Of a stretch of 64,000 nt of DNA, positions 1 through 64,000 are shown piece after piece. The translations under genes and the position numbers were made by a program. Below the pieces are notes generated by a model, which was not told the origin of the DNA, did not search any database, and worked only from the letters and a program-made list of their open reading frames with translations. Every line of letters begins with the position of its first letter. Positions within the stretch are counted from its first letter, which is position 1. The stretch comes from Candidatus Micrarchaeum sp. GTDB lineage: Archaea; SpSt-1190; DYHY01. The DNA lies in the NCBI GenBank assembly GCA_020723935.1, contig DYHY01000002.1:31465-95464 (forward strand), read 5' to 3'.

Positions 1-9
1 TCGACGATA

Positions 10-2310
10 ATGGCCGGGGAACCGACTGAACTGCAGCAGCCCTTCGGGGGGCTGGACGCCCGAGTGATACAAGAGGACAACGAGAGCATCCTCGAGGTCA
101 ACTGCTTCAACGTGTCCTTCTTCGCCCCGCTGGAGGACAGCGACACCTGGATGGCGAAGGTGATCTTCAAGCTGATGCAGTACCGCGAGGTCACCCAGAT
201 ACGCCTCGCCGAGCGGCGCATCTACGAGTACGACCGGGCCCAGACGCAGATGCTCAAGGAGATAGCCGAGGTCCTGAGGTTCGTTCGCACCAACAACACG
301 CTCTACAACCCCTACGCGATGAGCAACTTCCCGCAGGACGTCCACATAGGGGAGCGGTTCAGCTTCCTGCAGTCAATAGTGATGGACCTCCTCCCCCGCG
401 ATCCCATCGGCGCGTACGTTGAGCTGATCCGCCGCGCGAGGAGGGAGGAGATAGAAGCGGGCAAGGAGGGCTGGCCCGCCTACAAGGCCGGCCGCGAGCA
501 TTTCATCAAGAACGTCCTCTACGTCATCAAGGCGATCCTCGACAAGACCGGCCTGATACGCGCGGCCGCGCAGTACCTGGAGGGCTACCAGACGGGCGAC
601 CGGAAGGTCTACCGCCTCATCTTCCGCCCGACGTACCGCCCCAACTTCATGTTCACGCGCCTGATGGCCGAGATTCCCGTGGGCGCCCAGCAGCTCGACT
701 CCTATTCCGTGCGCGACGCGACGGTCACGATCTTCAGGATGCCGGGGGAGGTGAAGCCCATCTACCACCTCATGCCCCCTGAGTTCCGCCTGACGGACGA
801 GGAGTTCCAGGTGCTGGACTACGCCCGCGAGATAATGGCGCAGCACAAGCCAACGACCTCCGAGCTCATCGACCCGGGGCGCGTGCGCCTGTCCCTGCAC
901 GACGTCGCATTCGACCTGATACGCGAGTATTCCGAGAAGGGTGGCTTCCAGATGCGCCCCGCCGACAACGAGAGGCTCGCCGAGATAATGACGCGCGAGA
1001 CGGCGGGCTTCGGGATAATCGAGCTCATCCTCGCCGACGAGAAGGTCCAGGACATCGCGATAAACGCCCCGACGTCGGCATCGCCCATCCAGCTCGTCCA
1101 CGCCGATTTCGAGGACTGCCAGACGAACGTCATCCCGACGCAGGACGAGGTGGCATCCTGGGCCGCGCGCCTGCGCCTCTTCTCCGGCCGCCCGCTCGAC
1201 ACCAGCAACCCCGTCCTGGACACCTCCATCGAGATACCCGGCGCGAGGGCGCGTGTCGCCGCCGTCGCCCCGACCCTTTCGCCCTACGGCCTCGCGTTCT
1301 CGCTGCGCCGCCACAGGGAGCGGCCTTGGACCCTCCCGCTCTTCATCAAGAACCGCGCGCTCACGCCCCTCGCCGCCGGGCTCATCAGCTTCCTCGTCGA
1401 CGGCGGGCGCACGATCCTGATCGCGGGCACGAGGGGCTCGGGGAAGACGTCCCTCCTCGCCGCGATGATGTGCGAGATAATGAGGACGAACAGGATAATC
1501 ACGGTCGAGGACACGCTCGAACTCCCCACAATGAGCTTCGCGGAGATGCACTACAACATCCAGAGCCTCAAGGTGCAGAGCGCGATAGTGCAGGTTGGTA
1601 ACGAGCTCTCGGCCGCGGATGGCATCAGGACGAGCCTGCGCCTCGGCGACTCCTGCCTCATAATCGGCGAAGTGAGGAGCAAGGAGGCCCTCGCACTCTA
1701 TGAGGCGATGCGCGTCGGGGCCCTCGCGAACGTCGTCGCGGGCACCATCCACGGCGACTCCCCCTACGGCGTCTACGACCGCGTGGTGAACGACCTCGGC
1801 GTCCCGCCGACAAGCTTCAAAGCCACCGACATCATAATCGTCGCGAACCCCATCCGCTCGGCCGACGGCATGCACAGGGTGAGGCGCGTCGTCGACATCT
1901 CCGAGATAAGGAAGCACTGGGACAAGGACCCGGTGAAGGAGAAGGGCTTCGTGAGCCTCATGGAATACGATGCCAAGGACGACGAGCTCAAGCCCAACCA
2001 GATCCTCACGGACGGGGAGAGCGAGATAGTCTCAAAGATCGCGGCGCGCGTGAAGGAATGGGTGGGGAACTTCGACGCGGTGTGGGACAACATAACGATG
2101 CGGGCGAAGATGAAGAAGGCCCTCGTCGACTATTCGATATCCACCGGGAACCCCAACATCATCGAAGCCCCTTTCGTGATCGCATCGAACGATGCCGCCC
2201 ACCTCTTCGGTGAGCAGGTGAAGAGGCAACAGGGGACCCTCGTCTCCGAGTACATCTACCAGAAGTGGGACGCCTGGGTGAAGGAGCAAATAAAGGCGGG
2301 CCGGGTTTGA
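10..2310 (+). CDS. Type IV pilus/archaellum-type secretion ATPase (FlaI/TadA/GspE/VirB11 superfamily)
   Basis: 766-aa ORF with Walker A GTRGSGKTS and the DTLELP region typical of this family. Co-oriented with a downstream TadC/FlaJ-like membrane protein. The N-terminus may extend beyond the window edge. Confidence 0.85.
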   Translation: MAGEPTELQQPFGGLDARVIQEDNESILEVNCFNVSFFAPLEDSDTWMAKVIFKLMQYREVTQIRLAERRIYEYDRAQTQMLKEIAEVLRFVRTNNTLYNPYAMSNFPQDVHIGERFSFLQSIVMDLLPRDPIGAYVELIRRARREEIEAGKEGWPAYKAGREHFIKNVLYVIKAILDKTGLIRAAAQYLEGYQTGDRKVYRLIFRPTYRPNFMFTRLMAEIPVGAQQLDSYSVRDATVTIFRMPGEVKPIYHLMPPEFRLTDEEFQVLDYAREIMAQHKPTTSELIDPGRVRLSLHDVAFDLIREYSEKGGFQMRPADNERLAEIMTRETAGFGIIELILADEKVQDIAINAPTSASPIQLVHADFEDCQTNVIPTQDEVASWAARLRLFSGRPLDTSNPVLDTSIEIPGARARVAAVAPTLSPYGLAFSLRRHRERPWTLPLFIKNRALTPLAAGLISFLVDGGRTILIAGTRGSGKTSLLAAMMCEIMRTNRIITVEDTLELPTMSFAEMHYNIQSLKVQSAIVQVGNELSAADGIRTSLRLGDSCLIIGEVRSKEALALYEAMRVGALANVVAGTIHGDSPYGVYDRVVNDLGVPPTSFKATDIIIVANPIRSADGMHRVRRVVDISEIRKHWDKDPVKEKGFVSLMEYDAKDDELKPNQILTDGESEIVSKIAARVKEWVGNFDAVWDNITMRAKMKKALVDYSISTGNPNIIEAPFVIASNDAAHLFGEQVKRQQGTLVSEYIYQKWDAWVKEQIKAGRV

Positions 2311-2711
2311 ATTTTTGAACCGGCCGGCGAGAGGACCGGGACCGCAGTTAGACCGTCCTCGGCGGAGGGCAGACCAAGGCCGGACGCGTCTGAGGGCCGA
2401 GGAGGAGCAACGTACCGGTTTAACCGCAATCAACCTCGGATATTTCGCCGGCCGGCGCGGGATGCGCGGGTGGCAGAGAACGCATACCTGCGGCTAGTGA
2501 AGGGGGTCGTTCGCGCGGGAAGCCCGCTCATCGGGAGCGCGCACCTCGGGGAGATCCCGCCCGCCTATTCCGGCCTCGTCGTCCCGCACAAGCCCCCATG
2601 GAAGGTCTGGGAAATGGAGCCGGCGGTCTATTCCGCGCATTTCATCGAGGGGCGGGCGGCCCTCGCGGGAAGCCCTTGATCGCCGGGCGGGTGGGCCACT
2701 ACCTAGGGCAC

Positions 2712-2960
2712 ATGGACTATTTCGCCAAGGACCCTGGGAAGATAGCGTACGAGCTCCTCTTCCTTCTCGGGATGGTGCCATTGAGCTCAATGTTCGACCT
2801 TCTTCCCGCCTACAGGGCGAAGGATCCGGGCGGCTCGCAAGAGAAGGAGGAGAAGAACCGCAGGCTGCTCATCAGCCCGGCGATCGAGAGGATGCGGGAC
2901 GGGGAGAGCTTCCTCGCCTATCCGCAGGAGGAGATCAAGAGGAAGGAGATCCTGCTCTAG
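2712..2960 (+). CDS. Small hypothetical membrane protein. It is the first of three protein-like segments in one frame separated by TAG codons.
   Basis: Internal ATG of ORF 2598..2960. Composition is protein-like (IAYELLFLLGMVPLSSMF) and not GC-frame noise. Terminated by TAG at 2958. Confidence 0.3.
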   Translation: MDYFAKDPGKIAYELLFLLGMVPLSSMFDLLPAYRAKDPGGSQEKEEKNRRLLISPAIERMRDGESFLAYPQEEIKRKEILL

Positions 2961-2993
2961 TCGGAGGAGTCGCGCCTGCACACAACGGGCGGG

Positions 2994-3029
2994 TTCTTCT
3001 TCTTCTTCTTCTTCGTCGTCGTCGTCGTC
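2994..3029. repeat. Compound trinucleotide repeat (TTC)7(GTC)5
   Basis: Read directly: ttcttcttcttcttcttcttcgtcgtcgtcgtcgtc. In the same frame as the flanking protein-like segments it would encode FFFFFFFVVVVV. Confidence 0.9.
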
Positions 3030-3557
3030 GCCGGAGCGGGGATGCCGATCCTACCGATAGTTGTCTACCGCGAGAAGCGGGGCGGCGTCCTGATAGGGAC
3101 GGGGAAGCCCATCAACGTCGCGCCGATGGAGCTGGACCTCGCGTAGCGCCTGTCGGTGGACAGGAAGCTGAGGAAGGGCTGGGAGAAGGAGCTGGCCCAA
3201 GAATACTGCGAGGTCTACAGGGAGCTGGGCATCGCCGAGAGCTGAACTGGGCCCGAGAAGAAAGAAGGAGAGAAAAGAATGAGGGGCGGGGGCTCCTGCC
3301 CCCGCTTCCCTTCAGTTGTCTCCTACTTGTAGCCGCAAATGTGCCCGACCTTGTCGCCGTACTCGGTCTTGAACTCCATCCTCAGGACGCCGACGTCGCC
3401 CGGGGTTAGCTGACAGGTGCCTTCGTTTTCTAATTTTACCTTTATTAGATGGTCAATGACCTACGGAAGGAGGCGGGCGCCTGCGCGGCCCCCTTTCCCG
3501 GAAATGGCCCTGAAATAGAATGCGTTATATGCTGCCAGGGGCTAGACTTCCGGGAAG

Positions 3558-5627
3558 ATGTATCCCAACTACTCCCCCCGGCCCGGAGGGGGTGCAAGCC
3601 TCGGCGCTTTCACGCCGTCGGACCCCTTCACGAGCCATTTCTACAAGTCCTACCGCGCCGAGGAGAAGGTCCTCCCTGCCTCGTTCTACGAGAAGTTCTG
3701 CATGTCGGTGCCCAAGTGGGCCGAGATCCCCCTACCCTTCCTGAGGAAGCAGTTCTCGAGCGTCCTGCGGGAGGCGCTCCTCGTCTGCAGCCCGGGCCAG
3801 GTCTTCACGGTGTCCTTCTACTGTTTCCTCCTCGCGATGATGGTGGCCGTCTTCGTCCTCACCTCCCTCCCCTACACACCCATACTCCTGGGCGTCGCGG
3901 TGGTCTTCCCGCTCATCGTCCTCGTCGGCTTCTACGTCTATCCGTTCCTCAAAATCAAGATGGACCGCATGGCGGTCGTGGGCGAGGCGCCTCTCGCCAT
4001 CCTCTACCTCGTCATCTCCTTGCGTGTCTCCCCGAGCCTCGAGAAGGCGGTGTCCTACGCGAGCAAGAACGTCCCCGAGCCCATAGGCCGCGAGTTCAAG
4101 TTCCTGATGTGGGACGTCGAGCTCAAGACGAAGAACTCGATGCAGGAGGCGATGTTCGCGTACAGCGCGCGGGTGAAGAAGTGGGCGCCGGGCTACTCCG
4201 ACGCGCTCTACCTCGTCACGAACTCCGTGAACGAGCCCACGAACAAGTCGCGCCTCGCGGTCCTCGAGAAGGCGATGAGCCAGGCCCTAGACAACACAAA
4301 GGGCATCATGGAGAACTTCGCAAGGGGCCTGGGCTTGCCCGTCGCCGTCACGAACGCCCTCGCAATACTCCTGCCGGTCCTCGGCCTCGTCATGGCGCCC
4401 CTCGCATCCGTCTTCATGCAGCAGGCCGGCGCCCTCCCGGCGATGCTGGCGATCGTCTACGACTTCTTCCTCCCAATAGTCCTGGGGCTCATCGTCCTCG
4501 TGATACTGGCGGGGCGCCCCGCCACCTTCTCGGACATCGACATCAGGGGCGACCCGGACCTCCCGGCCGAGGGGCACTACAGGGTGAAGGGCGTGGGCGA
4601 CATACCCCTGAACCTCGTCTGCCTCGGGATCTTCCTCGCCCTCTCGTTCATCACAATATTGGTCGCGATAAACACGGGCGGCGTCGTGTTCTCCCCCAAC
4701 CCCCTCAAGGCGGTCGGCGCGCCGATGGGCTACAACGCCCTCAACACGATCCCCTTGATAGCGGCCGTGGGTATCTCCTGCGGCATCTACCTCTACGCGA
4801 ACAACGTCCAGAAGCTCAAGGCGCGCGACAGAATCCAGGAGATAGAGCGCGAGTTCGCGGCGAGCCTCTTCCAGCTCGGGAACATCCTGGAGCAGGGCAA
4901 GCCCCTCGAGGAGGCCTTCGAGATCGCGGCGCGCGGGATGAAGGGCACGCACAGCGCCGAGTTCTTCACGAGGACCGTTCACAACATCAGGACGATGGGG
5001 ATGCCGATAAGGAAGGCAATCTTCGACCCCGAATACGGCGCGATGAGGACGTTCTCCTCGAGCCTCATGAAGAACGTCCTCGGCGTCATAATAGAGTCCG
5101 CCGACAGCGGGCCCATCGTCGCCGCGCAGACGACGCTCTCCATCTCGAGCTACGTGCAGAACATCCAGAAGGTACAGGAGAAGATAGCCGACAACCTCGC
5201 GGACAGCATAACGGCGATGAAGTTCCAGTCCGCCGTCCTCGTCCCGCTGATAAGCGCCGTGATCGTGGGCCTCACGCAAATGGTGACAAACATCCTCCTC
5301 GCGATGAGCAGGAACGTGAGCGATCTCATGTCCAGCAGCACGAACGTCGGGCTCTATTCCGTGTTCTCGTCCTCCCTCTTCAACATCGGGAACGTGATGC
5401 AGGGCTCCTACCTCCAGATGGTCGTGGGCTACTACACCCTCGTCCTCCTCACGACCCTCGGGTTCTTCACGGCGGGCCTCGCGTACGGCGTGCACGACAG
5501 AATAGCGATACAGATGAACGTGGGGCAGAGCCTCGCCCTCGGCATCATTATTTATTCGGTGATAGTCTTCTTCATAGTGACGGTGTTCGGGGGCCTGGCG
5601 ACGTCCCTCGTCAGCCAGACCGTCTAG
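3558..5627 (+). CDS. TadC/FlaJ-like polytopic membrane platform protein of a type IV pilus-like system
   Basis: 689 aa with many predicted TM helices. Size and position next to the FlaI-like ATPase match the T2SS-F/TadC/FlaJ family. Ends with TAG. Confidence 0.75.
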   Translation: MYPNYSPRPGGGASLGAFTPSDPFTSHFYKSYRAEEKVLPASFYEKFCMSVPKWAEIPLPFLRKQFSSVLREALLVCSPGQVFTVSFYCFLLAMMVAVFVLTSLPYTPILLGVAVVFPLIVLVGFYVYPFLKIKMDRMAVVGEAPLAILYLVISLRVSPSLEKAVSYASKNVPEPIGREFKFLMWDVELKTKNSMQEAMFAYSARVKKWAPGYSDALYLVTNSVNEPTNKSRLAVLEKAMSQALDNTKGIMENFARGLGLPVAVTNALAILLPVLGLVMAPLASVFMQQAGALPAMLAIVYDFFLPIVLGLIVLVILAGRPATFSDIDIRGDPDLPAEGHYRVKGVGDIPLNLVCLGIFLALSFITILVAINTGGVVFSPNPLKAVGAPMGYNALNTIPLIAAVGISCGIYLYANNVQKLKARDRIQEIEREFAASLFQLGNILEQGKPLEEAFEIAARGMKGTHSAEFFTRTVHNIRTMGMPIRKAIFDPEYGAMRTFSSSLMKNVLGVIIESADSGPIVAAQTTLSISSYVQNIQKVQEKIADNLADSITAMKFQSAVLVPLISAVIVGLTQMVTNILLAMSRNVSDLMSSSTNVGLYSVFSSSLFNIGNVMQGSYLQMVVGYYTLVLLTTLGFFTAGLAYGVHDRIAIQMNVGQSLALGIIIYSVIVFFIVTVFGGLATSLVSQTV

Positions 5628-5654
5628 GACGAGGAGGATGAAGGAAGGACAGAA

Positions 5655-5837
5655 ATGGCAAGCGAGAAGGACCTGCTTGAGCTCGTGATGGAGGTCATCC
5701 TCGTCTTCATCATAATAATCATAGTGATAGTCGTCATCTTCCCGGGGCTCAAGGACTACGCGGCCCGGCTCTCGGAGCTCCCGCGCTCGTTCTTCGTGTC
5801 GCTCCTGGACAAGATAGGCTACAGCTGGTGGGGGTAG
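5655..5837 (+). CDS. Small pilin-like membrane protein
   Basis: 60 aa, MASEK then DLLEL then a long hydrophobic helix (ILVFIIIIIVIVVIF). First of a run of co-directional small TM proteins. Confidence 0.5.
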   Translation: MASEKDLLELVMEVILVFIIIIIVIVVIFPGLKDYAARLSELPRSFFVSLLDKIGYSWWG

Positions 5838-5846
5838 AAAGGCGTC

Positions 5847-6293
5847 ATGACCAGGAGATTTGTCAGGAGGAAGTGCATCGGGCGCAGGAAGGGCAGCTTC
5901 ATGGACGACTGGGTGATGAAAATAGCCTGGGGCATACTGATCCTGGGAATCCTCTACATGGTGGTCCTCATCCTCACTGCCTGGCTCAACAAGCGCGCCC
6001 CGCAGGACATCAAGCACGCGGGGGACCTCGTGATAAACCCGATGACGGGCCTCGCGCTCGGGATCCCGCCGTGGGGCGGCGCAGGGAAGGGGGGGAAGGG
6101 CAAGCGCAAGGCCAAGGCCGCGGCGGGGGGCGCCCGCAGGAAGGGCGACGCGGAGCTCTCCGTCCCGTTCTGGATAATCTTCTCCTTCGTCGTGATGCTC
6201 GTCGTCCTGATAGCCCTGAGGTACCTCAGCACCTACCTCACGAAGGTGCCCGCCCTCATAGGGAGCAAGGCGGCGGGGGGGCGGCTGATATGA
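5847..6293 (+). CDS. Pilin-like membrane protein with class III-like signal
   Basis: Basic N-terminus RRKG, then SFMDD, then hydrophobic helix. A second TM helix lies near the C-terminus. Lys/Gly-rich linker. Confidence 0.5.
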   Translation: MTRRFVRRKCIGRRKGSFMDDWVMKIAWGILILGILYMVVLILTAWLNKRAPQDIKHAGDLVINPMTGLALGIPPWGGAGKGGKGKRKAKAAAGGARRKGDAELSVPFWIIFSFVVMLVVLIALRYLSTYLTKVPALIGSKAAGGRLI

Positions 6294-6460
6294 GCCGCAG
6301 GGCCCAGGAGGGCGCGAGGCAGATGCTCGTCTTCGTCGTCGTCCTGATACTCGCGTTCATCATCCTGTGGATCTTCGCGTCCAGGAGGACGGACCCCGAC
6401 AAGATGGCGGCCGTCAGGGACGCGCTGCTCCCGATAATAGACAAGCTCAAGGGAGGATGA
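6290..6460 (+). CDS. Small pilin-like protein
   Basis: ATGA overlap with the upstream stop. MSRRAQEG, then ARQ, then MLVFVVVLILAFIILWIF. 56 aa. Confidence 0.5.
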   Translation: MSRRAQEGARQMLVFVVVLILAFIILWIFASRRTDPDKMAAVRDALLPIIDKLKGG

Positions 6461-6627
6461 TGCTAACAATGGCGATGGAAACGGATGTCGGATCGGGAAG
6501 GAAGGGTCAGGCGACGGAGATGCCGGGGCAGGTCGTGTTCTGGATACTGGCGCTGATAGGCCTCGTGATCCTCGTGATCATAGTGATGCGTGGCGGGACG
6601 CTCTTCAGGAACCTGTTCGGCACGTAG
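6457..6627 (+). CDS. Small pilin-like protein
   Basis: ATGATG overlapping the upstream TGA. GRKG, then QATEMPGQ, then VVFWILALIGLVILVIIV. Confidence 0.5.
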   Translation: MMLTMAMETDVGSGRKGQATEMPGQVVFWILALIGLVILVIIVMRGGTLFRNLFGT

Positions 6628-6660
6628 CGGGGGAAGGAAAAGGGCGAGAAGAAGGGAAAC

Positions 6661-7236
6661 ATGGCAGAAGGCGACAGGAAGACAATAATCGAGACGCTCT
6701 TCGCGATACTGGGCGCCCTCCTCCTAATCGGCGTCATCGTCCTCCTCTTCTTCACCTACGTCCTCCCGCAGCTCCAGACCTACGCGGGGCCCAAGCGCGA
6801 GGCTCCGGAGCTGGAGGCGGCGCTCCAGAGCCTCTGCTTCTACCACCAGGCCTCGACCGGCCAGTCCCAGGTCGTCATCGGCGGGGGGACGAACATCGCG
6901 ACCTTCACCGACGACTACGAGCTCACGCCCCTCGCGATCGCGCAGAACATGTCAAGGTGCTTCTCCGACGTCCCGCGGGGATGCAAGGTGCAGGGCGCGG
7001 GCGGGACGTGCTCGGAGAGGTACGAATGGGAGGGCGCGGCGACGATAGACTACAGGAGCACCTGCCCATTCAACCACGAGGAGCCGGGGCTTTTCGGGCA
7101 CATCGTCTGCAGCGGCGGCTGCCCTAACTTCACAAGGGGGACATCATACCGGCTCCAGGTCGCATCGACCCTCGCGAGCCCCACGGTCTCCCTCCCCGAC
7201 TTCTGCCTCTTCTACGCCGAGGAGGTGAGGCCCTGA
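6661..7236 (+). CDS. Pilin-like protein with Cys-rich extracellular domain
   Basis: MAEGDRK, then TIIE, then TM helix, followed by a 150-aa domain with 8 Cys. Confidence 0.55.
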   Translation: MAEGDRKTIIETLFAILGALLLIGVIVLLFFTYVLPQLQTYAGPKREAPELEAALQSLCFYHQASTGQSQVVIGGGTNIATFTDDYELTPLAIAQNMSRCFSDVPRGCKVQGAGGTCSERYEWEGAATIDYRSTCPFNHEEPGLFGHIVCSGGCPNFTRGTSYRLQVASTLASPTVSLPDFCLFYAEEVRP

Positions 7237-7935
7237 ATGGCGGGAAGGACGGGCCGGAGGCGCGCTAGGCGCGCGGCGGACACCCTGGCGGTCCTCGTCT
7301 TCCTGATAGTCGCGCTCCTGGCAATCCTCGTCATATTCATGTGGGTCCTCCCCTACCTGCAGGACCAGTGGAAGACGGCGGAGTCCTCGATCACGTCCTG
7401 CGGCTGCATAGGGAACAGGACCAACATAATCGTGCGCGGCGTCGCGGACACCGTCTTCAAGAAGCAGCCCAACCCCTTCTCCTCGGCGGAGGTGGAGCTG
7501 TGCAACTGCAGGAACGAGAAGATGGAGCTGGGGCGCCGCCTGACTGTGGACGCGGTCGTGAACTTCCCCTGCTCCATATCCAAGGGCAAGAACGGCCACC
7601 AGGAGATAAACGGCCTCGCCATACCCAAATCGCTGTGGGGGATAACCCTCGACCGGGCGCAGGGCGTGAGCTTCGAGTTCAACGATATGGAGGTCTACGT
7701 GGACTGGCCCTACAACACCTATTTCATGCTCAAGGACAGGCCCGCCTTCGACGTGATAGTGCAGAGGATACCTGACTTCCGGGTTCCGCACTTCGACTTC
7801 GACTTCGGGAGCACGGACAGGGGCCTCGCGTATTTCAAGCTCAAGATCGACGGCCAAGACGAGACGAACGACACGACAATCCTCACATCCGTATCCGAGG
7901 ACAACTCGGTGTGCTTCGGGGAGGCGCCGCCATGA
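7237..7935 (+). CDS. Pilin-like secreted/anchored protein
   Basis: Start abuts the previous stop. RRRARRA, then ADT, then LAVLVFLIVALLAILVIF, then a Cys-containing domain. Confidence 0.55.
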   Translation: MAGRTGRRRARRAADTLAVLVFLIVALLAILVIFMWVLPYLQDQWKTAESSITSCGCIGNRTNIIVRGVADTVFKKQPNPFSSAEVELCNCRNEKMELGRRLTVDAVVNFPCSISKGKNGHQEINGLAIPKSLWGITLDRAQGVSFEFNDMEVYVDWPYNTYFMLKDRPAFDVIVQRIPDFRVPHFDFDFGSTDRGLAYFKLKIDGQDETNDTTILTSVSEDNSVCFGEAPP

Positions 7936-8129
7936 CGGGGAAGACGGGGGCGGGGCGGGCCGCAGGCTCTCATCGGAGGGCCGAGATGGACAAGGACATA
8001 CTGATGGGGGTCATCGCGATGATAGTCATCGCCGCGATAGTGGTCCTGATATTCGTCTTCGCGAGGAACCAGATAATACACGCGTTCGAGGAGATGAAGA
8101 ACCGCCTCTCGTTCACGATAAAATTCTAG
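7932..8129 (+). CDS. Small pilin-like protein
   Basis: ATGA overlap. HRRA, then EMDKD, then ILMGVIAMIVIAAIVVLIFVF. Confidence 0.5.
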   Translation: MTGKTGAGRAAGSHRRAEMDKDILMGVIAMIVIAAIVVLIFVFARNQIIHAFEEMKNRLSFTIKF

Positions 8130-8172
8130 GCCCCGCGCGGGGAAGGAAGAAAGGAGAGAAAGGGAAAAGGAA

Positions 8173-8721
8173 ATGGCGCAAAGGAAGGCTGCGGAGAGCA
8201 GCACAATCATGCTCGTCGTAGCGATAATAGTCGGGCTCGCGGTGGCCCTAATACTCCTCAAGGGCGGATCCTTCGTGAGCCAGGGGCAGGGGACGATCAC
8301 GGGCATCGGGCAGAACATCCTCTCCAGGAACAAGGGCGCCTTCGGGCAGGCCTGTAGGGAATGGAAGGGTGCAAGCGAGGGCCAGCAGAGGGACCCGGGC
8401 TTCATCCTGGGCGCGGCGCCCAACCCCGCATCCATCCCGGGGGCCGCGGGCGCGTACGGGAACAAGTTCAGCTGCTGCAGGGGGAGGTTCGAGGAGGCCG
8501 CCAAATATTTCAGATCCAAGCAGGGCGCGTTCAGCCCGCAGCCCGACCTGACGATCGAGCCCTACGCAAAGTATGTCGACGAATGGAACCTCTGGAGCAT
8601 GTGCTATTCGGCGTGCCTGGGCTTCTCGGACGTCTACGACCTGTGCGCGCAGACCTTCCAGGGCGGGGAAGGGGACAGGGATTTCATAAACTGCCTGGAG
8701 AACAGTTCGACCGGCTGCTAG
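8173..8721 (+). CDS. Cys-rich pilin-like protein, paralog A
   Basis: MAQRKA, then AESS, then TIMLVVAIIVGLAVALILL. The C-terminal domain has 8 conserved Cys. About 60% identical to the ORF at 8789. Confidence 0.65.
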   Translation: MAQRKAAESSTIMLVVAIIVGLAVALILLKGGSFVSQGQGTITGIGQNILSRNKGAFGQACREWKGASEGQQRDPGFILGAAPNPASIPGAAGAYGNKFSCCRGRFEEAAKYFRSKQGAFSPQPDLTIEPYAKYVDEWNLWSMCYSACLGFSDVYDLCAQTFQGGEGDRDFINCLENSSTGC

Positions 8722-8751
8722 GCGGAGCGCAGGGAGAAAAACCGGAGAATA

Positions 8752-8763
8752 GGTATATTAATA
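8752..8763 (+). promoter_or_regulatory. Archaeal TATA-box-like element upstream of the 8789 gene
   Basis: ggtatattaata lies about 30 nt upstream of the ATG at 8789, which fits archaeal BRE/TATA spacing. Confidence 0.4.
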
Positions 8764-8788
8764 GGAAAGGGGGTGGAAGCGAGGGAAG

Positions 8789-9355
8789 ATGGCAAGGAAA
8801 GCCGTGGAAAACAGCGCGATAATGCTCGTCGTAGCGATAATAATAGCGCTCATCATAACCATGATCCTCCTCAAGGGCGGCACCTTCGTCAACGAGAAGC
8901 AGGGCACCCTAATAGGGATAGGCCAGAGCTTCTTCTCCGGGAACAAGGGGGCATTCGGGCAGGCATGCAAGGAATGGCAGAGGGCCAGCGAGAGCCAGCA
9001 GCGGGACCCCGGCTTCATCCTGGGCGACCCGCCCAATCCCGCATCCATCCCCGGCGCCGCGGGCGCCTACGGCAACAGGTTCGCCTGTTGCAGGGGGCAT
9101 TTCGAGTCGACAGCCCGCGATTTCAAGAGCAAGGGGGTCAACTTCAACCCGCAGCCGGACGCCGCGGTCAAGCCCTACGACACACACCCCAACCAGTGGA
9201 ACCTCTGGAAGGCGTGCTACGACAGTTGCGGCGGCTTCATCAACGTCTACGACGCCTGCGCCCAGGAGCATCCCGGAGGGGAAGGGGACAAGGATTTCAT
9301 ACAATGCCTGGACGAGCGGACCGTGAACTCGGGCTGCACGGACGGGCCTTTGTGA
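8789..9355 (+). CDS. Cys-rich pilin-like protein, paralog B
   Basis: MARKA, then VENS, then AIMLVVAIIIALIITMILL. Shares the motifs GNKGAFGQAC, DPGFILG, NPASIPGAAGAYGN and CCRG with 8173. Confidence 0.65.
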   Translation: MARKAVENSAIMLVVAIIIALIITMILLKGGTFVNEKQGTLIGIGQSFFSGNKGAFGQACKEWQRASESQQRDPGFILGDPPNPASIPGAAGAYGNRFACCRGHFESTARDFKSKGVNFNPQPDAAVKPYDTHPNQWNLWKACYDSCGGFINVYDACAQEHPGGEGDKDFIQCLDERTVNSGCTDGPL

Positions 9356-9389
9356 TGCGGCAAGAAGGGGGAGGAACTGCGTAAGAAGG

Positions 9390-10682
9390 ATGGAAACGAC
9401 GGGGGCGCGGCCGGGGAGGAGAAGGCGCGGCTTTGAGCCAGTCATTGCCCTCGTCGTCGGGATAATCGTCGTCCTCGCCATAGTCTGGCTCATCGCATCG
9501 GGCGTGATCTACAAGGTCGTCCCGAACCTCAAGGCCCCGGGCAGCGTGTTCCTGGAAATGAGGAAGGACTATCTCGTCGGCTCGTGCAAGGGGTGGGTCG
9601 ACAGCCTCGGCCTCGCGGCGAGCCTCCCCGAAGACCTCGCGGCCGCGATAAAGGTGAACAACCTCCACTGGGAATCCTTCTGCTCCAAGGAGGCGATAAA
9701 GGACCCGCAGAACAAGTGCAGGTGCCTCAAGGCCTGCGTGAAGAGCCTGGATGCGGAGGAGGCATGCGCCGCCAACCCCAACGCGTACCATCCGGGCCTC
9801 TGGACGCCGGGCGCGGACGGGAAGACCGGGAACATCTCCTCGCTCATGGGGAGCTTCGACAACGTCGAGGCCAGGATGGCACCGACATACTGCTTCCTCA
9901 ACTTCCTCAAGAGCCTCTCGACGGTGAGCCCCAGCTGCGCGTCCGAGAGCTCCGGCGGGTACCTGGTGATGGCGGGATTCACGGTGGCGTACAAAACCCC
10001 GAAATCGGCGGGGCAGATAGCCACCTACACGGACTCCGGCGGCGCCGTGGACGTCCCCGAGATACGCGAGCTCACCGCGTCCTGCACCGTCCAGTGCAGG
10101 AACCCGGAGGGCTGTGACAACGTCGTCCTCTCCCTGATGTACAAGTGCAACAAGTTCAACGGGCGCGGCGCGCCGTGGCTGGGCGACGGGGGCCACTGCT
10201 GCGACAGGATAGCCTACAGCTACCTGGGCGACGGGAACTGCTTCGCGGGCAGGAACTGCGGCACCGACCCGTTCTACCAGGGGCCTGTCTGGGACGTCTA
10301 TTCCGTGCCCGGCTGGAGGAAGGCCTACGAGACGATGCGCACAAGCACCCCTGCGGTCGCGCTCCCACACATAAACAGTGGCAAATCCTACACCCAGGAT
10401 TTCACGCTCTACACCCCGCAATGGGACGTGGTGACGCCCTTCTACGCGAACGGCATAAACGACCTGGAGGAGAACAACGTGATGTGCGCCGCGTCCTACG
10501 CGGGCGACAGGCTCAATTCCGTCGCGCAGACGGTCCTCGTCGGGAGCGTCAGGGTCAATTCAGGCATCCAGCCGGACGGGACGGAGAGGAAGCTCATGTG
10601 CCTCCCCGGGACGAGCGACTGCCAGGACATCTTCTCCAGGTACTACGACCTGGACGCCGAAAGGCAGGTGGCCTGCTCATGA
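9390..10682 (+). CDS. Large pilin-like protein with Cys-rich extracellular domain
   Basis: RRRRG, then FEPV, then IALVVGIIVVLAIVWLIA. This G-F-E-P arrangement resembles a prepilin cleavage site. 430 aa with more than 25 Cys. Confidence 0.65.
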   Translation: METTGARPGRRRRGFEPVIALVVGIIVVLAIVWLIASGVIYKVVPNLKAPGSVFLEMRKDYLVGSCKGWVDSLGLAASLPEDLAAAIKVNNLHWESFCSKEAIKDPQNKCRCLKACVKSLDAEEACAANPNAYHPGLWTPGADGKTGNISSLMGSFDNVEARMAPTYCFLNFLKSLSTVSPSCASESSGGYLVMAGFTVAYKTPKSAGQIATYTDSGGAVDVPEIRELTASCTVQCRNPEGCDNVVLSLMYKCNKFNGRGAPWLGDGGHCCDRIAYSYLGDGNCFAGRNCGTDPFYQGPVWDVYSVPGWRKAYETMRTSTPAVALPHINSGKSYTQDFTLYTPQWDVVTPFYANGINDLEENNVMCAASYAGDRLNSVAQTVLVGSVRVNSGIQPDGTERKLMCLPGTSDCQDIFSRYYDLDAERQVACS

Positions 10683-11131
10683 CGAGGCGGGGCGCCGTAG
10701 AGGTCACGCTCTCGGCGGTCGCCGCCGTCGTGATAGCGATAATAGTGATAGCGATCGTCTTCTACAACGTGTTCCCCGAGATAAAGATGGCTGTGAACTC
10801 CGGGAAGGACATCAAGGGGAGCCAGTACTTCGACATCCAGCAGGAGATAAAGCTCTGCCAGGCCTGGCACCAGGTGGATTTCATGGACACGATAAAGTTC
10901 GGCGTGGACGCCGGATTCGCCAACCTCAAGCTCAACAACCCCGGCTTCCAGAACCCGATATGCCTCAACCAGGCCCTCGACTACGAGAACTGTACGAAGA
11001 AGTGCGTCTCGATGACAGAAATAGGGGACGCGTGCGCCAAGCACACCGACAAGTGCTACCAGATAGACGCGGCGTTCGACGCGCGCTGCGAGCTTGAGGG
11101 ATGTGTGGCGCTAGGGGGCCTCATGCCATGA
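10679..11131 (+). CDS. Pilin-like protein with Cys-rich domain
   Basis: Internal ATG at residue 179 of ORF 10145..11131, overlapping the upstream TGA as ATGA. MTRRG, then AVEVT, then LSAVAAVVIAIIVIAIVF. Confidence 0.55.
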   Translation: MTRRGAVEVTLSAVAAVVIAIIVIAIVFYNVFPEIKMAVNSGKDIKGSQYFDIQQEIKLCQAWHQVDFMDTIKFGVDAGFANLKLNNPGFQNPICLNQALDYENCTKKCVSMTEIGDACAKHTDKCYQIDAAFDARCELEGCVALGGLMP

Positions 11132-11760
11132 GCGCCATGCGGGCCGCGGCTCGCCGGCGGGGGCGCATCGGGGACTTTGACATAATGATGCTCGTCGTCG
11201 CGGTGGTCGTCGGCCTCATGATACTCGTCATCGGGATACAGGTCGCCAAGATCACGAGGAAGGGCGGCGAGAGCGTCGGGAGCGACTACCAGGTCAAGGA
11301 GGGCGTCGCGTACAGCCAGCTCAAGCTCAAGTGCGGCCTCTGGCGCGACTCCATCGAGACGTGCGCGAGCGGCGCCTGCACCGCCGACTGCCCCAACTGC
11401 CTCGAGACGTTCGCAAGCGACACGCTGAAGGTCTATTCCGTCCCCTATTACGTGAGGAACTCGAAGCTGGCGAACAGCAGCTACTACGACCCCGCGAACA
11501 GCCTCCAGACGCAGAAATGCGACTCGGCCGTCGACACGTGGGCGACGAACCCCGGCGGGGAGGCCGCCCAGGCGACGATGGAGATATCCGATTTCATAAG
11601 GACCCACGGCGACGAGGCGGTGCAGATCGCCGAGGCATGCTCCTACGTCTGCCGCTGGGTGATAGAGAGGGACGAGGAGTGCAGGACAGGGGCGAGGAAC
11701 TGCGGGGATCTCGTCGTCATGAACGGCCAGCCGATGCCCTACTATCTCTACCTTCCATGA
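11128..11760 (+). CDS. Pilin-like protein with Cys-rich domain
   Basis: ATGA overlap. RRRG, then RIGDFD, then IMMLVVAVVVGLMILVIGI. 10 Cys in the C-terminal domain. Confidence 0.55.
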   Translation: MSAMRAAARRRGRIGDFDIMMLVVAVVVGLMILVIGIQVAKITRKGGESVGSDYQVKEGVAYSQLKLKCGLWRDSIETCASGACTADCPNCLETFASDTLKVYSVPYYVRNSKLANSSYYDPANSLQTQKCDSAVDTWATNPGGEAAQATMEISDFIRTHGDEAVQIAEACSYVCRWVIERDEECRTGARNCGDLVVMNGQPMPYYLYLP

Positions 11761-11770
11761 GGGGCACAGC

Positions 11771-12331
11771 ATGGTAGGCCACGCGAGAGCGATGCGGAAC
11801 CGCGCGAGGGTGGCGATCGGGCGGCGGGGCTCGATGGACCAGACGATCTGGATTGTCGTCGCGATGATAATAGCTGTCGCCGTCGGAGCGATAATGATGC
11901 GGATGATAGACAAGTCGCGCCAGGTGGAATCCCTCTCCGGCGAGGACAGGTTCTCCCCGGCGGCCGAGACCTTCTGCGCGGAATGGTTCCAGCCGGCGCA
12001 GGAGCCGCGGCCGAGGGAATACGCGCCGTCCCAGGCAGCCCTGGAGAAGTCGACTGACACCTTCCGGGGCATAGGCTGGCTCTCCGCCCAGAAGAATACC
12101 GTCTCCAAGGCCTACATTGAGCCCGGCCCCGTGACAGGCTGCGACTGCACGGTCTTCCTCGCCTCCACCGCCGGCCATTCGAGGCTCGGGGAATCGCCGG
12201 CCGCCGGGCTCCTGCGGTCCGAGTCCGGGAGCGGTTCGTCCTACTCCCCGGAAGCCTGCCATAGGAGGGCTGCCTGCGTCGCCCGCTCCCTCCCCGCCCT
12301 GGCCGTCTTCTTCGAGGAAAGAACCTGCTAG
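11771..12331 (+). CDS. Pilin-like protein. Member of a three-member paralog family with 12401 and 31102.
   Basis: RRG, then SMDQT, then IWIVVAMIIAVAVGAIMM. Shares FCxxW, RKYGWL and TGCDC[TI]VFL[AT]S motifs with 12401..12994 and 31102..32877. Confidence 0.6.
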   Translation: MVGHARAMRNRARVAIGRRGSMDQTIWIVVAMIIAVAVGAIMMRMIDKSRQVESLSGEDRFSPAAETFCAEWFQPAQEPRPREYAPSQAALEKSTDTFRGIGWLSAQKNTVSKAYIEPGPVTGCDCTVFLASTAGHSRLGESPAAGLLRSESGSGSSYSPEACHRRAACVARSLPALAVFFEERTC

Positions 12332-12361
12332 GCGCCATTTAAGCCCTCTCAAAAGGCCAAA

Positions 12362-12375
12362 ACAATAAATAATAC
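12362..12375 (+). promoter_or_regulatory. TATA-box-like element upstream of the 12401 gene
   Basis: acaataaataatac is centred about 30 nt upstream of the ATG. A similar element sits ahead of the degraded paralog at 31102. Confidence 0.4.
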
Positions 12376-12400
12376 AGTAGCATTAACACAAGACAGCACC

Positions 12401-12994
12401 ATGGCCCACGGACGCAAATCAAGCGAACAACCCATCTGGCTTCTAGTCGCGCTACTGCTAGCGGTCGTAGTCGGCATAGCGATGTTCAGCACGATCAACA
12501 GTGGCATGAACAAGTTCGGCACATTCACCCAGGCCACCGGCCAGGAGAGCGACCGGATAGCGATAGAGACTTTCTGCAAGAACTGGATAAGGCCGCAGGA
12601 AGTCGACCTTGCGGGCAACATCAACCCGCGCGCATCCGAGCCCACCGCGCCGGAGCGCGAGAGGGCGACGGACTCGTTCAGGAAGTACGGCTGGCTCCTC
12701 GCGGAGAAGGACTCGAACAAGGTGTATCTGGAGACGGGCCCGCCCAGCGGATGCGACTGCATAGTCTTCCTCACCTCAAGCGTCGGCTCGTCCTCGCTCC
12801 CGCCCACCAGAGCCAAGCAGTTCCTCGTCTCCGAAGCCAGCACCGGCTCAATGTACGACCCGGTAAAGTGCGGATTCAAGGCGTACTGCATCGGGAAGAC
12901 GTCCATACCGGAGCTTGGGGGCGTCGAGCTGTTCGGCGAGGGGAGCCTGAGCGCCACGGCGATGGAAGCCAAGTTCCCGGCGCGCACCTGCTAG
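12401..12994 (+). CDS. Pilin-like protein, paralog of 11771 and 31102
   Basis: MAHGRKSSEQP, then IWLLVALLLAVVVGIAMF. Nucleotide identity to the region 31150–31400 is roughly 85–90% by eye. Confidence 0.6.
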   Translation: MAHGRKSSEQPIWLLVALLLAVVVGIAMFSTINSGMNKFGTFTQATGQESDRIAIETFCKNWIRPQEVDLAGNINPRASEPTAPERERATDSFRKYGWLLAEKDSNKVYLETGPPSGCDCIVFLTSSVGSSSLPPTRAKQFLVSEASTGSMYDPVKCGFKAYCIGKTSIPELGGVELFGEGSLSATAMEAKFPARTC

Positions 12995-13064
12995 GGAAAG
13001 CGCGCCCCGCGGCCGGAAAGCATAAAGACGAAAGGGGGAGCGTGAGCCGCGGAAGGCGGGGAAG

Positions 13065-13664
13065 ATGGCGCGAAAATATGGTTGCCGGCGGCGCAGGAGG
13101 GGCCAGGTCACAGACACGCTCCTCATGGTCGCCTTCTTCGCGCTCACGATGTTCCTCCTCGCCCGCTGGGCGCTCTACTACGCGAACGTCTCGGACAAGG
13201 CGAGGACGATAATAACGATGAACAACATCAAGGACGCGATCGAGCAGGTCTGCACGAACAAGCGCGTCCAGATATCGGTGAAGGTCGTCCTCCCGCAGGA
13301 TTCGGCGCTCCTCCCCTTCTCCTGCGACCAGGTCCAGGCGCTCTCGACAATAGGCCCGATAGGGGGCGTAACCAAGGACGTCTCGCACGTCGGGGGCTTG
13401 GAGGCTGTCATTGACGACTGCCAGAGGAAGGGCGAATCCAAGAAGAACGCTGCCCTCCTCTACATCTGGAAGAAGGACGCCCAGAAGATCCTCTGGGTGA
13501 TACAAACCTCCCCGGAGGAGCTCAACGTCGAGGCGGTAACAACGTACTGCGTCCTGAGGGACTATAGCGGGGAGGCGTTCCTGGGCGGAAGGAAGCAGAG
13601 CGCGGAGGTCGGGCTCACGCAGGCGGGCGTCGTCTACACGAGGCCCGTCTCCCTGGAGGCATGA
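13065..13664 (+). CDS. Pilin-like membrane-anchored protein
   Basis: RRRRRG, then QVTDT, then LLMVAFFALTMFLLA. Confidence 0.55.
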   Translation: MARKYGCRRRRRGQVTDTLLMVAFFALTMFLLARWALYYANVSDKARTIITMNNIKDAIEQVCTNKRVQISVKVVLPQDSALLPFSCDQVQALSTIGPIGGVTKDVSHVGGLEAVIDDCQRKGESKKNAALLYIWKKDAQKILWVIQTSPEELNVEAVTTYCVLRDYSGEAFLGGRKQSAEVGLTQAGVVYTRPVSLEA

Positions 13665-15316
13665 AAAGGGGGATGGCTGGGAGGAAGGGCGACTGGGGCG
13701 GATACTACATAATCCTCGCGATAATGTTCGTCGTCATCGGCGGCTGGATAATAAACATGGCCGTCAATTCCATGAACACCTGTAAGATGGACGTCCCGGA
13801 GAGGACGACGCGCATCAAGGAAATAGTGGAGAAGGTGTGCCTCGATCCCCTTCCCGGGACGAGCGAGACGTTCGTCGGGAGCTCCTGCCCCTCGCGCTAC
13901 GAGGTGACGGCGGCCTCCTGCAGCGACCTTACGTGGCGCATGGCATTCAGGGATCTTCGCACGGGGTTCTTCGGCAAGCCCTTCGGCCTCACCTGGTTCT
14001 CCCCCCGGACCGGGAGCCCCCCGTCCAACCCCTCGCCCCATTTCACAACTAGCCTCACCAACGAGCAGGTCATGAACGAGATACTTGACAGGGCGCGCGA
14101 GCTGGACGACCCCGACAGCATACTCGTCCAGACCGCAAGGGTCGTCCCGCACGGCCACCACCTCCCCGGCACGATCGTCTCCCCGTTCACAAACACATAC
14201 GTCCCCGAAGTCATAACGAACGAGCACCTCGCGAAGATCCCCGTGAGCCTGGACAAGACGATCGTCATCTCCGACATGGACGAGGACGACTTCACGGGCG
14301 GGATGCTCGCGGCCGTCGCCTCCGCCGAGGAGATGAACTTCATATGGAAGAACGACATAAGCCGCAAGCTCGTCGGCGTCTATACGCTCATCGGGATGCA
14401 GATATACGGCAGCGTCACCTTCGGCCCGAAGAACTCCCCGGCGGCATCCTACGTGATAGCGACCGCCCCCCAGTTGACCCTGAGGCGCGACCGGGCCCAG
14501 CACCTCGCCTCCGCCTATTTCGACTACGTGGGGAAGTACGGGACGGCTTCTGCCAAGGCGATAGCGGGCGGGGCGAACGCGACCGTCTGGAACTCGGCCG
14601 ATCCATGGCAGAGTCTGGTCGACGCGAGCAACAGGATCTCCTCGGTCCCGTGCAACGAGCCCGGCGACTTTTGCCCGATGCAGAGCTACGCGAACGACCT
14701 CCTCGCCGGGATAAACGACGCCCTCGTCAGGATGCGGGGCCTCTACTCCTCGATCGCTGCCGGCAGGGCGGACACGATCGCCCTCCTGCAGGCGAGGATC
14801 GATTCCGGGGCCTGCGGCTCAATCGCCAGCGGCTCGGAGAGGTTCCCGACGTGCGCGGCGATGATATCGTGCAACTGGATAGACAGGACTCTCACCGAGC
14901 GCCTCCAGAAGAACGGCTGCCTCATGAGCGCGGTCAACGTCAACGGGAACCTGGAGGCGCTGCCCCTCGGCGTCATGGAGCGCGAGGCGGCCCTCGAGGT
15001 CTGGGACATAAACCTCCCGGAGAGCACGGCGTCCAAGATCTCCGGGGAGTACAGCTACCGCCCGGCGATACACTGCCCGTCGATAATCCCCGGAAGCCAC
15101 CTCCCCGCGTGGGGCCACGAGGCGGAGAAGGTCGTCGCGGTGTGCATGCACGACAAGAACCCGGAATGCTCCAAGGACGACACCTGCTACTACTGCTACA
15201 CAATCCAGTGCGCCAACAAGGTGAGCGTGGAGACTGAGCCCGCGACGGCGATAACCGTGAAGAACGTCGAGGGGAGCGGGACGGAGCTGCGCGGCGCAAT
15301 ATACCGGATAAAGTGA
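13661..15316 (+). CDS. Large pilin-like or membrane-anchored extracellular protein
   Basis: ATGA overlap. MKRGMAGRKG, then DWGG, then YYIILAIMFVVIGGWII. 551 aa with Cys pairs. Confidence 0.55.
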   Translation: MKRGMAGRKGDWGGYYIILAIMFVVIGGWIINMAVNSMNTCKMDVPERTTRIKEIVEKVCLDPLPGTSETFVGSSCPSRYEVTAASCSDLTWRMAFRDLRTGFFGKPFGLTWFSPRTGSPPSNPSPHFTTSLTNEQVMNEILDRARELDDPDSILVQTARVVPHGHHLPGTIVSPFTNTYVPEVITNEHLAKIPVSLDKTIVISDMDEDDFTGGMLAAVASAEEMNFIWKNDISRKLVGVYTLIGMQIYGSVTFGPKNSPAASYVIATAPQLTLRRDRAQHLASAYFDYVGKYGTASAKAIAGGANATVWNSADPWQSLVDASNRISSVPCNEPGDFCPMQSYANDLLAGINDALVRMRGLYSSIAAGRADTIALLQARIDSGACGSIASGSERFPTCAAMISCNWIDRTLTERLQKNGCLMSAVNVNGNLEALPLGVMEREAALEVWDINLPESTASKISGEYSYRPAIHCPSIIPGSHLPAWGHEAEKVVAVCMHDKNPECSKDDTCYYCYTIQCANKVSVETEPATAITVKNVEGSGTELRGAIYRIK

Positions 15317-15388
15317 GCATCCAGGGGATTTGGGCCGCGGAAGGGCACATTAATATAGTCGTCTAGTCTCCGTGAGCGAGGATACCAG

Positions 15389-16546
15389 ATGGCCGAGGGA
15401 CCCAGCTCGTCTACAAGCATCGGGACGATACTGGGCCTCGTCATCGAGGTCATCGTCCTCATCGTCGTGATGGGGATGGTCGCATCCGAGGTCACGTACC
15501 TCGCGACGATGGCCCACCTCCAGGAGGCCAAGATCCTCGCGAGCACGATAGCCGGCATGATAACCGCCGTCTCCGCGGCGCCGCAGGCCGGCCTCTACTG
15601 CGTCTCCATCCCCGCGACCCTGGGCTACGACGTCGCGATCGGGAGCGCGAAGCTGGACAACGTCGGGAGCGCCCTGGAGCTTCGCGACGTACCAGACCTC
15701 TCCCCCTGGTGCCCCGTGAGCGCCCTGCCCTACGCGGATGCGGAGGGCGTCCCCTACATCCAGGAGTTCAAGGCCGCCGCCGACAAGTACGACGTCCCGG
15801 TCGCCGCCCTCCTCGCCGTCGGGCAGCTGGAGAGCGGCCTGCAGCACTACGAACCCGACGGCATGACGGTGAAGGTGAGCCCCACCGGGGCGGTCGGGAT
15901 AATGCAGATTCTGGACGGCCCGACGGAATTGGCGGCGAACATAGACAGGGGCGCGAAGGAGTTCCGCTCGAAGATGGACTATTTCGACGGCGACGTCCAG
16001 GCCGCCTTCGCGGCGTACAGCGGCGGGAACGCGGGGGCCGCCGAGCAGATAGACCTGGCCGGGCGCGAGATCTGGATAGAGAGCATTCTGGCCTTCTCGA
16101 GCCTGCGCACACACCTCTACAACGACGTGAAGACGTACGGTAGCTGCAGCTGCATGTCCGCCGACGAGTACCTGGCCGGCACGATGCCCCCGTTCCCGGG
16201 CGGCCTCACCTACACGGCCGAGCGCCAGAACGCGTGCGAGGTCAAGAGGGGGACCGAATACGCGCGCGGCTTCGAGGCCCTCGGCCTGGGCTCGGTGAAA
16301 TACGGTTTCGTCGCGGCGATAAAGAAGGAGGGGCGCTCTGGAGGCGTCTCCTACATGCCGGTCTCAAACATCGACAGCCAGGTCATACGCGTGCCCGTCG
16401 GGCAGAAGTACACTCTCCTTGCTAAGAAGGCACTCGTCCCGCGGCTGAGCGGCGGGTATGAGGAGAAAATAGTGCTACGCCTGAGGAAAGGAGGCCTCGC
16501 GCAGGCAGGATGCAACGTCGACACCCCGTCGATATGCATCTACTGA
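15389..16546 (+). CDS. Membrane-anchored SLT-domain protein (lytic transglycosylase, lysozyme-like family)
   Basis: N-terminal TM helix. The canonical SLT motifs are present: LLAVGQLESGL (the catalytic ES), GAVGIMQI, and AAYSGGNAG (the AY-N-G motif). Confidence 0.75.
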   Translation: MAEGPSSSTSIGTILGLVIEVIVLIVVMGMVASEVTYLATMAHLQEAKILASTIAGMITAVSAAPQAGLYCVSIPATLGYDVAIGSAKLDNVGSALELRDVPDLSPWCPVSALPYADAEGVPYIQEFKAAADKYDVPVAALLAVGQLESGLQHYEPDGMTVKVSPTGAVGIMQILDGPTELAANIDRGAKEFRSKMDYFDGDVQAAFAAYSGGNAGAAEQIDLAGREIWIESILAFSSLRTHLYNDVKTYGSCSCMSADEYLAGTMPPFPGGLTYTAERQNACEVKRGTEYARGFEALGLGSVKYGFVAAIKKEGRSGGVSYMPVSNIDSQVIRVPVGQKYTLLAKKALVPRLSGGYEEKIVLRLRKGGLAQAGCNVDTPSICIY

Positions 16547-16548
16547 AG

Positions 16549-17826
16549 ATGGCGGCCGAAACCAGGAGGAAGGGAGCCGCGGGCGGAAGGAGGCGGGGCC
16601 AGTCGCTCTCCAGCGTCGTGATCCTGCTCCTCACCCTCACAATCCTCGTCGTCGTCATAGTCACATCCATCGTCGCGAACGCGGAGTTCAACGCCATGTT
16701 CGGCAACCACCTGAAATCGCGCGAGGCGCTCCTGATCGCCTCCAAGATAACGGGCGCCCCGCAAATAGCCCTGGACATGGGACGCGAGGGCCTGCACAAG
16801 AACATGCTAGACACCCGCCGCCTCGACACCCTGAACAGGACGCACCGCGCCAAGATGCCGGCGAGCGCCTACGTCTTCTGCTACAACTGGCGCGCCGAGA
16901 TCTACGACACGGACCTGAAGAAATATTGGGAGTTCGGCGCGAGGAACCCTGCGAGGGACGCGATGTACGAGCTGTGCCTGGCGTACGGATGGGGCATGGG
17001 CGGGGCGGCCTACGGCGGGCAGTTCGAGGACCCCAGCTGCCTCGCGATCGCGCAGGGCGCCGACAGCAGCGACGTCGGCGAGGACTATTTCGTAATCCCG
17101 GTGACACTTGTCAACTACGCAGGCAACAAGCTCAAGAACTACACCTTCGGCGCGATGAGGGTGGCCGTCTGGGCGAACTCCAGCCAGTGCATCGGGGAGA
17201 ACGACAGGGAGAAGCAGTACAACGAGGCCGTGCGCCTCATCGAGAGCGCCCCCCTGTTCGTGCCCACGAGCTCCCAGGCTGAGCTGCCCTACCAGCCCAA
17301 GAGCATCGCCGTCCCGGGCGGGGCGACGTACTCGACGATGAGGTGTGAGGAGCTCCTGATAGAGAGGATACGGATGCATTTCGACGAGGTGCGCGCCGAG
17401 AACATGAAGGCCAGGGCGCCGGCCTACACCGACCGGATCGAGGAGGCGGCGAGGGCTGCCGACGTTGACGCGAACCTCCTGCGGGCAGTAGTCGCCGGTA
17501 GGAGCGGCTTCTCCCCGGAATATCCCAACGGGGGCTTCACGGGCCTGCCGGCGTCGGTCTATCCCACCCCGCCGATGGACGTGAGCGAGAACCTTGCGGC
17601 CGCGGCAACCCTCCTTCGCCAGTACCTTGACCAGGCTTCCACGCAGTACAACGGCGGGCACTGCTCGCTCAACTATGCGATCTACGCCTATCTCACGAGC
17701 GGGGAGGTCCTCTCGCAGTACGTCGCCGGGACACTCAAGCCCTCCGGCCCGGTAGAGGCAGTCTCCCAGGACATAATCTCGCTTTTCGACAAGTTCAACT
17801 CGTGCTCGGAGTCGATAGCTACATGA
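16549..17826 (+). CDS. Pilin-like membrane-anchored protein with a degenerate SLT-like segment
   Basis: ATG is 3 nt after the upstream TGA. RRRG, then QSLSS, then VVILLLTLTILVVVIVTSIV. The C-terminal stretch LLRAVVAGRSGFSPEYPNGGFTGL resembles an SLT fold but lacks the Glu. Confidence 0.5.
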   Translation: MAAETRRKGAAGGRRRGQSLSSVVILLLTLTILVVVIVTSIVANAEFNAMFGNHLKSREALLIASKITGAPQIALDMGREGLHKNMLDTRRLDTLNRTHRAKMPASAYVFCYNWRAEIYDTDLKKYWEFGARNPARDAMYELCLAYGWGMGGAAYGGQFEDPSCLAIAQGADSSDVGEDYFVIPVTLVNYAGNKLKNYTFGAMRVAVWANSSQCIGENDREKQYNEAVRLIESAPLFVPTSSQAELPYQPKSIAVPGGATYSTMRCEELLIERIRMHFDEVRAENMKARAPAYTDRIEEAARAADVDANLLRAVVAGRSGFSPEYPNGGFTGLPASVYPTPPMDVSENLAAAATLLRQYLDQASTQYNGGHCSLNYAIYAYLTSGEVLSQYVAGTLKPSGPVEAVSQDIISLFDKFNSCSESIAT

Positions 17827-18563
17827 CGGGCGAGGAAGCCGGAAGGCGGAGCGGCGGGCGCAGGGCGCAGGGCGCCGAGACGATAGTCGTGCTCATCTTC
17901 ATCGTCGCGATGTTCTTCGCGCTCATCGTCGCTTTGGCGTTCCTCAAATTCAAGGTGAACTTCGCGATAACGGAGGTGAGTGCGCAGGAGGACCAGCTCC
18001 CGACGATGCAGGCGCTCTCCTACTCCACCGTCGGGCGGCTCATAAGGACGCCCGTGCTCTTCTACAACCTCGCTAGCATCGCATCCGTCACGGGCCAGGA
18101 CGTCTTCATCTTCTCGGCTGAGAGCGGCTCGGTGAGCATCCAAGACATACTGAACCAGAAGCTCGAGACGTATTCCGCGGGGCAGCTAGCGCTCTTCTAC
18201 CCCAAGTGCTTCGAATACAACCTGAACGACGAGATGCGCGGACCCCTCTGGACCAAGTTCCTCGCCGCGGGCACGATCCAGGCCGACAGCTGCCAGGAGT
18301 ACGGGGCGAGCCAGGCGGACAAGGGCCAGGAGACGTTTGCCAAGAAGAACTACATCTACTTCTTCCCGCTCCCGCCCCTCTCCGACGGGACGGCGCGCCT
18401 GAGCGAGCAGTTCATCAGGGTCTTCGCCCTGCGCGACAAGCCCAGGATCATGGCCCCCTCCGGAGGGGTGGAGCGGCCCGACTGCAACGCCAACGGCGCG
18501 GCCGCGTCCCTCCCCGAGGACTGCTGCTCTGGAAGGATGGCTGGCGGAGTCTGCATGCCCTGA
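17823..18563 (+). CDS. Pilin-like protein. Last gene of the locus.
   Basis: ATGA overlap. GRRAQG, then AET, then IVVLIFIVAMFFALIVALAFL. C-terminal CC..C motif. Confidence 0.55.
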   Translation: MTGEEAGRRSGGRRAQGAETIVVLIFIVAMFFALIVALAFLKFKVNFAITEVSAQEDQLPTMQALSYSTVGRLIRTPVLFYNLASIASVTGQDVFIFSAESGSVSIQDILNQKLETYSAGQLALFYPKCFEYNLNDEMRGPLWTKFLAAGTIQADSCQEYGASQADKGQETFAKKNYIYFFPLPPLSDGTARLSEQFIRVFALRDKPRIMAPSGGVERPDCNANGAAASLPEDCCSGRMAGGVCMP

Positions 18564-18617
18564 GCTCGGGCCCCGGGCCTTCGGAAAAGGAGAACTGAAG
18601 CGTCCCTTCTTAACGGA

Positions 18618-19610
18618 TCATTCCTGAATCAGGAAATCTCCGGGCCAGCCGTATTTCGCCTGCCGTCTGTTCGTCGCGGGCGCAACATCCTGTGCGGGCC
18701 CTGGGGAATATGTGACGGGCTTCGGCGCGGCCGGGTCCTGGACGGCCGCGACCTCAACACCTTCTCCCAGCGGGGCCATGCCCAAGTCGACATCCACGTA
18801 TCCGAGGGCGATGGCGTTGGGCGCCTGCCAGTAGGATGCTCTGCACTCGGGCAAAGGGGGTGTTGTCGTCGGAGTGAGGCTGAAGCCGGCAGTGCTGCCG
18901 CCCAAGGCGTCGTTGGCATGCGCGTCAACGGCTTTCCACACGAAGTCTTCAATCCCTCCGGACGCGAGCGAGCCCATTCCCGTTATTGTCCGCCCGTTTG
19001 TCAATATCACGTAAGTTCTGGAAAAGGCCTGATTCTGACTCCTTTCCCGCGCGACTGCGGCGGACAGGAATTGAGCAACATCGTGTATACTCCCGTCGCG
19101 CGCGACATATGAGCCGTTGAGCCCGTAATAGTCGCTAAACGTTATTTCGTCTCCGGCTTTCGGCGGCACCACGAAATTGATATATATGTTGTCGTAATAG
19201 CCAGGACAGTCAGAGACCGGCGTGGATCTCACGGCGTCTATGAACGCTCCGGTGCTAGACACCCACGTCGTTATCGTTGGTTGGCCCGTGCCGAGTCCCT
19301 GATCGGTAAAGGGAACTTCTGCCCCCAGTATGTCCGGCCGGAGCCATATCGCGCCGTCCTGGAACGGGTTGCTCTGCGAGTCGGGCTTCGCGGTCGGTGG
19401 GACGGTTGCGGTCGGAGTGGGAGTCGGAACGTAGAGCGTCGCGGTCGGCAGGACCTGGGTCTGCTCGGCCGTCTCCGTCGGGGTCGGCGCTATCAGGGTC
19501 TGGATGACCTGCGGATCCTGGGGCGGGTCGCATCCGCTGAGCGCAAGGGACACCACGAGGGTGGCCGCGGCGGTCATATAAACCAGCTTTCCTCTCATTC
19601 GTGCTGCCAT
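18618..19610 (-). CDS. Secreted lipoprotein with Thr/Pro-rich linker
   Basis: Signal peptide with lipobox LALSGC, followed by a PTPTPT linker and a globular domain. Transcribed divergently from the giant hydrolase gene. Confidence 0.6.
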   Translation of the reverse strand: MAARMRGKLVYMTAAATLVVSLALSGCDPPQDPQVIQTLIAPTPTETAEQTQVLPTATLYVPTPTPTATVPPTAKPDSQSNPFQDGAIWLRPDILGAEVPFTDQGLGTGQPTITTWVSSTGAFIDAVRSTPVSDCPGYYDNIYINFVVPPKAGDEITFSDYYGLNGSYVARDGSIHDVAQFLSAAVARERSQNQAFSRTYVILTNGRTITGMGSLASGGIEDFVWKAVDAHANDALGGSTAGFSLTPTTTPPLPECRASYWQAPNAIALGYVDVDLGMAPLGEGVEVAAVQDPAAPKPVTYSPGPAQDVAPATNRRQAKYGWPGDFLIQE

Positions 19611-19968
19611 TTTGATTTCGTCACTTCTCCTCTGTCCGTCGCTTGCTATGATGAATGAATTGATGCTATCGTCCCAATGTATGCTTCAATCCGGTTTATT
19701 TATGTTTCGGGAATTTGGTCCGGGAACCGCGGTTTTTCCAGTTTTTCTTCGAAAAAAGGGGGCTTTTCGCGGGACGCCATCCTCCAACGGCGCGCAATAT
19801 TGCACCGGGATTGCGCATTGCCGGCATAAATCGCGCTTTGGGGATGCGAATCCTGCTCCTGCAGGGGCGCCCTCCGAGCGCGGGCTAGCCGCCGTGCCGC
19901 CAAGACGCCCCCCGTTTTCCGCTCCGTCCGGAAAGGCGCCGGAAAACGGGAAGGCCGACCGAAGGGCA

Positions 19969-19980
19969 AATCAATATAAC
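19969..19980 (+). promoter_or_regulatory. TATA-box-like element in the AT-rich region upstream of the giant hydrolase gene
   Basis: aatcaatataac lies about 37 nt upstream of the in-frame TTG at 20017. The surrounding 400 bp is distinctly lower in GC than the flanks. Confidence 0.35.
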
Positions 19981-20016
19981 GGAAAGCGTGCTAGCCTCCC
20001 GGGGACCGCGAGAAAG

Positions 20017-23000
20017 TTGGATTCCGACCGCAAGCCCGGGGATGCCCGGCTGGAGCAGGCCGCGCGCACGAGGCATGCCGCAGCCCGGGCCGGAAGCGCG
20101 GGCCGCAGGGGCGTAGGCCCGGCGGTCATAATCATCGGCGGAATCATCGTCGTCGCGATCGCCATCGCCCTGTTCTTCCTCTGGCTCCAGTCGCTCGCGA
20201 CGATTGACTTGCAGGCGGACATCGAGGCTTCCGAGAACAAGTACGTGACCGCGATACATGTCATGGAGGAGGCGCGCATCTACATAAAGACCGCGACGGA
20301 ATACGCGCTGCAGCTAGCAGTCCTGGACGTCTCTAGGCACGGCGGATACATCGAAAGTCCCAAGACAGGATCCAACGGGCTCCCGTACCTGGGCTGGATA
20401 AACCCCGACTGGACGGCCTTCGCGCCGTGGCTCGGGCGCGACGTCTACAGCGAGCACGGTTTCCCGCTCAGGTGCCCGGAGAGCGACAGCGATTACGCGT
20501 TCGTCATCACCCCGCCGCAGGTGAGCGACCCCAACGCCCGGCCCCTTGTCGACAAAATACTGCGCGAGATAAACTACTCCGTCCCGCCGATGCTTGAGCA
20601 GTACGTGCAGATCCTCGAGAGCAACTCGTCGCAGTACAAGCTCAACATCACAGTCTGGGACCACAACGCCGGGAGCTGGTATTTCAACAAATTCTGCCTG
20701 GACTTGGGCGGCCCGGCCCTCCCGAACGACCCGGCCCTCTGGAGCAACATTGAGAGTTCGGGGGTCGCGTGGGTGAAGGCGGGCTTCGCCTGGGGGGACA
20801 TCCAGTCCGCGCAGGGCGGGGAATACGACTGGACCCGTGTTGACGCGCTCTACACGGAAGCCGAGAAAAGGAACATAGAGGTGATCCCGATATTCGGCTG
20901 GCCGCCGCAATGGGCGAGGACCGAGGCCGGCGTGAACGACGTCTGCATCGGCGGCGGGGCGGGCGGCTGCAGCAACAGGCCCGACTACGACAAGTACGAC
21001 GACTACGCGGCGTTCATCTCGTCCTTCATGAGCCACGTGAAGGGGCGGGGCTGGCAGATCAACTACGTGATACCTTGGGTCCCGGGGATAAACAAGGCCG
21101 ACAAGTGGTCCGCCGTCGGGATCGACACGGCGGAGTTCGCGCGCTTCTTCAAGATAGTCTCGCTCAAGATCAGGGCGACCGAGCCGTCCGTGAAAGTCAT
21201 ACTCCCGGCGCTCACCGAATACGCGGAAGTGTGCGGCTACGACGGGTACCCCCTCGACCCCAAGCCATGGAGCCTCTTCCAGACCGGAGGGGGGTGCGGC
21301 GCGTACGCGTGCCCGGCCGGGAAGAGCTGCGGCGGGGTGAAGTACATAGCCGGCTGCGCGAGCCCTTACGACACCGAGAGCCAGGCGGAATGCTTCGCGA
21401 TAAACGCGGTCGACTGCACGCGCTCCGAGGCGATCCACACCGCCGGCCCCGACGGCAACCTGACATGCCAGCACTACGACTACTGGCACCCCTACATGTA
21501 CGACCTGTCCGTGCGCCCGCCCGACACCAGGCGCGTCGTCTACACCGCGATGACGCAGTCGGCGTTCCTCAACGACCTCTACATCAACGGAATAAATGAC
21601 TATTTCGACGCGATGGAGGTCTGGGGGAGGGGCGCGAGCACCGACGAGCAGCTCCAGCGCGCGGACCTCTACAAAGGGAAGCTCGAGAGATACAAGGACA
21701 CTGAGAAGAAGATATGGTTCGAGCCCATAGTGAGCGACGTGTCCCTTGAGCCGGCGCCCACCGCCCAGTTCATCGCCGAAATCTATTCCAGGGTCCAGCA
21801 GTCGCCCCAGTACGACTATCTGGGGCCTGTCTGCCTCGGCGGATGGGGCCCGGGCACGATATCGGGCCTCGCCGCGCTCAAGAAGCCAATCTACTTCGCC
21901 CCGTGGGGCGAGACCAACCTCACGACGGTGCACGAGACGCGCGTCTACACGACCCCGCCGTCGGTCGTCTCAAGCAAGCAGTTCACGGGCTTCGGGATGA
22001 CGAAATCCGTCGACAACACGACCGCGGCCCTGGGCTTCTCGATACAGGAGATACTCAACGAGGCGAGGATGATAGCCAAGAACCCGTCGCGCGCGGTGAT
22101 GTCCGGCGGCGTATCGTGCTCCTCCAAGAACGGCTTCTGCCCGGCGGCGTGGTGGAAGCGCGGCGACGCGAAATCCTGTCAGATAGGGAACTACGTCTGC
22201 CCGACGGACGCGGGGGACGGCGAGATAACCTGCAGCGCGAACGAGGTCGTCCCCTACAAAATGACATGCACCGCGGTCGCGGCCCTCTACGAATACACCT
22301 GCGTCGTCGATTCCGACGACTATCCGGGGCCGGGGGTCCCCTACGTCAACGCCAACTCCTGCAATGAGGGCGTGACATGGGTGACCGGGCAGGACGCCGC
22401 CGGCGGGGCGACCCTCGGGAGCAAGGGCGTGTGCGTCGCGCTCAAGGACGCGAAAGACAACGAGATCAAGTGCAGCCAGATAAACAAGGACAGCCACCGC
22501 CTCGGGATAAAGAACCCGTTCATATTCTGCAGGAACGTCGACGACCAGTGCTGCAGCTGGTCCGACACCCCCTACGAGTACGAGAAGGACCTGAGCATCG
22601 CCAAGCAGAGCACCGGATGCTATTGCCAGGCGCTTAACCCCAGGAGCGGCAGCCCCGGGGACCCTGGGGACAGCAGCGTCAACGACGGGCCCGCGGGAAA
22701 ATTCTTCTGCACTGGAGGCATACCCAGCTACAAGTGCGACTCGTGGTTCGGGGCGGACGGATGGGTGGCGAACGACCTGGGCACGGTGGACTTCGGAACG
22801 GACTATCCGGACGCCTACATGTCCGGCTGCAGGAACGAGGGAAGGAACCACGGCGGCGTTCCTTGGGTCGAAATATGCACGAAAAATCCAAAACCCTGCT
22901 ACGACAGCGCATACGATGGGCAGTCCCCGCCGCCGGAGATATCTTTGACAGGCCCGGACTGGGGCGCGTTCCACTCTGAAAGCAAGCCTCCTGAATGCGC

Positions 23001-26000
23001 GGCCGCCGGTGCCGACTGCGAGCTGGGTCCGGAAGAACCGCAAGGTTGTGGCGGAGACTTCTTTTCAGACGGGGCCGGCCACTGCTGCAAGATGGTCGGC
23101 ACTCCTCCACAGCCAGATTGCAGCAGGGACGAGCCCACGAAGCGCTTCTGGTGGTGCGAGGCCAAGGACACGGATCCGAGCGCCCAACCGCCCGAAGAGA
23201 AGCACGTCCCGTGCGGCGACGAGGGGTCCGGCGTCCCGGGGCTTTGCACGCGCCAGAGGCCCGGAGACAAGAAGATCTACAATCCCCTGCCCTGCCCCGG
23301 GCCCAACGGATGCTTCGGAGCGCTCCGGGGCGCGCCCTACCAAATACCCAACTACAAGGAAGGCTGGAAGGGCGACGCGCCGGCGAGCGAGATAGACGGC
23401 GGCCGGGTGTGGGGCAACGTCCCCGAGGAAGGGGAGAGCGTCGCATTCCACCTGCAGAGCGCAGCGGGGGGGAGCCTTAACAAGTGCGCGGATTCCGTAG
23501 AGGATCCCGCGTACCCGTATCCGGACAACGCCATGGAATGCTGGGACGCGAGGCCCGTCCCGACGCTCAACAAGATCCATGACCCGGAGCAGAAGCGAAA
23601 CGATGTGCGCCTCTCGCGCCTCGACTGCGAGGTGACGGTGACCAACGCCCGCTGGGCCCTCCTCTCGCTCACGCAGGGCGAGCTCACATCGGCCGACGCG
23701 TTCAAGAGCTTCCCCGACGAGTTCAAGTTCAACCTGGAGCTCCAGTACCGCGACAAGGACTGCCTAAGAGGCATAGCCGCGGAGGGCGACCCGCCGAGGC
23801 CCAAGTCAACGAAGTTCGAGGAGGGGCAGGCATTCGAGCACGACTGCACGTTCTACCGCCTGCCCAACACAGAATGGGCCAAGGACCCGGTGCCGGGCGA
23901 CCCGTGGCCCCCCGACACCGAGCCGATACAGCGCCTTGAGCACAAAAACCTGCCCGTGCCCCCGGGCTACAAGACGCTGGACATACAGGGCGCGAGGAAC
24001 TCAATACCGGGCTGCTGCGGCTACGAGAAGAACAACACCGAGTTCAAGGCGACGATAAACTTCGGCTACGACATAACCCCGCCCGGGCCGGTGAACGGCC
24101 TGAACAACCCGGGGGCGGGGAGCGCCGCGGACCTCACCCCCGTGCCGGCGATCGGGGGCTGCGGCTCGATAAAGCCCTCGTTCACGAGCTCCTCGCAGAT
24201 ACCGAACCTGGCGCTCTTCCAGCAGGTCTCGCAGGAGACAGGGGTCCCTGTCATCTACCTCCTCGCGAGGGGCTGGGACGAGTCGGGCCTCAACCACTTT
24301 TCCACGGACGGGGTCACGGTCAAGGGCTGCACGAGCGGCACGAGCGGATGCCACGGGTACATCGGCATAATGGCGGTCTCCGCATCGATCCCGGGCGTGA
24401 CCGACATCCTCACCAACATCCGCGAGGGGGCGAGGAAGCTGAAGGCGGACATCGACAGGGTCGGGAGCTTCCAGGGCGCGGTCATGATGTATTCGGGCGG
24501 CCCGACGGGGGGCTGCCAGCACATAACGACGCTCCTGGGCGGGACGGTCGGGGGCTTCTACGAATACGACCTCTCCAAATGCAAGAAGCCACCCGCAGAC
24601 TGGGTCCCGCAGCTGTCCACGATAACGAGCAGGACATTCAGGGACCCCAAGGTCCTGATCTACAACCAAGGGAGCCCGTCCCTGGACGATCGGCAGATAT
24701 CGCTCTACGGCTATTCGATCGAATGGCAGAACGCCTGCGCGCTCTTCAGGGATTACGAGGCGGTGCAGGTGATAGCCCCTCTATTGGGCGGAGGCAGCTC
24801 TGCGACGACAACCACGACTGCCGGGCCCAGCCCTCCGGCGGGGGGCTTTGAGCTCGGCGGCCAGGTGGCGGGCGGCCTCTCCGACAACGCCCTCGCCAAG
24901 ATGAAGTGCTCAGGCATGACGTGGGTGAAACAGCAGATAAGGTGGGTCCCCGGCGCGAACCCCCAGGATCCGAAGGGCCTGATAGACGACATCCACGGCA
25001 AGGGGCTGAAAGTCCTCCTCAGCATAACGGGCGACAACGGGAATCCGGCCGCCTTCCCCACGCCCGCGCAGTTCGACAGCTACGCCTCCTACGTGGCGGG
25101 GGTCGCGACGCTCGGGCCCGACGCGATAGAGGTCTGGAACGAGCCGAACCTTGACAGGGAGTGGCCCAACGGCCAAGTGAACGGTGGGAATTACGTCAAT
25201 CTCCTCAAGAAAGCGTACCCGGCGATCAAAGCCGCGAACCCGCAGGTCCTGGTGATTTCGGCGGCGCTCGCGGAGACCGGGGCCGCCGGGAGCGCCGGAT
25301 GCACGGCGGCCTACTGCAACTACGACACGTTCCTCGGGCAGATGGCTTCGGCCGGGGCGGACGCCTACCTCGACTGCGTCGGAGCCCACTACAACAGCGG
25401 CGTCGTCAGGCCTACGTCCTCGAGCGGCGACCCGCGCGCGCAGGATCCCAAGTACAGCTACTTCTCTTCCGTCAAGGACACTTACAAGGCGGCGTTCCCC
25501 GGCAAGCCCGTGTGCTTCACGGAAATAGGCTACTTCTCCAGCGACGGGTTCTCGGGGGCGCCGGCGGGGATCAACTTCGACCACAACCTCGCAGACCACG
25601 CGGCATTCGACGGCGAGATACCGACGGCCTCCAAGCAGGATTCGTTGGTGAAGCTCGCCATAATATGGAACGTGGACTTCACGTTCTACGACCCGGCGGG
25701 CGACCCGCAGGCGGGCTGGGCGATAATACGCCCCGACGGGAGCTGCCCCGCGTGCGCGGCGATGGGCGCGGCGATGGGGGCGCCCGGCGCATCCAGCTGC
25801 GCCTCCGCCGGCGGCGGGATCAACGGGGACGAGGAATGCGCGAACGGCAGCCCCTATCCCGGCGAGGGGGGGATGGGCGGGGGAGGCGGCGGGGGCGGAG
25901 GGCCCTACCCGCCCGGAGGGATCGGGGCGGGAGACTACTGCAACCCAGTCCCCACTTCGACGAGCTTCGGCAACCTGTTCTGCGCGTGGAACGGGCACAA

Positions 26001-26475
26001 CGGCCTGGACTTCATGGCCAACGAAGGCGACCCCCTCTACGCGATACAAGAGGGCACAGTCATCTTCGCGAGGGACAGCTTCAACGAGAACTGCGGGGAC
26101 GCGAGCCTTCCGCCCGGATACGTGCGCTGCGGCCTCTGCGAGACGAGGTGCTACAGCTGCAGCAGGAACGCCCTCGTCATACAGCACCCGGACGGCAGGT
26201 ACAGCACCTACCTCCACCTCAAGCCGGGGAGCATCCTTGTGAGGAGCGGGCACGTGAACAGGGGCCAGCAAATAGCCCAGATAGGGGACGAGGGCTGCTC
26301 CAGCAGCCCCCACCTGCACCTCGAGATGGCGACCCTCGGCTCGCTAGGCGGGCAGGACAGGGGCTGTAACTCGGGGACCGACTGCTGTAAGGCTTCCTCG
26401 TACTACGGCCCGCTGTTCAGCGCCAAGACGATAGACCCCGGACCGTACACGCAGAGACTATGCACGGCGCCCTAG
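20017..26475 (+). CDS. Giant membrane-anchored multidomain cell-wall hydrolase. Domains: GH TIM-barrel-like, Cys-rich modules, SLT-like lysozyme, GH5, M23 peptidase.
   Basis: The track ORF runs 19612..26475 (2287 aa), but its first ~160 codons look like GC-frame noise. The TM helix (VGPAVIIIGGIIVVAIAIALFFLWL, about nt 20101–20180) is preceded by the in-frame TTG at 20017. GH5 motifs are IEVWNEPN (about nt 25129) and CFTEIGY (about nt 25519). SLT-like motifs are ARGWDESGLN and GYIGIMAV (about nt 24250–24390). M23 motifs are HNGLDF and PHLHLE (about nt 25990–26320). The start codon is uncertain. Confidence 0.8.
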   Translation: MDSDRKPGDARLEQAARTRHAAARAGSAGRRGVGPAVIIIGGIIVVAIAIALFFLWLQSLATIDLQADIEASENKYVTAIHVMEEARIYIKTATEYALQLAVLDVSRHGGYIESPKTGSNGLPYLGWINPDWTAFAPWLGRDVYSEHGFPLRCPESDSDYAFVITPPQVSDPNARPLVDKILREINYSVPPMLEQYVQILESNSSQYKLNITVWDHNAGSWYFNKFCLDLGGPALPNDPALWSNIESSGVAWVKAGFAWGDIQSAQGGEYDWTRVDALYTEAEKRNIEVIPIFGWPPQWARTEAGVNDVCIGGGAGGCSNRPDYDKYDDYAAFISSFMSHVKGRGWQINYVIPWVPGINKADKWSAVGIDTAEFARFFKIVSLKIRATEPSVKVILPALTEYAEVCGYDGYPLDPKPWSLFQTGGGCGAYACPAGKSCGGVKYIAGCASPYDTESQAECFAINAVDCTRSEAIHTAGPDGNLTCQHYDYWHPYMYDLSVRPPDTRRVVYTAMTQSAFLNDLYINGINDYFDAMEVWGRGASTDEQLQRADLYKGKLERYKDTEKKIWFEPIVSDVSLEPAPTAQFIAEIYSRVQQSPQYDYLGPVCLGGWGPGTISGLAALKKPIYFAPWGETNLTTVHETRVYTTPPSVVSSKQFTGFGMTKSVDNTTAALGFSIQEILNEARMIAKNPSRAVMSGGVSCSSKNGFCPAAWWKRGDAKSCQIGNYVCPTDAGDGEITCSANEVVPYKMTCTAVAALYEYTCVVDSDDYPGPGVPYVNANSCNEGVTWVTGQDAAGGATLGSKGVCVALKDAKDNEIKCSQINKDSHRLGIKNPFIFCRNVDDQCCSWSDTPYEYEKDLSIAKQSTGCYCQALNPRSGSPGDPGDSSVNDGPAGKFFCTGGIPSYKCDSWFGADGWVANDLGTVDFGTDYPDAYMSGCRNEGRNHGGVPWVEICTKNPKPCYDSAYDGQSPPPEISLTGPDWGAFHSESKPPECAAAGADCELGPEEPQGCGGDFFSDGAGHCCKMVGTPPQPDCSRDEPTKRFWWCEAKDTDPSAQPPEEKHVPCGDEGSGVPGLCTRQRPGDKKIYNPLPCPGPNGCFGALRGAPYQIPNYKEGWKGDAPASEIDGGRVWGNVPEEGESVAFHLQSAAGGSLNKCADSVEDPAYPYPDNAMECWDARPVPTLNKIHDPEQKRNDVRLSRLDCEVTVTNARWALLSLTQGELTSADAFKSFPDEFKFNLELQYRDKDCLRGIAAEGDPPRPKSTKFEEGQAFEHDCTFYRLPNTEWAKDPVPGDPWPPDTEPIQRLEHKNLPVPPGYKTLDIQGARNSIPGCCGYEKNNTEFKATINFGYDITPPGPVNGLNNPGAGSAADLTPVPAIGGCGSIKPSFTSSSQIPNLALFQQVSQETGVPVIYLLARGWDESGLNHFSTDGVTVKGCTSGTSGCHGYIGIMAVSASIPGVTDILTNIREGARKLKADIDRVGSFQGAVMMYSGGPTGGCQHITTLLGGTVGGFYEYDLSKCKKPPADWVPQLSTITSRTFRDPKVLIYNQGSPSLDDRQISLYGYSIEWQNACALFRDYEAVQVIAPLLGGGSSATTTTTAGPSPPAGGFELGGQVAGGLSDNALAKMKCSGMTWVKQQIRWVPGANPQDPKGLIDDIHGKGLKVLLSITGDNGNPAAFPTPAQFDSYASYVAGVATLGPDAIEVWNEPNLDREWPNGQVNGGNYVNLLKKAYPAIKAANPQVLVISAALAETGAAGSAGCTAAYCNYDTFLGQMASAGADAYLDCVGAHYNSGVVRPTSSSGDPRAQDPKYSYFSSVKDTYKAAFPGKPVCFTEIGYFSSDGFSGAPAGINFDHNLADHAAFDGEIPTASKQDSLVKLAIIWNVDFTFYDPAGDPQAGWAIIRPDGSCPACAAMGAAMGAPGASSCASAGGGINGDEECANGSPYPGEGGMGGGGGGGGGPYPPGGIGAGDYCNPVPTSTSFGNLFCAWNGHNGLDFMANEGDPLYAIQEGTVIFARDSFNENCGDASLPPGYVRCGLCETRCYSCSRNALVIQHPDGRYSTYLHLKPGSILVRSGHVNRGQQIAQIGDEGCSSSPHLHLEMATLGSLGGQDRGCNSGTDCCKASSYYGPLFSAKTIDPGPYTQRLCTAP

Positions 26476-26504
26476 GCGGGCGGCAATCTGGAGAAGAGGC
26501 TTAT

Positions 26505-27149
26505 ATGAACGAATGGCGCAACACGGGATACGGGGGAAGGTCGCTCCTGCTTGCCGCGGCGGCCCTGCTCCTGATCGCCGTCCTCGCAGCCCCGGCGGCG
26601 GCCCTCCCTGAGTACTGGCGAGCCGAGCCGCCGGCCAACGGGAGCATCACGCTCAAGCTCGTCTACGTCGTCGTAGCCGCGAACTCAACGCCCGCCGGGA
26701 GGATAAAGCAAGTGGATGTGAGGAACGTGACGATGCCCTTCTCGCTCAACCTCGGAACGTCGGAAGGCGGCGGCGGCCCGTTCGTCCTGCGGGAGGTCTG
26801 GGGGGACGGCTATTCCGCCGAGGCGCGGTTCGGGATAGACGAAAAAAATCCGGCGACGCAGGATGTCTGGCTGATCTTCAACCCGCCCGAGAGCACCGAC
26901 GGCAAGACGCTCACGCTGGTCCTCGAGAACTCGGGGGCGGAACTGGACAGGATGGCGGTGCCCTACTGCGGGGACGGGACGTGCATGAAGGGCGAGAGCG
27001 TCGTCTCGTGCGTGCCGGACTGCGGCAGGTTCCTGCGCCTCTCCCGCCAGCAGGCGTCCAAGGCGGTCCAGTTCCTCGCCGGCGGGATCCTCCTCGCGCT
27101 CCTCGCCCTTTCAGTGTTCTTCGTCGCGAAGCGGATGGACGAGCCGTAG
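26505..27149 (+). CDS. Secreted protein with C-terminal TM anchor
   Basis: Internal ATG of ORF 26460. Signal peptide LLLAAAALLLIAVLAAPAAA. C-terminal helix ILLALLALSVFFVAKR. Immediately follows the giant hydrolase. Confidence 0.55.
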   Translation: MNEWRNTGYGGRSLLLAAAALLLIAVLAAPAAALPEYWRAEPPANGSITLKLVYVVVAANSTPAGRIKQVDVRNVTMPFSLNLGTSEGGGGPFVLREVWGDGYSAEARFGIDEKNPATQDVWLIFNPPESTDGKTLTLVLENSGAELDRMAVPYCGDGTCMKGESVVSCVPDCGRFLRLSRQQASKAVQFLAGGILLALLALSVFFVAKRMDEP

Positions 27150-27205
27150 GCGGGGGCCGGGCTTCGGCCCGGACGAAGGAAGAAAATGAGGGAAATAAAA
27201 TCCCC

Positions 27206-28234
27206 TTACGTCGACTTGCCCTCTTCCGGAGCCTTGGACTTGGCTTCCCCGCCGCTCTCGTCCTGGATGTCGGGCTCTTCCTGGCCCTCGTTCGTCATCC
27301 CGCCCGCGGCGGCCCGAAGGCCCATCGGGTAGAGTGCGGCGGCCGCCGCCTTGAGGGCGCTAGGGTCCTTGCTGTTGGAGAAGGCGTTCGCGAGGTTCGT
27401 GAACTCGGCTGGGAAGAAGATCTTCGTCGACCTGCCTTCCGCGACCTTCGGCAGGCCCTCCTTGATGTAGAGGTAGTTGAGGGCGTTCTGGTCCAGCTTC
27501 TTTGCGGCGTCGCCGAGAGCTTCTATCACGGCCTTCTGCGCGCGCGCTTGGTACTGCGCCGCCGCCCACTCCTCCTTAGCCTGCCTCCTCGCGTGCATCG
27601 CGAACTGGATGCTCTCGGGGATCGTCACGTTCGTTATCTGGACGTCTATCACGTTCATGCCCCATTCGGAGACGAGGGGCTCCATCTTGACCTTGACCAT
27701 GTCGTTGACCTTCTCCAGCTCCCCGAAGAGCTCGTTGAGCGTGAGGTCGCTTGCGATGTCGCGCAGGGACCCGTAGACGAAGCCCGTCGCCGTCTTCTCG
27801 AACTCCTTGACCTTGAGGATCGCCTTCTTGGGGTCCAGTATCTGGTAGTAGACGATTGTGTCTATTGAGGTGCGTATCTCGTCGGTCGTGAGGACCTCCT
27901 GCGGGGGGAGGTCTATGGACTGTACGCGCATGTCTAGGACCTCCATCGACTCCAGGAACGGGAGGAGGATCACCCAGCCGGGGCCCGCCACGCGGTGGAA
28001 ATGGCCCATACGGAAGACGACCGCACGCTTGTATTCGGGCACCTCGGTCACGAAGCCCGCGTTGAAGGCTAGCTGGAAGATGAAGTAGACAAGTATCAGG
28101 GCGAGGGCGACGTAGGCCGCGAGGCGTATCTGCGGGTAGAAGTAGGCGGAGATTACGACCATCACGAGCACGAGCACCGTGAGCTCTACCTTCTCGCTCA
28201 CGAACTCGCGGACAACCTTGTATTTTTCTCCCAT
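27206..28234 (-). CDS. SPFH/band-7 (stomatin/prohibitin-like) membrane protein
   Basis: N-terminal TM helices followed by a conserved SPFH core (RAVVFRMGHFHRVAGPGWVILLPF ... ILDPKKAI) and an Ala/Gln-rich coiled tail. Confidence 0.8.
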   Translation of the reverse strand: MGEKYKVVREFVSEKVELTVLVLVMVVISAYFYPQIRLAAYVALALILVYFIFQLAFNAGFVTEVPEYKRAVVFRMGHFHRVAGPGWVILLPFLESMEVLDMRVQSIDLPPQEVLTTDEIRTSIDTIVYYQILDPKKAILKVKEFEKTATGFVYGSLRDIASDLTLNELFGELEKVNDMVKVKMEPLVSEWGMNVIDVQITNVTIPESIQFAMHARRQAKEEWAAAQYQARAQKAVIEALGDAAKKLDQNALNYLYIKEGLPKVAEGRSTKIFFPAEFTNLANAFSNSKDPSALKAAAAALYPMGLRAAAGGMTNEGQEEPDIQDESGGEAKSKAPEEGKST

Positions 28235-28309
28235 TTTGAGCGTTCCTTCCTCCTTTTTCCCTTTCCCTTTTTGAGCTTTTACCCTCTTTGTTTGCCGGCG
28301 GAGCCCCCT

Positions 28310-28909
28310 CTACTGGAACTTCCTCTTGATTGTGAACTCGAACCCTAGCAGGTTGAAGTAAATGACGTCGCGGTTGTACTTTTCCAGGACGCTCTTGTTG
28401 AGCGTGAAGTAGAACGTGTCCCCGAGGAACTTCTTGAAGAGGTTGAGGACGAGGTCGTAGGTGCGCTCGATCCTGTCCGCCATCCTGCCGTAAAAGAGCT
28501 GGCTCGCGATGACGTTCTTCGTGAGGATCACGCCCATCGCTATCTTGGTCATGTTCTCCTTGTATTCGCAGCGCAGCTCCAGTTCCAGCGCATTGTCCAT
28601 GTGGAACTCGCGCAGGTAGTTGAACTTGACCTGCACCGGACCCACGAAGACGGTTATGTTGTAGCGCTCGGCCCCCGACATGTCCTTCACGAGGGCCTGC
28701 GTGAACTCCTTCGTGCGCAGGGCGACCTCGGCGCGGTTCGGGATTTTGTAGATTATTTCCATGGGCTCGTCGGCGTCCAGGTTTATCGACTTCTTGGAGC
28801 CGGTGTAGAATATCGAGCAGATCCTTGCGATCGCGATGAGGAGGCGCTGCTTGCCTTCCGGCCCGGTTATCGTTGTTCCCAGGTTGACCTTGTAGATAAC
28901 AACGCCCAT
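28310..28909 (-). CDS. Hypothetical protein
   Basis: 199-aa ORF with protein-like composition and lower local GC. No motifs I recognise. Confidence 0.45.
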   Translation of the reverse strand: MGVVIYKVNLGTTITGPEGKQRLLIAIARICSIFYTGSKKSINLDADEPMEIIYKIPNRAEVALRTKEFTQALVKDMSGAERYNITVFVGPVQVKFNYLREFHMDNALELELRCEYKENMTKIAMGVILTKNVIASQLFYGRMADRIERTYDLVLNLFKKFLGDTFYFTLNKSVLEKYNRDVIYFNLLGFEFTIKRKFQ

Positions 28910-28976
28910 TTTACGCTCTTTCGCCTTTCCCTCTATTTATTCGCTATCTCGGCCAAGTAATACCATTCAATGGTGG

Positions 28977-29866
28977 TCACCCTTTGTTTATAAGACTTTT
29001 TGTGGAACAGACCTGCTTCCAGGCCTTCCATTTCCCGGCCTTTCCGCCCGTCCAGTCGAGGAATCCCAGGAGGACGCATAAGGCTTCGAGGAGAGCTGCT
29101 CCGAAGGAATAGAAGAGGGTCGCGAGGACGGGCTCCTGCAGGCGCGCCGCCGCCTTGAAGAGGAAGCGGACCCTCGCGGCCGGGGAGAAGGTGGCTGGCT
29201 GGCGCCCTTTTGCGAGGAGCTGGAAGTGGCCGCAGGCTATCCGGCGCCTCTGGAGGACGAGGTCCGCAAGGGTCTTGGGGCATGAGAGGGAGACTTGACT
29301 TGCGAGCGCGGCTCGTAGACCGTGCGGTAGCCCGCCCTCTCGCTTTCCGACTGGATCCACGCGTCGTCGTTTATCGTCTCCGGGGGCGGGCCCCTTTCCA
29401 GGGAAGCCATCCTGACCGCGAACATCTCCCCAGCCTTGGGGGAGCCGGCCTCTCCGAACATGTCGTGTATCCCCCAGTTCAGGCGCGAGCAGAAGCCTAT
29501 GAAGCCGCGGGGGGCGCGGGGGATCGTCCTTGCGCACGCCATCCCGACGGCCGGGTCGGAGAACCGGGAGGCGAGGCGGCGCATCGATTCCGGCCCGGCG
29601 ACATCGTCGGCCTGGACGAAGACGACGCATCGCGCCCTTTTCGCGCGGGCGTAATCCAGAATCGCCGTCGCCGCGGCGCTCTTCCCGCGCCTCTCCCTGC
29701 TGTAGAGGACCTTGCGCCTCCTGAGCAGCGCGCGCGTCCCGTCCGTCCCGTCGACCGCGAAGACGCAGTTCGCAGGCAGGCTGGGAAGCAGGCGCCTCAT
29801 CCCGTCCTCCTCGTCGTATGCGCAGACGCCGACGAGGAAGGGGGGACTCTCCATCCCGGCACGCAC
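28977..29866 (-). pseudogene. GT2-family glycosyltransferase, apparently frameshifted near 29240–29330
   Basis: ORF 29237..29866 carries GT2-type motifs (VVFVQADDV, WIQSESERAGYRTVYEPRS) and then turns to noise. The overlapping ORF 28977..29630, in another frame, supplies a plausible C-terminal TM helix (PVLATLFYSFGAALLEALCVLLGFL). Confidence 0.4.
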
Positions 29867-29898
29867 GCCTCGAATGTATTTAAAACAAGGGTGGGGGA

Positions 29899-30603
29899 TT
29901 GCCCGGGATGCCCGCAGCCAGGAAAAAAGCCCTCGTCTCAGTCATCATACCCGCCCTTGACGAGGAGCGCACCATCGGGCGCGTCGTCTCCTCCGTGGGA
30001 AAATCCCTCGCCGGGGAGCGGGTGGAGATAATAGTTGTCGACAGCAGCAGCGGGGACGGCACGGCCAGGGCCGCGCGCAAGGCAGGCGCGCGGGTCGTGA
30101 GGGAGCACAAGCTCGGCTACGGCCTGGCGTATCTCACGGGCTTCTCCGCCGCGAGGGGCGAGACAATAGTCATGGTTGATGCCGACGGGACGTACCCGTC
30201 CGAGGACATCCACATACTCCTTCAAGCCTTCCGCTCGACGGGGGCCGACGTCCTCGTCGGCTCGCGCTTCCTGGGGACGATGCGCGCCGGAGCGATGGGC
30301 CCGATCCTGCGCTTCGGGAACAGGCTGATAACCCTCGCGACGAACATCTTCTTCGGGACGCGCCTCACGGACTCGCAGTCGGGCCTCAGGATACTCTCGA
30401 GGGAGGCGGTCCGGCGGATGGCGCCCCGCGCCGAGGGGATGGAATTCGCTTCCGAGCTCAACGTCCTCTGCGCGCGCGAAAAACTGCGGGTCGTCGAGAT
30501 ACCGATAGACTACAGGCAGAGGGAGGGCGTCTCCAAGCTCAAGCCCCTGCGCGACGGCTTCAGGCATTTCGCGTTCCTCCTGAAAGTGAGGCTCGGCTGC
30601 TAG
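29899..30603 (+). CDS. GT2-family glycosyltransferase (dolichyl-phosphate sugar synthase-like)
   Basis: VSVIIPALDEE, VVDSSSGDGT, MVDADGTYP (DxD motif), and IDYRQREGVSKL C-terminal region. Confidence 0.8.
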   Translation: MPGMPAARKKALVSVIIPALDEERTIGRVVSSVGKSLAGERVEIIVVDSSSGDGTARAARKAGARVVREHKLGYGLAYLTGFSAARGETIVMVDADGTYPSEDIHILLQAFRSTGADVLVGSRFLGTMRAGAMGPILRFGNRLITLATNIFFGTRLTDSQSGLRILSREAVRRMAPRAEGMEFASELNVLCAREKLRVVEIPIDYRQREGVSKLKPLRDGFRHFAFLLKVRLGC

Positions 30604-30690
30604 GCGCCCGGGCATTTTGGACGCATTATTGGCAAACCTGTGGAACTGCTTTAAGGCGGGAGCGCGGCCTACCTCCCGATTCCACGACCA

Positions 30691-31029
30691 ATGGACGCGC
30701 ACGAGGGGCACGACGAGCACGCACACAGGGAGCACAGCGAGCGGCGCGACGGCAGGAGCAGGGTAGAGGGGACTGTCTTCATCGGGAACAAGCCGCCCAT
30801 GAGCTACGTCATGGCGGTCGTCACCGCCTTCCACAACGGCGCGCCGGAAGTCAAGCTCAAGAGCCGCGGGAGGGCGATCTCCTGCGCGGTCGACGTCGCG
30901 GAGATAGTCAGGAACCGCTTCCTCCCGGGGACGAGAGTGGGAAAAATAGAGATAGGAACCGAGAACGTGACGAGCCAAAAGGGGGAGAAGATGAACATCT
31001 CCTCGATCGAGATAACCCTGCTGCGGTGA
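30691..31029 (+). CDS. albA: Alba-family DNA/RNA-binding chromatin protein
   Basis: The core [52 protein letters not shown] matches Alba (Sso10b) closely. His-rich N-terminal extension. Confidence 0.8.
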
Positions 31030-31101
31030 GCCCGCGGCTTCCAGGGAAAGCCGTTTTGCGGAGAACCGTTAAATAACCCGCGGCGCCGGTTACGGAACAT
31101 T

Positions 31102-32877
31102 GTGCACTGCGAACGGGCGTCTGACTTCGGACGGGGCCGAAGGGCGAGAAGGGCCAGCAAGCAGCCGGTTTGGCTCCTGGTAGCGATACTCTTTGCGGTC
31201 GTCGTCGGCATCGCGATCCTCAAAATGATGAGCTGCGGCACGACGAATTTCGGCACGTTCTCCTAGGCGACCGGCCAGGAGAGCGACCGCGCGGCGATCG
31301 AGACGTTCTGCAGCAACTGGATAAGGCTGCAGGAAGTCGACCTATCGGGCAACATCAACCCGCGAGCTTCTGAACCCAGGCAGACTGAGAAGGCGGGCGC
31401 CGCCGAGATCATGCGCAAGTACGGGTGGCTATCGACCGCGAAGAATCCGGCAACCAAGGAATACTTCGAGCTTATTCCGACGGGCTGCGACTGTATCGTC
31501 TTCCTCGCCTCGACCGCCGGCGGAACGAGCCTTCCGCCGTCGAGCGCCAAGGTGTTTTTGGCGCAGAACGCGCCGCCTGCGGACGAGAACAGGTACAGCC
31601 CCAACACGTGCAGCAACAGGGCCAAGTGCGTCGCAAACAGGCTCGAGGGCCCAAATCCCATCTTCGGAATAAACACCTCCGTGAGCGCGCCCGGCGCAAC
31701 CAACGTTGCTCATAGGGCGGACGTCGTGCCTAACACCTGTTGTGCGGCCGGAGCTGCTGCCTGCCAGCAGCGGGCTCCGGGAGTTGCCGGGACCGGAGAG
31801 ACTGGCGGTGAGTCTGGCACCTCGGCAACTGAGACAACCGCGGCAACTGAGACAACTGCTGCGACGGCAACTGCCGGAGGGATGCAGGTCGCCGCAGGCG
31901 ACAGCTACGCGGGAGGAACGGTGGGAACAGGCGGGCCGTGGATCTCGGGCGCGGTGCCCGAAGAGTGCAAGAGGAGTGGGGAGACTGCCTCGGCGGCGGC
32001 GGCCGAATGCTGCACCTCAAGCCCCGACGGCACCGCCATCCTCTTCATCTACGGGCGCTGCTGCAAGGTGGGAAACGCCAAAATCCTCGACGACGAGACC
32101 GTGCTAAAGTGCTGCGGCCTGGACTACAGCGGAGGCCCGACGGGCCCGGGCTATTGCGCCTACGACGCTCTGCCGTCCGGAACCTGCAAGATGTACGGCG
32201 AGACCGCCGCATCCGCCGCGGAATGCTGCGCCCCAACTCCCAAGGACCCGATAATCTACTCGGGCAGGAGGTGCTGCGGCGGTGACGGCTATTCGTTCAG
32301 CCAGGTCTACCCGGCGCAGGTCTGCTGCAGCGGGACGATCGTCCAAGACGAGCTTCCGCAGGACTGGGAATGCTGGGGGAGCGGAGCGGGCGGCCAGAGA
32401 TGCGGGAGCCCGGGAGAGGCGAAATCCTCGGCAGCGCAGTTCTGCGGCCACGGCGTGGGCGGTTACGTCCCGGAGGGCAATGCCGACCCTATAAGCGTCG
32501 GCTATTCAGGAGGAAAATGCTGCATAGAGGACCTTGGCAGGGTCCCGAGCGATTACAGGGACGCGGGCGCTTCGGCGTGCTGCAGCGGCGACTTTGGGCC
32601 GAGGGCAATTAATTATGCGGCCTTCATCTGCGGAGGCGCGTCATGGCCCGGCTGCAAGATGTCCGGAGAACCCGCCTCTTCCGTATTCGAGTGCTGCGAA
32701 TCCGTCGAGGTTGCCGGCAACACCGCGAGGACGCCTATCTCGGTCCGCTTCGATGACGGCTGCTGCTGCAGGGCGGGCGGTGAAATGATCAATGCTGAGG
32801 AGAGCTCCGCAGTCTGCTGCTCCAACGGGGAGCGGACAATTGACCTCGAAGGGCAGCCGACGAGGATCTGCACCTGA
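31102..32877 (+). pseudogene. Third pilin-family paralog fused to a 480-aa Cys-rich extension (many CC/CCxxG motifs). It has no ATG and carries an in-frame TAG at 31264.
   Basis: The frame runs continuously from the Alba stop. The only plausible start upstream of the TM helix (QPVWLLVAILFAVVVGIAIL) is the GTG at about 31102. TAG replaces the CAG (Gln) seen in the paralog motif FGTFTQATGQESD. Track ORF 31411..32877 is the downstream part. Confidence 0.45.
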
Positions 32878-32998
32878 GCGGGGCGCCAGCTTCCGAGCCA
32901 CTCGCCAAGCCCGCCGAGAAGGGAAATATGGTCACAAACCCGTCCGGGCGTGCGGCCGCCACCTTTTTAACCGGCTCGTGGGAGCGCGCAAGGACAGC

Positions 32999-34036
32999 AT
33001 GAAGGACGCCTACGTCGGAGGGAGCCTGCCCAAGGGGTGCGAGCTCTGCATCCAGGGCGCCAAAATGGTCGTCTTCACGACGGGCGTCTGCGGGATGAAG
33101 TGCTTCTACTGCCCGCTATCCTTCAAGAGGAAGATGAAGAACCAGCCCTTCGCGAACGAGAGGAAGATAATGCGGCTCCCCGACCTCATCAGGGAGGCCG
33201 AGCTCATGCGCGCCAAGGGCGCGAGCATGACCGGGGGCGACCCGGTGATGTCCTTTGCGCGCACGGTGCGCTACGTCAGGGCCCTGAAGAAGAGGTTCGG
33301 AGCGGGCTTTCACATACACATGTACACGACGGGCGAGAGGGCGACTCCGGCCAAGCTCAAGGCCCTGTGCGATGCGGGCGTTGACGAGATAAGGTTCCAT
33401 TTCAACTGCAGGCAGATCCTGGACGCCCTCAGGCTCCCCTGGATCGTCGGGGCGGAGGTCCCGGCCGTTCCCGGCAAGTGGGAGGAGACGGCCGGCTACT
33501 TCAAATTCCTCTGGGAGAGCGGGGCGAGGTTCTGCAACCTCAACGAGCTGGACTGGTCCGAGCAGAACGTAGAGGCGTTCAAGAGGCGCGGCTACCGGCT
33601 CAAGTCCGGGGAAAGCTACGCGGCCAAGGGGAGCGAGCAGATGGCGCTTCGCCTGGTGAGATACGCTCGCAGGCGCTTCCCGGGCCTGACCGTCCACTAC
33701 TGCTCAAGCCAGATGAAGGACGCGGTGCAGGTGAGGAAGAGGTTCATAAGGACGGCGAAGAACGTCGCCCGCCCGTTCGAGCGCGTTGACTCGGACGGCC
33801 TCCTTGTCAAGGGATTCGTCGCGGGCGAGAGGAGGCTACTTGAGGTCCCGGCGCGCCTCCAGGCGTACAGCAGGAAAAAGAAGCGCGTCGAGTTCCCCGA
33901 GCGCCTAGCGGCAAGCCTTGCTGCGATGCCCAAATACCGCGGGAGGGTTTTCGTCGCGTCCGAGCAGCCGACGGCCGATGCGGTCGACCTCGAAATAGAG
34001 CCTGTCGGGCAGAGGTCCGCGCGCTCCGGCTTCTGA
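32999..34036 (+). CDS. Radical SAM domain protein
   Basis: CGMKCFYC (Cx3Cx2C) cluster motif, GGDP motif, TIM-barrel-like length. Internal ATG of ORF 32792. Confidence 0.7.
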   Translation: MKDAYVGGSLPKGCELCIQGAKMVVFTTGVCGMKCFYCPLSFKRKMKNQPFANERKIMRLPDLIREAELMRAKGASMTGGDPVMSFARTVRYVRALKKRFGAGFHIHMYTTGERATPAKLKALCDAGVDEIRFHFNCRQILDALRLPWIVGAEVPAVPGKWEETAGYFKFLWESGARFCNLNELDWSEQNVEAFKRRGYRLKSGESYAAKGSEQMALRLVRYARRRFPGLTVHYCSSQMKDAVQVRKRFIRTAKNVARPFERVDSDGLLVKGFVAGERRLLEVPARLQAYSRKKKRVEFPERLAASLAAMPKYRGRVFVASEQPTADAVDLEIEPVGQRSARSGF

Positions 34037-34532
34037 GAGGAAGAATTTCAGAGCGGACCTGCCGGGAAACGCCTACGCCGTGACCTTCCTTCGCCTTCTG
34101 GAGAGCCGACGCGTACGCCGCGACGTCGTACGCGAGCTTCGTCAAGACCAGGGGGTCGTCCGCGTCCTGGGTGAAGCTGTGCGATATCTGCGCGTAGCCG
34201 CCCGCCTCGTTGACCGTGACCCGCCCCTCGCCGCGCGAGGAGACGCTCTCGCGGATGTCGTCGATCCTCGCTGTGTTCAGGCCGTTCAGGGTGAAGACGG
34301 TCCTCACGCGCGGGTTGTCGGATCCCGCCGTCCGGTAGAACTCTATCGCGAAGGGATATTTCCCGCTCTCTCCTCCCTCGCCCTTCTCGCAGCCGGCAAC
34401 AACCTCGCCGAAGAGGGAGTAGGAAATCCTTCCCAGCTCCGCCGAAAGGAGGGGCTTGAGGCCGTGCGCCTGGCAGCGCGTGGAGTAGCGCTTCTCCTGC
34501 TCGCCGTCCCCGACAGTCACCAGGGGGCCCAC
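33807..34532 (-). CDS. Hypothetical protein. The C-terminal 80 codons overlap the radical SAM gene and look non-coding.
   Basis: The N-terminal 155 aa are protein-like (GYAQISHSFTQDADDPLVLTKLAYDVAAYASAL). The true stop is uncertain. Confidence 0.3.
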   Translation of the reverse strand: MGPLVTVGDGEQEKRYSTRCQAHGLKPLLSAELGRISYSLFGEVVAGCEKGEGGESGKYPFAIEFYRTAGSDNPRVRTVFTLNGLNTARIDDIRESVSSRGEGRVTVNEAGGYAQISHSFTQDADDPLVLTKLAYDVAAYASALQKAKEGHGVGVSRQVRSEILPLRSRSARTSARQALFRGRPHRPSAARTRRKPSRGIWASQQGLPLGARGTRRASFSCCTPGGAPGPQVASSRPRRIP

Positions 34533-34781
34533 GACGGCGCGGCCAATGCGCTAGCAAGCGATGTGACGACCCTGGGCGAGATGCTCCCGCTCGCGTACGT
34601 TTCGGTGGCTGCTCCCAAGAAGTAGGGGACAGGCACCCCCAAGAAGGGGCTTGCGCCTTCCGAAAAGGTCTTCATCGGGGCGCGAGCTCGGGCGCGCAGG
34701 GCCGAAGCCCCGAGAGGGGCGAAGCCCGTACCGCTGAAAATGAAAATGAAGCTGGCCCCCTTTCCTAAAGGGGGTTGTTTT

Positions 34782-37259
34782 TCATTTCCTTTTTTGCTTG
34801 GTTTTGCCTCCGAAGGCCGGAACAGTCACTGGCTCCGCATACGGGGTGAACGCCTCGTCGGTGTAGATAACAACCCTGTAAGCTCTCGCGTCCAAATCGC
34901 CGACGCCCATCCTCGTGACCACGAGCAGGCCGCGCGGGGAACCCGGGAGTCCGAGACAGTTTGTGTAGTCGTTCCCGGGGACCCTCCCCAGACCGATGAG
35001 GACCGGGCCCTCCTCGGTGATGCGCACGGCGAGCCTGTGCTTGTCGCCCGCCACCTCCATCTCGGAGTCGTAGGGGAAGTGGCCCCCTAGCTCCGATAGG
35101 CCGCCTTTCCCGTGGGGCTCGTGGGCGACGTACACTCTGTGAGGCTTCCCGTCCTTGTCCCTGAATTCGAAGACCCCCGCCGACGAGTCCCCTCTGCTTG
35201 ATACGGTGGTTACCTGGCCCCAGTACTTGGGCGGTACCTGGTTCATCAAGGCGTCCGATTCCGGATTGTCGCGCTGCTTGCTGCTCTTGTTCACGTGGTT
35301 CCCGTCGACAATTACTATCTTCGCCCCCTGCTTGGCGAAATGCGTGATTAAACCCGCGCCTCCCGGCAGGACCTGGTAGCGCCTGTGCTGCAGGCCGATG
35401 TTGGTGAGCGGCATCGCCGCGCTCAGCCTTCCCGAGAAATAGGCTAAAAGATCGTACCTCTCCTTGGCGGAGAGCTCTTCCGCTTCGTTCAGCATCTTGA
35501 CGAACGCACTCGTCTCGAGCAGCGGGTCGAAGGTCGGGGTGCCCCCGCCAAGTAGGTGGGTGCCATCTGTATCGTCGCCCGTGAGGAGGAAGACGTCGCA
35601 TTTGATCTCCTCGCCCCTGATCAGTGCGAACTCGCGCTTGGAAAGCTCCTCGGAGGATTCGTGGCCGGGCTCCCCGTACTTCATGAGCTCGAGCGCCTTG
35701 CGGGCGCCTTTGACGTCTCTAGCAGCCCTCGCAGTCCTGTACATCAAGAGTATCTCGCCGGCCGCCCTGGACGGGGCCATGGCCGTGACCGAGAATTCAG
35801 TCCTCGCGCCGAAGTGCCGATCGCCGCTCTGGACGGCCGTGAACAGTTCGTGCTGGGACATTCCGGCGGCTAGCCCCTTGAGAGCGTCGTCGTCCCAGCT
35901 GGAGAGGCTTATTTGCCCGCCGTCGACTTGCAAGACTGTGAAGCCTGGGCTCAGGCGGCCCTTCCCGTACGCTAGGGAGACGGGGTCGCTGCCGTGCTCC
36001 CGCTGCTTGGCCCCGTACTTCATCACGAGGTCGCCGTCCACCATCATCGGGGCAGTGTACACGACGGTCGCATTGAGCGCGCCGCCTTCGAGCTCCATCT
36101 GGGCGGTCCCGCTCTCCGCGGTTATCGCGACATCTGGATGGCCCTTGAGCATGTTGCTTTTGGCTATGCGATTGATCGGGTTATTCGTCGGCCTCGGGGA
36201 CGAAAGGGGGGGGCTGTATGCGAGCGCGACCTTCTTCCCGCCGACCTCGATGGTCTTGGCGCCCTCCACGACGTCCCACTCCAATCCCAGGGCGTCCCTT
36301 ATCTGGTCGTCCCTTTCCATCGACGCTATGACCTGCGCCGCGACCATGTCGCGCGTGGATGCCCTCTTCTGGCCGGTCATCTTGCAGAAGTCCTTGGCGC
36401 CCTTTTCCTGCCTCTGGCGTATCTGCTGGGTGTGGGCGTTGTCGGCATTGGCCTTCTCACGGGCGGCCCAGAGACGCATAACCTTGCGTTCATAGAGGGT
36501 TTTCTCGTCGTCCGCGCCGATGAGGACGAGGCCATTAGCTATCTCGTACCAGTCATCCGCCTTGAGATCAGTTTTCTTCTCGGCAAGGTACTGGCGCGCG
36601 CTCTTGCTGCCCTGCACGCGCTCCTTCAGCGCGGAGAGGCTTTTGGCGTCGAGGGCCGCCACGGCATCCCCTATCTGCGTGCAGACCGCCTCGGCCTGCG
36701 TGGAGCTGTCCTTGTCCGAATAACCCTTGCGGCGAAGGGCGTTCAGTTCGGCGAGGATGATATTTACCCTGTCGCGCTCCCAGAGCGTGTCATCCGGGCC
36801 CTTAACGTAGACCTTCCTGGTCAACTTTGTGACGGCTGGGTTCTTCAGCGCGTCCACCGCCCTCTTGGCGAGGATGTAGCCGTCGCCGGGCTGGAGCATT
36901 TCGGTAGCAGCCGAGACGGCCGCTTTTAGGTGCTCCGGGTTGTCCGTGACGGCCGAAAACGTGGAGTAGTTGATCATCCTGTTCATCTCGTCCTGGAACT
37001 CCCTCTCCGCCACGAAGTTCGGGTCGTCGTCGGGCCTGATCTCGGGTCTCTTGGCGAGGCGCGTTGAGGCGCTCACACAGGTGACCGAATGCCCGGATGG
37101 CTCGTATTTTAAAGCGCCCCCGGCCCAGACAAGGAGGTCGATGTCCCCCTTGAGTTCCATCGCGCGGGCCGCGCCCTTGAAGAGCGACAGGTCGGCGTCG
37201 TGGTATTTAGATCCAAGGTTCGGGCTCCCTATAACTGCAATTTTCACCATTTCAGTCAA
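34782..37259 (-). CDS. Large hypothetical protein with calcineurin-like metallophosphoesterase motifs
   Basis: 825 aa. GDxxG-like, GNH (IVDGNHVNK) and YVAHEPHG motifs. Confidence 0.55.
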   Translation of the reverse strand: MTEMVKIAVIGSPNLGSKYHDADLSLFKGAARAMELKGDIDLLVWAGGALKYEPSGHSVTCVSASTRLAKRPEIRPDDDPNFVAEREFQDEMNRMINYSTFSAVTDNPEHLKAAVSAATEMLQPGDGYILAKRAVDALKNPAVTKLTRKVYVKGPDDTLWERDRVNIILAELNALRRKGYSDKDSSTQAEAVCTQIGDAVAALDAKSLSALKERVQGSKSARQYLAEKKTDLKADDWYEIANGLVLIGADDEKTLYERKVMRLWAAREKANADNAHTQQIRQRQEKGAKDFCKMTGQKRASTRDMVAAQVIASMERDDQIRDALGLEWDVVEGAKTIEVGGKKVALAYSPPLSSPRPTNNPINRIAKSNMLKGHPDVAITAESGTAQMELEGGALNATVVYTAPMMVDGDLVMKYGAKQREHGSDPVSLAYGKGRLSPGFTVLQVDGGQISLSSWDDDALKGLAAGMSQHELFTAVQSGDRHFGARTEFSVTAMAPSRAAGEILLMYRTARAARDVKGARKALELMKYGEPGHESSEELSKREFALIRGEEIKCDVFLLTGDDTDGTHLLGGGTPTFDPLLETSAFVKMLNEAEELSAKERYDLLAYFSGRLSAAMPLTNIGLQHRRYQVLPGGAGLITHFAKQGAKIVIVDGNHVNKSSKQRDNPESDALMNQVPPKYWGQVTTVSSRGDSSAGVFEFRDKDGKPHRVYVAHEPHGKGGLSELGGHFPYDSEMEVAGDKHRLAVRITEEGPVLIGLGRVPGNDYTNCLGLPGSPRGLLVVTRMGVGDLDARAYRVVIYTDEAFTPYAEPVTVPAFGGKTKQKRK

Positions 37260-37513
37260 AAATTCCCCCCTTTTTCATTTTCCATCCCAAGGTAGCCCGC
37301 ATTTCTTTCAATCCTCCCCTTTCCCCCAAGGTCAAGGCCGGCGCCCGAAAGAGCGTCCGCCCGAACCCCTTGCAAGCCTTAACGCGCCCGAAGGTTTTAA
37401 AGAATTGCTACCATCAATAGATGGTGAACTTAATATAGAACCGGGCTTGCGCTGGACAAAAACGTCCGAACCCCCCTTTTAAACCGGCGTTTTGTTATTA
37501 ACGCCATCCAAAA

Positions 37514-37524
37514 TCTTAATAACC
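37514..37524 (+). promoter_or_regulatory. TATA-box-like element upstream of the nikR-like gene
   Basis: tcttaataacc lies about 30 nt upstream of the ATG at 37548. Confidence 0.35.
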
Positions 37525-37547
37525 GAGCGCAGGGGGCGCCCTAAAGA

Positions 37548-37934
37548 ATGGCAGAGATTGTCAGCATCTCCCTCCAGCGCCGCGAGCTTGACACCCTCGA
37601 CCGGCTTTCCAGGCAAATGGGCTTTGCCGGGAGGAGCGAGGCGGTGCGGGCGGGCCTGCGCCTGCTCTCCGCGGAGGCGGGCGGGCGCGACGGCCTGGCC
37701 GGCCAGGTGCAGGCGGTCCTCGTCGTCGTCCACAGGGAGGAGGCGGAGGGGGCCGTGAACGAGAAGAAGCACTCCTTCGAGGAGATACTCGACACGCAGA
37801 TCCACAGCCAGCTGGGGAACGGCAGGTGCCTGGAAGTGTTCGTCCTGCGCGGCGCCGGCGCGAGCGTGCGCGAGCTCTCCAATTCCATGTCCTCGGAGAA
37901 GGGCGTGGAATCCGCAAAGCTTGTTGTGTCCTGA
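37548..37934 (+). CDS. nikR: NikR-like ribbon-helix-helix transcriptional regulator
   Basis: N-terminal RHH (IVSISLQRRELDTLDRL...GFAGRSEAVRAGL) plus a C-terminal His/Cys-containing ACT-like metal-binding domain (VVVHREE, HSQLGNGRCLEVFVL). Confidence 0.55.
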   Translation: MAEIVSISLQRRELDTLDRLSRQMGFAGRSEAVRAGLRLLSAEAGGRDGLAGQVQAVLVVVHREEAEGAVNEKKHSFEEILDTQIHSQLGNGRCLEVFVLRGAGASVRELSNSMSSEKGVESAKLVVS

Positions 37935-37939
37935 AGGCC

Positions 37940-38554
37940 GTGGCGCGCTTCGAGATACCATGCGCCTCGTGCAAGGAGAAGAACTGCTGCTCGCGCCTCC
38001 GCCAGTTCTCGGCGAGGCGCAGGGAGAGGGAGGACGGGGGCGTCCCGCTCTTCCCGTGGGAGGTGGAGGCGGCGCGCGGCAGGGGCGCAGCTAGGATCTC
38101 CGAAACCGAGCGCGTGAACGGGATAGTCACCCTCTACAGGATGGCTGGGGAGGGCGGGAGCTGCCCGTTCTTCGACAAGGAGAAGAGGATCTGCACCGTT
38201 TATGCCAAGCGGCCCCTCGCGTGCAGGGCGTTCCCGATAGCCAGGTCCGGGATTCTGGAATACCTCGCCAGGAAGAACCCCTCGCCCGAGGGCGAGCTGT
38301 TCTGCATGGGCGGGATAATACCCAAGCTCCCGCGGATGACGCGGGCCAATTTCATCAAGGCGATGGACGAGAGCCTCGGCGCGCAGTTCTGGCAGGCCGT
38401 CCAGATGGACCTCGCCCTGGATTTCGTGAGGAGCCTCGCCAGGCAGGGGATCGCGTTCCAAGACTCCGGCGAAGGGGGGCGGAAGGTCGTCGAGAAGATC
38501 CTCTCCGACCCGATGGAGCTCAGGAAGACGTTCCTCGGGGCGACGGAGAAGTAG
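37940..38554 (+). CDS. YkgJ/UPF0153-family putative Fe–S or zinc-binding protein
   Basis: CASCKEKNCCS and GSCPFFDKEKRICTVYAKRPLACRAFP motifs. Probable GTG start immediately after the nikR stop. Confidence 0.55.
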   Translation: MARFEIPCASCKEKNCCSRLRQFSARRREREDGGVPLFPWEVEAARGRGAARISETERVNGIVTLYRMAGEGGSCPFFDKEKRICTVYAKRPLACRAFPIARSGILEYLARKNPSPEGELFCMGGIIPKLPRMTRANFIKAMDESLGAQFWQAVQMDLALDFVRSLARQGIAFQDSGEGGRKVVEKILSDPMELRKTFLGATEK

Positions 38555-38560
38555 GCCCTC

Positions 38561-39070
38561 TCAGGCGCGCCGTCTCCTGCGGCCGGCTGCCGAAGAGCCC
38601 CTGCCCCCCAGGAACCTCCCCTCGTGCAGCTTGTAGAGCGCAAAGCCTATCGCGGTCCCGAGAACGGCACCCGCCGTGACGTCGACTACAGTGTGCACGC
38701 CCTGCATGACGCGGCTCAGAGCTATCATGAACGGGAAGAGGAGGATGATTTCGGACGACTTCCAGCGGCCGTTAAGGAAGAAGAGGAAGGAGAAGAAGGC
38801 GAAAGATATTGCCGCGTGGCCGCTGGGGAAAGCATAGTCTGCGGGGCAGGATGGCGTCCCGGCGCACGGGCGCGGGACCTGGAAGACGCCCTTGGAAGCG
38901 GCCGTTGTCACGCCCGCGACGAGGAGGACCGCGCCCAAGAAGCCGGCGAGGACCGCGAGCTTCTCGTCCCTGTGGAAAGCCTTGTGCAGGACGAGGGCGC
39001 AGAGGAAGATGCCGGCAATGAAGAGCGGGTCTGTGATTATCCCGAGGACCAGGGACAGGGCGTTGATCAT
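38561..39070 (-). CDS. PAP2-family membrane phosphatase
   Basis: PSGHAA and SRVMQGVHTVVDVTAG motifs with multiple TM helices. Confidence 0.7.
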   Translation of the reverse strand: MINALSLVLGIITDPLFIAGIFLCALVLHKAFHRDEKLAVLAGFLGAVLLVAGVTTAASKGVFQVPRPCAGTPSCPADYAFPSGHAAISFAFFSFLFFLNGRWKSSEIILLFPFMIALSRVMQGVHTVVDVTAGAVLGTAIGFALYKLHEGRFLGGRGSSAAGRRRRRA

Positions 39071-39253
39071 TTCGGTGGGGGCCGTCTTCCCGGCTTTTAA
39101 TCGTTGCCGGCGGGGACGCGGGCGTCCCCAGGGTGGGCGCTTGCGCGTCCCTCTGCCGCCTTGAAGAGTTATTGCCCGCCTACCGTTTCACCGTCACGGA
39201 TTTCGCCAGGTTCCACGGCCGAGCGGAAGCGAGGTCCGGGAATCCGGCCAGCT

Positions 39254-41029
39254 TCATTTCACCGTAACGCTCTTGGCGAGATTCCTGGGCTTGTCGACGT
39301 CGTTCCCCCTCGCGACGCCCACGTAGTAGGCGAGCATCTGCAGCGGGACCGTCGAGAGCAGGGGATAGAGCAGCGGGTCCGCGCCCTCCGGGATGCGGAT
39401 GAAGCGGTCGTAGATCTTGTTGGGCCTGTCCGAGACGCCTATGACGAGGCCCTCGCGCGCCCGCACTTCCATCGTGTTCGAGACGGTCTCCTCGTACGTG
39501 TCGTCGGCCGGGTTTATTGTCACGACTGGCACGCCCTTCTCGACGAGCGAGAGCGTCCCGTGCTTGAGCTCGCCCGCGGGCATCCCCTCCGCGTGGATGT
39601 ACGATATTTCCTTGAACTTCAGGGCGCCCTCTATCGCCGTCGCGAAGTTTATCCCGCGGCCGATGAAATAGACCGCAGGGCTGCCTTTGAGCTCCTCCGC
39701 GAGGGCTTTCACCGTCCCGCGGTTGTCCTCGATCGTCTTCTTCACGAGGGCCGCGGCGCCGTCCACGAACCCCTTCGCGTCCTTCCTGTACCTGCCCTGC
39801 AGCGCGAGGGACAGGAGCGAGAACATGAGAACCGTGGCCGAGAAGCTCTTGGTCGCGGCGACGCCCACTTCAGGACCCGCCTGCATGTAGATGACGCCGT
39901 CGCTTTCGCGCGTCAGCGTTGAGCCCAGGACGTTCACGATCGAGTAGACGCAAACCCCCCTCGCTTTCGCCGAGCGCACGGCGTCCATCACGTCCGCCGT
40001 CTCCCCGGACTGGGAGATCGCGATTATTACGGTGCCTCTGTCCATCGACTGGGCGAAATGGCTGAACTCGGATGCGAGCATAACGTCGCAGTAGATCCCC
40101 GCATCCTTCATCAGGATGTAGCGCCCGATGAGCGCCGCGTGGCGCGAGGTGCCGCAGGCTAGCATCACGACGCGCTTCGCGCCCTTGAGCTTGGCAGCTA
40201 CCCTGCGGATGCCTGCCTCGTTCTGCGCGACGACCCTTGGGATCGTCGCCGGCTGCTCTTCTATCTCCTTGAGCATAAAGTAGGGGTATCCGCCGAGCTT
40301 CGCCGCCTCCGGGGTCCAGGTTACCTTCCAGACGTCCTTCTTCACGCGCTTGCCCCGGCGGAACACCTCCACTGACCTAGGAGTTAGGACCGCAAGCTCC
40401 CCGTCGTCCACTACGAGGGCCTTGTTGGTGTGGGCGAGGAAAGCGGGGACATCGGAGGCTATGAAATTCTCCCCTTTCCCGACGCCTATGACAAGGGGGC
40501 TGGATTTCCTGACCGCGACGATCTTGCCCGGATCGCGCGACGAGACCACTCCGAGGGCGTATGACCCGTGGAGGAGGGGCAGCGTCTTTGCCACCGCCTC
40601 CTCCAGGGTCGAATCGGAGGAATAATTCTCGCCTATCAGATGGGAGACGACTTCCGTGTCGGTCTCCGAAGCGAAGACGTGGCCGCGGGAAAGGAGGCCG
40701 CTCTTGAGCTCGGCGAAGTTCTCGATTATCCCGTTGTGGATCACCGCCACCGTCCCGGACTGGTCGAAATGCGGGTGGCTGTTTGGCACCGAGGGCTTCC
40801 CGTGCGTCGCCCAGCGCGTGTGCGCCATCCCGGTCGTCCCGTTGAAGGTCGAATAGTCTATCTGGGATTCGAGGCCCGCGACCCTTCCGACCGCCTTCTT
40901 GACCTCAAGCTTGCCGTTGACGACGACGATTCCCGCGGAATCGTATCCCCTGTATTCGAGGGTCTTGAGGCTGTCGACTAGAATCCTGGCGCAGTTCTTG
41001 TCACCGACATATCCTATGATTCCGCACAT
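39254..41029 (-). CDS. glmS: Glutamine–fructose-6-phosphate aminotransferase
   Basis: Starts MCGIIGYVG (the Ntn Cys), has two SIS-domain regions, and ends KSVTVK. Confidence 0.92.
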   Translation of the reverse strand: MCGIIGYVGDKNCARILVDSLKTLEYRGYDSAGIVVVNGKLEVKKAVGRVAGLESQIDYSTFNGTTGMAHTRWATHGKPSVPNSHPHFDQSGTVAVIHNGIIENFAELKSGLLSRGHVFASETDTEVVSHLIGENYSSDSTLEEAVAKTLPLLHGSYALGVVSSRDPGKIVAVRKSSPLVIGVGKGENFIASDVPAFLAHTNKALVVDDGELAVLTPRSVEVFRRGKRVKKDVWKVTWTPEAAKLGGYPYFMLKEIEEQPATIPRVVAQNEAGIRRVAAKLKGAKRVVMLACGTSRHAALIGRYILMKDAGIYCDVMLASEFSHFAQSMDRGTVIIAISQSGETADVMDAVRSAKARGVCVYSIVNVLGSTLTRESDGVIYMQAGPEVGVAATKSFSATVLMFSLLSLALQGRYRKDAKGFVDGAAALVKKTIEDNRGTVKALAEELKGSPAVYFIGRGINFATAIEGALKFKEISYIHAEGMPAGELKHGTLSLVEKGVPVVTINPADDTYEETVSNTMEVRAREGLVIGVSDRPNKIYDRFIRIPEGADPLLYPLLSTVPLQMLAYYVGVARGNDVDKPRNLAKSVTVK

Positions 41030-41105
41030 GTTTCAACAGTTCGCCTTGGAACAGGCTTCGTTTAATAAGCATTACTCAAACTAGTCTCCGACACCCAAAA
41101 GAGGA

Positions 41106-42113
41106 TTGAAAGTGGTCGCAAAAATGGGGACTGTTTCAGGCTCCGTTCAGGACAATCATTATAAATTCAATACAAGTAGTGTTGCAATGGTGTTAATAGT
41201 AGAGAAGGAGGGCGGCAAGTACCGCGCGCTCGAGGGCAAGCTCGTGACGCCGCAGGCTTTCGCAGTCCTCCTGCATCCAGTGAGGCTGAAGATCCTCTCG
41301 GAGCTGTCGCGCGAGCCCTCCTACCCCTCGAAGCTCGCCGAGAAGATGAGGATGAGCGAGCAGAAGGTCTTCTATCACGTGCGCGCGCTCAAGAAGGCGG
41401 GCCTCGTCGAGGTGGAGAAGAAGGAGGAGATGCGCGGGGGCCTTGCCAAGTACTTCCGTGCGGTGGATTCCGCTTTCGCGATCAAGCTCTCGGGCGAGAA
41501 GTCCTTCGACCTCCCCGTCGAGGGGCGGAAGGACGCGGGCGCGTTCTTCTCGGCGTTCGCGGACAGGAGCGGCAACTTCGACGGCCTGATCGTCGTGGGA
41601 TCGCCCGACCCGCACGGCCCCAACAAGGCGAGGGCGAGGGACGGCCACTACGCCGCGGACCTCGCGATGCTCATGGGGAAGTTCGCGAGGATCAACGGAT
41701 CGGTGACGCGCACGGACACGGAGCTCAAGGAGAGCGAGCGGCGGCGCAATCTCGTCCTCATCGGCGGGCCGATAACGAACATGGTCGTGGGCGAAGCCAA
41801 CGCGGCCCTCCCCGTCAGGTTCGATCCCGCCCACAACTGGGACATATTCTCGGAGATATCGGGCACGTACTACCACGAGGAGGAATGCGGCCTGATAGTG
41901 CGCGCGAAGAACCCCTGGAACCCAGAGGCGGAGATCCTCGTCGTCGCCGGGAAGAGGTTCTCCGGGACGAAATCTGCGGTCCTCGCCCTGATTTCGAAAG
42001 GGGAGCAGGTCGCCGAGGGGAACGTCGGAAGGAGGAAGGCGTTCGCCAAGGTCGTGGAGGGCGCGGATCTTGACGGCGACGGGATCGTCGATTCGGTCGA
42101 GATAAGAGAGTGA
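41106..42113 (+). CDS. ArsR-type wHTH transcriptional regulator with a large C-terminal domain
   Basis: The HTH region (LLHPVRLKILSELSREPSYPSKLAEKMRMSEQKVFYHVRALKKAGLV) is followed by 230 aa of unknown function. Confidence 0.6.
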   Translation: MKVVAKMGTVSGSVQDNHYKFNTSSVAMVLIVEKEGGKYRALEGKLVTPQAFAVLLHPVRLKILSELSREPSYPSKLAEKMRMSEQKVFYHVRALKKAGLVEVEKKEEMRGGLAKYFRAVDSAFAIKLSGEKSFDLPVEGRKDAGAFFSAFADRSGNFDGLIVVGSPDPHGPNKARARDGHYAADLAMLMGKFARINGSVTRTDTELKESERRRNLVLIGGPITNMVVGEANAALPVRFDPAHNWDIFSEISGTYYHEEECGLIVRAKNPWNPEAEILVVAGKRFSGTKSAVLALISKGEQVAEGNVGRRKAFAKVVEGADLDGDGIVDSVEIRE

Positions 42114-42219
42114 CAATCGAATCGATGGTCGGCGGCTCCCGGGAGCCCTTCGCGGAGGAAGCGCCGGCGCAGGAGAGACGGGGGGCGGCCCCGCCGGAAG
42201 GAAATCTCCCGCCAGGATC

Positions 42220-42570
42220 TCAGAGCAGGCTCTCTATTTGCTTGCCCCAGTGGGCGCCGGCGACGATGAGCACCGCTCCGAGGCCGAAGAAGATGAGGGA
42301 TATGTATTTGAGGCCCCCGGTGGGCTTGACGAGGCCGCTTATCGCCTCGTATATCCCTATCAGGACGAGGCCGACATAGATCGACGTGAAGGCGAAGGCG
42401 AGGGTTATGAGGAACGTCTCCTTCTTGGAGAGGACGAGGTAGCGTTCGGAGACGGTTATCCTCTTGAGGATGTTCTCGGCGAGGCCCTTGAGGCCCCAGG
42501 CGTAGACGAGGAGGATGAATATCGTTATGACAAACGAATGGTCCCTCACTAGGACGGATGCATCAACCAT
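42220..42570 (-). CDS. Small integral membrane protein (3 TM)
   Basis: 116 aa, dominated by three hydrophobic helices. Confidence 0.5.
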   Translation of the reverse strand: MVDASVLVRDHSFVITIFILLVYAWGLKGLAENILKRITVSERYLVLSKKETFLITLAFAFTSIYVGLVLIGIYEAISGLVKPTGGLKYISLIFFGLGAVLIVAGAHWGKQIESLL

Positions 42571-42659
42571 TCAGTGACGGTGAGAACGCCCCTATTAAAA
42601 TGCTTTTTCCGCAGCAAAGGTAAAAAAGGGCCTCCCCGAGCCTTCCCGAGGGCGCCAAA

Positions 42660-42989
42660 ATGGGTTTCATACAGATAGGAAGGGGAAGCGCGAAGAAGAG
42701 GTCGCGGTTCCTCCACCTCCTAGACTTCAAGAACCTGAGGATAATATTCAGTAAGGATGAGAAGGGCGTGCGCGTTGAGGCGTGCGAGAGCAAGGACGCC
42801 CCGCCCTACGTCGCGACGGTCAAGTTCTCGTTCTACATAACGGAGAAGGAATACCGCAGGATCGCGACCAAGCACAAAAACATCATATGCAGGATGATGA
42901 GCCAGCTGGAAGGGCTCTCGGAGACGATAGAGGACCTCTACAAGAGGAAGCGGGGCAAGGGGGGTCTGGGCGATGGCAGCGAAGGGTAG
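42660..42989 (+). CDS. Hypothetical protein
   Basis: 109 aa with a Lys/Glu-rich tail. Confidence 0.35.
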   Translation: MGFIQIGRGSAKKRSRFLHLLDFKNLRIIFSKDEKGVRVEACESKDAPPYVATVKFSFYITEKEYRRIATKHKNIICRMMSQLEGLSETIEDLYKRKRGKGGLGDGSEG

Positions 42990-43293
42990 GAAGGCGGAGG
43001 GCAAGCCGTTGGGCAAGCCGTTGGGCAAGCCGTTGGGCAAGCCTTCAGGAAAGGCTGGTGCGGCTGGGAGCGCCCCCGCCGGGGCGAAGTTCAAGATCAT
43101 CCACGACGTCCCTACCTGCATCGGCTGCGGGGCGTGCGCGGCTGTCTCCTCCAACTGGGTGATGAAGGGCGAGAAGGCAAAGGTCAAGGTCATGCTGCTC
43201 GGGAAGCTAGGCGACAACATAGACGCCGCGGAATCCTGCCCGGTCACCTGCATACACATCGTCGACCTGCAGAAGAACAAGAAGCTCATCTGA
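42973..43293 (+). CDS. Small single-cluster ferredoxin-like protein with N-terminal (GKPL)3 repeat
   Basis: CIGCGACAAV ... CPVTCI Cys pattern. The 12-nt tandem repeat gggcaagccgtt x3 lies at about 43000–43035. Confidence 0.55.
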   Translation: MAAKGRKAEGKPLGKPLGKPLGKPSGKAGAAGSAPAGAKFKIIHDVPTCIGCGACAAVSSNWVMKGEKAKVKVMLLGKLGDNIDAAESCPVTCIHIVDLQKNKKLI

Positions 43294-43326
43294 TCCGCGG
43301 ACGCGCGCCCACTTCCTTCGAAAAAA

Positions 43327-43938
43327 ATGGCGATAAGACAAATCAACCTGTTCGGCGAGAAGAGGAGGCATGTCTGGAAGTTCGGCAGGATCTTCGGTCC
43401 CCGGGCAGGGAAATCCGACAGCGGGGCGGAAGCCGAAATCGCCGCTTTCCTGAAAGAAAATGGGGTCAGCTTCAAATCGCACCCGTTCATACTTCCCGCG
43501 GCGAGGAGGCGGAAGCCTGCGTTCTCCGAGGCCGAGAAGGGGGAAATAGTGCGCAAGGGCTCGGGCCTGCCTGCCGGGGATCTGGAGCTCGTCCTCAAGA
43601 GAACGCCCCTTGCGCGGGTGAGGCCGGAGCTTTTCAGGTCCGACTTCCTGGTTGAGGGGCGGCGCGCCGGGCGGCCGGCGAGGGTCTTTGTCGAATACCT
43701 CGGCCTGCACAACCCGCGGACGAAGGTGACCGCGGCCGCGATGAGGCGGCGCCACTACAGGCAGATAGCCGCCTACACTTTCGTGAAGACGCCCCTCAGG
43801 GAGGAGCTCTATAGGAGAGCGGGCCTCGAAGTTGTCATGCTAGGCAAAAAGGACCTCTCGGATCTTGGGACTGCCCTGGCAAGCGTCCTCGGAATGGATC
43901 AGGAAGGGAGCACGCTACACGGCAGAAGATTCGCATGA
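43327..43938 (+). CDS. Hypothetical protein
   Basis: 203 aa. No motifs I recognise. Confidence 0.4.
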   Translation: MAIRQINLFGEKRRHVWKFGRIFGPRAGKSDSGAEAEIAAFLKENGVSFKSHPFILPAARRRKPAFSEAEKGEIVRKGSGLPAGDLELVLKRTPLARVRPELFRSDFLVEGRRAGRPARVFVEYLGLHNPRTKVTAAAMRRRHYRQIAAYTFVKTPLREELYRRAGLEVVMLGKKDLSDLGTALASVLGMDQEGSTLHGRRFA

Positions 43939-43997
43939 GGCCCTGTAGCCGCGCGGGAAAAGCGCTAAAAGCAGGCCGCCCGGCGCACGCGGGCATC

Positions 43998-45170
43998 ATG
44001 GCAGGGAAGAAGAAATACGACGTATACTCGGAAAGCCTGAAGCTGCACGAGAAGCTCAGGGGAAGCTGGAGACTGTCTCAAAGGCGCGCATCAGCAGCAG
44101 GAAGCTGCTCTCCCTCCTTTACACCCCGGGCGTCGCGGAGGCGTCAAGAGTCCTTGCGAAGGACCCGTCGCTTGCGAGGAAGCTCACGGTCAAGGGCAAC
44201 ATGGTCGCCGTCGTCTCGGACGGCTCGGCGGTCCTGGGCCTCGGAAACATCGGCGCGTACGGCGCGATCCCCGTGATGGAGGGCAAGGCCGTCCTCTTCA
44301 AGGAGCTTGGGGGTGTCGACGCCTTCCCGCTATGCTTGGAGACGCAGGATCCGCAGGAGATAATCGGGATAGTGAAGGCCATATCGCCCGTGTTCGGCGG
44401 GGTGAACCTTGAGGACATCTCGGCGCCCAGGTGCTTCGAGGTCGAGGCGCAGCTTCAGGACATCGGGATCCCTGTCATGCACGACGACCAGCACGGGACT
44501 GCGGTCGTCGTCCTCGCGGCGCTCAAGAACGCCCTGAAGGTCGTGGGGAAGAAGGCGGAAGACTGCAAGGTCGTGATAAGCGGCGCGGGGGCCGCGGGCA
44601 CCGCGACCGCCAGGCTCCTCCTCGCGTCGGCCGAAAGGCCGGGTGAGATAGCGGTCTGCGACAACAAGGGCCTCGTCTCCGCCGACAGGAGCGACCTCAA
44701 CGGCCCGAAGGTCGAGCTCGCGACTCACTCTCACCGGCCAGAGAAAGTCGATGGGCCTTGCGGAGGCGCTCAAGGGGACGGACGTCTTCATCGGCCTCTC
44801 CGCGCCCGGGATAGTGACGCGCGGGATGGTCGCGGCAATGGGGAGATCGGCCGTCGTCTTTGCGATGGCAAACCCCGTCCCGGAGATAATGCCCTCGGAA
44901 GCCCTGGCGGCCGGCGCGGCCGTCGTCGGGAGCGGGAGGAGCGACTTCCCCAACCAGATAAACAACGTCCTCGCGTTCCCCGGGATCTTCCGGGGGGCTC
45001 TGGACTCCGGAGCGACGAGGATAACCACGCAGATGAAGCTCTCCGCGGCCGAGGCGATAGCCTCGCTCGTGAAGCGCCCGACGGCGAGGAAGATACTCCC
45101 CGGCCCTCTGGACAGGAAGGTAGCAAGAGCCGTCGCAAGGGCTGTCGCCGGAAAGGCCGCCAGGGCCTAG
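43998..45170 (+). pseudogene. NAD(P)-dependent malic enzyme, interrupted by two compensating 1-nt frameshifts
   Basis: N-terminus MAGKKKYDVYSESLKLHEKLRG is in frame 0. The middle (YTPGVAEAS ... GNMVAVVSDGSAVLGLGNIGAYGAIPVMEGKAVLFK ... SGAGAAG) is in frame 2 (track ORF 44201). The C-terminus (GTDVFIGLSAPG ... ANPVPEI ... NNVLAFPGIFRGAL) is back in frame 0 (track ORF 44751). The shifts sit at ggaag (expected ggaaag) near 44066 and at gagaaagtc (expected gagaagtc) near 44735. Confidence 0.7.
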
Positions 45171-45171
45171 C

Positions 45172-45852
45172 CTAGCGCGCCTTCTTCCGCTTCTTCTTCG
45201 CCTTCCCGCCTTTCCCGGGGCATCCCCCGGCCTCGGCTTTCCAGCAGAAATAGGAATATGCTATGGGCACGAGGGCGCCGACGAGGAGGATCCCCAGTAG
45301 GAACCCTATGCTCTCCTTGGCGACTAGGGCGTAGAGGGCCATCACCGCGCCCGTGGCGATGAAGGTCTTGCCGCCCAGGTCGTGCGTCCGCTTCCATACC
45401 CGGTCGCTCGAAAGGCTCCAGGGCGTCCTTATCCCGCAGAAGTAGTTCCTCGGGACCCTGGGGAGGACGAAGCCGAGGTAGCCCATGAAAAAGCCGGAGA
45501 GGAACATCGCCCAGGAGGCGACGTCAGTCCCCTTCCCCAGGTACGACGAGAGGATGACCGCGTTGAGCGCGAAGAAGAACGCGCACGCTCCGAAGGACAC
45601 CTCCCCGAGGACAGTCCCCAAAGACGCCTTCTTCTCCTCGTTGACTATCGGGTCTATCTCATGGAGCTTCTCGATGACGAGGAAGACCACCGCCGAGATC
45701 GCCGGAAGGAGGAAGAGCCCGATGTCGCGGGAGGCGAAGCCGTCCGCCTGGCCGGCGATGTTCCAGTGTATCGGGACCGTGGCGGGCACGAACGGGTAGA
45801 TGAATAGCGAGAGCAGGAACGACGCGGCGACCAGCACGAAAGTCCATCTCAT
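45172..45852 (-). CDS. SdpI/YhfL-family membrane protein
   Basis: DUF1648-like N-terminal helices and the SdpI-like motif TPWSLSSDRVWKRTHDLGGKTFIATG. Confidence 0.6.
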   Translation of the reverse strand: MRWTFVLVAASFLLSLFIYPFVPATVPIHWNIAGQADGFASRDIGLFLLPAISAVVFLVIEKLHEIDPIVNEEKKASLGTVLGEVSFGACAFFFALNAVILSSYLGKGTDVASWAMFLSGFFMGYLGFVLPRVPRNYFCGIRTPWSLSSDRVWKRTHDLGGKTFIATGAVMALYALVAKESIGFLLGILLVGALVPIAYSYFCWKAEAGGCPGKGGKAKKKRKKAR

Positions 45853-45905
45853 GGCGCCAGGGACGTGCGGCGCATATTTAAAACGAGGGGAGGGTTTGCC
45901 CGCAA

Positions 45906-46397
45906 ATGAGGCTTGCGACGCTCTGCTTCCTGACGAGGAGGGGCCGGATCCTCCTGATGAGGAAGAAGTGCGGGATAGGCGCCGGCAAGTACACCGGGCC
46001 CGGCGGGAAGATCGAGCCGGGCGAGAGCCCGCGGGGTGCCGCCGCGAGGGAGGTCTTGGAGGAGGTTTGCGTGAAGGTGCTCCCGGAGGACCTGGAGCTC
46101 ATGGGCGTGTGCAAGTTCCACTTCGGCAGGAAGCATTTCATGGAAGTCTTCGTCTTCAAGGGGACGAAGTTCTCGGGAAAGCCCTCTGAGACGGAGGAGG
46201 CAGACCCTAGGTGGTTCCCCTTGCGCGACATACCCTACACGGAGATGTGGGAGGACGGCAGGTACTGGCTCCCCCTCCTCCTAGCGGGGAAGAGGTTCGG
46301 CGGGACTTTCAAGTTCGATCCGTCCAGGGAGAGGCTGGTCTCGCACAGGCTCAGGATACTGCCGTCTTCCCCTTCCGGCGGCCGCAGGAATCCCTGA
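45906..46397 (+). CDS. NUDIX hydrolase
   Basis: The Nudix box GKIEPGESPRGAAAREVLEEVCV has the form Gx5Ex7REVxEE. Confidence 0.8.
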   Translation: MRLATLCFLTRRGRILLMRKKCGIGAGKYTGPGGKIEPGESPRGAAAREVLEEVCVKVLPEDLELMGVCKFHFGRKHFMEVFVFKGTKFSGKPSETEEADPRWFPLRDIPYTEMWEDGRYWLPLLLAGKRFGGTFKFDPSRERLVSHRLRILPSSPSGGRRNP

Positions 46398-46422
46398 TAA
46401 GCCCGCTGGGACCGCGCGGCCG

Positions 46423-47325
46423 CTAGGGCTTCTGGAGGATGAGAATGTTCCCGCGCCCGCGCTTGAACTTCCTCACGAGGCCCCGCGCTTCCATCTCCGA
46501 TATCACCAGGCTCGCCTTGGCCTCGGAATACGGGAGCATCCGCCTGAGGTCGCGCTGGCTTATCCTTCCTCCGGCCGCCTCGACCTTCGAGAGGACCTCC
46601 TGCACGTCGTGCGAGAGCGTTTCGGCGAACGACAGCGCCCCTTCGCCTCCGGGCTTCTGCTGGGCCCGGACCTGCGCGGGAGGCCTCGCTGGCACGGTGG
46701 CGCGCGCCCGCGCCCCGGGCCGGGCGGACGGTCGTCTCCTCTTCCTGGGCGCCCCGCCCTTTGCCGGTGGCGCCCGCCTTGCAGGAGGAAGGGCTGCTGC
46801 GTTCCTTCTGCGGAAAAATGCGAAAGGGAGCGCCGCTAGGGCGAGGGCCGCCGCGGCTAGCGCGAGAGGAAGATACTCCGTCCAGGCGCCCGAGTCGAGA
46901 AGGAGGTCGGAAGGCGAGGGGGGTGCGTCGCCGCCCTTGAGGTCGTCTAGGGGGCCGGCGCTGGAAGCGGGATAGTATTCCGGCGGGAATAAGATGAGGT
47001 CGACGGAATAGGACCCGTCCGCTCCCACAGGGACCTCCAGCAGGACCTCGTCGTAGAGAGCCGTCCTCCCGTCCCTGACGTAGCGGGCGGAGATCTTGTA
47101 GTATCCTGCCGGGACGTCGAAGGAATATTCGCCTCCTTTCGTCACGGCCGCCTGAGCGGGCGTCGTGTTTATCTCGACGACCGACGGATCCATGACGTCC
47201 AGGGTGCTCCACTCGTGCGTCGAGCCGGAGATCCTGGAGAGGGCGAGCGCGGGGCTCGGGAGGATGAGGAGGCTAAAGAGGAGGACCGTCGCAAGAGAAG
47301 CGAAGAGGCGCACGCGAAGCTTCAT
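46423..47325 (-). CDS. Membrane-anchored transcriptional regulator. Layout: extracellular domain, TM helix, cytoplasmic wHTH.
   Basis: Signal peptide, a 190-aa extracytoplasmic domain, TM helix LPLALAAAALALAALPFAFF, an Arg/Pro-rich linker, and a C-terminal wHTH (ISQRDLRRMLPYSEAKASLVISEMEARGLVRKFKRGRG). Confidence 0.55.
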   Translation of the reverse strand: MKLRVRLFASLATVLLFSLLILPSPALALSRISGSTHEWSTLDVMDPSVVEINTTPAQAAVTKGGEYSFDVPAGYYKISARYVRDGRTALYDEVLLEVPVGADGSYSVDLILFPPEYYPASSAGPLDDLKGGDAPPSPSDLLLDSGAWTEYLPLALAAAALALAALPFAFFRRRNAAALPPARRAPPAKGGAPRKRRRPSARPGARARATVPARPPAQVRAQQKPGGEGALSFAETLSHDVQEVLSKVEAAGGRISQRDLRRMLPYSEAKASLVISEMEARGLVRKFKRGRGNILILQKP

Positions 47326-47433
47326 TTCCGGTTCCGCTCAAAACGGGCATTTAAAGCTTTATCTCGCCAGCCAGATAAAGCTTCACAGACGGCCGCAAGT
47401 TTCCTTATAAGAAAAGGCGGGCGGTCCGCCGGC

Positions 47434-48396
47434 ATGAAAAGCAAAAAGTCGGGCGCGGCGGGAAAGAAGGCCGCCGCGCAGGGGCGTGCCGGAGGAGTGG
47501 CAGGCACCGAAAGGGGCGCGGCGGTTGTCGCCGCCGCCTTGTTCATGGTCCTGCTCGTCGTCTCCGGTTCGCTCGCGCCGGCCTTCGCTGTGGGCGGGGC
47601 GCAGGTGCGGGAGAGGTACAACCAGGCGAGGGCCGAATACGTGGGCATGCGCGCGAAATACCTGGGCGCTAGGGCCACGTATGCTCAGGCAAGGGGCGAG
47701 TTCTTCGGCCTGCGCGCGGACTTCCTGAAGGCGAGGCGCCTTGGAAGGGGCGGGAACGTGAGCGAGGGCGACCTCCTAGGGAAGGCCAAGGACTACATGA
47801 CAAAGTCCGCGGACTACCTGGACGGCATGGTCGGGTTCATGGGCCGCGAGGTGGAGCTGGCCAACTGGACGAGCGACGAGCAGAGGGCCGAGTGGCTCAC
47901 CAAGCTTGACGGCTACGGCTTGAGCATCGCGGCGATCAAGGGGACTATCGCATCGGCCGCGACAAGGCAGGATCTCCTCTCGGCGGCGAAGGAGCTCAAG
48001 GACGTCTGGACGCAGGTGACAAGGGACGGACGGGTGATGCTGGGCGTCGTCACGGCGGACAAGCTCGGCGCGTTCATAGGGCAGCTGGAGAACGTCTCCG
48101 CGAGGATAGGGGCCCTTGCCGAGAAGGCGAAGGCGAACGGGACCGACACCTCCGCGGTGGAGGCGAAGCTCTCCGAGTTCGACGCGAAGATTGCGGACGC
48201 CAAGGCGAAATACCAGGTAGCCAAGAGCGACTACCTTGCGGGCGACTTCGAGAGCGCCAGGAATCGCCTCAAGGACGCGCACGGCAGCGTGAAGGACGCC
48301 TACGCAATACTGCGCGAAACCCTGAAGATGATACGGGACCTTGCGAAGGCGCGCCGGGTCTCCGATGGTAACGGCTCCGCTTCTCCGTCCGTCTGA
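47434..48396 (+). CDS. Secreted or anchored coiled-coil protein
   Basis: Internal ATG of ORF 47215. Lys-rich N-terminus, hydrophobic helix, then Ala/Lys/Glu-rich repeats. Confidence 0.5.
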   Translation: MKSKKSGAAGKKAAAQGRAGGVAGTERGAAVVAAALFMVLLVVSGSLAPAFAVGGAQVRERYNQARAEYVGMRAKYLGARATYAQARGEFFGLRADFLKARRLGRGGNVSEGDLLGKAKDYMTKSADYLDGMVGFMGREVELANWTSDEQRAEWLTKLDGYGLSIAAIKGTIASAATRQDLLSAAKELKDVWTQVTRDGRVMLGVVTADKLGAFIGQLENVSARIGALAEKAKANGTDTSAVEAKLSEFDAKIADAKAKYQVAKSDYLAGDFESARNRLKDAHGSVKDAYAILRETLKMIRDLAKARRVSDGNGSASPSV

Positions 48397-48410
48397 GGAG
48401 GCTGCGGGAA

Positions 48411-48692
48411 ATGGCACGCAATAAGAGAGGCGCGTCGGGCGAGCGCCGCGGGGCGGGGAGTGCGATCTTCGCGATCCTCCTCCTCGCGATTGCCGTCTTC
48501 CTGGCCGGATGCGCGGTCCGGACGGGGGCGCCGGCGGGCGGGCAGCCTCAGCAGCAGCAGCAGCAACAGGCAGACACGTTGTCGGACCAGGAGCTGGACT
48601 CTATCGGGCAGGACCTGAGCAGCTTCGACCCGACGGCGGACGCAAGCCAGCTGGACGTCCCGGATTTCGACGGCGACCTGACGGGGCCGTAA
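48411..48692 (+). CDS. Small lipoprotein with poly-Gln tract
   Basis: Lipobox LAGC, then Q9, then an acidic tail. Confidence 0.5.
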   Translation: MARNKRGASGERRGAGSAIFAILLLAIAVFLAGCAVRTGAPAGGQPQQQQQQQADTLSDQELDSIGQDLSSFDPTADASQLDVPDFDGDLTGP

Positions 48693-48853
48693 GAATCCGC
48701 GGCGCGAAGGAAGCGCAAGCGGAGCCCGGGAAGGGGACCGGGCTCCGCGCAAGTTATTTTTCCTGTTTTTTTTTTTCCTGCGGAAAAATATATTTTTCCG
48801 CGCGCGCGGATGCGACAAACATAAAAGGCCGCGCGGATTGGTGCGAGACAGTC

Positions 48854-49966
48854 ATGGAACACAGGAAAAAATATGACGCTCAGAACGAATTCCCACCCGC
48901 CGACACCGCGCAGAGGAAGACGAAACATTATCACAACGGATTCATGGACGGCCTGAAGCCCACCGTCTCCCTGGACCTGGGGAAGTGCGCGACGGTGGAC
49001 GACGTCGTGCGCGGCATGTCGAGCACCAGCTTCGGCGGACGGGAGGTGGGCGAGGCCGCCGACGTCCTCGAGGCCATGGCGAGGGACAGGGACTGCTTCA
49101 AGGTCCTCACGCTTTCGGGCGCGATGACGGTGGCCAAGATGAGCCTCGTCATCTGCGACATGATAGACAACAAGATGGTGGATGCGGTCGTCTCCACCGG
49201 CGCGCTCATGGCGCACGGCTTCGTCGAGAGTGCGGGGATGACGCACTTCAAGTACGACCCGAGGATGGACGACAAGAAGCTCTACCAGCTGGGATACAAC
49301 AGGGTCTACGACACGATAGAGCTCGAGGAGAACCTGGACGACATCGAGGAGATAGTCCGCAAGGTCCTTGACGGCGTCCCCGCGGGGGAGCCGCTCTGTA
49401 GCCACAGGATAAACAGGCTCCTAGGCGAATACCTCGTCAGAACTTCCGCCAAGTCCGCGAGGGGCGTCCTCAAGTCGGCGGTTCTCAAGGGCGTCCCCGT
49501 CTACGTCCCGGCCTTCACCGACTCGGAGCTGGGCCTCGACTTCGGGATCTACCGGCGCAGGATGGAGCTAGCCGGGAAGAAGCCGGCGGAGTACAACCCG
49601 TTCCTTGACCTCGAGGACTACACCGAGCGCGTCAGGACGTCGAAGAAGCTGGGCATATTCACCATCGGGGGTGGCGTGCCGCGCAACTGGGCGCAGCAGG
49701 TCGGGCCCTACCTTGACATAATCCAGACCAGGATCGGGCAGGGAGGGGCATTCAAGAGGTTCCACTACGCGGTCAGGATCTGCCCGGAGCCCGTCCACTG
49801 GGGCGGCCTCTCGGGCTGCACGTATTCGGAGGGGGTTTCCTGGGGCAAGTTCGTCCCCGCATCCGAAGGCGGGATGCAGTGCGAGGTCCATTCGGACGCC
49901 ACGGTCGCCTGGCCGTTCGTGGTGAAGGCCGTCCTGGAGAGGCTGGAAAAGAAGCCGGCCAAGTGA
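48854..49966 (+). CDS. dys: Deoxyhypusine synthase
   Basis: Internal ATG of ORF 48509. Motifs GGGVPRNWAQQ, SWGK and FTIGGG. The ORF portion upstream of that ATG looks non-coding. Confidence 0.85.
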   Translation: MEHRKKYDAQNEFPPADTAQRKTKHYHNGFMDGLKPTVSLDLGKCATVDDVVRGMSSTSFGGREVGEAADVLEAMARDRDCFKVLTLSGAMTVAKMSLVICDMIDNKMVDAVVSTGALMAHGFVESAGMTHFKYDPRMDDKKLYQLGYNRVYDTIELEENLDDIEEIVRKVLDGVPAGEPLCSHRINRLLGEYLVRTSAKSARGVLKSAVLKGVPVYVPAFTDSELGLDFGIYRRRMELAGKKPAEYNPFLDLEDYTERVRTSKKLGIFTIGGGVPRNWAQQVGPYLDIIQTRIGQGGAFKRFHYAVRICPEPVHWGGLSGCTYSEGVSWGKFVPASEGGMQCEVHSDATVAWPFVVKAVLERLEKKPAK

Positions 49967-50038
49967 GAAAGGAGCCCTTCCCCCAAGAAAGCCCGCCGGC
50001 TCCGCAGAGCCCTCATCGGAGGGGCACTTGCGCCCAAC

Positions 50039-51361
50039 TCATTGAGACGCTTGAGCGGATGGTGCAAGCTTGCACGCGCGATAGACCGTCTGGAACGCGC
50101 CGGAAAGGTTCGGGTTCTCGAACAGCGAGCGCTTCTGCATCCTGAGGAGGTCCTCTTCCATGGAGGCGAGCTCCTCGAGGGGGTCTATAGGCAGGGTCCA
50201 GAGGGAATTGAGCGGCCCCCCGCGCCGCTCGAGGATCGCCGCGGCGAGGTTGAGCTCCTCGTGGAAGCCTATTGGTGGGAGGGAATACACAGGAAGGGGA
50301 TAGAAGCAGAGTTCGCTAGGCTTCGTTATCAGCACGTCCGCCCTCCTTATCTCGTGGTGGAGGGTGTCTATCCCATCCGTCCTGCTCTGGAACTTGGCGA
50401 CCCTCGTCCCTTCCGGGCCCCCGAGGCTTTCGAGGCGCGAGGCGGCCTCCGTGTGGTGGCCGACGTAGAAGACGATCTCGGGCCGCTTCCCCTTGTACTT
50501 GGTGTAGGAGGACAGGAGGGCCTCCATCTGCGGGAGCTGCGCGCCGGCCCCGCCCATCGCTATGACGTAGCGCGGAGGGCGCGACCCATCCCAATATTCC
50601 CAGTCAGAGGGGTTCCACGGCGCGCCCTTGATTGAGCGCGGGCTCACGGGCTGGCCGGTGATCGAGACGCGCCTCGCTGCGTCCTTGCCCGATATCCCGT
50701 AGACTGCGAGCGCCCGCACGACGTCCTCCTTGCTCCTCTTGGAGCCGACGAAATAGTTCTGCGTCTCCTTCCTCACGAAATGCGGATAGACGACGTCGTC
50801 CAGGGAGACGAAGGCGAGCCTGTTGGAATACTGCGGGTGCTTGGCGAGGACGTCGGCGGGGATGAAGTGCGCGGCGACGACGACCCCGTCCAGGTGCCTC
50901 TTCAGGCGGCCCTGCTCCACAATCCTGCGCGTCAGGAGCGATGCCGCGTCTAGGCGCGAGCTCGTGGCGAGCGAGCGCGAGGCGTCGTTCCAGCTGTACT
51001 GGAAGAAGAGGAGGCGCGAGAGGGATTCGTAGAGGTCGCGGGCGCACCACTCGATCAGGCGCGCCTGCACGCCTGAGAGCATCTCGGGAAAGTACACGAG
51101 CTTCGGGGCGAGGACCTCCTTCTCCGAGAGCAGCCCCCGCAGGTGCAGCTCGTCGTTCACTATCTGCGCGGCGTCGGCGATCGAGGAGGCTCCGCGGTAG
51201 TGGCCGTTCCCCGCGAGGAGGTAGATGACGTTGAAGACGAGGCGCCCCTTGGGCGAGGCCTTGACCGCGGAGGCTATCTCCTCGAGCCTGTCGTCGGAGA
51301 GGAAGTTGGAGAACTGGAAGCGCGGCGACTTGCTGCTCCCGTCCTTGTCGCTTTGGGCCAT
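50039..51361 (-). CDS. GT28/MGDG-synthase-like glycosyltransferase
   Basis: N-terminal LAGNGHYRGAS (like the GGGH region) and C-terminal ADVLITKPSEL ... IGFHEELN (Glyco_tran_28_C-like). Confidence 0.45.
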   Translation of the reverse strand: MAQSDKDGSSKSPRFQFSNFLSDDRLEEIASAVKASPKGRLVFNVIYLLAGNGHYRGASSIADAAQIVNDELHLRGLLSEKEVLAPKLVYFPEMLSGVQARLIEWCARDLYESLSRLLFFQYSWNDASRSLATSSRLDAASLLTRRIVEQGRLKRHLDGVVVAAHFIPADVLAKHPQYSNRLAFVSLDDVVYPHFVRKETQNYFVGSKRSKEDVVRALAVYGISGKDAARRVSITGQPVSPRSIKGAPWNPSDWEYWDGSRPPRYVIAMGGAGAQLPQMEALLSSYTKYKGKRPEIVFYVGHHTEAASRLESLGGPEGTRVAKFQSRTDGIDTLHHEIRRADVLITKPSELCFYPLPVYSLPPIGFHEELNLAAAILERRGGPLNSLWTLPIDPLEELASMEEDLLRMQKRSLFENPNLSGAFQTVYRACKLAPSAQASQ

Positions 51362-51510
51362 CTGCGGGTTTCGGGCGCTTTTTCTTGGTTTTAACCCTTT
51401 GTCCGGATGGACGCTACATTCACCGTTTTCCCGTGAAGGGGCTTTGGAGATTTTCCGGCAATCCTTCGACCCGCGGTACGGAAAAGTGCGAAGAGTGACG
51501 GAACGCTTAA

Positions 51511-52125
51511 ATGCGAAAAGGGAGCAGTGTGACGCGAGAAAGGGGAAGAGGGGGCTTGAACAGGCTAAGCTGGGACGACGTCTTGCCGCTGGTGCCGCTC
51601 ATTTCCAGGCCCGAGAGCGCGCTGGACGTCTGGCTGGCATACACCGGGAAGGGGGACAGGAAGAGGCTTTCCTACGACCTAGACGGCAGGGCGCCGGAGC
51701 TCTATTTCCCGGCGGCCGACGGCAAGTTCGTGGTCGTGAAGCTGGACCTGCGCGACTACGACGAGTCCGAGCGCGAGGAGCTTGTCGGCGGGCTGCTCGG
51801 CCGCGAGCCGAGCAGCTATGCGCAAGTCGCGGCAATGGGCCTCACGGCACTCATATCCAAGGTCTCCGACCTGGAGGCCGTGCGGGACTGCCAGCAGATG
51901 CCCGACGTGATATGCGACGACGCCGGGGACGCGCTCAGGGAGCTCTTCCCGAAAGCAACGGCCGAATACGACTGGCATAAGCGCGAGTACGTCTTTTCGG
52001 CCGGGGGCGAGCAGAGGGCGGTCCTGATGAACGGGAGCCTCGGGGAATACGAAGCCGTCCGCGAAATCAAGAGGCGGGAGAAGGAGTCTGTCTACAACGT
52101 CCAGATCCTCGGCCTGGGGCCTTAG
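51511..52125 (+). CDS. Hypothetical protein
   Basis: 204-aa acidic protein. Start uncertain. Confidence 0.35.
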   Translation: MRKGSSVTRERGRGGLNRLSWDDVLPLVPLISRPESALDVWLAYTGKGDRKRLSYDLDGRAPELYFPAADGKFVVVKLDLRDYDESEREELVGGLLGREPSSYAQVAAMGLTALISKVSDLEAVRDCQQMPDVICDDAGDALRELFPKATAEYDWHKREYVFSAGGEQRAVLMNGSLGEYEAVREIKRREKESVYNVQILGLGP

Positions 52126-52185
52126 GAAGGCCGTCCGGGGGAGGGGGAAGTTTTTTAGCGGGGGGCTCCGCGGCCTCCCTGCACA

Positions 52186-52449
52186 ATGGCCCCCCCGTCA
52201 CTCGAGCAGGAGATAATAGAGTCCACCTTCGGAGACATCCTGCGGGCGATCTCCCAGGGCAGGACATCGGATGCCAGGGCCCTCGTCCCGAGGATGCGCG
52301 AGGCCCTCGATCGGATGGATGCCGGCGCCCTGGACGAGACGACCGACTGGCTTTCCGAGCAGCTCGCCAGGATAGACGATCCGGACCTCTTCGACAAAAC
52401 CCTCGAGTTCATGGTCGAGCACGACCTCGCCGAGTCGGAAGCGGGCTGA
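52186..52449 (+). CDS. Small acidic hypothetical protein
   Basis: 87 aa, Asp/Glu-rich. Confidence 0.35.
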   Translation: MAPPSLEQEIIESTFGDILRAISQGRTSDARALVPRMREALDRMDAGALDETTDWLSEQLARIDDPDLFDKTLEFMVEHDLAESEAG

Positions 52450-52502
52450 AGCGCGAAAAAAGAAGATAATTTTCCGGCAAATGGAGGAGCCGGGCTTTCC
52501 GG

Positions 52503-52571
52503 CTTACTTGGTTTCCCGGAGCCCCCCGCCGAGGACTTGACTCGTTCACTCACTTACTTGGTTTCCCGGAG
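52503..52571. repeat. 19-nt direct repeat (cttacttggtttcccggag x2, about 30-nt spacer) overlapping the 3' end of rps10
   Basis: Copy 2 (52553–52571) encodes the S10 C-terminus RETK plus its stop codon. Copy 1 (52503–52521) duplicates it just downstream. Confidence 0.8.
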
Positions 52572-52868
52572 TTCAATCTCGATATTGACCCCTTCCGGGA
52601 CGTGGAGGCGCATGATCTGGCGCATCGCGCGGTCGTCGACGCCCAGGTCGACGAGCCGTTTGTGCACGCGCATCTCCCACCTCTCCCAGGTCATCGTGCC
52701 CTCTCCGTCCGGCGACTTTAGCGTCGTGATCTTGAGCTTCTTCGTCGGAAGGGGCACGGGCCCGGAAACCTTGACTCCCGTCTTGAGGGCGATGTCCTTG
52801 ATCTGGGTGCCTATTCCGTCGAGTACCTTCGGATCGGCTCCAGACAGCTTTATTCTCGCCCTCTGCAT
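52554..52868 (-). CDS. rps10: 30S ribosomal protein S10
   Basis: [17 protein letters not shown] ... VHKRLVDL ... canonical S10 sequence. Confidence 0.92.
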
Positions 52869-52910
52869 GTTCTGTTTTTGGTCTCCGGGTTTCCCTGCTT
52901 ATCCTCAATC

Positions 52911-54182
52911 CTAATCCTTCTTGGGCACGAGGTCAATTACCATCCCGGCGGCGACCGTCTGGCCCATGTCGCGGATGGCGAATCTGCCGAGCGGCGGGAA
53001 GTCCTTGGCCTTTTCCAGGCAGAAGGGCTTGAGCGGCACGCACTTTATGACCGCGACGTCGCCCGTCTTGATGAAGTCTGGATGCTCCTGCGCGACCTGC
53101 CCCGTCTTCGGGTCAATCTTCTTCACTAGCTCGGTCACCGTGCAGGCTATCTGCGCGGTGTGGGCGTGGAAGACGGGTGTGTATCCCTTGGCGATGACCG
53201 TCGGGTGGTTGAGCACGACTATCTGCGCCGTGAACTCGCTCACCACCGTGGGCGGATTGTCCGGCGTCCCCGCGACATCGCCGCGGTGTACGTCGTTCTT
53301 CCCTATCCCCTTGACGGAGAAGCCGATGTTGTCGCCGGGCCCCGCCTCGGGCAGCTGCTCGTGGTGCATCTCGATGGACTTCACCTCGCCCTTTATCTCG
53401 CTGGGCATGATGATTATCGTCTGGTTGGGCTTGAGGACCCCGGTCTCGACCCTTCCCACCGGGACGGTGCCGATCCCCGTGATCGTGTAGGCTTCCTGGA
53501 TGGGCAGCCTCAGGGGCCGATCCCTTGGCTTTTCGGGCGGCGAGAACATGTCGCACGCATCCAGGAGCGCCGGCCCGTTGTACCACGGGAAGTTGGCGCT
53601 CTTCTTGGTCACGTTGTCGCCCTTGAGGCCCGAGATCGGGATGAACTTTATCTCCTCGGGCTTGTAGCCAATGGACTTTAGTATCTCGCTCACGGCGGCC
53701 TTGGTCTTGTTGAAGGCGTCCTGGGAGTAGTTTTCGCGGTCGAGCTTGTTCACCGCTATTATGAGCTGCTTTATGCCCAGGGTCCTTGCGAGGAAGATGT
53801 GCTCCTTGGTCTGTGCCTGCGGGCCTTCCACCGCCGAGACGACGAGGACCGCGGCGTCCGCCTGGGAGACGCCCGTGATCATGTTCTTGACGAAATCGCG
53901 ATGGCCCGGCGCGTCAATGATCGTGTAGTAGTACTTGGACGACTCGAACTTCCTGTGCGCTAGGTCGATCGTCATGCCGCGCTGGCGCTCCTCCTTGAGG
54001 GCGTCCATCACGTACGCGAGCTCGGTCCCTTCCATGCCGAACTCCTTGGCCTTCTCCTGGAGCTTCTTCATGTCGCCCTCGGAGACTGCCCCCGTTTCGA
54101 AGAGTATCCTTCCTACTGTCGTGCTCTTTCCGTGGTCCACGTGCCCGATAAAGATCAGGTTCATGTGCGGTTTGTTTGCCAT
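52911..54182 (-). CDS. tuf: Translation elongation factor 1-alpha (aEF-1α)
   Basis: [17 protein letters not shown] and NKLD GTPase motifs. Archaeal EF-1α domains II and III. Ends VPKKD then TAG. Confidence 0.95.
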
Positions 54183-54264
54183 TTTTCCACCTGTTAGGTT
54201 TAGGGGACCCTGCGGGAACCATTTAAAAAGGTTTTCATGAGGTTTCTGGTGCTAGGAGAGCCGA

Positions 54265-54966
54265 ATGGACGCGAAAAAGACTGCCTTTGCCGTTGTGGGG
54301 GTGGCGCTCTACATAGGCATGTTCTTCCTCCTCTACAAGGTATTCATCGACAAGGCGGCGATACTGGATTTCGCGGAGGACCGGGCGGTACTCGGGCCGA
54401 CCCTCATAATAGTCCTCCACCTCGTCCAGAGCGTCGTGTTCTTCCTCCCGGGGAGCACTGTCTCGATAGCGGCCGGATACCTGTTCGGGATGTGGAAGGG
54501 CTTCCTCCTTAACCTGATAGGGACCACCGTGGGAACGGCCATCCTCTTCGTCGTGGCGCGCAGGGCGAGCCGCTTCTTCGGCTATTCCAGGATCGTGACC
54601 ATGGAGATAGGGTTCCTGAAGGAGATCTTCAGGAAGACCCACTCGAGGAAGCTTGCGTACATGATAGGGAGGGGGCTGCCGATGGTCCCGGGAGACACCG
54701 TCACTGTCTTCGTCGCCTCCTTCACCAAGAACGGCTTCCAGGAATACACGATCTTCTCGACCCTGGGCGCGATGCCAAAGCTCCTCCTGGACACATTCAC
54801 CGGATACGTGATCTTCAAGTACGGGTTCTTCGGATTCCCGACCCTCGTCACGGTCGCGGCGATCTGCGTCATCCTTGTCGCAGGTTTCATCTGGCAAGCG
54901 AGGGAGCAGAAGCGCGAGAAGATGCGCCTCGCAAGGGCTGCGGCCCGCTGGAAGCGGAAAAAATAG
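54265..54966 (+). CDS. DedA/TVP38-family membrane protein
   Basis: FFLPGSTVSIAAGYLFG DedA signature. 5–6 TM helices. Confidence 0.7.
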   Translation: MDAKKTAFAVVGVALYIGMFFLLYKVFIDKAAILDFAEDRAVLGPTLIIVLHLVQSVVFFLPGSTVSIAAGYLFGMWKGFLLNLIGTTVGTAILFVVARRASRFFGYSRIVTMEIGFLKEIFRKTHSRKLAYMIGRGLPMVPGDTVTVFVASFTKNGFQEYTIFSTLGAMPKLLLDTFTGYVIFKYGFFGFPTLVTVAAICVILVAGFIWQAREQKREKMRLARAAARWKRKK

Positions 54967-54993
54967 AAGAGGGGGGAAGGCGGGAAGGAATTC

Positions 54994-57180
54994 CTATTCC
55001 TTCGTCTCCTCTTCCTCGACCTTGAGGCCCTTCCTCTTCCTTATTTCCGTGACGACCTGCTCGGTGAGGTTCTTGGGGAGCATCTCGAAGCGGCTGTCGA
55101 CGAGGCTCCAGAAGCCGCGCCCCTGGGTCACCGACCTCAGGTCCGTCGTGAACCCGAACATTCCCCCGACCGGGACGTCCGCGAGGATCACCGCGCTCCC
55201 ACTCTCGTCCGTGATCTCGAGGATCTTGCCGCGCCTCGACTGGAGGAGGGCCGTCGCCGATCCCATCGCCTCGTGCGGGACGTCCACGCGCACCTTCTGT
55301 ATCGGCTCAAGGAGCCTGGGCTGCGCGCGGTAGAATGACTCCTTTATCGCGTCGCGCACGGCAGGTATTATCTGCGCCGGGCCCCGATGGATGCCGTCCT
55401 CGTGCAGCGTACAGTCCATGAGCTTCACGACAACCGCCTCGCACTTCTCCTTGGCAAGCGGCCCCTGGTCGACGACGTTCTTCCATCCTTCCAGGACCGT
55501 GTCGATGACCTCGGGGAGGTGCACCTGGCCGCGCGTGAGGTCGATGAAGAAGTTGCCTTTGTAGATCTCCACCACCTTCTTCGCGACGTCCTTATCCCAT
55601 CCGAGCTCCACGAGCTTCTGGACCAGGGCGAGGTCCTTTTGCTTGATCTTGGTGTCGTAGATGTCGCCGTCCTGGTAGGCCTTGTATATCGCCTCGGGCA
55701 CGCGGTCCACTATTATGTAGAACTTGTTGTGCTTGTTGGGCGACTTGCCCTCCGCCTCGAGGCCCGCTGAGGAGACCGTCTCGCGGTAGACCACGATCGG
55801 CTCGGAGACGTTCACCTGGACCTTCCAGTCCCTCTCCAGGCGCGTCTGCCAGACGTCGAGGTGCAGCTCGCCGAGGCCCGCCCAGAGGTATTCGCCCGTC
55901 TCCTCGTCTATGAAGACCTTGAGCGTCGTGTCCTCGCGCGCTATCGACTTGAGTGCCTCAATGAGCTTGGGGAGGTCTTGCGGGTTCTTGGGCTCTATCG
56001 CCTTTGTCACGACCGGGTCGAACGCGTGCTTTATCGCCTCAAAGGGCTCGATTATCTCGTTGCAGACCGTCTCCCCGGCGTCGGCGTTCTTCATCCCGAC
56101 AAGGGCGACGAGGTTCCCGGAGGGGATCGCGTCGACGAGGAGCCTGAAGGGCCCCTTGTAAATCCCCACCTGCTGGACGACCTCCGTCTGCTTGGCTCCT
56201 ATGAGGTTGATTGTCTGCCCGGCGCGTATCGTGCCCGAGTAGAGCCGTACGGCCGAGACCGACCCAGCGTGCGGGTCGCTTATGACCTTCGTGACGACGC
56301 CCACCATCGGGCCGCTGGGATCGCACGCTATGAGCGCCTTCCCGACGGGGCTCTCGATGTCCCCGTGCCAGATCCTGGGGATGCGGTACTTCTGCGCCGC
56401 CACCGGGTCCGGGAGGTGGCGGATGACCATTTGCAGGAACGTCTGGGTGAGCGGGATCTGCTTGTGGAGGTCGTCTTGCTTGTTCTCCTCTATCGCCTTG
56501 ATTATCTGGGCGAATCCGATGCCCTTCTCCTTCATGACCTGGACGTTTATCGCCCATTTCTGGTATGCGGAGCCGAAGGAGACGCTCCCTTCCTCTATCG
56601 AGATGCGCCACATGTTCTTGTACTCGTCGGGCGCGAACTTGTAGATTATCTCGTTCACGTTCTGGATGATCTTGATGAACTGCTTCTGCATTATCTCGGG
56701 CGTGAGCTTGAGCTCGCGCACGTACCTGTCCACCTTGTTGATGAAGAGGACGGGCTTTGCGCGCTCCTTGAGCGCCGCGCGCAGGACCGCCTCCGTCTGG
56801 GGCATCACGCCCTCGACGGCGTCGCAGAGGACGACCGCGCCGTCCACGGCCCGAAGGGCCCTCGTGACCTCGCCGCCGAAGTCGACGTGGCCGGGCGTGT
56901 CTATGAGGTTGATGAGGTAGTGCTTGTCGCCGTACTCCTGGATCATCGACACGTTGGCCGACTTTATCGTTATTCCCCTCTTCTGCTCTATCTCGTCGTA
57001 GTCGGTCCAGGTCTGGTTCCCGGCCATCTCGTCGGAGATTATCCCCGCGCCCGCGAGGAGGTTGTCTGTGCAGGTCGTCTTGCCGTGGTCAACGTGCGCG
57101 ACGATCCCGATGTTCCTGATGAGCGTGGGCTGAGCCATGAGGATCAGCGTTTTTTCCTTGACTTCGGCTTGCGTTGCCAT
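54994..57180 (-). CDS. fusA: Translation elongation factor 2 (aEF-2)
   Basis: AHVDHGKTT, DTPGHVDF and NKVD motifs. 728 aa, with the diphthamide-region His characteristic of the archaeal and eukaryotic type. Confidence 0.95.
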   Translation of the reverse strand: MATQAEVKEKTLILMAQPTLIRNIGIVAHVDHGKTTCTDNLLAGAGIISDEMAGNQTWTDYDEIEQKRGITIKSANVSMIQEYGDKHYLINLIDTPGHVDFGGEVTRALRAVDGAVVLCDAVEGVMPQTEAVLRAALKERAKPVLFINKVDRYVRELKLTPEIMQKQFIKIIQNVNEIIYKFAPDEYKNMWRISIEEGSVSFGSAYQKWAINVQVMKEKGIGFAQIIKAIEENKQDDLHKQIPLTQTFLQMVIRHLPDPVAAQKYRIPRIWHGDIESPVGKALIACDPSGPMVGVVTKVISDPHAGSVSAVRLYSGTIRAGQTINLIGAKQTEVVQQVGIYKGPFRLLVDAIPSGNLVALVGMKNADAGETVCNEIIEPFEAIKHAFDPVVTKAIEPKNPQDLPKLIEALKSIAREDTTLKVFIDEETGEYLWAGLGELHLDVWQTRLERDWKVQVNVSEPIVVYRETVSSAGLEAEGKSPNKHNKFYIIVDRVPEAIYKAYQDGDIYDTKIKQKDLALVQKLVELGWDKDVAKKVVEIYKGNFFIDLTRGQVHLPEVIDTVLEGWKNVVDQGPLAKEKCEAVVVKLMDCTLHEDGIHRGPAQIIPAVRDAIKESFYRAQPRLLEPIQKVRVDVPHEAMGSATALLQSRRGKILEITDESGSAVILADVPVGGMFGFTTDLRSVTQGRGFWSLVDSRFEMLPKNLTEQVVTEIRKRKGLKVEEEETKE

Positions 57181-57256
57181 TATCCTATCGCAAAGGGGAC
57201 TCAGAGGGCGGTTTTTAAACCTTCGGGAGCCGTCAAAGGACGCGTTTTCCGGATGC

Positions 57257-58651
57257 TCAGTACAACTCCCCCAGGGTCCTTTCCATTTCCCTCTCCCGGG
57301 CGATTGCGTTCTCTAGGTCTATCCTGAAATAGTGGTCCTGCGCCGGCCGTTCCAGGTAGAGGGCCATCGCGACGGCGGTCCTCGCGGGATCCTCGGCCTC
57401 GCGCAGGGACGGCGAGAGGACGCTCACAATGGTTTCTCGCATCTCTTGCAAGTTCATGTAGAGTGCCTTCCCGTCCGCCGCGGCCTTTCCCTGGGAAATA
57501 AGTATCCCCCTGCTCTTGGGCCGCGCCTTGACCGTCAATTGCGAGCCCCCCAGTCCCGAGACGAATGCGGCGGTCCCCGCCGCCGAAAGGATGCGGAAAT
57601 AGTCGCGGGGCGTAGCCCCTTCCGCAAGCCCGATCTCGGCGGAAAGGACGTATCCGGCCTCCGACCCCTTCCCGTAGACGTCCACGAAGAAGGGGAGGAG
57701 GATCGAGGGGTCCGTCAGAGTCGCGAGGCCCTTGCCGCCCGCGTACAGGTCCATCGGACGGCCGTCCGAGAAGTGGAACTCCTCGCCAGAGCGCGCGAGC
57801 GCTTCGAGGCCCGCCGTGGGACCTATGAACACCGAATAGAGGCCGGGCCGCCTCCGGCAAGCCTTCGGCGCGGCGGGCGCGCTTTTCGTCGGGAGCGTCC
57901 CGACGGAGGCATTCTCGGGGGCCTTATAGGGGACGATCACGCGGGAGCCAGAATATCTCACGAGCGGGATTACTATCTCCCCGTCCCCTCCGGACACGCC
58001 CTGCGCCGAAAGCACCTCGCTTGCGACTATCTCGTAGAGCGCGCCCACCCCGTTGAGGAGATTCACCGCCTTCTGCCTTTCGACCCGGTCGGAGGGGTCC
58101 GAAAGCCTCACGGAGAACTCGGTCGCGACGCGGAAGGATTCCTCGGCGCGCCTCTCGCCGTCGGGGTATTTGGGCTCTATCACCGAGAATACGCGGCCCA
58201 GGTCGGAGAGGCCCTCGTCCCAGGTGTTGAGAGCCTGCGCGATGGATGCGCCCAGAGTCCCCCCATCGTCCGCAGGCTTCCCAAGGAGAGACTGCCTCGG
58301 ATATGGGTTGTAGGCTTCCACGCTGAATTCGCCGGACATCGTGACTGCCTTCCCGGCGCCGCGGAGGCGCTCGACCTTGAGGCGCGCCGAGGGGAAGAAG
58401 TCGGCTGCGGCCGACCTGGGATCTATGTTGTAGACCTCTATCGGCGAGGCGTCGGGGCGGGCGAAATCGGAATACACCTGCGAGAAGTCCAAGCCTATCG
58501 ACGCGTTGGCTGCCAAGTTCCCCCGTTTCCCAGGGGGATGCGGGCGTCCCGGCTTTAAACTGTTTCGCGCCGGAGGGCCTCCCCGGGACAAGTTTTTTGA
58601 ACTGTCCGCGGCCGGGGAGTGCCAGGATTGTGGACGGAAAGGCTTCCGCAT
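57257..58651 (-). CDS. Hypothetical protein, inserted between rps7 and fusA
   Basis: 464-aa ORF. The C-terminal 350 aa are protein-like and the N-terminal 100 aa are doubtful. Confidence 0.4.
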   Translation of the reverse strand: MRKPFRPQSWHSPAADSSKNLSRGGPPARNSLKPGRPHPPGKRGNLAANASIGLDFSQVYSDFARPDASPIEVYNIDPRSAAADFFPSARLKVERLRGAGKAVTMSGEFSVEAYNPYPRQSLLGKPADDGGTLGASIAQALNTWDEGLSDLGRVFSVIEPKYPDGERRAEESFRVATEFSVRLSDPSDRVERQKAVNLLNGVGALYEIVASEVLSAQGVSGGDGEIVIPLVRYSGSRVIVPYKAPENASVGTLPTKSAPAAPKACRRRPGLYSVFIGPTAGLEALARSGEEFHFSDGRPMDLYAGGKGLATLTDPSILLPFFVDVYGKGSEAGYVLSAEIGLAEGATPRDYFRILSAAGTAAFVSGLGGSQLTVKARPKSRGILISQGKAAADGKALYMNLQEMRETIVSVLSPSLREAEDPARTAVAMALYLERPAQDHYFRIDLENAIAREREMERTLGELY

Positions 58652-60516
58652 ATGCGGCGCTAGCCAAGGTCATCCTCTCCCTCGCGGCGCTCGGCTTCAC
58701 AGCAAGCCTCGGGGGCGGGCCCCTCCCGGTCGCAGCGGTCGGAGCGCTGATGCTTGCGCAGTTGCTCGGGCGGGGGCGGGCGAGGCAGGCGGCCCTGTTC
58801 GCCCTTTTCGCCGCGACGGCAGTCGCCTTCCTCTTCTCCTCGCCGGGCGTGCGCGGCGACCAGATCCTGCAGGCGCGCGCCCTCGCGGGCGACCGGATAT
58901 TCGTGGAAATCTCCGGCAACGCCAGCGGCGGTCCGGGCATCGCAATCTCGGCGAGGGCTTTCCCGCGCTCCGCCTTCGCGGCGTTCTCGAGCAGGCCGCT
59001 GATATCCGCGGGCCAGCCCGAGGGGCTCTCGGTCATCCTTGCCACGTTCTACGCCCTCTTCGGCGCGAAGAGGGTCTTGATTCTGTCAGCCTTGCCGGCC
59101 GCGCTCATCGCCGCGATCGTCTTCCTAGCGGCGTCGAGGACCGGCATTCCCGACGCCGCGTCCGGAGCCCTCGCGGTCTTCTCGGTCTTCAACCCCCTGC
59201 TCCTTGACGTGGCCTACAACGAAACGGGGTTCGTCCTCGCCGGATTCCTCCTCGCGGCCGCCGTCTTCCTCGCCGTCTTCCGGGAGGAAAGAAAGAAGGC
59301 GGGCGGCGGAAAGCCGCGGAAGGAAGGCTGGGTGAGCCCGCTTGCCGGCGCCTTCCTCGGGGCCCTCGTCGGAGTCAGGCATGAGCTTGCGATCGTCGTC
59401 CCGTTCGTCGCGCTCGCCTCGCGGGGGAAGAACAAGGCGCAGCTCCTCGCCGCATTCATGGTCTTCGCGCTCCCCTGGACCGCCTGGCACTCCGCGGTCC
59501 TCGGCAATCCCCTGGCAAGCGAGGTCCAGTCCTACGCGCCGCCCGACCCTTTCTACAGGCACTGCCTCGGCCCCCTCTGCTTCAGGTTCAACGGCCTCCT
59601 GAACTTCCAGGAGGAGGGGATAGTCAGGACGCCCGGGTACGGATATCCCGTGTTCGTCCTCCTGCCCCTCGCGCTGCTCGCCTCCTTCGGGGTCCTCCTC
59701 GCCGCCCTCTCGGCAGCGGGCGCGGCGGTCTTCGTCCTTTTCCTCCTCCCGATGGAGAACTGGGAGGCACACAAGACGGGGCTCCTCTACCCGCTCGTCC
59801 CCGCCGTGGCGATTGTCTGCGCGGCGGGGATCGGGGCGCTCGCGGAGGGCAGGCGGGCGGCGATCTTCGCCTTCCTCGCCGCCTGCGCCATCTCCTACCT
59901 CCTGGTCCTGGGCGTCTTGGCCCTCCCGCGCTTCCCGGAGGATCCGAGATGGCACGAAAGGTTCCCCAGGGCGCAGAGCGCGCGGATCTCGGGTATGGAG
60001 AAGAACCTGGGTCCCGCCTCCGTCTGGCCCCTTCCCATGAGGGCGCATTTCATCGAGAAGGCTCCTGCCGTCCTCGAGACGGGCGCGCGGGAGGAAGCCG
60101 GCGCGCCCCCCTCTCCGCACGGCCCGGGCAATGGCGCAGTGGCTCCGGAGCTCGCCGGGCCGTGCGGGGGACTGTCATACCGGGGGACGGCCTTGGACGC
60201 GCGCCGCTCCCTCTTCCTCACCGAAAGGCTGGCGTATTATTGGGAGATTGCGCATTGCCTGCCGCTCCTTGATGCTGAGGCCGTCGGCGTCTACGCGGCG
60301 CCGGGCTTCAGGGAAGCCCTTGAGGGGTCCGACCTCTACGCGCTCCTGCCGGCCGTCAAGGGGGAGGACCCGGTCTTCATACGCGGCCTGGCGGAGAAGA
60401 TCCCATCCTACAACGAGACGCAGTTGGGGACGCTGGGCCTTCCCGACGGAACCCAGATACCGGTCGTCAGGATAGGGAAGCCTTCGCGGATCGCTTCTTC
60501 GGCAGCGCTTCCATGA
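58597..60516 (+). CDS. Polytopic membrane protein, possibly a GT-C-fold glycosyltransferase (ArnT/PMT-like)
   Basis: At least 10 hydrophobic helices in 639 aa. No catalytic motif confidently identified. Start uncertain. Confidence 0.4.
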   Translation: MNCPRPGSARIVDGKASAYAALAKVILSLAALGFTASLGGGPLPVAAVGALMLAQLLGRGRARQAALFALFAATAVAFLFSSPGVRGDQILQARALAGDRIFVEISGNASGGPGIAISARAFPRSAFAAFSSRPLISAGQPEGLSVILATFYALFGAKRVLILSALPAALIAAIVFLAASRTGIPDAASGALAVFSVFNPLLLDVAYNETGFVLAGFLLAAAVFLAVFREERKKAGGGKPRKEGWVSPLAGAFLGALVGVRHELAIVVPFVALASRGKNKAQLLAAFMVFALPWTAWHSAVLGNPLASEVQSYAPPDPFYRHCLGPLCFRFNGLLNFQEEGIVRTPGYGYPVFVLLPLALLASFGVLLAALSAAGAAVFVLFLLPMENWEAHKTGLLYPLVPAVAIVCAAGIGALAEGRRAAIFAFLAACAISYLLVLGVLALPRFPEDPRWHERFPRAQSARISGMEKNLGPASVWPLPMRAHFIEKAPAVLETGAREEAGAPPSPHGPGNGAVAPELAGPCGGLSYRGTALDARRSLFLTERLAYYWEIAHCLPLLDAEAVGVYAAPGFREALEGSDLYALLPAVKGEDPVFIRGLAEKIPSYNETQLGTLGLPDGTQIPVVRIGKPSRIASSAALP

Positions 60517-61702
60517 ACGCCTTGAGCTTCCCGAAGGCCTCCTCGAGGACTGGGACGGGTGGGAGTATGACGGAGCGGAAATGGGAGCGGCAGAGGAACC
60601 CGTCGCCGTTCACAAGGACGAGGCCCGTGTTCTGCAGGACGTCGAGGACGAACTCCTTGTCAGTCGCCCATCCGCCGGCGGAAAGGTCCACCTTCGGGAA
60701 GATGTAGAAGGCCCCCGCGGGCTTCCTCGCCGAAAGGCCAGGTATGCTGTTGATCATCTTGTGGGCTGCCTCCGCCCGCTCGGAAAGCTTCTGCCTTATC
60801 TCCTTGAAATGGTCCGCGTTCTCCCAGGCCGAGTGCAGGGCGAGCTCTATGGGCGTGCAGGACGAGAGGCGCAGGCGCGCCTGGCGCTTGAACCCCTCCT
60901 CGAGGTCCGAGAAGCTCCTGTCGGACGTTGGGTTGTGGAAGCACACATAGCCGGCGCGCCACCCGGGCGAGAGGAAGTTCTTCGAGAAGCCGTTCAGGAG
61001 GACCACCGGGGAATCCTTGGCGAGGGAGACGGCCGAGGCGAAGGGCACGTCGCGGAAGATCATCCTGTCGTATATCTCGTCGGATATGACGGGGATCCCG
61101 GCCTCGGCCGCGATGCCGATTATTCTCTTCACTGCCTCCGGCGGATAGACCGCCCCCGTCGGGTTGTTCGGGTTGATGATGACTATCGCCTTGGTGAGCG
61201 GGGTGATCTTCCTGCGCACGTCCTCGGCGTCCGGCTGCCAGTCCTCCTTCTCGATGCAGTCGTAGGTCACCGGGACCCCGCCGAAGAAGGTCGCGTAATC
61301 CGCGTAGGGCGGGTATGTCGGGGAGGGGAGGAGTATCTCGTCGCCCGGCTCTAGGAGCGCGCCCATGAGGAACATGAGCGCCTCGGATAGGCCCGTCGTG
61401 AAGACGACGTTCTCGTGGCTTATGTTCGCCCCGGTCTTCTTGCTCTCGTATTCGGCTATCTTCCTGAGGAGCGTCATGTCGCCCTCGGAATCCGAATAGT
61501 AGCCGGCCCGCGTGTCCATGACGCGCTTCATTGCCTCGCGCATGTGCCTGGGCGTGTCGAAGTCGAACTTGTTCGGGTCGCCGATGTTGAAGTAGTACAT
61601 CTTCTTCCCGCCGGCGGCAAGCTTCCTCGCCGGGCCGAGGATGTCTCGTATCGGCGACTTGAGGCCGGCCGCGCGCGCGGTGACAATGGGCTTGAGTGGC
61701 AT
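60467..61702 (-). CDS. PLP-dependent aminotransferase, class I (alanine/aspartate aminotransferase-like)
   Basis: NPNNPTG and NGFSKNF (PLP lysine) motifs. About 410 aa. Confidence 0.85.
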   Translation of the reverse strand: MPLKPIVTARAAGLKSPIRDILGPARKLAAGGKKMYYFNIGDPNKFDFDTPRHMREAMKRVMDTRAGYYSDSEGDMTLLRKIAEYESKKTGANISHENVVFTTGLSEALMFLMGALLEPGDEILLPSPTYPPYADYATFFGGVPVTYDCIEKEDWQPDAEDVRRKITPLTKAIVIINPNNPTGAVYPPEAVKRIIGIAAEAGIPVISDEIYDRMIFRDVPFASAVSLAKDSPVVLLNGFSKNFLSPGWRAGYVCFHNPTSDRSFSDLEEGFKRQARLRLSSCTPIELALHSAWENADHFKEIRQKLSERAEAAHKMINSIPGLSARKPAGAFYIFPKVDLSAGGWATDKEFVLDVLQNTGLVLVNGDGFLCRSHFRSVILPPVPVLEEAFGKLKAFMEALPKKRSAKASLS

Positions 61703-61816
61703 TGCGGGCGCTGCTACGGGCGGGGAAATAAAAAGTTATCCCGCCTTCAGGGAGGGAAGGGACGGTTTTATGCATCCTGGCTCGCGCTAACCGCAGCAAA
61801 AAAAGAGGGGGCAGCC

Positions 61817-62422
61817 TTACTTTGCCGCCTCGGCCTGCCGCTCAATGTTGTCTTTCTTCTCCACCGCGAAGCTCTTCGCGTCGCCGGTGGAGGCGTTTAT
61901 GAGCTCCTCGACGAGGACGTCGGTGAGCGAGTGGTTGGACCCGCGCGAGCGGTTGAAGCAGCCCTTGGTTATCAGGCTGAGCGCGATGTCCACGCGCCTC
62001 TGGGGAGACACGTCGACCGACACCGGCCTTCTCACCCCACCCATCTGCACGGATGTCGTCTCGCCCCTGGGAGCTACCCTCTCCACCGCGCGCACGAGCA
62101 CCTCTATCGGGTTCTTCCCCGTCCGCTTGTGGATGCGCTCGAAGGCCTCCTCTATGACCGCGATCACCTTCTGCTTCTTGCCCGTGTTCCTGCCGCTCGT
62201 GAAGATGTGCTTCCTCGAGAGGCTCGAGTGGCCGGTGACAAGCATCTTGTTCGCCAGGCGCTCGACAATGTTTAGCTTGTTCTTCCAGAAGCGCTTCTTG
62301 ACGTGCTTTCCGCCGGAGTGGGGCACGTAGATCGGGCGCAGGTTGATGTAGTCGGCGAGGCCGGGAGCCACGACCGCGACCGTAGTGAACTCGTACTTGT
62401 CGAATAGCTTTGGCGCGTCCAT
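61817..62422 (-). CDS. rps7: 30S ribosomal protein S7
   Basis: Canonical archaeal S7 sequence (NKMLVTGHSS ... KNPIEVLVRAVE). Confidence 0.92.
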   Translation of the reverse strand: MDAPKLFDKYEFTTVAVVAPGLADYINLRPIYVPHSGGKHVKKRFWKNKLNIVERLANKMLVTGHSSLSRKHIFTSGRNTGKKQKVIAVIEEAFERIHKRTGKNPIEVLVRAVERVAPRGETTSVQMGGVRRPVSVDVSPQRRVDIALSLITKGCFNRSRGSNHSLTDVLVEELINASTGDAKSFAVEKKDNIERQAEAAK

Positions 62423-62428
62423 CGCAGA

Positions 62429-62866
62429 TTACCTCTTCTTCTTCTCCTTCTTGCCGCGGCGAAGCTCCAGGACCGCTATCCCGTTGACCTTCGTCACGAT
62501 CCAGCGCACGCCCGGGATGTCGCCCATCGCGCGGCCCATGGCCCCGCCGATGCCCTCGATCTCGACCTCGTCGTGCTCGTCTATGAAGGTGATCGCCTTG
62601 TCCCCCGGCGTCATCGCCGTGATCTGCTTGCCGTTCTTGATGAGCTGGACGCGCACGCACTTCCTTATCCCGGAGTGCGGCTGCTTGGCTTCGACGCCGA
62701 CCTTCTCAAGGACTATGCCTCGCGCCTGCGGGGCCTTCTTCAGGGGATCCGCCTTGAGGCGCGTCCCGTAGAAGACCTGCCTGAAACCCTTCTGGGAGAG
62801 GCGGAAGTTCTTGCGCTTGCGCGCCAGCTTTGCCGCCGCAAATAGGCCCTTTGTCTTTCGTGCCAT
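62429..62866 (-). CDS. rps12: 30S ribosomal protein S12
   Basis: [14 protein letters not shown] ... [22 protein letters not shown] ... S12 signature. Start is the internal ATG of ORF 62429..62968. Confidence 0.92.
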
Positions 62867-62991
62867 CGCTGCCGGAGGGTCCGGAGAGGGCCTTTTTAAG
62901 GGTTGCCCTGGGTTTTTCAGGAGGGTTTTTGCGGCCCGCCGGGAAGCGCGGGGGGCGGCTTTATCCAAAGTTCACTCGGGCGCCGGGAGGC

Positions 62992-63959
62992 TCACCCGAA
63001 TGTGAATGTGTATGTCATCAGGCCCGGCGCGGCCGGGATGAGCTCTATTTTGTGCTCCCTGTAGCCGGAGGTGGAGTTGTAGACCTGGTAGAGCTGGAAG
63101 CCGTTTATTATCGTCTTCCCTGCGGGCTTGTCGTCCACGCGGATTGTCAGCTCGATAGGGTCCCCGCTCGTCCCCGCGACGAGGAAGACGTTCCTCGCGT
63201 AGAACCTCAGGGAGATGGAGCCCGGGACGGATGAGAGCTCCATGTCGTCGTTGGTGTTCTTCCAGGAGCCGGAAAGGTAGAACCTGTCGCGCGCGAGGTC
63301 CGTCGGAAGCAAGTATGCCCTTGTCTCGTCCGGAGCCCGCCCCTGGGTGTTGCCCATCTGTCCGCGGGAGAAGCCATACTCCAGGTAGATTTCCGGCGTC
63401 AGGAGGAAGCTCGAGGGTTCTGCTCGGCCACGTCGACGAGGCCCCCCGCCGGAGTCTCGTTCGCCAGCAATAGCACCCGCGAGCGCTCGGCGAGGGCTTC
63501 CTGGATCCTCTTCTCGGCCTCGCCGTAGCCGCCCTCGCCGAAATGGCTGTAGACGACGAAGCCGTCGGTGTCTATCAGGTATTTGGCCTGCCAGTAGCAG
63601 TTAGCGTAGGCGTTCCAGGTGCCATACTGGTTGTCCTGGGCGACGGGATATTCGATGCCTAGCTTCCTCACCGCGCGCTCGACGTTCGCGAGGTCCTGCT
63701 CGAAGGCGAACTCGGGGGTGTGGACGCCGATGATCTCCAGGCCCTCGTCCTTGTACTTGCCATACTAGGCGTTAAGGAAGGGGATCGTGCGCAGGCAGTT
63801 TATGCAGCTGTAGGTCCAGAAGTCTATCAGGACGACCTTCTTCCCGATGTTCTCGCCGACCGTGACGTTCTTGGCGTTGACATGGCCTTGGGGGGAGACG
63901 AGCTCCGGGGCGCGCTGGAAGCGCAGGGCCTTGGCTACGGCGCGCAGGTCCGTGCTCAA
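62992..63959 (-). pseudogene. Thioredoxin-fold redoxin (TlpA/DipZ-C-like: Trx domain plus β-sandwich domain), disrupted by an in-frame TAG and a 1-nt frameshift
   Basis: ORFs 63765..63959 and 63399..63671 are in one frame, separated by TAG at 63765–63767. The TAG falls in [37 protein letters not shown], a position that is Trp in the homologues I recall (TGG to TAG). The C-terminal β-sandwich part (62992..63357) continues in a different frame, and the junction lies near 63405–63420. Confidence 0.55.
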
Positions 63960-64000
63960 GGAGGAGTTCGGATTGCCCGCGATCGGCGCCGGACCGTAGG

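What the first reader, a model, noticed from the sequence alone, without database searches (positions are those of the whole stretch)
10..18563. Archaeal type IV pilus-like locus with about 21 tandem class III signal-peptide genes and Cys-rich ectodomains
A FlaI/TadA ATPase and a TadC/FlaJ platform protein are followed on the same strand by 21 genes with small gaps or ATGA overlaps. Nearly every product starts with a basic stretch, then G or A, then an acidic/polar stretch, then a hydrophobic helix: RRG then FEPV (9390), RG then AVEVT (10679), RRG then QVTDT (13065), QG then AET (17823), KA then VENS (8789), and so on. That is the prepilin architecture, and the cleavage-site assignment from it is an inference. 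Sizes run from 56 to 551 aa, and most carry disulfide-rich domains. The count and diversity of putative pilin or pilus-tip proteins is far beyond a typical archaeal adhesion pilus or archaellum operon. No prepilin peptidase is in the window.
Basis: partly seen in the sequence, partly recalled or inferred. Interest (0 to 1): 0.8.

Follow-up and report, generated by a model that had tools for sequence, protein, structure and literature searches.

The report
Archaeal pilus-type operon with many pilin-like genes
An uncultivated archaeon carries a type IV pilus-like assembly motor followed by about 18 genes for cysteine-rich surface proteins with pilin-like front ends, two of them carrying enzymes that cut bacterial cell walls, which suggests a surface machine for contacting or attacking bacteria.

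Summary
The locus is real, with corrections. A T2SSE-family ATPase (10-2310) and a divergent T2SSF platform protein (3558-5627) are followed on the + strand by 18 genes, not 21. All 18 begin with one hydrophobic helix. Fourteen have a [KR][G/A/S] site just before it by my rule, and one more by eye. Cysteine makes up 3.0% of their residues, against 0.9% in other window proteins. The same gene order recurs on at least six other archaeal contigs. ATPase identity to those whose ATPase was compared is 56-78%, while the downstream proteins are only about 30% identical. It is not an archaellum.

The pilin assignment is only partly supported. The site is conserved in orthologs behind leaders of variable length. 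However, no known pilin HMM matches, no prepilin peptidase was found among the window proteins scanned, and the motif alone is not beyond composition. The one confident structure model shows a helix, a flexible linker and a disulfide-stapled four-helix bundle, not a classical pilin head. Seven adjacent genes are paralogs of that "CxxW" domain.

One operon gene carries an intact SLT domain. A roughly 2150-residue neighbour, outside the flagged range, has the same front end plus SLT-like and M23 domains. Best reading: an undescribed Tad/Epd-like type IV filament variant that displays surface proteins and cell-wall hydrolases.

The parts
10..2310 (+). Secretion ATPase of 766 aa with a Walker A motif (GTRGSGKTS). 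The first ~280 residues are an extension with no match in PDB.
   Evidence: Pfam T2SSE 1.8e-16. NCBIfam best partial hits are the TadA family (2e-38) and FlaI (2.4e-35), both far below cutoff. PDB best matches are afGspE 2OAP and CpaF, then FlaI. 1916 homologs of about 760 aa; where a source names an organism beyond 'archaeon' it is a DPANN phylum, but most hits are unnamed.
2598..2960 (+). Small ORF of 120 aa or less, of uncertain reality, in the 1.25-kb gap between the ATPase and platform genes.
   Evidence: GC3 0.80. No Pfam hit. No counterpart in the related loci.
3558..5627 (+). Polytopic platform protein of 689 aa, a divergent T2SSF (FlaJ/TadC-like).
   Evidence: Its own T2SSF hit has E=0.029 and covers profile positions 4-123 of 125. 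46 full-length homologs; 14 of 27 aligned members hit PF00482, best 2.5e-7.
5655..5837 (+). 60-aa single-helix protein with an acidic N-terminus and no [KR]G site. A gene of similar size holds the same position directly after the platform gene in most related loci.
   Evidence: Genes of 60-72 aa follow the platform gene in L003, L004, L005, L006, L009 and L011. Homology among them was not tested.
5847..6293 (+). 148-aa protein with two units in one chain: RRKG|SFMDD + helix 1, a very basic linker, then RRKG|DAELS + helix 2.
   Evidence: The same two-unit layout is seen in L001 16379-16756. The second unit is a separate 48-aa gene in L005.
6367..6627 (+). Tiny pilin-like protein (GRKG|QATEMPGQVVFW...). 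The real start is probably near 6457, and the predicted mature form is about 39 aa.
   Evidence: The low GC3 (0.69) of the long ORF suggests a later start.
6661..7236 (+). 191-aa protein with an N-terminal helix and 8 Cys, and no [KR]G site.
   Evidence: Ortholog L001 17082 (29% identity).
7237..7935 (+). 232-aa protein with the pattern CxC...CxC.
   Evidence: The Cys pattern is shared with L001 17732, L003 15661 and L005 16465.
7911..8129 (+). Tiny pilin-like protein (HRRA|EMDKDILMG...). The predicted mature form is about 48 aa with no Cys.
8173..12994 (+). Seven adjacent paralogs of the 'CxxW' family: 8173-8721, 8789-9355, 9390-10682, 10679-11131, 11101-11760, 11771-12331 and 12401-12994. 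Each has a front helix, a linker and a disulfide-rich helical head.
   Evidence: The first Cys always lies in a CxxW motif about 30-45 residues after the helix, and a CxxxC-x9-C motif is shared by four of the seven. The 8789 family has 8 invariant Cys. AF2 gives a head pLDDT of about 90 as a four-helix bundle. PDB gives only generic bundle matches. The 12401 group has a highly conserved helix, PIWLLVALLLAVVVG.
13065..13664 (+). 199-aa pilin-like protein with RRG|QVTD (Gln at +1), a long N-terminal helix and predicted strands after it.
   Evidence: The site is conserved in L007 and L003 orthologs. Helix identity 47% against 32% for the rest. The AF2 single-sequence model is unreliable, pLDDT 42.
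13661..15316 (+). 551-aa protein with 16 Cys (RKG|DWGG). Its helix is poorly conserved but its ectodomain is well conserved, so it behaves like an anchor.
   Evidence: Identity 25% for the helix against 61% for the rest, compared with L007. No Pfam hit.
15389..16546 (+). 385-aa protein with an N-terminal helix (no [KR]G site) and a lytic transglycosylase (SLT/GH23) domain that keeps its motifs: LES, GIMQI and AYSGG.
   Evidence: Pfam SLT 1.7e-7, 31.3 bits against a 21.3-bit cutoff. Motifs read directly. Orthologs P0187 and P0188. Its N-terminal part matches L003 19588, which lacks SLT.
16510..17826 (+). 438-aa protein (RRRG|QSLSS) whose C-terminal part is faintly SLT-like, with Arg where the catalytic Glu would be by my reading.
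   Evidence: Pfam SLT E=0.057. The N-terminal part matches L003 20097.
17802..18563 (+). Last gene of the co-directional run, about 246-253 aa with 6 Cys (RRAQG|AETIVV).
   Evidence: The N-terminal part matches L003 20738.
18618..19610 (-). 330-aa protein on the opposite strand with a lipobox-like LSGC and a Thr/Pro-rich linker. It is a neighbour, and whether it belongs to the system is unknown.
   Evidence: sequence. No Pfam hit.
20017..26475 (+). Giant surface protein of about 2150 aa. The ORF is open from 19612, and the likely start is the TTG at 20017. It has the same front end (RRG|VGPAVIIIGG...), two weak TIM-barrel glycosidase-like regions, an SLT-like domain (ORF residues 1483-1638, motif DES) and a C-terminal M23 peptidase (HNGLD and HLH motifs).
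   Evidence: Peptidase_M23 4.7e-16, above cutoff. SLT-like region 31% identical to the 15389 SLT domain, E=2e-14. GH30_2 and GH39 hits near 1e-3, below cutoff. Start inferred from the GC3 rise. Cys 3.6%.

Best explanation
This is a lineage-specific type IV filament (TFF) system of the archaeal Tad/Epd-like kind, in an uncultivated archaeon whose closest named relatives of the motor proteins are DPANN archaea.

Shown:
- a T2SSE ATPase and a divergent T2SSF platform protein head a tight co-directional operon;
- the 18 downstream products each begin with one hydrophobic helix, usually preceded by a basic cluster, a small residue and an acidic residue;
- the gene order is conserved across distant relatives while the ectodomains diverge fast;
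- seven adjacent genes are paralogs of one disulfide-stapled helical head;
- one operon gene, and a giant neighbour with the same front end, carry peptidoglycan-cutting domains with intact motifs.

Inferred:
- a prepilin peptidase encoded elsewhere cuts after [KR][G/A];
- the ATPase and platform extract the helices from the membrane and polymerise them;
- the tiny subunits (about 39-48 aa mature: 6367, 7911 and the second unit of 5847) and the groups with a conserved helix (12401/11771, 13065) form the filament or pseudopilus core;
- the larger Cys-rich proteins use the same front end to be built in as minor subunits, or held at its base, which displays their heads on flexible linkers;
- in this lineage the display set includes an SLT enzyme and an SLT+M23+glycosidase giant, so the likely job is adhesion to bacterial cells and local breaching of their wall (host or prey contact).
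For: Motor: T2SSE; T2SSF by transitive homology; closest solved ATPases are afGspE and CpaF rather than FlaI.

Operon: GC3 0.84-0.92, with small gaps or overlaps between genes.

Synteny: L001, L003, L005/L010, L007, L009 and L011 share the order platform, 3-5 tiny one-helix genes, then Cys-rich genes.

Fast-evolving surface proteins: between the window and L001 the ATPase is 78% identical and the platform 66-67%, but the downstream proteins are about 29-37%.

Cleavage-type site: [KR][G/A/S] is conserved while leader length varies from 3 to about 24 residues. It is present in 9 of 9 members of the 12401 group, 7 of 7 of the 8789 family, and all members of the 10679 and 13065 groups. The sites (KG|Q, RG|Q, KA|V, RA|E) resemble experimentally known archaeal sites listed in PMC4371748.

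Pilin hallmark, helix more conserved than head: 54 vs 28% in the 12401 group and 47 vs 32% in the 13065 group.

Enzymes: SLT above the Pfam cutoff with catalytic motifs; M23 above cutoff. The SLT gene's N-terminal part is orthologous to an SLT-less gene in L003, so the enzyme was added to a conserved system component.
Against: No Peptidase_A24 was found among the window proteins scanned or among the called genes within 10 kb of the ATPase or SLT gene in L002-L007.

No known pilin, archaellin, Flp or class III signal HMM matches any product.

The motif is not enriched over shuffles of the N-regions.

In L003 and L005 several orthologs have very short leaders and no [KR]G site.

The one confident model has a helix of only about 26 residues and a disordered linker, and its head does not pack on the helix.

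Most ortholog groups do not conserve the helix better than the head, and the 13661 group does the reverse.

The SLT protein itself lacks the site.

SLT and M23 were seen only in the window's closest clade, not in the parts of L001, L003, L005, L009 and L011 that were held. The link between pilus and cell-wall attack may therefore be recent or coincidental.
Confidence: 0.65

Rival explanations
1. Most of the 18 proteins are not pilins. They are uncleaved bitopic membrane proteins: either assembly or alignment parts comparable to PilN/PilO, GspL/M or FlaF/FlaG, or cell-envelope proteins that are simply co-transcribed. Only a few tiny products, or pilins encoded elsewhere, would form the filament.
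For: The motif is not beyond composition. The model is a helix, a disordered linker and a bundle. The helix is no better conserved than the head in 7 of 9 ortholog groups tested, and is worse in the 13661 group. Leaders are missing in several L003 and L005 orthologs. No pilin HMM hits and no peptidase were found.
Against: The [KR][G/A] site sits at a fixed position while leaders vary in length across genomes of different GC content. An acidic residue lies within 1-5 residues after the site in most products. The helix of the 12401 group is extremely conserved. Eighteen accessory proteins would be far more than any known T4P alignment complex needs.
Confidence: 0.3
2. The system is a type II secretion-like or bindosome-like machine. 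A short pseudopilus does not form a long adhesive fibre. Instead it pushes out or organises enzymes and binding proteins at the surface, including the cell-wall hydrolases.
For: Globular heads sit on flexible linkers behind a class III-like front end, as in Sulfolobus bindosome substrates (the functionalised-TFF idea is in bioRxiv 10.64898/2026.04.22.720090). Enzymes carry the same front end.
Against: No substrate-binding-protein domains were found. The ATPase scores 65 bits against the BasE model, whose cutoff is 1000. No free secreted substrates are evident. This reading overlaps largely with the best explanation and differs mainly in filament length.
Confidence: 0.2
3. The locus is an archaellum (motility) operon.
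For: FlaI is among the ATPase hits, and JGI names some homologs FlaI.
Against: The FlaI model scores 122 bits against a 550-bit cutoff. afGspE and CpaF score better than FlaI. There are no archaellin, FlaF/G, FlaH or FlaCDE/X hits.
Confidence: 0.02

Closest known systems
Archaeal Tad/Epd-like type IV filament systems (Makarova et al. 2016 clades; 'system 1' of Sivabalasarma & Albers 2026; Tad-like clusters reported in Undinarchaeota and Nanohaloarchaeota)
   Same: A VirB11/T2SSE-family ATPase plus a TadC/FlaJ-type platform, followed by several small proteins with basic-G/A-hydrophobic front ends. Some sites have Gln at +1 (KG|Q, RG|Q), as in EppA substrates. The ATPase is nearest to afGspE and CpaF. 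For DPANN clusters the pilins were reported as not annotatable (PMC9563170).
   Different: One fused platform protein of about 690 aa, rather than two. The ATPase has an unmatched N-terminal extension of about 280 residues. There are about 15 pilin-like genes in one operon. The heads are disulfide-stapled helical bundles that match no arCOG-type or Pfam pilin family that I could test. No peptidase lies in the neighbourhood. Peptidoglycan hydrolases are part of the set.
Sulfolobus bindosome (Bas) and the 'functionalised TFF' hypothesis
   Same: Functional globular proteins carry a class III-type front end and are thought to be organised at the surface by a dedicated ATPase and platform pair.
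   Different: The cargo here is Cys-rich bundles and cell-wall hydrolases, not sugar-binding proteins. The ATPase is not a BasE equivalog (65 bits against a 1000-bit cutoff).
Thermoproteales T4P subclades 4B/4D/4E with conserved multi-cysteine components (Makarova et al. 2016, PMC4858521)
   Same: Almost all extracellular components carry multiple conserved cysteines, thought to form stabilising disulfides.
   Different: A different lineage and different protein families. Here a single head domain has expanded into 5-7 tandem paralogs.
Giant extracellular murein-transglycosylase proteins of Woese- and Pacearchaeota (fam00969, Castelle et al. 2021; Vigneron et al. 2022)
   Same: A very large archaeal surface protein with a lytic transglycosylase domain, proposed to bind or degrade bacterial cell walls.
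   Different: Here the giant protein has a pilin-like front end, carries an added M23 peptidase, sits next to a TFF operon, and a second, smaller SLT protein lies inside the operon. Homology to fam00969 was not tested.
Type IV pili of episymbiotic Saccharibacteria (Patescibacteria)
   Same: Ultra-small symbionts use T4P with several pilins for host binding (PMC12206443).
   Different: That is a bacterial T4aP-type machine with classical pilins. No sequence relationship was shown, so this is an analogy only.

Membership tests
Type IV filament (TFF) assembly system | Hexameric secretion ATPase of the T2SSE/VirB11 family | tested here: met
   Pfam T2SSE 1.8e-16 and a Walker A motif. PDB matches afGspE, CpaF and FlaI.
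Type IV filament (TFF) assembly system | Polytopic platform protein of the T2SSF family (PilC/TadC/FlaJ) | tested here: met
   The protein's own hit is below cutoff (E=0.029), but 14 of 27 full-length homologs hit PF00482, best 2.5e-7. A profile search against PDB found nothing.
Type IV filament (TFF) assembly system | Filament subunits with a class III signal peptide (short basic leader, G/A at -1, hydrophobic helix) | tested here: inconclusive
   The architecture is present in 14-15 of 18 genes and the site is conserved in orthologs. However, it is not beyond shuffles, no pilin HMM hits, and FlaFind/PilFind were not available.
Type IV filament (TFF) assembly system | Prepilin peptidase (Peptidase_A24: PibD/FlaK/EppA/TadV) | tested here: not met
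   No A24 hit among the window proteins scanned or among called genes of L002-L007. The rest of the genome could not be searched.
Classical type IV pilin fold | Long N-terminal helix whose second half packs against a beta-sheet head | tested here: not met
Archaellum | FlaI equivalog plus archaellins (FlaB), FlaF/G, FlaH and FlaCDE or FlaX | tested here: not met
   FlaI model 122 bits against a 550-bit cutoff. No Pfam hits to archaellum components in any locus product.
Tad/Flp pilus | TadA/CpaF ATPase, TadB plus TadC platform pair, Flp pilin (PF04964) and TadE/F pseudopilins | tested here: not met
   The TadA-family model is the top NCBIfam hit, but at 132 bits against a 373-bit cutoff. There is a single fused platform protein. 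There are no Flp or TadE hits. The resemblance is limited to tiny predicted mature subunits.
Bindosome assembly system (Bas) | [quoted passage not shown] | tested here: not met
   BasE model 65 bits against a 1000-bit cutoff. No substrate-binding-protein domains.
Lytic transglycosylase (SLT, GH23) | SLT domain with the catalytic Glu-Ser motif and the GxMQ and AYNxG motifs | tested here: met
   15389-16546: Pfam SLT 31.3 bits against a 21.3-bit cutoff, with motifs LES, GIMQI and AYSGG. The giant protein's region is 31% identical, E=2e-14, with DES, GIMAV and MYSGG. Enzyme activity was not tested.
Peptidase M23 | HxxxD and HxH zinc-binding motifs | tested here: met
   C-terminus of the giant protein: Pfam 59.2 bits against a 28.7-bit cutoff, with motifs HNGLD and HLH.

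The most novel reading that the evidence does not exclude
The operon builds a filament, or a surface array anchored in a filament, whose subunits include peptidoglycan hydrolases attached through a pilin-type front end. That would be an archaeal type IV filament repurposed as a cross-domain attack or attachment organelle, letting a DPANN-like archaeon bind bacteria and open their cell wall. It would come with a previously undescribed, rapidly diversifying family of disulfide-stapled four-helix-bundle pilin heads that serve as variable adhesins.
Probability: 0.25. Interest if true: 0.85.

Novelty: new variant of a known kind. Interest (0 to 1): 0.6.

Why it matters
Pilus-type clusters are repeatedly reported in DPANN and related uncultivated archaea. 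One study of DPANN clusters reported that no pilins could be annotated (PMC9563170), and what these machines do is unknown. This locus and its relatives supply a concrete candidate subunit set, with conserved order, conserved processing-type sites and one expanded head domain.

In one lineage the locus also ties the machine physically to enzymes that only make sense against bacterial cell walls. That turns a vague proposal, that some small archaea live on or prey on bacteria, into testable predictions. These concern processing by an A24 peptidase, the composition of the filament, and the activity and placement of the SLT and M23 domains.

If the pilin reading fails, the locus still defines a large, fast-evolving family of cysteine-rich surface proteins coupled to a secretion ATPase.

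Tried and rejected
- Archaellum: rejected.
- Known pilin families: Pfam scans of all products at E<=0.01, and of eight products at E<=10, gave nothing relevant. NCBIfam likewise.
- Platform protein against PDB: neither the single sequence nor the profile matched.
- Shuffle test of the [KR][GAS] motif: no enrichment, so I dropped the motif count as stand-alone evidence.
- AFDB fold search: library not available.
- Metagenome scan with the SLT protein: nothing found. The wide platform alignment had no searchable block. The narrower alignment gave 4 loci.
- Exact look-up of the window's own ATPase, to see upstream of the window: failed twice, so the region before coordinate 1 is unseen.
- Homolog search with the SLT protein: only 3 proteins.
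- Taxonomy: cluster look-ups returned only 'archaeon', and the window holds no tRNA or rRNA. The DPANN affiliation rests on the names carried by ATPase and platform homologs.
- 28310-28909 (-): checked as a possible peptidase and is not one.
- Gap 2311-3557: nothing conserved with the related loci.

Full report
**Observation.** The window is archaeal. It holds aEF1A, aEF2, deoxyhypusine synthase and ribosomal proteins S7 and S12. GC is 63%, and real genes have GC3 near 0.9. From coordinate 10 to 18563 the + strand carries an unbroken run of high-GC3 ORFs separated by small gaps or overlaps.

The first is a 766-aa ATPase of the T2SSE family (Pfam 1.8e-16). After a 1.25-kb gap comes a 689-aa polytopic membrane protein. 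Its own match to T2SSF is only E=0.029, although it covers almost the whole profile. Its 46 full-length homologs settle the question: 14 of 27 aligned members hit PF00482, best 2.5e-7, and sources name some of them TadB or T2SS-F.

Eighteen genes follow, not 21. Every product starts with one strongly hydrophobic helix. By a simple rule ([KR][G/A/S] within 7 residues of a hydrophobic stretch), 15 of 19 proteins pass: 14 of the 18 genes plus the giant downstream protein. Only 4 of 37 other window proteins pass. Cysteine is 3.0% of residues in the 18 proteins and 3.6% in the giant protein, against 0.9% elsewhere in the window.

**Is the N-terminal motif more than chance?** Not on its own. The regions before the helix are rich in Arg, Gly and Ala, as expected at this GC content. 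Shuffling them produces the motif almost as often as observed (13 observed against a mean of 11.3).

The support comes from relatives with 47-57% GC. In the 8789 family the only invariant N-terminal positions are Arg followed by [KR][AG], behind leaders of 1 to 15 residues. In the 12401 group all nine members have [KR][G/A/S] at the same aligned position, behind leaders of 3 to about 24 residues. The 10679 group reads RRG|AVEVT, RKG|AVELT, RKG|ALQLT and RRG|GIDIV. The 13065 group reads RG|QVTD, AG|QVTD and RG|QMAD. These resemble known archaeal processing sites such as KG|QV, RA|QI and RA|VS (PMC4371748). An acidic residue within one to five positions after the site is also usual.

Against this, several orthologs in L003 and L005 have very short leaders and no such site. 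The products of 5655, 6661 and 15389 lack it as well.

**Conservation.** Closer relatives at 56-87% identity lie on unnamed archaeal contigs.

Related loci share one gene order: ATPase, platform, three to five tiny one-helix proteins, a Cys8 protein, a CxC...CxC protein, a block of CxxW proteins, a Gln+1 protein, then larger proteins.
- L001: ATPase 78% identical.
- L003: ATPase 60% identical.
- L005/L010: ATPase 59% identical.
- L007: a fragment with orthologs of seven consecutive genes.
- L009 and L011: platform 40% and 36% identical.

Between the window and L001 the ATPase is 78% identical and the platform 66-67%. The downstream proteins are only about 29-37% identical. That contrast is typical of exposed surface proteins. 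The 8789 family has just eight relatives among 1.84 billion representative proteins.

**What the downstream proteins look like.** Seven adjacent window genes (8173 to 12994) share a first cysteine in a CxxW motif about 30-45 residues after the helix, and four of them also share a CxxxC-x9-C motif. The same holds for four to six genes in each related locus. They are therefore tandem paralogs of one head domain.

The model of 13065, which by sequence looks more like a pilin, is unreliable (pLDDT 42).

The pilin hallmark of a helix better conserved than the head holds for the 12401 group (54 vs 28%, with a nearly invariant PIWLLVALLLAVVVG) and the 13065 group (47 vs 32%). It does not hold for the others, and it is reversed for 13661 (25 vs 61%).

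Each locus also has tiny products whose predicted mature forms are 36-50 residues, for example KG|QATEMPGQVVFW.... They are the size of Flp-type subunits.

**Enzymes.** 15389-16546 carries an SLT domain above the Pfam cutoff, with the Glu-Ser, GIMQ and AYSGG motifs. Its N-terminal part is orthologous to an SLT-less gene in L003. A conserved component therefore gained the enzyme in this lineage.

Beyond the flagged range lie a 330-aa lipobox protein on the opposite strand and then a giant gene. Its ORF is open from 19612, and the likely start is 20017. Its front end is RRG|VGPAVIIIGG.... It has two weak TIM-barrel glycosidase-like regions. It also has an SLT-like domain 31% identical to that of 15389 (E=2e-14) and an M23 peptidase above cutoff with its zinc motifs.

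Large archaeal SLT proteins are already known from Woese- and Pacearchaeota and were proposed to act on bacterial walls (PMC8204110, PMC9723730). A link to a pilus-type operon was not mentioned in the papers I read. SLT and M23 were found only in the window's closest clade (window, L007, P0188), not in the held parts of the other loci.

**Interpretation.** The motor is a type IV filament motor and not an archaellum. afGspE and CpaF score above FlaI. The FlaI model reaches 122 of the 550 bits required. No archaellum parts are present.

The best reading is an undescribed Tad/Epd-like variant. A few subunits probably build a filament or pseudopilus: the tiny ones and the groups with a conserved helix. 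A larger, fast-evolving set of Cys-rich proteins then uses the same front end to be displayed, including wall hydrolases in this lineage. This is close in logic to the bindosome and to the recent 'functionalised TFF' proposal (bioRxiv 10.64898/2026.04.22.720090).

The main rival is that most of these proteins are uncleaved bitopic membrane proteins. Four results favour it:
- no peptidase was found;
- no pilin HMM hits any product;
- the 8789 model is not pilin-like;
- helix conservation is mixed across ortholog groups.

**Novelty.** Archaeal loci with many pilins, cysteine-rich T4P components (PMC4858521) and Tad-like clusters in DPANN with no annotated pilins (PMC9563170) are all known. So this is a new variant of a known kind. 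Its distinguishing features are:
- a fused platform protein of about 690 aa;
- an ATPase with an unmatched N-terminal extension of about 280 residues;
- about 15 pilin-like genes in one operon;
- a new disulfide-stapled bundle head expanded in tandem;
- peptidoglycan hydrolases attached to the same front end.

The organism's placement is uncertain. Sources call the closest relatives only 'archaeon'.

Noticed in passing
window 5847-6293; L001 16379-16756: One polypeptide holds two pilin-like units: helix 1, a very basic linker ending in RRKG|DAELS (KRKG|QVDDE in L001), then helix 2. In L005 the second unit is a separate 48-aa gene. An internal processing-type site behind a first membrane helix fits no known prepilin layout.
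   Followed up: partly
window 2961-3557: Between the ATPase and platform genes lies a (TTC)7(GTC)6 trinucleotide run at 2994-3032. The stretch has GC3 of 0.86-0.91 in the platform gene's frame but contains in-frame stops, so it may be a decayed gene. It has no counterpart in the related loci.
   Followed up: partly
window 20017-26475 (ORF open from 19612): A giant surface protein of about 2150 aa lies outside the flagged range. It has a pilin-like front end, two weak TIM-barrel glycosidase-like regions, an SLT-like domain and a C-terminal M23 peptidase. Cys makes up 3.6% of its residues.
   Followed up: partly
window 16510-17826: The C-terminal part is faintly SLT-like (E=0.057). By my reading Arg stands where the catalytic Glu would be (AGRSGF), so it may be an inactive, wall-binding copy.
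   Followed up: partly
window 18618-19610 (-): A 330-aa protein on the opposite strand, wedged between the operon and the giant gene. It has a lipobox-like LSGC and a Thr/Pro-rich linker, and no Pfam hit.
   Followed up: no
window 48509-49966 (+): The deoxyhypusine synthase ORF is 485 aa, but the Pfam DS domain covers only residues 166-474. It either has an N-terminal extension of about 160 residues or its start is called too early.
   Followed up: no
window 41106-42113 (+): A protein that combines an ArsR-type helix-turn-helix domain with a region matching the S-layer outer domain (S_layer_C, 6.9e-8).
   Followed up: no
window 62429-62968 (-): The ribosomal protein S12 ORF is 179 aa, and the Pfam domain starts at residue 70. 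This is either an N-terminal extension or an over-long start call.
   Followed up: no
P0102, P0111 (ATPase homologs): Two members of the ~760-aa ATPase family are about 1270 aa long and carry intein/homing-endonuclease domains (PF14528, PF14890).
   Followed up: no
L002 10001-12250: A 61%-identical ATPase homolog has no adjacent platform gene or downstream array. It is followed by eIF-1A, RIO1 and topoisomerase VI genes, so it looks like an orphan copy or a split locus.
   Followed up: no

Follow-up and report, generated by a model that had tools for sequence, protein, structure and literature searches.

The window analysed here is a 64,000-nucleotide stretch of contig DYHY01000002.1 from Candidatus Micrarchaeum sp., and its forward strand carries a secretion ATPase gene, a run of genes for Cys-rich proteins and the gene for a giant multidomain protein. 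The features are listed below, with residue numbers referring to the giant.

10-2310, + strand: FlaI/TadA/VirB11-type secretion ATPase, 766 aa (Pfam T2SSE, 1.8e-16)
3558-5627, + strand: polytopic membrane protein, 689 aa, at least 8 TM helices; candidate FlaJ/TadC-like platform
6661-18563, + strand: about 14 co-oriented genes for Cys-rich proteins with class-III-signal-like N-termini
15389-16546, + strand: neighbouring SLT-domain protein, 385 aa (Pfam SLT)
20017-26475, + strand: giant gene, TTG start, 2152 codons plus stop
20101-20400, + strand: conserved N-terminal module, residues 29-128, common to P0123, P0124, P0126, P0127 and the L010 protein
20689-21936, + strand: degenerate clan GH-A-like barrel, residues ~225-640 (phmmer, motif loss)
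22114-23367, + strand: Cys-dense region, residues ~700-1117, no recognisable domain
23401-24030, + strand: conserved domain, residues 1129-1338 (identity to P0123 and the L010 giant)
24178-24750, + strand: putative SLT/GH23-type lytic transglycosylase module, residues 1388-1578 (via paralogue)
24817-25773, + strand: predicted clan GH-A (beta/alpha)8 glycosidase domain, residues 1601-1919, unclassified family
25774-25941, + strand: Gly/Ala/Pro-rich linker (from sequence)
25942-26472, + strand: M23/LytM metallopeptidase domain with a Cys-rich insertion (Pfam PF01551)
26460-27149, + strand: downstream partner, type I membrane protein with signal peptide and C-terminal TM helix

The reading of the cluster beside the giant as type-IV-filament-like, which agrees with the pilus-like locus of the original prediction, is supported by gene content. 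The 766-aa ATPase scores on the NCBIfam TadA-family (2e-38) and FlaI (2.4e-35) models, in both cases under their cut-offs, and the 689-aa membrane protein gives a sub-threshold T2SSF match (E 0.029, 14.8 bits, profile positions 4-123 of 125). In the roughly 14 Cys-rich proteins, N-termini and TM predictions place [KR][KR][GAS] right before a single N-terminal hydrophobic helix, and homologues of several of them occur in L006-L009, loci syntenic with this one. The Cys-rich proteins have no pilin HMM match, and no pilin, prepilin-peptidase or T2SSF model exceeds its threshold at any point of the locus. The operon is separated by an opposite-strand gene (18618-19610) and a spacer of 400 bp from the giant gene, whose stop codon is overlapped by the gene for the downstream partner. 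The same contig encodes aEF-2, EF-1alpha, uS7 and uS12, and GC is even over the whole window; together with orthologues in the same neighbourhood, this argues for an archaeal host, as originally proposed, and against a bacterial/archaeal chimera.

The reading frame is open over 2287 codons (19612-26475), and the TTG at 20017 is the start closest upstream of the hydrophobic helix, giving a 2152-aa product identical to the NCBI-called protein P0001. A single gene of about 2150 codons with one N-terminal TM anchor had been predicted, and this description holds, as do the Cys-dense stretch of more than 400 aa, the poly-Gly linker and the C-terminal M23/LytM domain; all the motifs quoted at the time are found in the sequence. 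The ORF is real and not a chance occurrence, given intact orthologues in independent assemblies. The protein, a singleton at 90% identity clustering, has 78 Cys in total and about 900 residues without assignable function, and it contains none of the known wall-binding modules (LysM, SH3, PG_binding).

In the N-terminal module, RRG precedes a hydrophobic helix of about 25 residues (~35-58); next comes an amphipathic helix with conserved residues (E73 N74 ... E84 E85 x R87 ... Q99 ... V105 S106 xx G109 G110). The module heads proteins of 370 (P0127), 675 (P0126, with a C39-like peptidase), 2018, 2152 and 2193 aa, and its carrier is always the last protein of the syntenic loci where neighbours could be read (L006-L010). 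It has no Pfam or NCBIfam match and no relative in IMG/VR viral contigs, and its AF2 model reaches a pLDDT of only 45. What is conserved in it is the helix after the membrane segment, an unusual pattern for a type IV pilin. The motif behind the class-III reading is short, and the positive-inside rule could partly account for it.

The first barrel, which contains EYDWTRVDALYTEAEKRNIEVIPIFGW at residues 269-295 and a Cys-rich insertion at about residues 400-480, had been described as a glycosidase-like TIM barrel. Its relationship to such barrels stands, with residues 243-400 matching GH-A-like proteins down to 6e-14 in exhaustive phmmer searches (Pfam GH30_2 stays below threshold), but the glycosidase active site does not: IPWVPGIN stands where WNEPN is expected, the TE nucleophile is conserved in none of the three orthologues and both catalytic Glu residues (acid/base and nucleophile) are lost. 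Hence, this barrel is probably not an enzyme. The Cys-dense region that follows holds 31 Cys within residues 701-1100, has no Pfam match and is conserved with P0123 and the L010 giant only. Residues 1129-1338, likewise without a Pfam match, are 36-39% identical to residues 1355-1550 of P0123 and 1396-1616 of the L010 giant.

The segment originally called SLT-like has no direct Pfam match, but is a paralogue of a bona fide SLT domain, and its SLT identity is supported only transitively. The neighbouring 385-aa protein, the source or paralogue of the module, passes Pfam SLT (1.7e-7, 31.3 bits against a cut-off of 21.3), as do its orthologues in L006 and L010, and the giant's module matches it by BLASTP (3e-16) and the L006 SLT protein by tblastn (5e-14). 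The module keeps the catalytic pair E1422-S1423 within WDESGL (1420-1425), followed by GIMAV (1450-1454, with GIM at 1450-1452) and YSGG (1492-1495). A profile of four SLT-module sequences matches the SLT region of a phage tape-measure protein (1e-4) and MltC (0.014-0.02), with the ES motif aligned. The homologues of the 385-aa protein in L007 and L008 are 171-182 aa long and lack the SLT insert, which is present only in the three loci with a muralytic giant as terminal protein.

By sequence and structural comparison, the C-terminal barrel is a clan GH-A domain whose family is unclassified and has GH39/PslG as its nearest neighbour. EVWNEPN (1705-1711) and CFTEIGY (1833-1839) place E1709 after beta4 and E1836 at the end of beta7. 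These NEP/TE motifs are clan-wide and thus do not single out GH5, and the earlier label of an unmistakable GH5 core was over-specific: the Pfam Cellulase score is 13 bits, under the cut-off of 23.5, and the nearest structures are those of GH39/PslG, although the barrel also falls below the Pfam GH39 threshold and shares only 16-20% identity with PslG/GH39-like endoglycosidases. Its best relatives are about 52% identical, and many carry a fused peptidoglycan-binding module, LysM or SH3 (SH3_3). Unlike PslG/GH39, this family is uncharacterised, usually LysM- or SH3-fused and largely from Chloroflexota by its named members, all of which belong to Anaerolineae/Chloroflexota; the origin of the domain is clearly bacterial (Chloroflexota-like). 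Beyond the linker, with its nine-Gly run at 1954-1962, the M23 assignment is solid (PF01551, 4e-16, 59 bits where the cut-off is 28.7; zoocin A at 6e-11 and many further M23 structures in the PDB). HNGLD (1994-1998) and PHLHLE (2098-2103) are present, the Zn and catalytic residues are complete (H1994, D1998, H2067, H2099, H2101) and the Cys-rich insertion is common to the orthologues.

A search of 1.84 billion protein representatives and the JGI metagenomes yielded only two orthologous giants, of 2018 aa (P0123, locus L006) and 2193 aa (L010), both intact and from independent assemblies. Giants in other assemblies (2-3) lie in the same neighbourhood, with Band_7, GT2 and radical SAM genes, and Alba is found in L006 and L007; the locus lies on the chromosome and shows synteny between relatives. 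Homologues of the downstream partner directly follow the giants in L006 and L010. The N-terminal two-thirds are common to the giants and the C-terminal enzyme sets differ: SLT, GH-A and M23 in the window, SLT and two M23 domains in P0123, and two SLT domains and M23 in the L010 giant.

We hypothesize, at about even confidence, that the giant is the cargo-bearing terminal subunit of an archaeal type-IV-filament-like (Tad/FlaI-type) system that attacks bacterial murein. It would be the last component of a chromosomal, vertically inherited system, with RRG, the hydrophobic helix and the amphipathic helix mediating membrane insertion and coupling to the machinery or filament, possibly after prepilin-like processing. 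The disulfide-rich ectodomain of about 2000 residues would then bear a lineage-variable enzyme cassette, in which the SLT lytic transglycosylase may cut murein glycan strands, the M23 endopeptidase may cut murein peptide cross-links, and the PslG/GH39-like glycosidase, putatively acquired from Chloroflexota, probably cuts wall-associated or matrix polysaccharide. The inactivated barrel probably binds glycans or acts as a scaffold. Since the archaeal producer itself has no murein, the target would be the envelope of neighbouring bacteria, which the giant may locally breach or lyse on contact in predation, parasitism or competition. The weapon or feeding tool of the original prediction is a reasonable reading, since the substrates of SLT and M23 enzymes are, to our knowledge, absent from archaea; its purpose is nevertheless something we infer.

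A possible but doubtful alternative is a plain membrane-anchored ecto-enzyme that scavenges peptidoglycan or polysaccharide necromass for carbon and nitrogen, independently of the filament genes and sparing live cells. A simple signal-anchor would suit the N-terminal helix equally well, the giant is preceded by 400 bp of its own upstream sequence and parted from the operon by the opposite-strand gene, and relatives originate from anoxic lake water, a setting in which small archaea have been proposed to turn over necromass. However, the terminal operon position of the N-terminal-module protein in L006-L010 and the co-variation of the SLT insert in an upstream pilin-like protein with muralytic cargo speak against it, a tethered 2152-aa enzyme is ill-suited to reaching dispersed polymer, and no muropeptide uptake or catabolic genes are seen in the window. 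It is scarcely credible that the gene is an assembly artefact or a functionless, decaying horizontal acquisition, even though its GH-A domain is bacterial in origin and the protein is a singleton: the 2152-codon ORF is intact, as are two orthologues that lie beside the same archaeal genes in independent assemblies, three domains retain their catalytic residues and GC is even.

The combination of a TM anchor, M23/LytM and SLT near a VirB11-family ATPase, which scores on TadA conjugal-transfer and VirB11/TrbB models, is closest to pCF10 PrgK (PMC11323569) and could indicate an opener of local holes in a bacterial partner's wall, through which a filament or conduit would serve attachment or DNA/metabolite exchange and not killing. 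We regard this as improbable: no VirB4-, VirD4- or relaxase-type match occurs among the scanned window ORFs, the sole FtsK/SpoIIIE match is sub-threshold and lies on the T2SSE ATPase itself, the locus does not lie on a mobile element and the N-terminal module has no relative among IMG/VR viral contigs, and three or four lytic domains with a matrix-type glycosidase are more than hole-punching requires. More improbable still is a role in remodelling or episymbiosis with an archaeal wall as target, made of pseudomurein or another polymer and belonging either to the producer itself or to an archaeal host. Known DPANN hosts are archaea and the GH-A domain has no known substrate, but zoocin A, the closest M23 structure, is a weaponised murein endopeptidase, the GH-A relatives are bacterial and LysM- or SH3-fused, and no pseudomurein or Mur-type genes are seen in the window. 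SLT enzymes yield a 1,6-anhydro-MurNAc product and pseudomurein lacks MurNAc; the pseudomurein peptide cutters known to us are cysteine peptidases, not M23 enzymes.

Archaeal hydrolases directed against bacteria are no longer conceptually new, with M23 enzymes that kill bacteria (PMC12352652) and large GH23 transglycosylase genes in Woesearchaeota (PMC9723730) already published. With three wall-cutting-type enzyme domains at the end of a pilus-like cluster, the giant looks like an unusual, rare variant of these anti-bacterial wall hydrolases. It shares murein-specific catalytic domains with the zoocin-A-like M23 proteins (e.g. Woldo, Halogranum salarium; Strock et al. 2025, PMC12352652), and like these and the Woesearchaeota GH23 proteins (PMC9723730) it would combine bacterial origin, domain shuffling and an anti-bacterial role, read or shown in the published cases. 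The published proteins are short and secreted, with one catalytic domain and a known wall-binding domain, whereas the giant is anchored, about 2150 aa long and combines three catalytic domain types and a dead barrel, without a recognised wall-binding domain, with a family-specific N-terminal module and a type-IV-filament-like locus.

Enterococcus pCF10 PrgK and other VirB1-like or Gram-positive T4SS hydrolases (PMC11323569) likewise carry LytM/M23, SLT and one more lytic domain behind an N-terminal membrane anchor, and the prgK gene adjoins a VirB11-family ATPase gene. However, PrgK opens its producer's own wall and is encoded on a conjugative plasmid, whereas the giant's producer has no murein and its locus is chromosomal; the giant is also about 2.5 times larger and has GH-A barrels, and no VirB4-, VirD4- or relaxase-type gene is seen in the window. 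The Kil system of Myxococcus xanthus, a Tad-like apparatus, is proposed to kill prey by contact-dependent lysis (PMC8460266) and resembles the giant's locus in its Tad/FlaI-type ATPase machine. Kil is bacterial, and in the archaeal locus proteins with pilin-like N-termini carry the lytic domains as direct fusions. Archaeal T4P loci are known to contain Cys-rich components and large terminal proteins (PMC4858521). These, modular type IV pilins and large minor pilins or tip adhesins share with the giant a pilin-like N-terminus and a large ectodomain, a gene at the end of a pilin array and Cys-rich, fast-evolving components. In contrast to them, the giant is a candidate pilin without a pilin HMM match or a peptidase found in the window, and its predicted cargo consists of wall hydrolases, whereas the known cargos of modular pilins are adhesive or lectin modules.

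The frame 19612-26475 (+) is open over 2287 codons, and the only start codon between a non-conserved upstream stretch and a hydrophobic helix is the TTG at 20017, which gives a 2152-aa product (hereafter the giant, gene 20017-26475 (+)) identical to the protein of the NCBI record, P0001. As the orthologues begin 10-20 residues ahead of the hydrophobic helix, the short N-terminus is right, and the longer reading from 19612, with 135 extra residues that are not conserved, was rejected. All motifs quoted in the original prediction are found in the protein, in the order stated there. Of the 78 Cys residues of the giant, 31 lie within residues 701-1100, and nine Gly residues follow one another at 1954-1962. 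An exhaustive phmmer search with residues 1-1200 against 1.84 billion representatives returned a single orthologue, P0123 (2018 aa) from the related locus L006, and a scan of JGI metagenomes added one more, a 2193-aa protein in locus L010, which stems from a Lake Kivu anoxic-water metagenome. All three giants share an N-terminal module (the N-module, residues 29-128), a first barrel (TIM1), a Cys-rich region and a domain at 1129-1338; residues ~60-225, 640-1130 and 1129-1338 belong to no recognisable family and are conserved among the giants only. The enzymatic domains differ from giant to giant:

Enzyme sets of the three giants
Giant of the window (2152 aa): SLT, GH-A and M23
P0123 (2018 aa): SLT-like, M23 and M23
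Giant of L010 (2193 aa): SLT-like, SLT-like and M23

The M23 domain proposed at the C-terminus (residues 1976-2152) is confirmed by a match to PF01551 well above threshold (E = 4e-16; 59.4 bits, with the cut-off at 28.7) and by a complete set of zinc-binding and catalytic residues, namely H1994-x3-D1998 (HxxxD), the third catalytic His H2067 and H2099-L-H2101 (HxH). Its best PDB match is zoocin A (6e-11), and about 30 further M23 structures also match; a Cys-rich insertion inside the domain is common to the orthologues. The proposed SLT domain lacks a direct Pfam match, as neither the giant nor the isolated segment hits PF01464, even at E<=10, or an SLT structure in the PDB, but is homologous to a bona fide SLT domain and carries the ES motif. 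Over residues 1388-1578, identity with the SLT domain encoded by the neighbouring gene 15389-16546, whose product passes PF01464, is 34% (E = 3e-16), and the segment also matches the L006 orthologue of this SLT protein (5e-14). A two-sequence alignment found nothing in one search and only a weak match in another, whereas a four-sequence profile including the segment matches the SLT region of a phage tape-measure protein (1e-4), MltC (0.014-0.02), T7 gp16 and Slt70, the catalytic Glu-Ser being in register. E1422-S1423 of the giant are aligned with the ES of MltC and of the tape-measure protein, GIM at 1450-1452 resembles the G-[LI]-M-Q motif with Ala at the Q position, and YSGG at 1492-1495 resembles A-Y-N-x-G. 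We therefore accept residues 1388-1578 as a putative GH23/SLT-type module by transitive homology. The C-terminus of the 16510-17826 protein was considered as a second SLT-like domain and rejected, its BLASTP comparison with the giant's SLT segment not being significant.

The domain at residues 1601-1919 had been described as an unmistakable GH5. Here the clan GH-A barrel and both of its Glu residues stand, whereas the family assignment does not: the isolated domain scores 13 bits (E = 0.07) with Pfam Cellulase (PF00150), whose cut-off is 23.5, and the whole protein gives no match to GH5. In an AlphaFold2 (AF2) model of the domain (pLDDT 89; strands 103-106 and 232-237 in model numbering), E1709 (E109 in the model) lies after beta4 and E1836 (E236) at the end of beta7; both are invariant in 41 sequences, and the top structural neighbours of the model all belong to clan GH-A. 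With an invariant Glu pair in these barrel positions and only 13 bits to Cellulase, the domain is predicted to be a retaining clan GH-A glycosidase whose family is unclassified, rather than a GH5 enzyme in particular. Its homologues number more than 3400; the best are ~465-aa proteins, about 52% identical, often fused to LysM or SH3_3 and with no Pfam family on the catalytic part. Every hit with a named organism is from Anaerolineae/Chloroflexota. In five Anaerolineae genome loci (L001-L005), the same uncharacterised family occurs in tandem arrays of 3-4 paralogous genes (e.g. L002 9422-18623 and L003 9269-16669), some of them fused to SH3_3, LysM or a GH18 domain, and these arrays look like an unstudied wall or matrix glycosidase system of the Chloroflexota.

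A second glycosidase barrel had been proposed as well, and residues ~225-640 (TIM1) are indeed homologous to the GH-A superfamily (down to 6e-14), but both catalytic Glu residues are replaced: the acid/base motif WNEPN has become WVPGIN, WQFPN or WLAPN, and the TE nucleophile is missing in 3/3 orthologues. TIM1, which also has a large Cys-rich insertion between beta5 and beta6, is thus most likely non-catalytic, judged by these residues. An active-looking relative of TIM1 (WNEPN) occurs in the C-terminal part of P0128, P0130 and P0133 (1266-1389 aa); there the PxWARTE motif is followed by a Cys-containing insertion that resembles the giant's. Among the three giants, the Chloroflexota-type GH-A domain is unique to that of the window, whose SLT segment is closer to the SLT of the neighbouring gene than to those of the other giants; this speaks for domain capture and duplication in the recent past.

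The giant is encoded by an archaeon, and its contig is not the bacterial/archaeal chimera that the original prediction had considered. The window encodes an aEF-2 (1014 bits against a cut-off of 738), whose nearest relative among solved structures in the PDB is a euryarchaeal-type EF-2, together with EF-1alpha, uS7, uS12, deoxyhypusine synthase and an HTH/S-layer-C protein, and GC stays at 0.60-0.68 across its entire length. Orthologues of the giant in three other assemblies adjoin the same neighbours (Band_7, a 199-aa protein, GT2 and radical SAM); the Band_7 protein of the window is 81% identical to its L006 counterpart, and Alba is among the neighbours in L006 and L007. tRNA and Rfam scans of the window were empty. 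The deoxyhypusine synthase, as listed at 48509-49966 (+), has a ~160-residue N-terminal extension with no family match; this exact sequence is absent from the protein collection, and the real start may be further downstream. The str-type cluster at 52911-62968 (-) is interrupted: between uS12 and uS7 on one side and EF-2 and EF-1alpha on the other lie an alanine-aminotransferase-like gene, an opposite-strand gene for a 639-aa protein with 9 TM helices, and an ORF of 464 aa without a Pfam match. In the protein of 41106-42113 (+), winged-helix domains of the ArsR/HTH_20 type are joined to an outer domain that is S-layer-like (PF05124), an unusual pairing.

In the N-module, RRG precedes a hydrophobic helix, after which comes a conserved amphipathic helix; P0126 (675 aa), P0127 (370 aa) and the fragment P0124 begin with the same module. 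In P0126, from a related archaeon (L007 8748-10775), it bears a C-terminal C39-like cysteine peptidase instead of the muralytic cassette, which suggests that the module may deliver differing enzyme types. Where the surrounding genes were read (P0126, P0127 and the giants), the gene is the last of an operon of small Pfam-less proteins, and these operons adjoin the same Band_7/Alba/radical-SAM neighbourhood. Several of the upstream genes in the related loci are homologous to window genes 11101, 12401, 13661, 15389, 16510 and 17802. In the window, the cluster begins with a FlaI/TadA/VirB11-type ATPase, followed by a protein with at least 8 TM helices and a full-length T2SSF match below threshold (E = 0.029), and then by ~14 Cys-rich proteins. 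In about 13 of 15 upstream proteins a single hydrophobic helix at the N-terminus is directly preceded by [KR][KR][GAS], and an acidic residue frequently follows 2-4 positions later, a sequence pattern typical of archaeal class III signal peptides. The N-terminus of the giant, GRRG/VGPAVIII..., fits a short basic region followed by a hydrophobic helix as a motif, and R31 is invariant in its homologues. Pilin, TadE and archaellin models of Pfam and NCBIfam match neither the locus proteins nor the giant, and no A24 prepilin peptidase is found among the window ORFs examined, although it may lie elsewhere in the genome. An AF2 model of residues 1-248 from a 5-sequence alignment has a pLDDT of 45.

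The SLT domain of 15389-16546 is an insertion within a conserved pilin-like protein. Homologues of this gene bear the insert only in the three loci ending in a muralytic giant; those of L007 (6822-7337) and L008 (7005-7553), loci with a short terminal protein, encode 171-182 aa without it. Judged by eye, the pilin-like array contains two tandem paralogue pairs, 8173-8721 / 8789-9355 and 11771-12331 / 12401-12994. Likewise by eye, the ORF 31411-32877, ~5 kb downstream of the giant, opens with the C-terminal-type motif of 11771 and 12401 (KYGWL...GCDCIVFL.S..G..SLPP in all three). Two further genes flank the giant:

18618-19610 (-): on the opposite strand, acidic protein of 330 aa whose N-terminus resembles a lipobox (LALSGC), with a linker rich in Thr and Pro
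26460-27149 (+), L006 16071-16670 and L010 16615-17235: conserved type I membrane protein after the giant, with a signal peptide and a C-terminal TM helix

The former, which lacks a Pfam match, separates the giant from the pilin-like operon and is missing from L006 and L010. The latter carries the motif YCGDxTCxKGE...C..DC and comes after each of the giants, in the window with an overlap with the giant's stop codon; it could be an anchor, chaperone or partner.

We hypothesize, giving the idea an even chance, that the giant, as a cargo-bearing terminal subunit or anchor, belongs to a type-IV-filament-like system that attacks the wall of a neighbouring bacterium. The giant would expose its muralytic cassette on a filament or at the surface of the archaeon, where the SLT and M23 domains would cut murein glycan and peptide, the GH-A domain, a candidate relative of GH39/PslG, would cut associated polysaccharide, and the dead TIM1 barrel would act as a binding or scaffold module. 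As the producer lacks murein, the target would be a bacterium in its neighbourhood. What the analysis shows are the homologies, the active-site residues, the archaeal context, the synteny and the variability of the cassette; processing of the giant, its association with a filament, its substrates and its purpose are what we infer here. A plain ecto-enzyme that scavenges necromass is a doubtful though serious alternative. A hole-puncher for a conduit, like PrgK or VirB1, is improbable: hydrolases of the PrgK kind, TM-anchored and combining LytM, SLT and CHAP domains, adjoin VirB11-type ATPases in Gram-positive conjugation (PMC11323569), but the window ORFs scanned include no VirB4/VirD4-type conjugation genes, and the locus lies on the chromosome, with synteny between relatives. 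The viral contigs scanned contain no relative of the N-module, so a viral origin was set aside. It is very improbable that an archaeal wall is the target, and an artefact or a decaying gene is scarcely credible.

The hypothesis of a filament-borne attack can be extended, speculatively, to a so far undescribed archaeal contact-dependent anti-bacterial machine, Tad/type-IV-filament-like, with effectors on its pilin-like subunits: an SLT insert in one of them and a polymorphic, exchangeable muralytic cassette on the giant, possibly aimed at Chloroflexota, the source of one effector domain. If true, the machine would be a functional counterpart of the Kil system of Myxococcus or of systems that deliver polymorphic toxins. 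Experimentally backed archaeal-bacterial antagonism rests so far on a few small secreted hydrolases, to which this family would add a delivery context (a conserved filament-type locus, a family-specific N-module and interchangeable enzyme cargos), so that the way archaea bring wall-degrading enzymes to a bacterial target would become directly testable; that all members come from uncultured organisms is a practical limit. The clan GH-A family, largely from Chloroflexota, with LysM/SH3 fusions in bacteria and no characterised member, is a candidate for a new wall- or matrix-active glycosidase.

Archaeal M23 hydrolases that kill bacteria have been published (PMC12352652), as have GH23 genes in Woesearchaeota (PMC9723730). 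The published archaeal survey was limited to modular hydrolases with a catalytic and a known wall-binding domain (PMC12352652); no known wall-binding domain was found in the giant, which that survey would therefore likely have missed. From Myxococcus a Tad-like machine for contact killing is known (PMC8460266). For archaeal T4P loci, Cys-rich components that evolve fast and large terminal proteins have been described (PMC4858521). What is new is the size of the fusion, a family-specific N-module whose cargos can be exchanged, the association with an archaeal locus of putative filament type, and a GH-A family that is still uncharacterised.

Follow-up and report, generated by a model that had tools for sequence, protein, structure and literature searches.

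The interrupted reading frame at 31102-32877 (+) of the window, the 64,000-nt stretch of DNA that was analysed here, is best explained as a young nonsense pseudogene, whose product would once have been a secreted, Cys-rich surface protein with a pilin-like anchor, a reading to which we give a probability of about 0.7. The ancestor would have been an intact gene running from GTG 31102 to TGA 32877 and encoding a 591-aa surface protein with a basic N-terminus, a hydrophobic helix, a helical disulfide-type ectodomain, a Thr/Ala-rich linker, and four Cys-rich repeats. The helix would have been of the kind common to ~12 pilin-like proteins encoded in a nearby TadA/FlaI-type ATPase cluster, and the four repeats would most plausibly have made up an adhesive module that sat on a type IV-like filament or next to one. 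One C-to-T change at the inner cytosine of a presumed CCAGG site would have converted CAG (Gln) into TAG, and the residue that it hit would lie in the variable linker just after the helix. As this organism terminates efficiently at TAG, translation would now stop after 54 residues, and the 536 codons 3' of the TAG would be left without a start, a promoter, or an export signal. We infer both the adhesin role of the ancestral protein and the loss of function of the TAG-interrupted gene. The initial annotation had described the locus as either a pseudogene or a gene that depends on readthrough; this was the right question, it came with an accurate description of the gene, and the evidence favours the pseudogene side of it.

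The locus is made up of the following features, all of which are on the plus strand.

31069-31076, plus strand: TATA-like box TTAAATAA, 26-33 nt 5' of GTG 31102, a putative promoter
31102-31263, plus strand: first 54 codons, with the GTG start, an Arg/Lys-rich N-terminus, and the hydrophobic helix of the pilin-like family domain
31165-31230, plus strand: hydrophobic helix, within the first 54 codons
31264-31266, plus strand: in-frame amber codon, in the context TCC TAG GCG versus ACC CAG GCC in paralog 12401
31267-31710, plus strand: rest of the family domain, a predicted helical ectodomain with Cys residues and the motifs FC..W, GCDC, and C..C
31411-32877, plus strand: 488-aa ORF reported by gene callers, from an ATG 3' of the TAG, without the helix and without an export signal
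31711-31956, plus strand: junction, with a CC/C cluster (31732-31770) followed by a Thr/Ala/Gly-rich low-complexity linker (31771-31881)
31957-32874, plus strand: four tandem Cys-rich repeats of 71-85 aa each, with the pattern C-x3-GE-x7-ECC ... CC ... CC ... C
31957-32181, plus strand: repeat R1
32182-32394, plus strand: repeat R2
32395-32649, plus strand: repeat R3
32650-32874, plus strand: repeat R4

A check of the sequence confirmed that TAG 31264-31266 is in frame with both GTG 31102 and TGA 32875-32877, and that it is the sole stop from the stop codon of the Alba gene (31027-31029) to 32877, as had been described. The frame from GTG 31102 to TGA 32877 comprises 592 codons and corresponds to a readthrough protein of 591 aa. 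The description of the start also holds, GTG 31102 being the sole in-frame ATG, GTG, or TTG codon ahead of the helix, and a non-ATG start of this kind is ordinary and unremarkable. A/T-rich boxes are located at a comparable distance 5' of the genes for paralog 12401, Alba, and the radical-SAM protein, and the combination of the box TTAAATAA, as a putative promoter, with GTG 31102 fits a leaderless mRNA.

Two intact relatives of the interrupted gene are encoded elsewhere in the window.

11771-12331, plus strand: intact paralog in the type IV filament-like gene cluster
12401-12994, plus strand: intact paralog in the same cluster

The frame had been called a third paralog, and the comparison bears this out: it is 35% identical to 11771-12331 and 51% identical to 12401-12994, which makes it a divergent member. 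Paralog 12401-12994 reads FGTFTQATGQESD, with CAG at the codon that matches the TAG, as had been noted. The premature stop is flanked by homology on both sides, 22 of 39 aa being identical to paralog 12401 before the TAG and 70 of 119 after it, and an alignment of the 12-member family spans the TAG. Searches for the family, with paralog 12401 as the query and by an exhaustive HMMER scan, covered 5.8 billion clustered proteins and 1.84 billion representatives. The family consists of ~12 proteins of 169-201 aa, all from unclassified archaeal MAGs or metagenomes, and it is recognised by neither Pfam nor NCBIfam. The GTDB species genomes contain orthologues of paralog 12401 only, in two unclassified archaeal MAGs, and none of the family proteins found carries the Cys-rich extension.

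The amber codon had been placed at a conserved Gln position, and this part of the description does not survive the alignment. The column is occupied by Q, S, G, T, K, or N across the 12 sequences, Q is found only in paralog 12401 and three other family members, and in the AlphaFold model the column falls in the linker that connects the helix to the globular domain and that is modelled with low confidence. Given the codon contexts of the target and paralog 12401 listed above, it is reasonable to infer that the immediate ancestor of the target had CAG at this codon. Over the 37 codons directly 3' of the TAG, 33/37 amino acids are identical to those of paralog 12401 with 11/37 third-position differences, which argues that the frame was under purifying selection until recently; the same comparison does not point to recent gene conversion. 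In alignment A2, which counts the target among its members, the family residue is kept in the target at 25 of 25 invariant columns. The target departs from nearly invariant positions at E20K, P76L, and F104M, and it alone in the family is missing the acidic residue just before the helix (SKQPVW versus SEQPIW or SMDQTIW); there is no second stop and no frameshift. Apart from the TAG, the frame, the family-invariant residues, the Cys patterns of the repeats, the promoter-like box, and the start codon are all intact. The lesion is recent, because the remaining 591-codon frame is intact.

The intact remaining frame is also the main reason why readthrough keeps some weight against a pseudogene. According to this alternative, site-specific readthrough or suppression of the amber codon, mediated by pyrrolysine or by a near-cognate or suppressor tRNA, would yield a 54-residue membrane peptide together with some 591-residue protein. 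The long 3' frame, which was recently under selection, is consistent with this, as are the promoter-like box and the start codon, both of which are intact. Any residue should be tolerated at the position of the TAG, which falls in a linker that is variable and flexible, and a single lesion in a tolerant linker is the expected look of a readthrough site. The use of TAG elsewhere in the window argues against it. The 49 intact genes of the window, which were hand-curated by codon-position GC pattern and domain content, end in TGA in 30 cases, in TAG in 15 (31%), and in TAA in 4. The TAG-ended genes include those for EF-2 (54994-57180, minus strand), where the Pfam domains stop 20 residues earlier, and EF-1alpha (52911-54182, minus strand), where a TGA one codon later forms a tandem stop. 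Were TAG read as sense, no fewer than five genes (26460-27149, 37826-38554, 45172-45852, 54265-54966, and 54994-57180) would extend by >60 nt into a neighbouring gene in another reading frame. In the preprint by Kivenson et al. (bioRxiv 10.1101/2024.09.30.615893), out-of-frame overlap of >60 nt is termed 'Category 4' and is taken as evidence against reassignment, whereas high TAG usage alone is compatible with Pyl machinery in archaea, a point in favour of readthrough. Because of this compatibility, the overlap test and the further points given here weigh more than TAG frequency. TAG is a genuine, efficient terminator here.

Additional evidence on decoding comes from the genes and RNA of the 64-kb window, in which no tRNA, no Rfam family, and no PylB/PylS-like gene was detected. 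The radical-SAM gene next to the target was considered as PylB and rejected, as it has no match to PylB. A stimulatory RNA structure 3' of the TAG was not found, the 100 nt from the TAG folding at -32.5 kcal/mol with z = -0.49 versus shuffles. The best named relatives of the neighbouring aminotransferase are from unclassified archaea and Aenigmatarchaeota, with ≤61% identity, which weakly suggests a DPANN-type archaeon as the probable host. These groups are absent from the Pyl-encoding lineages listed in the section consulted of the preprint (bioRxiv 10.1101/2024.09.30.615893). The sole other in-frame TAG in the window, in a DipZ-like gene, sits in a gene that is dead. Genome-wide recoding of TAG was considered after this second in-frame TAG and was rejected, as Category 4 overlaps are common and the second TAG gene is frameshifted; the same-frame TAG junctions at 5625, 5835, and 28310 were also considered as recoding sites and are true stops between separate genes. 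In comparison with pyrrolysine-using or 'Code 34' archaea, as described in the same preprint, the target is alike in that homologous sequence flanks its in-frame TAG on either side ('Category 1'). It differs in that the window contains several Category 4 genes and TAG-ended translation factors, that the sole other Category 1 case is frameshifted, and that the window has neither pyl genes nor a tRNA. We consider site-specific readthrough or suppression at this codon to be quite improbable.

The nonsense-pseudogene reading also requires that the TAG be the true state of the sequence. The base could instead be a consensus or sequencing error, or one allele beside an intact CAG allele: the sequence comes from a metagenome-assembled genome, DNA damage typically leaves C-to-T artefacts as well, and the Logan sample shows micro-diversity, the end of contig L007 differing from the window by one codon. 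However, Logan contig L001 (run SRR13164374) is 100% identical to window positions 30765-33144 over 2380 bp, TAG included, and spans the site at 31264 unbroken, which weakens the case for a consensus error, with the qualification that both assemblies may share reads. Two Logan contigs of this run show the identical TAG of the target, and the TAG and the frameshift of the DipZ-like gene are both reproduced in L007, from the same run. A literature search for run SRR13164374 returned nothing. Additionally, a search of JGI metagenome contigs with the exact DNA pattern carrying N at the mutated base, so that either allele would match, gave neither allele. A wrong or polymorphic base is considered unlikely.

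A third alternative concerns the coding capacity 3' of the TAG. As had been stated, the first start 3' of the TAG is ATG 31411, which gives a product of 488 aa that lacks an N-terminal hydrophobic segment, and the Logan gene call at the locus is exactly the 31411-32877 ORF. The 488-aa product is missing from the protein collection, although this collection includes the two paralogs, which come from the same 96,408-bp NCBI contig; its absence fits a submitter annotation that lists no protein at the locus. If the downstream ORF were functional, ATG 31411 would start a 488-residue cytoplasmic Cys-rich protein and the 54-codon ORF would encode a separate small membrane protein, which matches automatic gene calling and a coding-like GC pattern by codon position in both ORFs. 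However, ATG 31411 is located inside the conserved family domain, at the FRKYGW motif, and a start there would truncate this domain. Neither a comparable A/T-rich box nor a well-spaced purine-rich ribosome-binding motif is found 5' of this ATG, and the 12 CC pairs and the Thr/Ala linker look extracellular, yet the product has no export signal. A functional downstream ORF is hardly credible.

Two further genes of the window are broken.

62992-64000, minus strand: pseudogene of a DipZ/CcdA-type thiol-disulfide oxidoreductase, with its upstream part in Logan L007:1-1268
43949-45175, plus strand: broken malic-enzyme gene with at least 2 frameshifts

In the DipZ-like gene, TAG 63765-63767 (minus strand) replaces a Trp that is aligned in M. 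tuberculosis DipZ (PDB 2hyx). The gene is frameshifted between the thioredoxin and C-terminal domains, possibly at a G6 run at 63441-63446, and once the frames are stitched together, the DipZ match extends over residues 11-333 with E = 4.6e-51. The CcdA-like membrane part, which lies upstream on L007 past the end of the window, features further stops and another frameshift; one of these stops is at what we take to be the expected position of an active-site Cys. Since this sole other gene with an in-frame TAG is also frameshifted, it is dead. The malic-enzyme gene matches positions 3-92 of the Pfam domain Malic_M (NAD-binding) in one frame and positions 97-257 in another, with the junction near 44740, and a further shift lies near its N-terminus (MAGKKKYDVY...), which occupies a third register with respect to the segment ...LLYTPGVAEA.... 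A lookup of the malic-enzyme ORF in other assemblies returned no record. Indel noise in the assembly was rejected as the source of the frameshifts, as EF-2, EF-1alpha, and a 2287-codon (6.9-kb) ORF are intact and Logan repeats the DipZ lesions. The intactness of the long essential genes and of the 2287-codon ORF indicates that the lesions are gene-specific and mark real pseudogenes. The broken genes amount to 3 of ~55 in the window, and this proportion gives a high prior for a pseudogene at the target locus.

The two in-frame ambers share a mutational context. Both (31264 and 63766) correspond to a C-to-T change at the inner C of CCWGG, where the original sites are reconstructed: in the target, CCAGG would have become CTAGG, and in the DipZ-like gene, CCTGG would have become CCTAG, the equivalent change as read from the opposite strand. 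Such a context applies to only 15.8% of the CAG and 11.9% of the TGG codons in the window genes, giving a joint chance of ~0.02. A C-to-T change at the inner C of a Dcm-type CCWGG site is the classical signature of 5-methylcytosine deamination, and classical CCAGG amber hotspots in E. coli lacI were reportedly described by Coulondre and Miller in 1978. The target resembles the lacI hotspots in that the inner C of a CCWGG site is hit, with CAG becoming TAG (and TGG becoming TAG in the DipZ-like gene), and in that an otherwise intact gene is truncated by one change. It differs from them in that only two events are at hand, that the host is an uncultured archaeon, and that the window shows no depletion of CCWGG (observed/expected 0.93-0.95). 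That deamination of methyl-cytosine produced both ambers is a lead, drawn from the sequence of these two events. CCWGG methylation may be a real hotspot that drives amber pseudogenes in this lineage, and this is somewhat more probable than a useful decoding of the amber. The latter would mean that this uncultured, DPANN-like archaeon decodes the amber often enough to be of use, through a suppressor tRNA, Pyl, or context leakiness, such that a leaky stop doses the full-length pilin-like surface or filament adhesin, with its previously unseen four-repeat CC-motif domain, versus the short membrane peptide; we regard this as very improbable. If the TAG were truly read through, it would be a rare recoding case outside the known Pyl lineages.

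The part of the protein encoded after the TAG is unusual in its own right. The description of a CC-motif-rich extension is well founded, as 35 of its 381 residues are Cys and 12 CC pairs occur in it, and the Cys pattern is intact in all four repeats. An 18-bp tandem repeat is present at 31819-31856, inside the Thr/Ala/Gly-rich linker. In the AlphaFold model built from the family alignment (mean pLDDT 85), a membrane helix is followed by a linker of poor definition and then by a globular domain that is entirely helical, and a comparison of this model with the PDB by Foldseek gave a best E of 5.9 and no pilin. A single-sequence AlphaFold model of the Cys-rich extension has a pLDDT of 34 and is unusable. 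The repeats presumably bear a likeness to granulin-type and other CC-motif disulfide-ladder repeats, with a single Cys at the ends and several CC pairs between; they differ in a far longer spacing (71-85 aa) and in the lack of a Pfam match even at E = 10. Searches of 1.84 billion representative proteins, of the JGI metagenomes, and of Pfam at this same permissive threshold gave no homologue of the repeats. An orthologue of the target was likewise not found in the 5.8 billion clustered or 1.84 billion representative proteins, the GTDB genomes, or the JGI metagenomes, and a protein-guided scan of the JGI metagenomes with the target gave no match. The 591-aa query returned 8000 word-sharing candidates and zero hits, and this search was probably swamped by low-complexity words.

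There are two sides to the 'pilin' label that had been given to the gene. The N-terminal architecture and the neighbourhood of the paralogs support it, whereas Pfam, NCBIfam, and the fold comparison do not. The N-terminus consists of a basic stretch followed by the helix; at this point the target reads RRASKQPVW and the family RK[SAG][SA]EQPIW, a deviation from the canonical [KR][GA] site. The model is all-helical after the membrane helix and thus does not have the pilin fold, in which a long N-terminal helix packs on a beta-sheet head. An assembly ATPase and a membrane platform protein are encoded near paralogs 11771 and 12401; the target is outside this cluster, 18 kb away from it, between the Alba and radical-SAM genes. 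The type IV filament-like cluster itself spans 10-18563 (+) and includes the following genes.

10-2310, plus strand: T2SSE/TadA/FlaI-like ATPase, which opens the cluster
3558-5627, plus strand: polytopic membrane protein of 689 aa
6661, 7237, 8173, 8789, 9390, 11101, 11771, 12401, 13065, 13661, and 17802, plus strand: examples of the small cluster proteins
15389-16546, plus strand: SLT transglycosylase-domain protein

The small proteins of the cluster number ~12, and in each of them a basic N-terminus precedes an Asp/Glu residue and one hydrophobic helix; no Pfam or NCBIfam match was obtained for any of them. Two of these, 8173-8721 and 8789-9355, have very similar N-terminal sequences and appear to be a second paralog pair. 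When the target family is compared with archaeal type IV pilins, which feature a class III signal peptide and FlaI/TadA-type ATPases, the basic N-terminus, the one hydrophobic helix, and the cluster of the paralogs with its TadA/FlaI-like ATPase and polytopic membrane protein are alike. In contrast to these pilins, the [KR][GA] cleavage motif is inconsistent in the target family, and the predicted globular part is all-helical, with no PDB match and no Pfam or NCBIfam pilin model.

Several other genes of the window deserve mention. Directly 3' of the filament cluster is an ORF of 2287 aa (19612-26475, +) with a C-terminal M23 peptidase domain at residues 2128-2241, and it also holds a weak glycoside-hydrolase-like stretch. 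Cell-wall-degrading domains are unexpected for an archaeon, and their presence in this ORF suggests that a bacterial partner, or one that contains pseudomurein, is attacked or adhered to. Immediately 5' of the Alba gene are two divergent genes for family-2 glycosyltransferases, 29237-29866 (minus) and 29899-30603 (+), of which the former has a partial Pfam match (positions 2-117 of 168). The deoxyhypusine synthase gene at 48509-49966 (+) encodes an N-terminal extension of ~165 residues without a Pfam match. An unusual fusion is encoded at 41106-42113 (+), in which an ArsR/SmtB-type winged-helix domain (residues 55-104) is joined to an S-layer-like outer domain (PF05124, residues 194-297).

The nonsense-pseudogene phenomenon is ordinary, and mild interest lies only in the orphan repeats and the CCWGG coincidence. 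As a pseudogene, the locus carries little weight beyond correct annotation: the 488-aa 'Cys-rich protein' that is called there would be a truncated artefact of a broken 591-aa gene. Ambers at the inner C of CCWGG provide a cheap, testable hint of Dcm-like methylation and of its mutational cost in an uncultured archaeon. The genome would contain several decaying genes, as expected of a reduced, symbiont-like archaeon. The intact ancestor would have had an orphan architecture, in which a pilin-like anchor is joined through a linker to four CC-motif repeats and for which there is no relative among the billions of proteins searched; this combination of anchor and repeats is a candidate host-attachment module.
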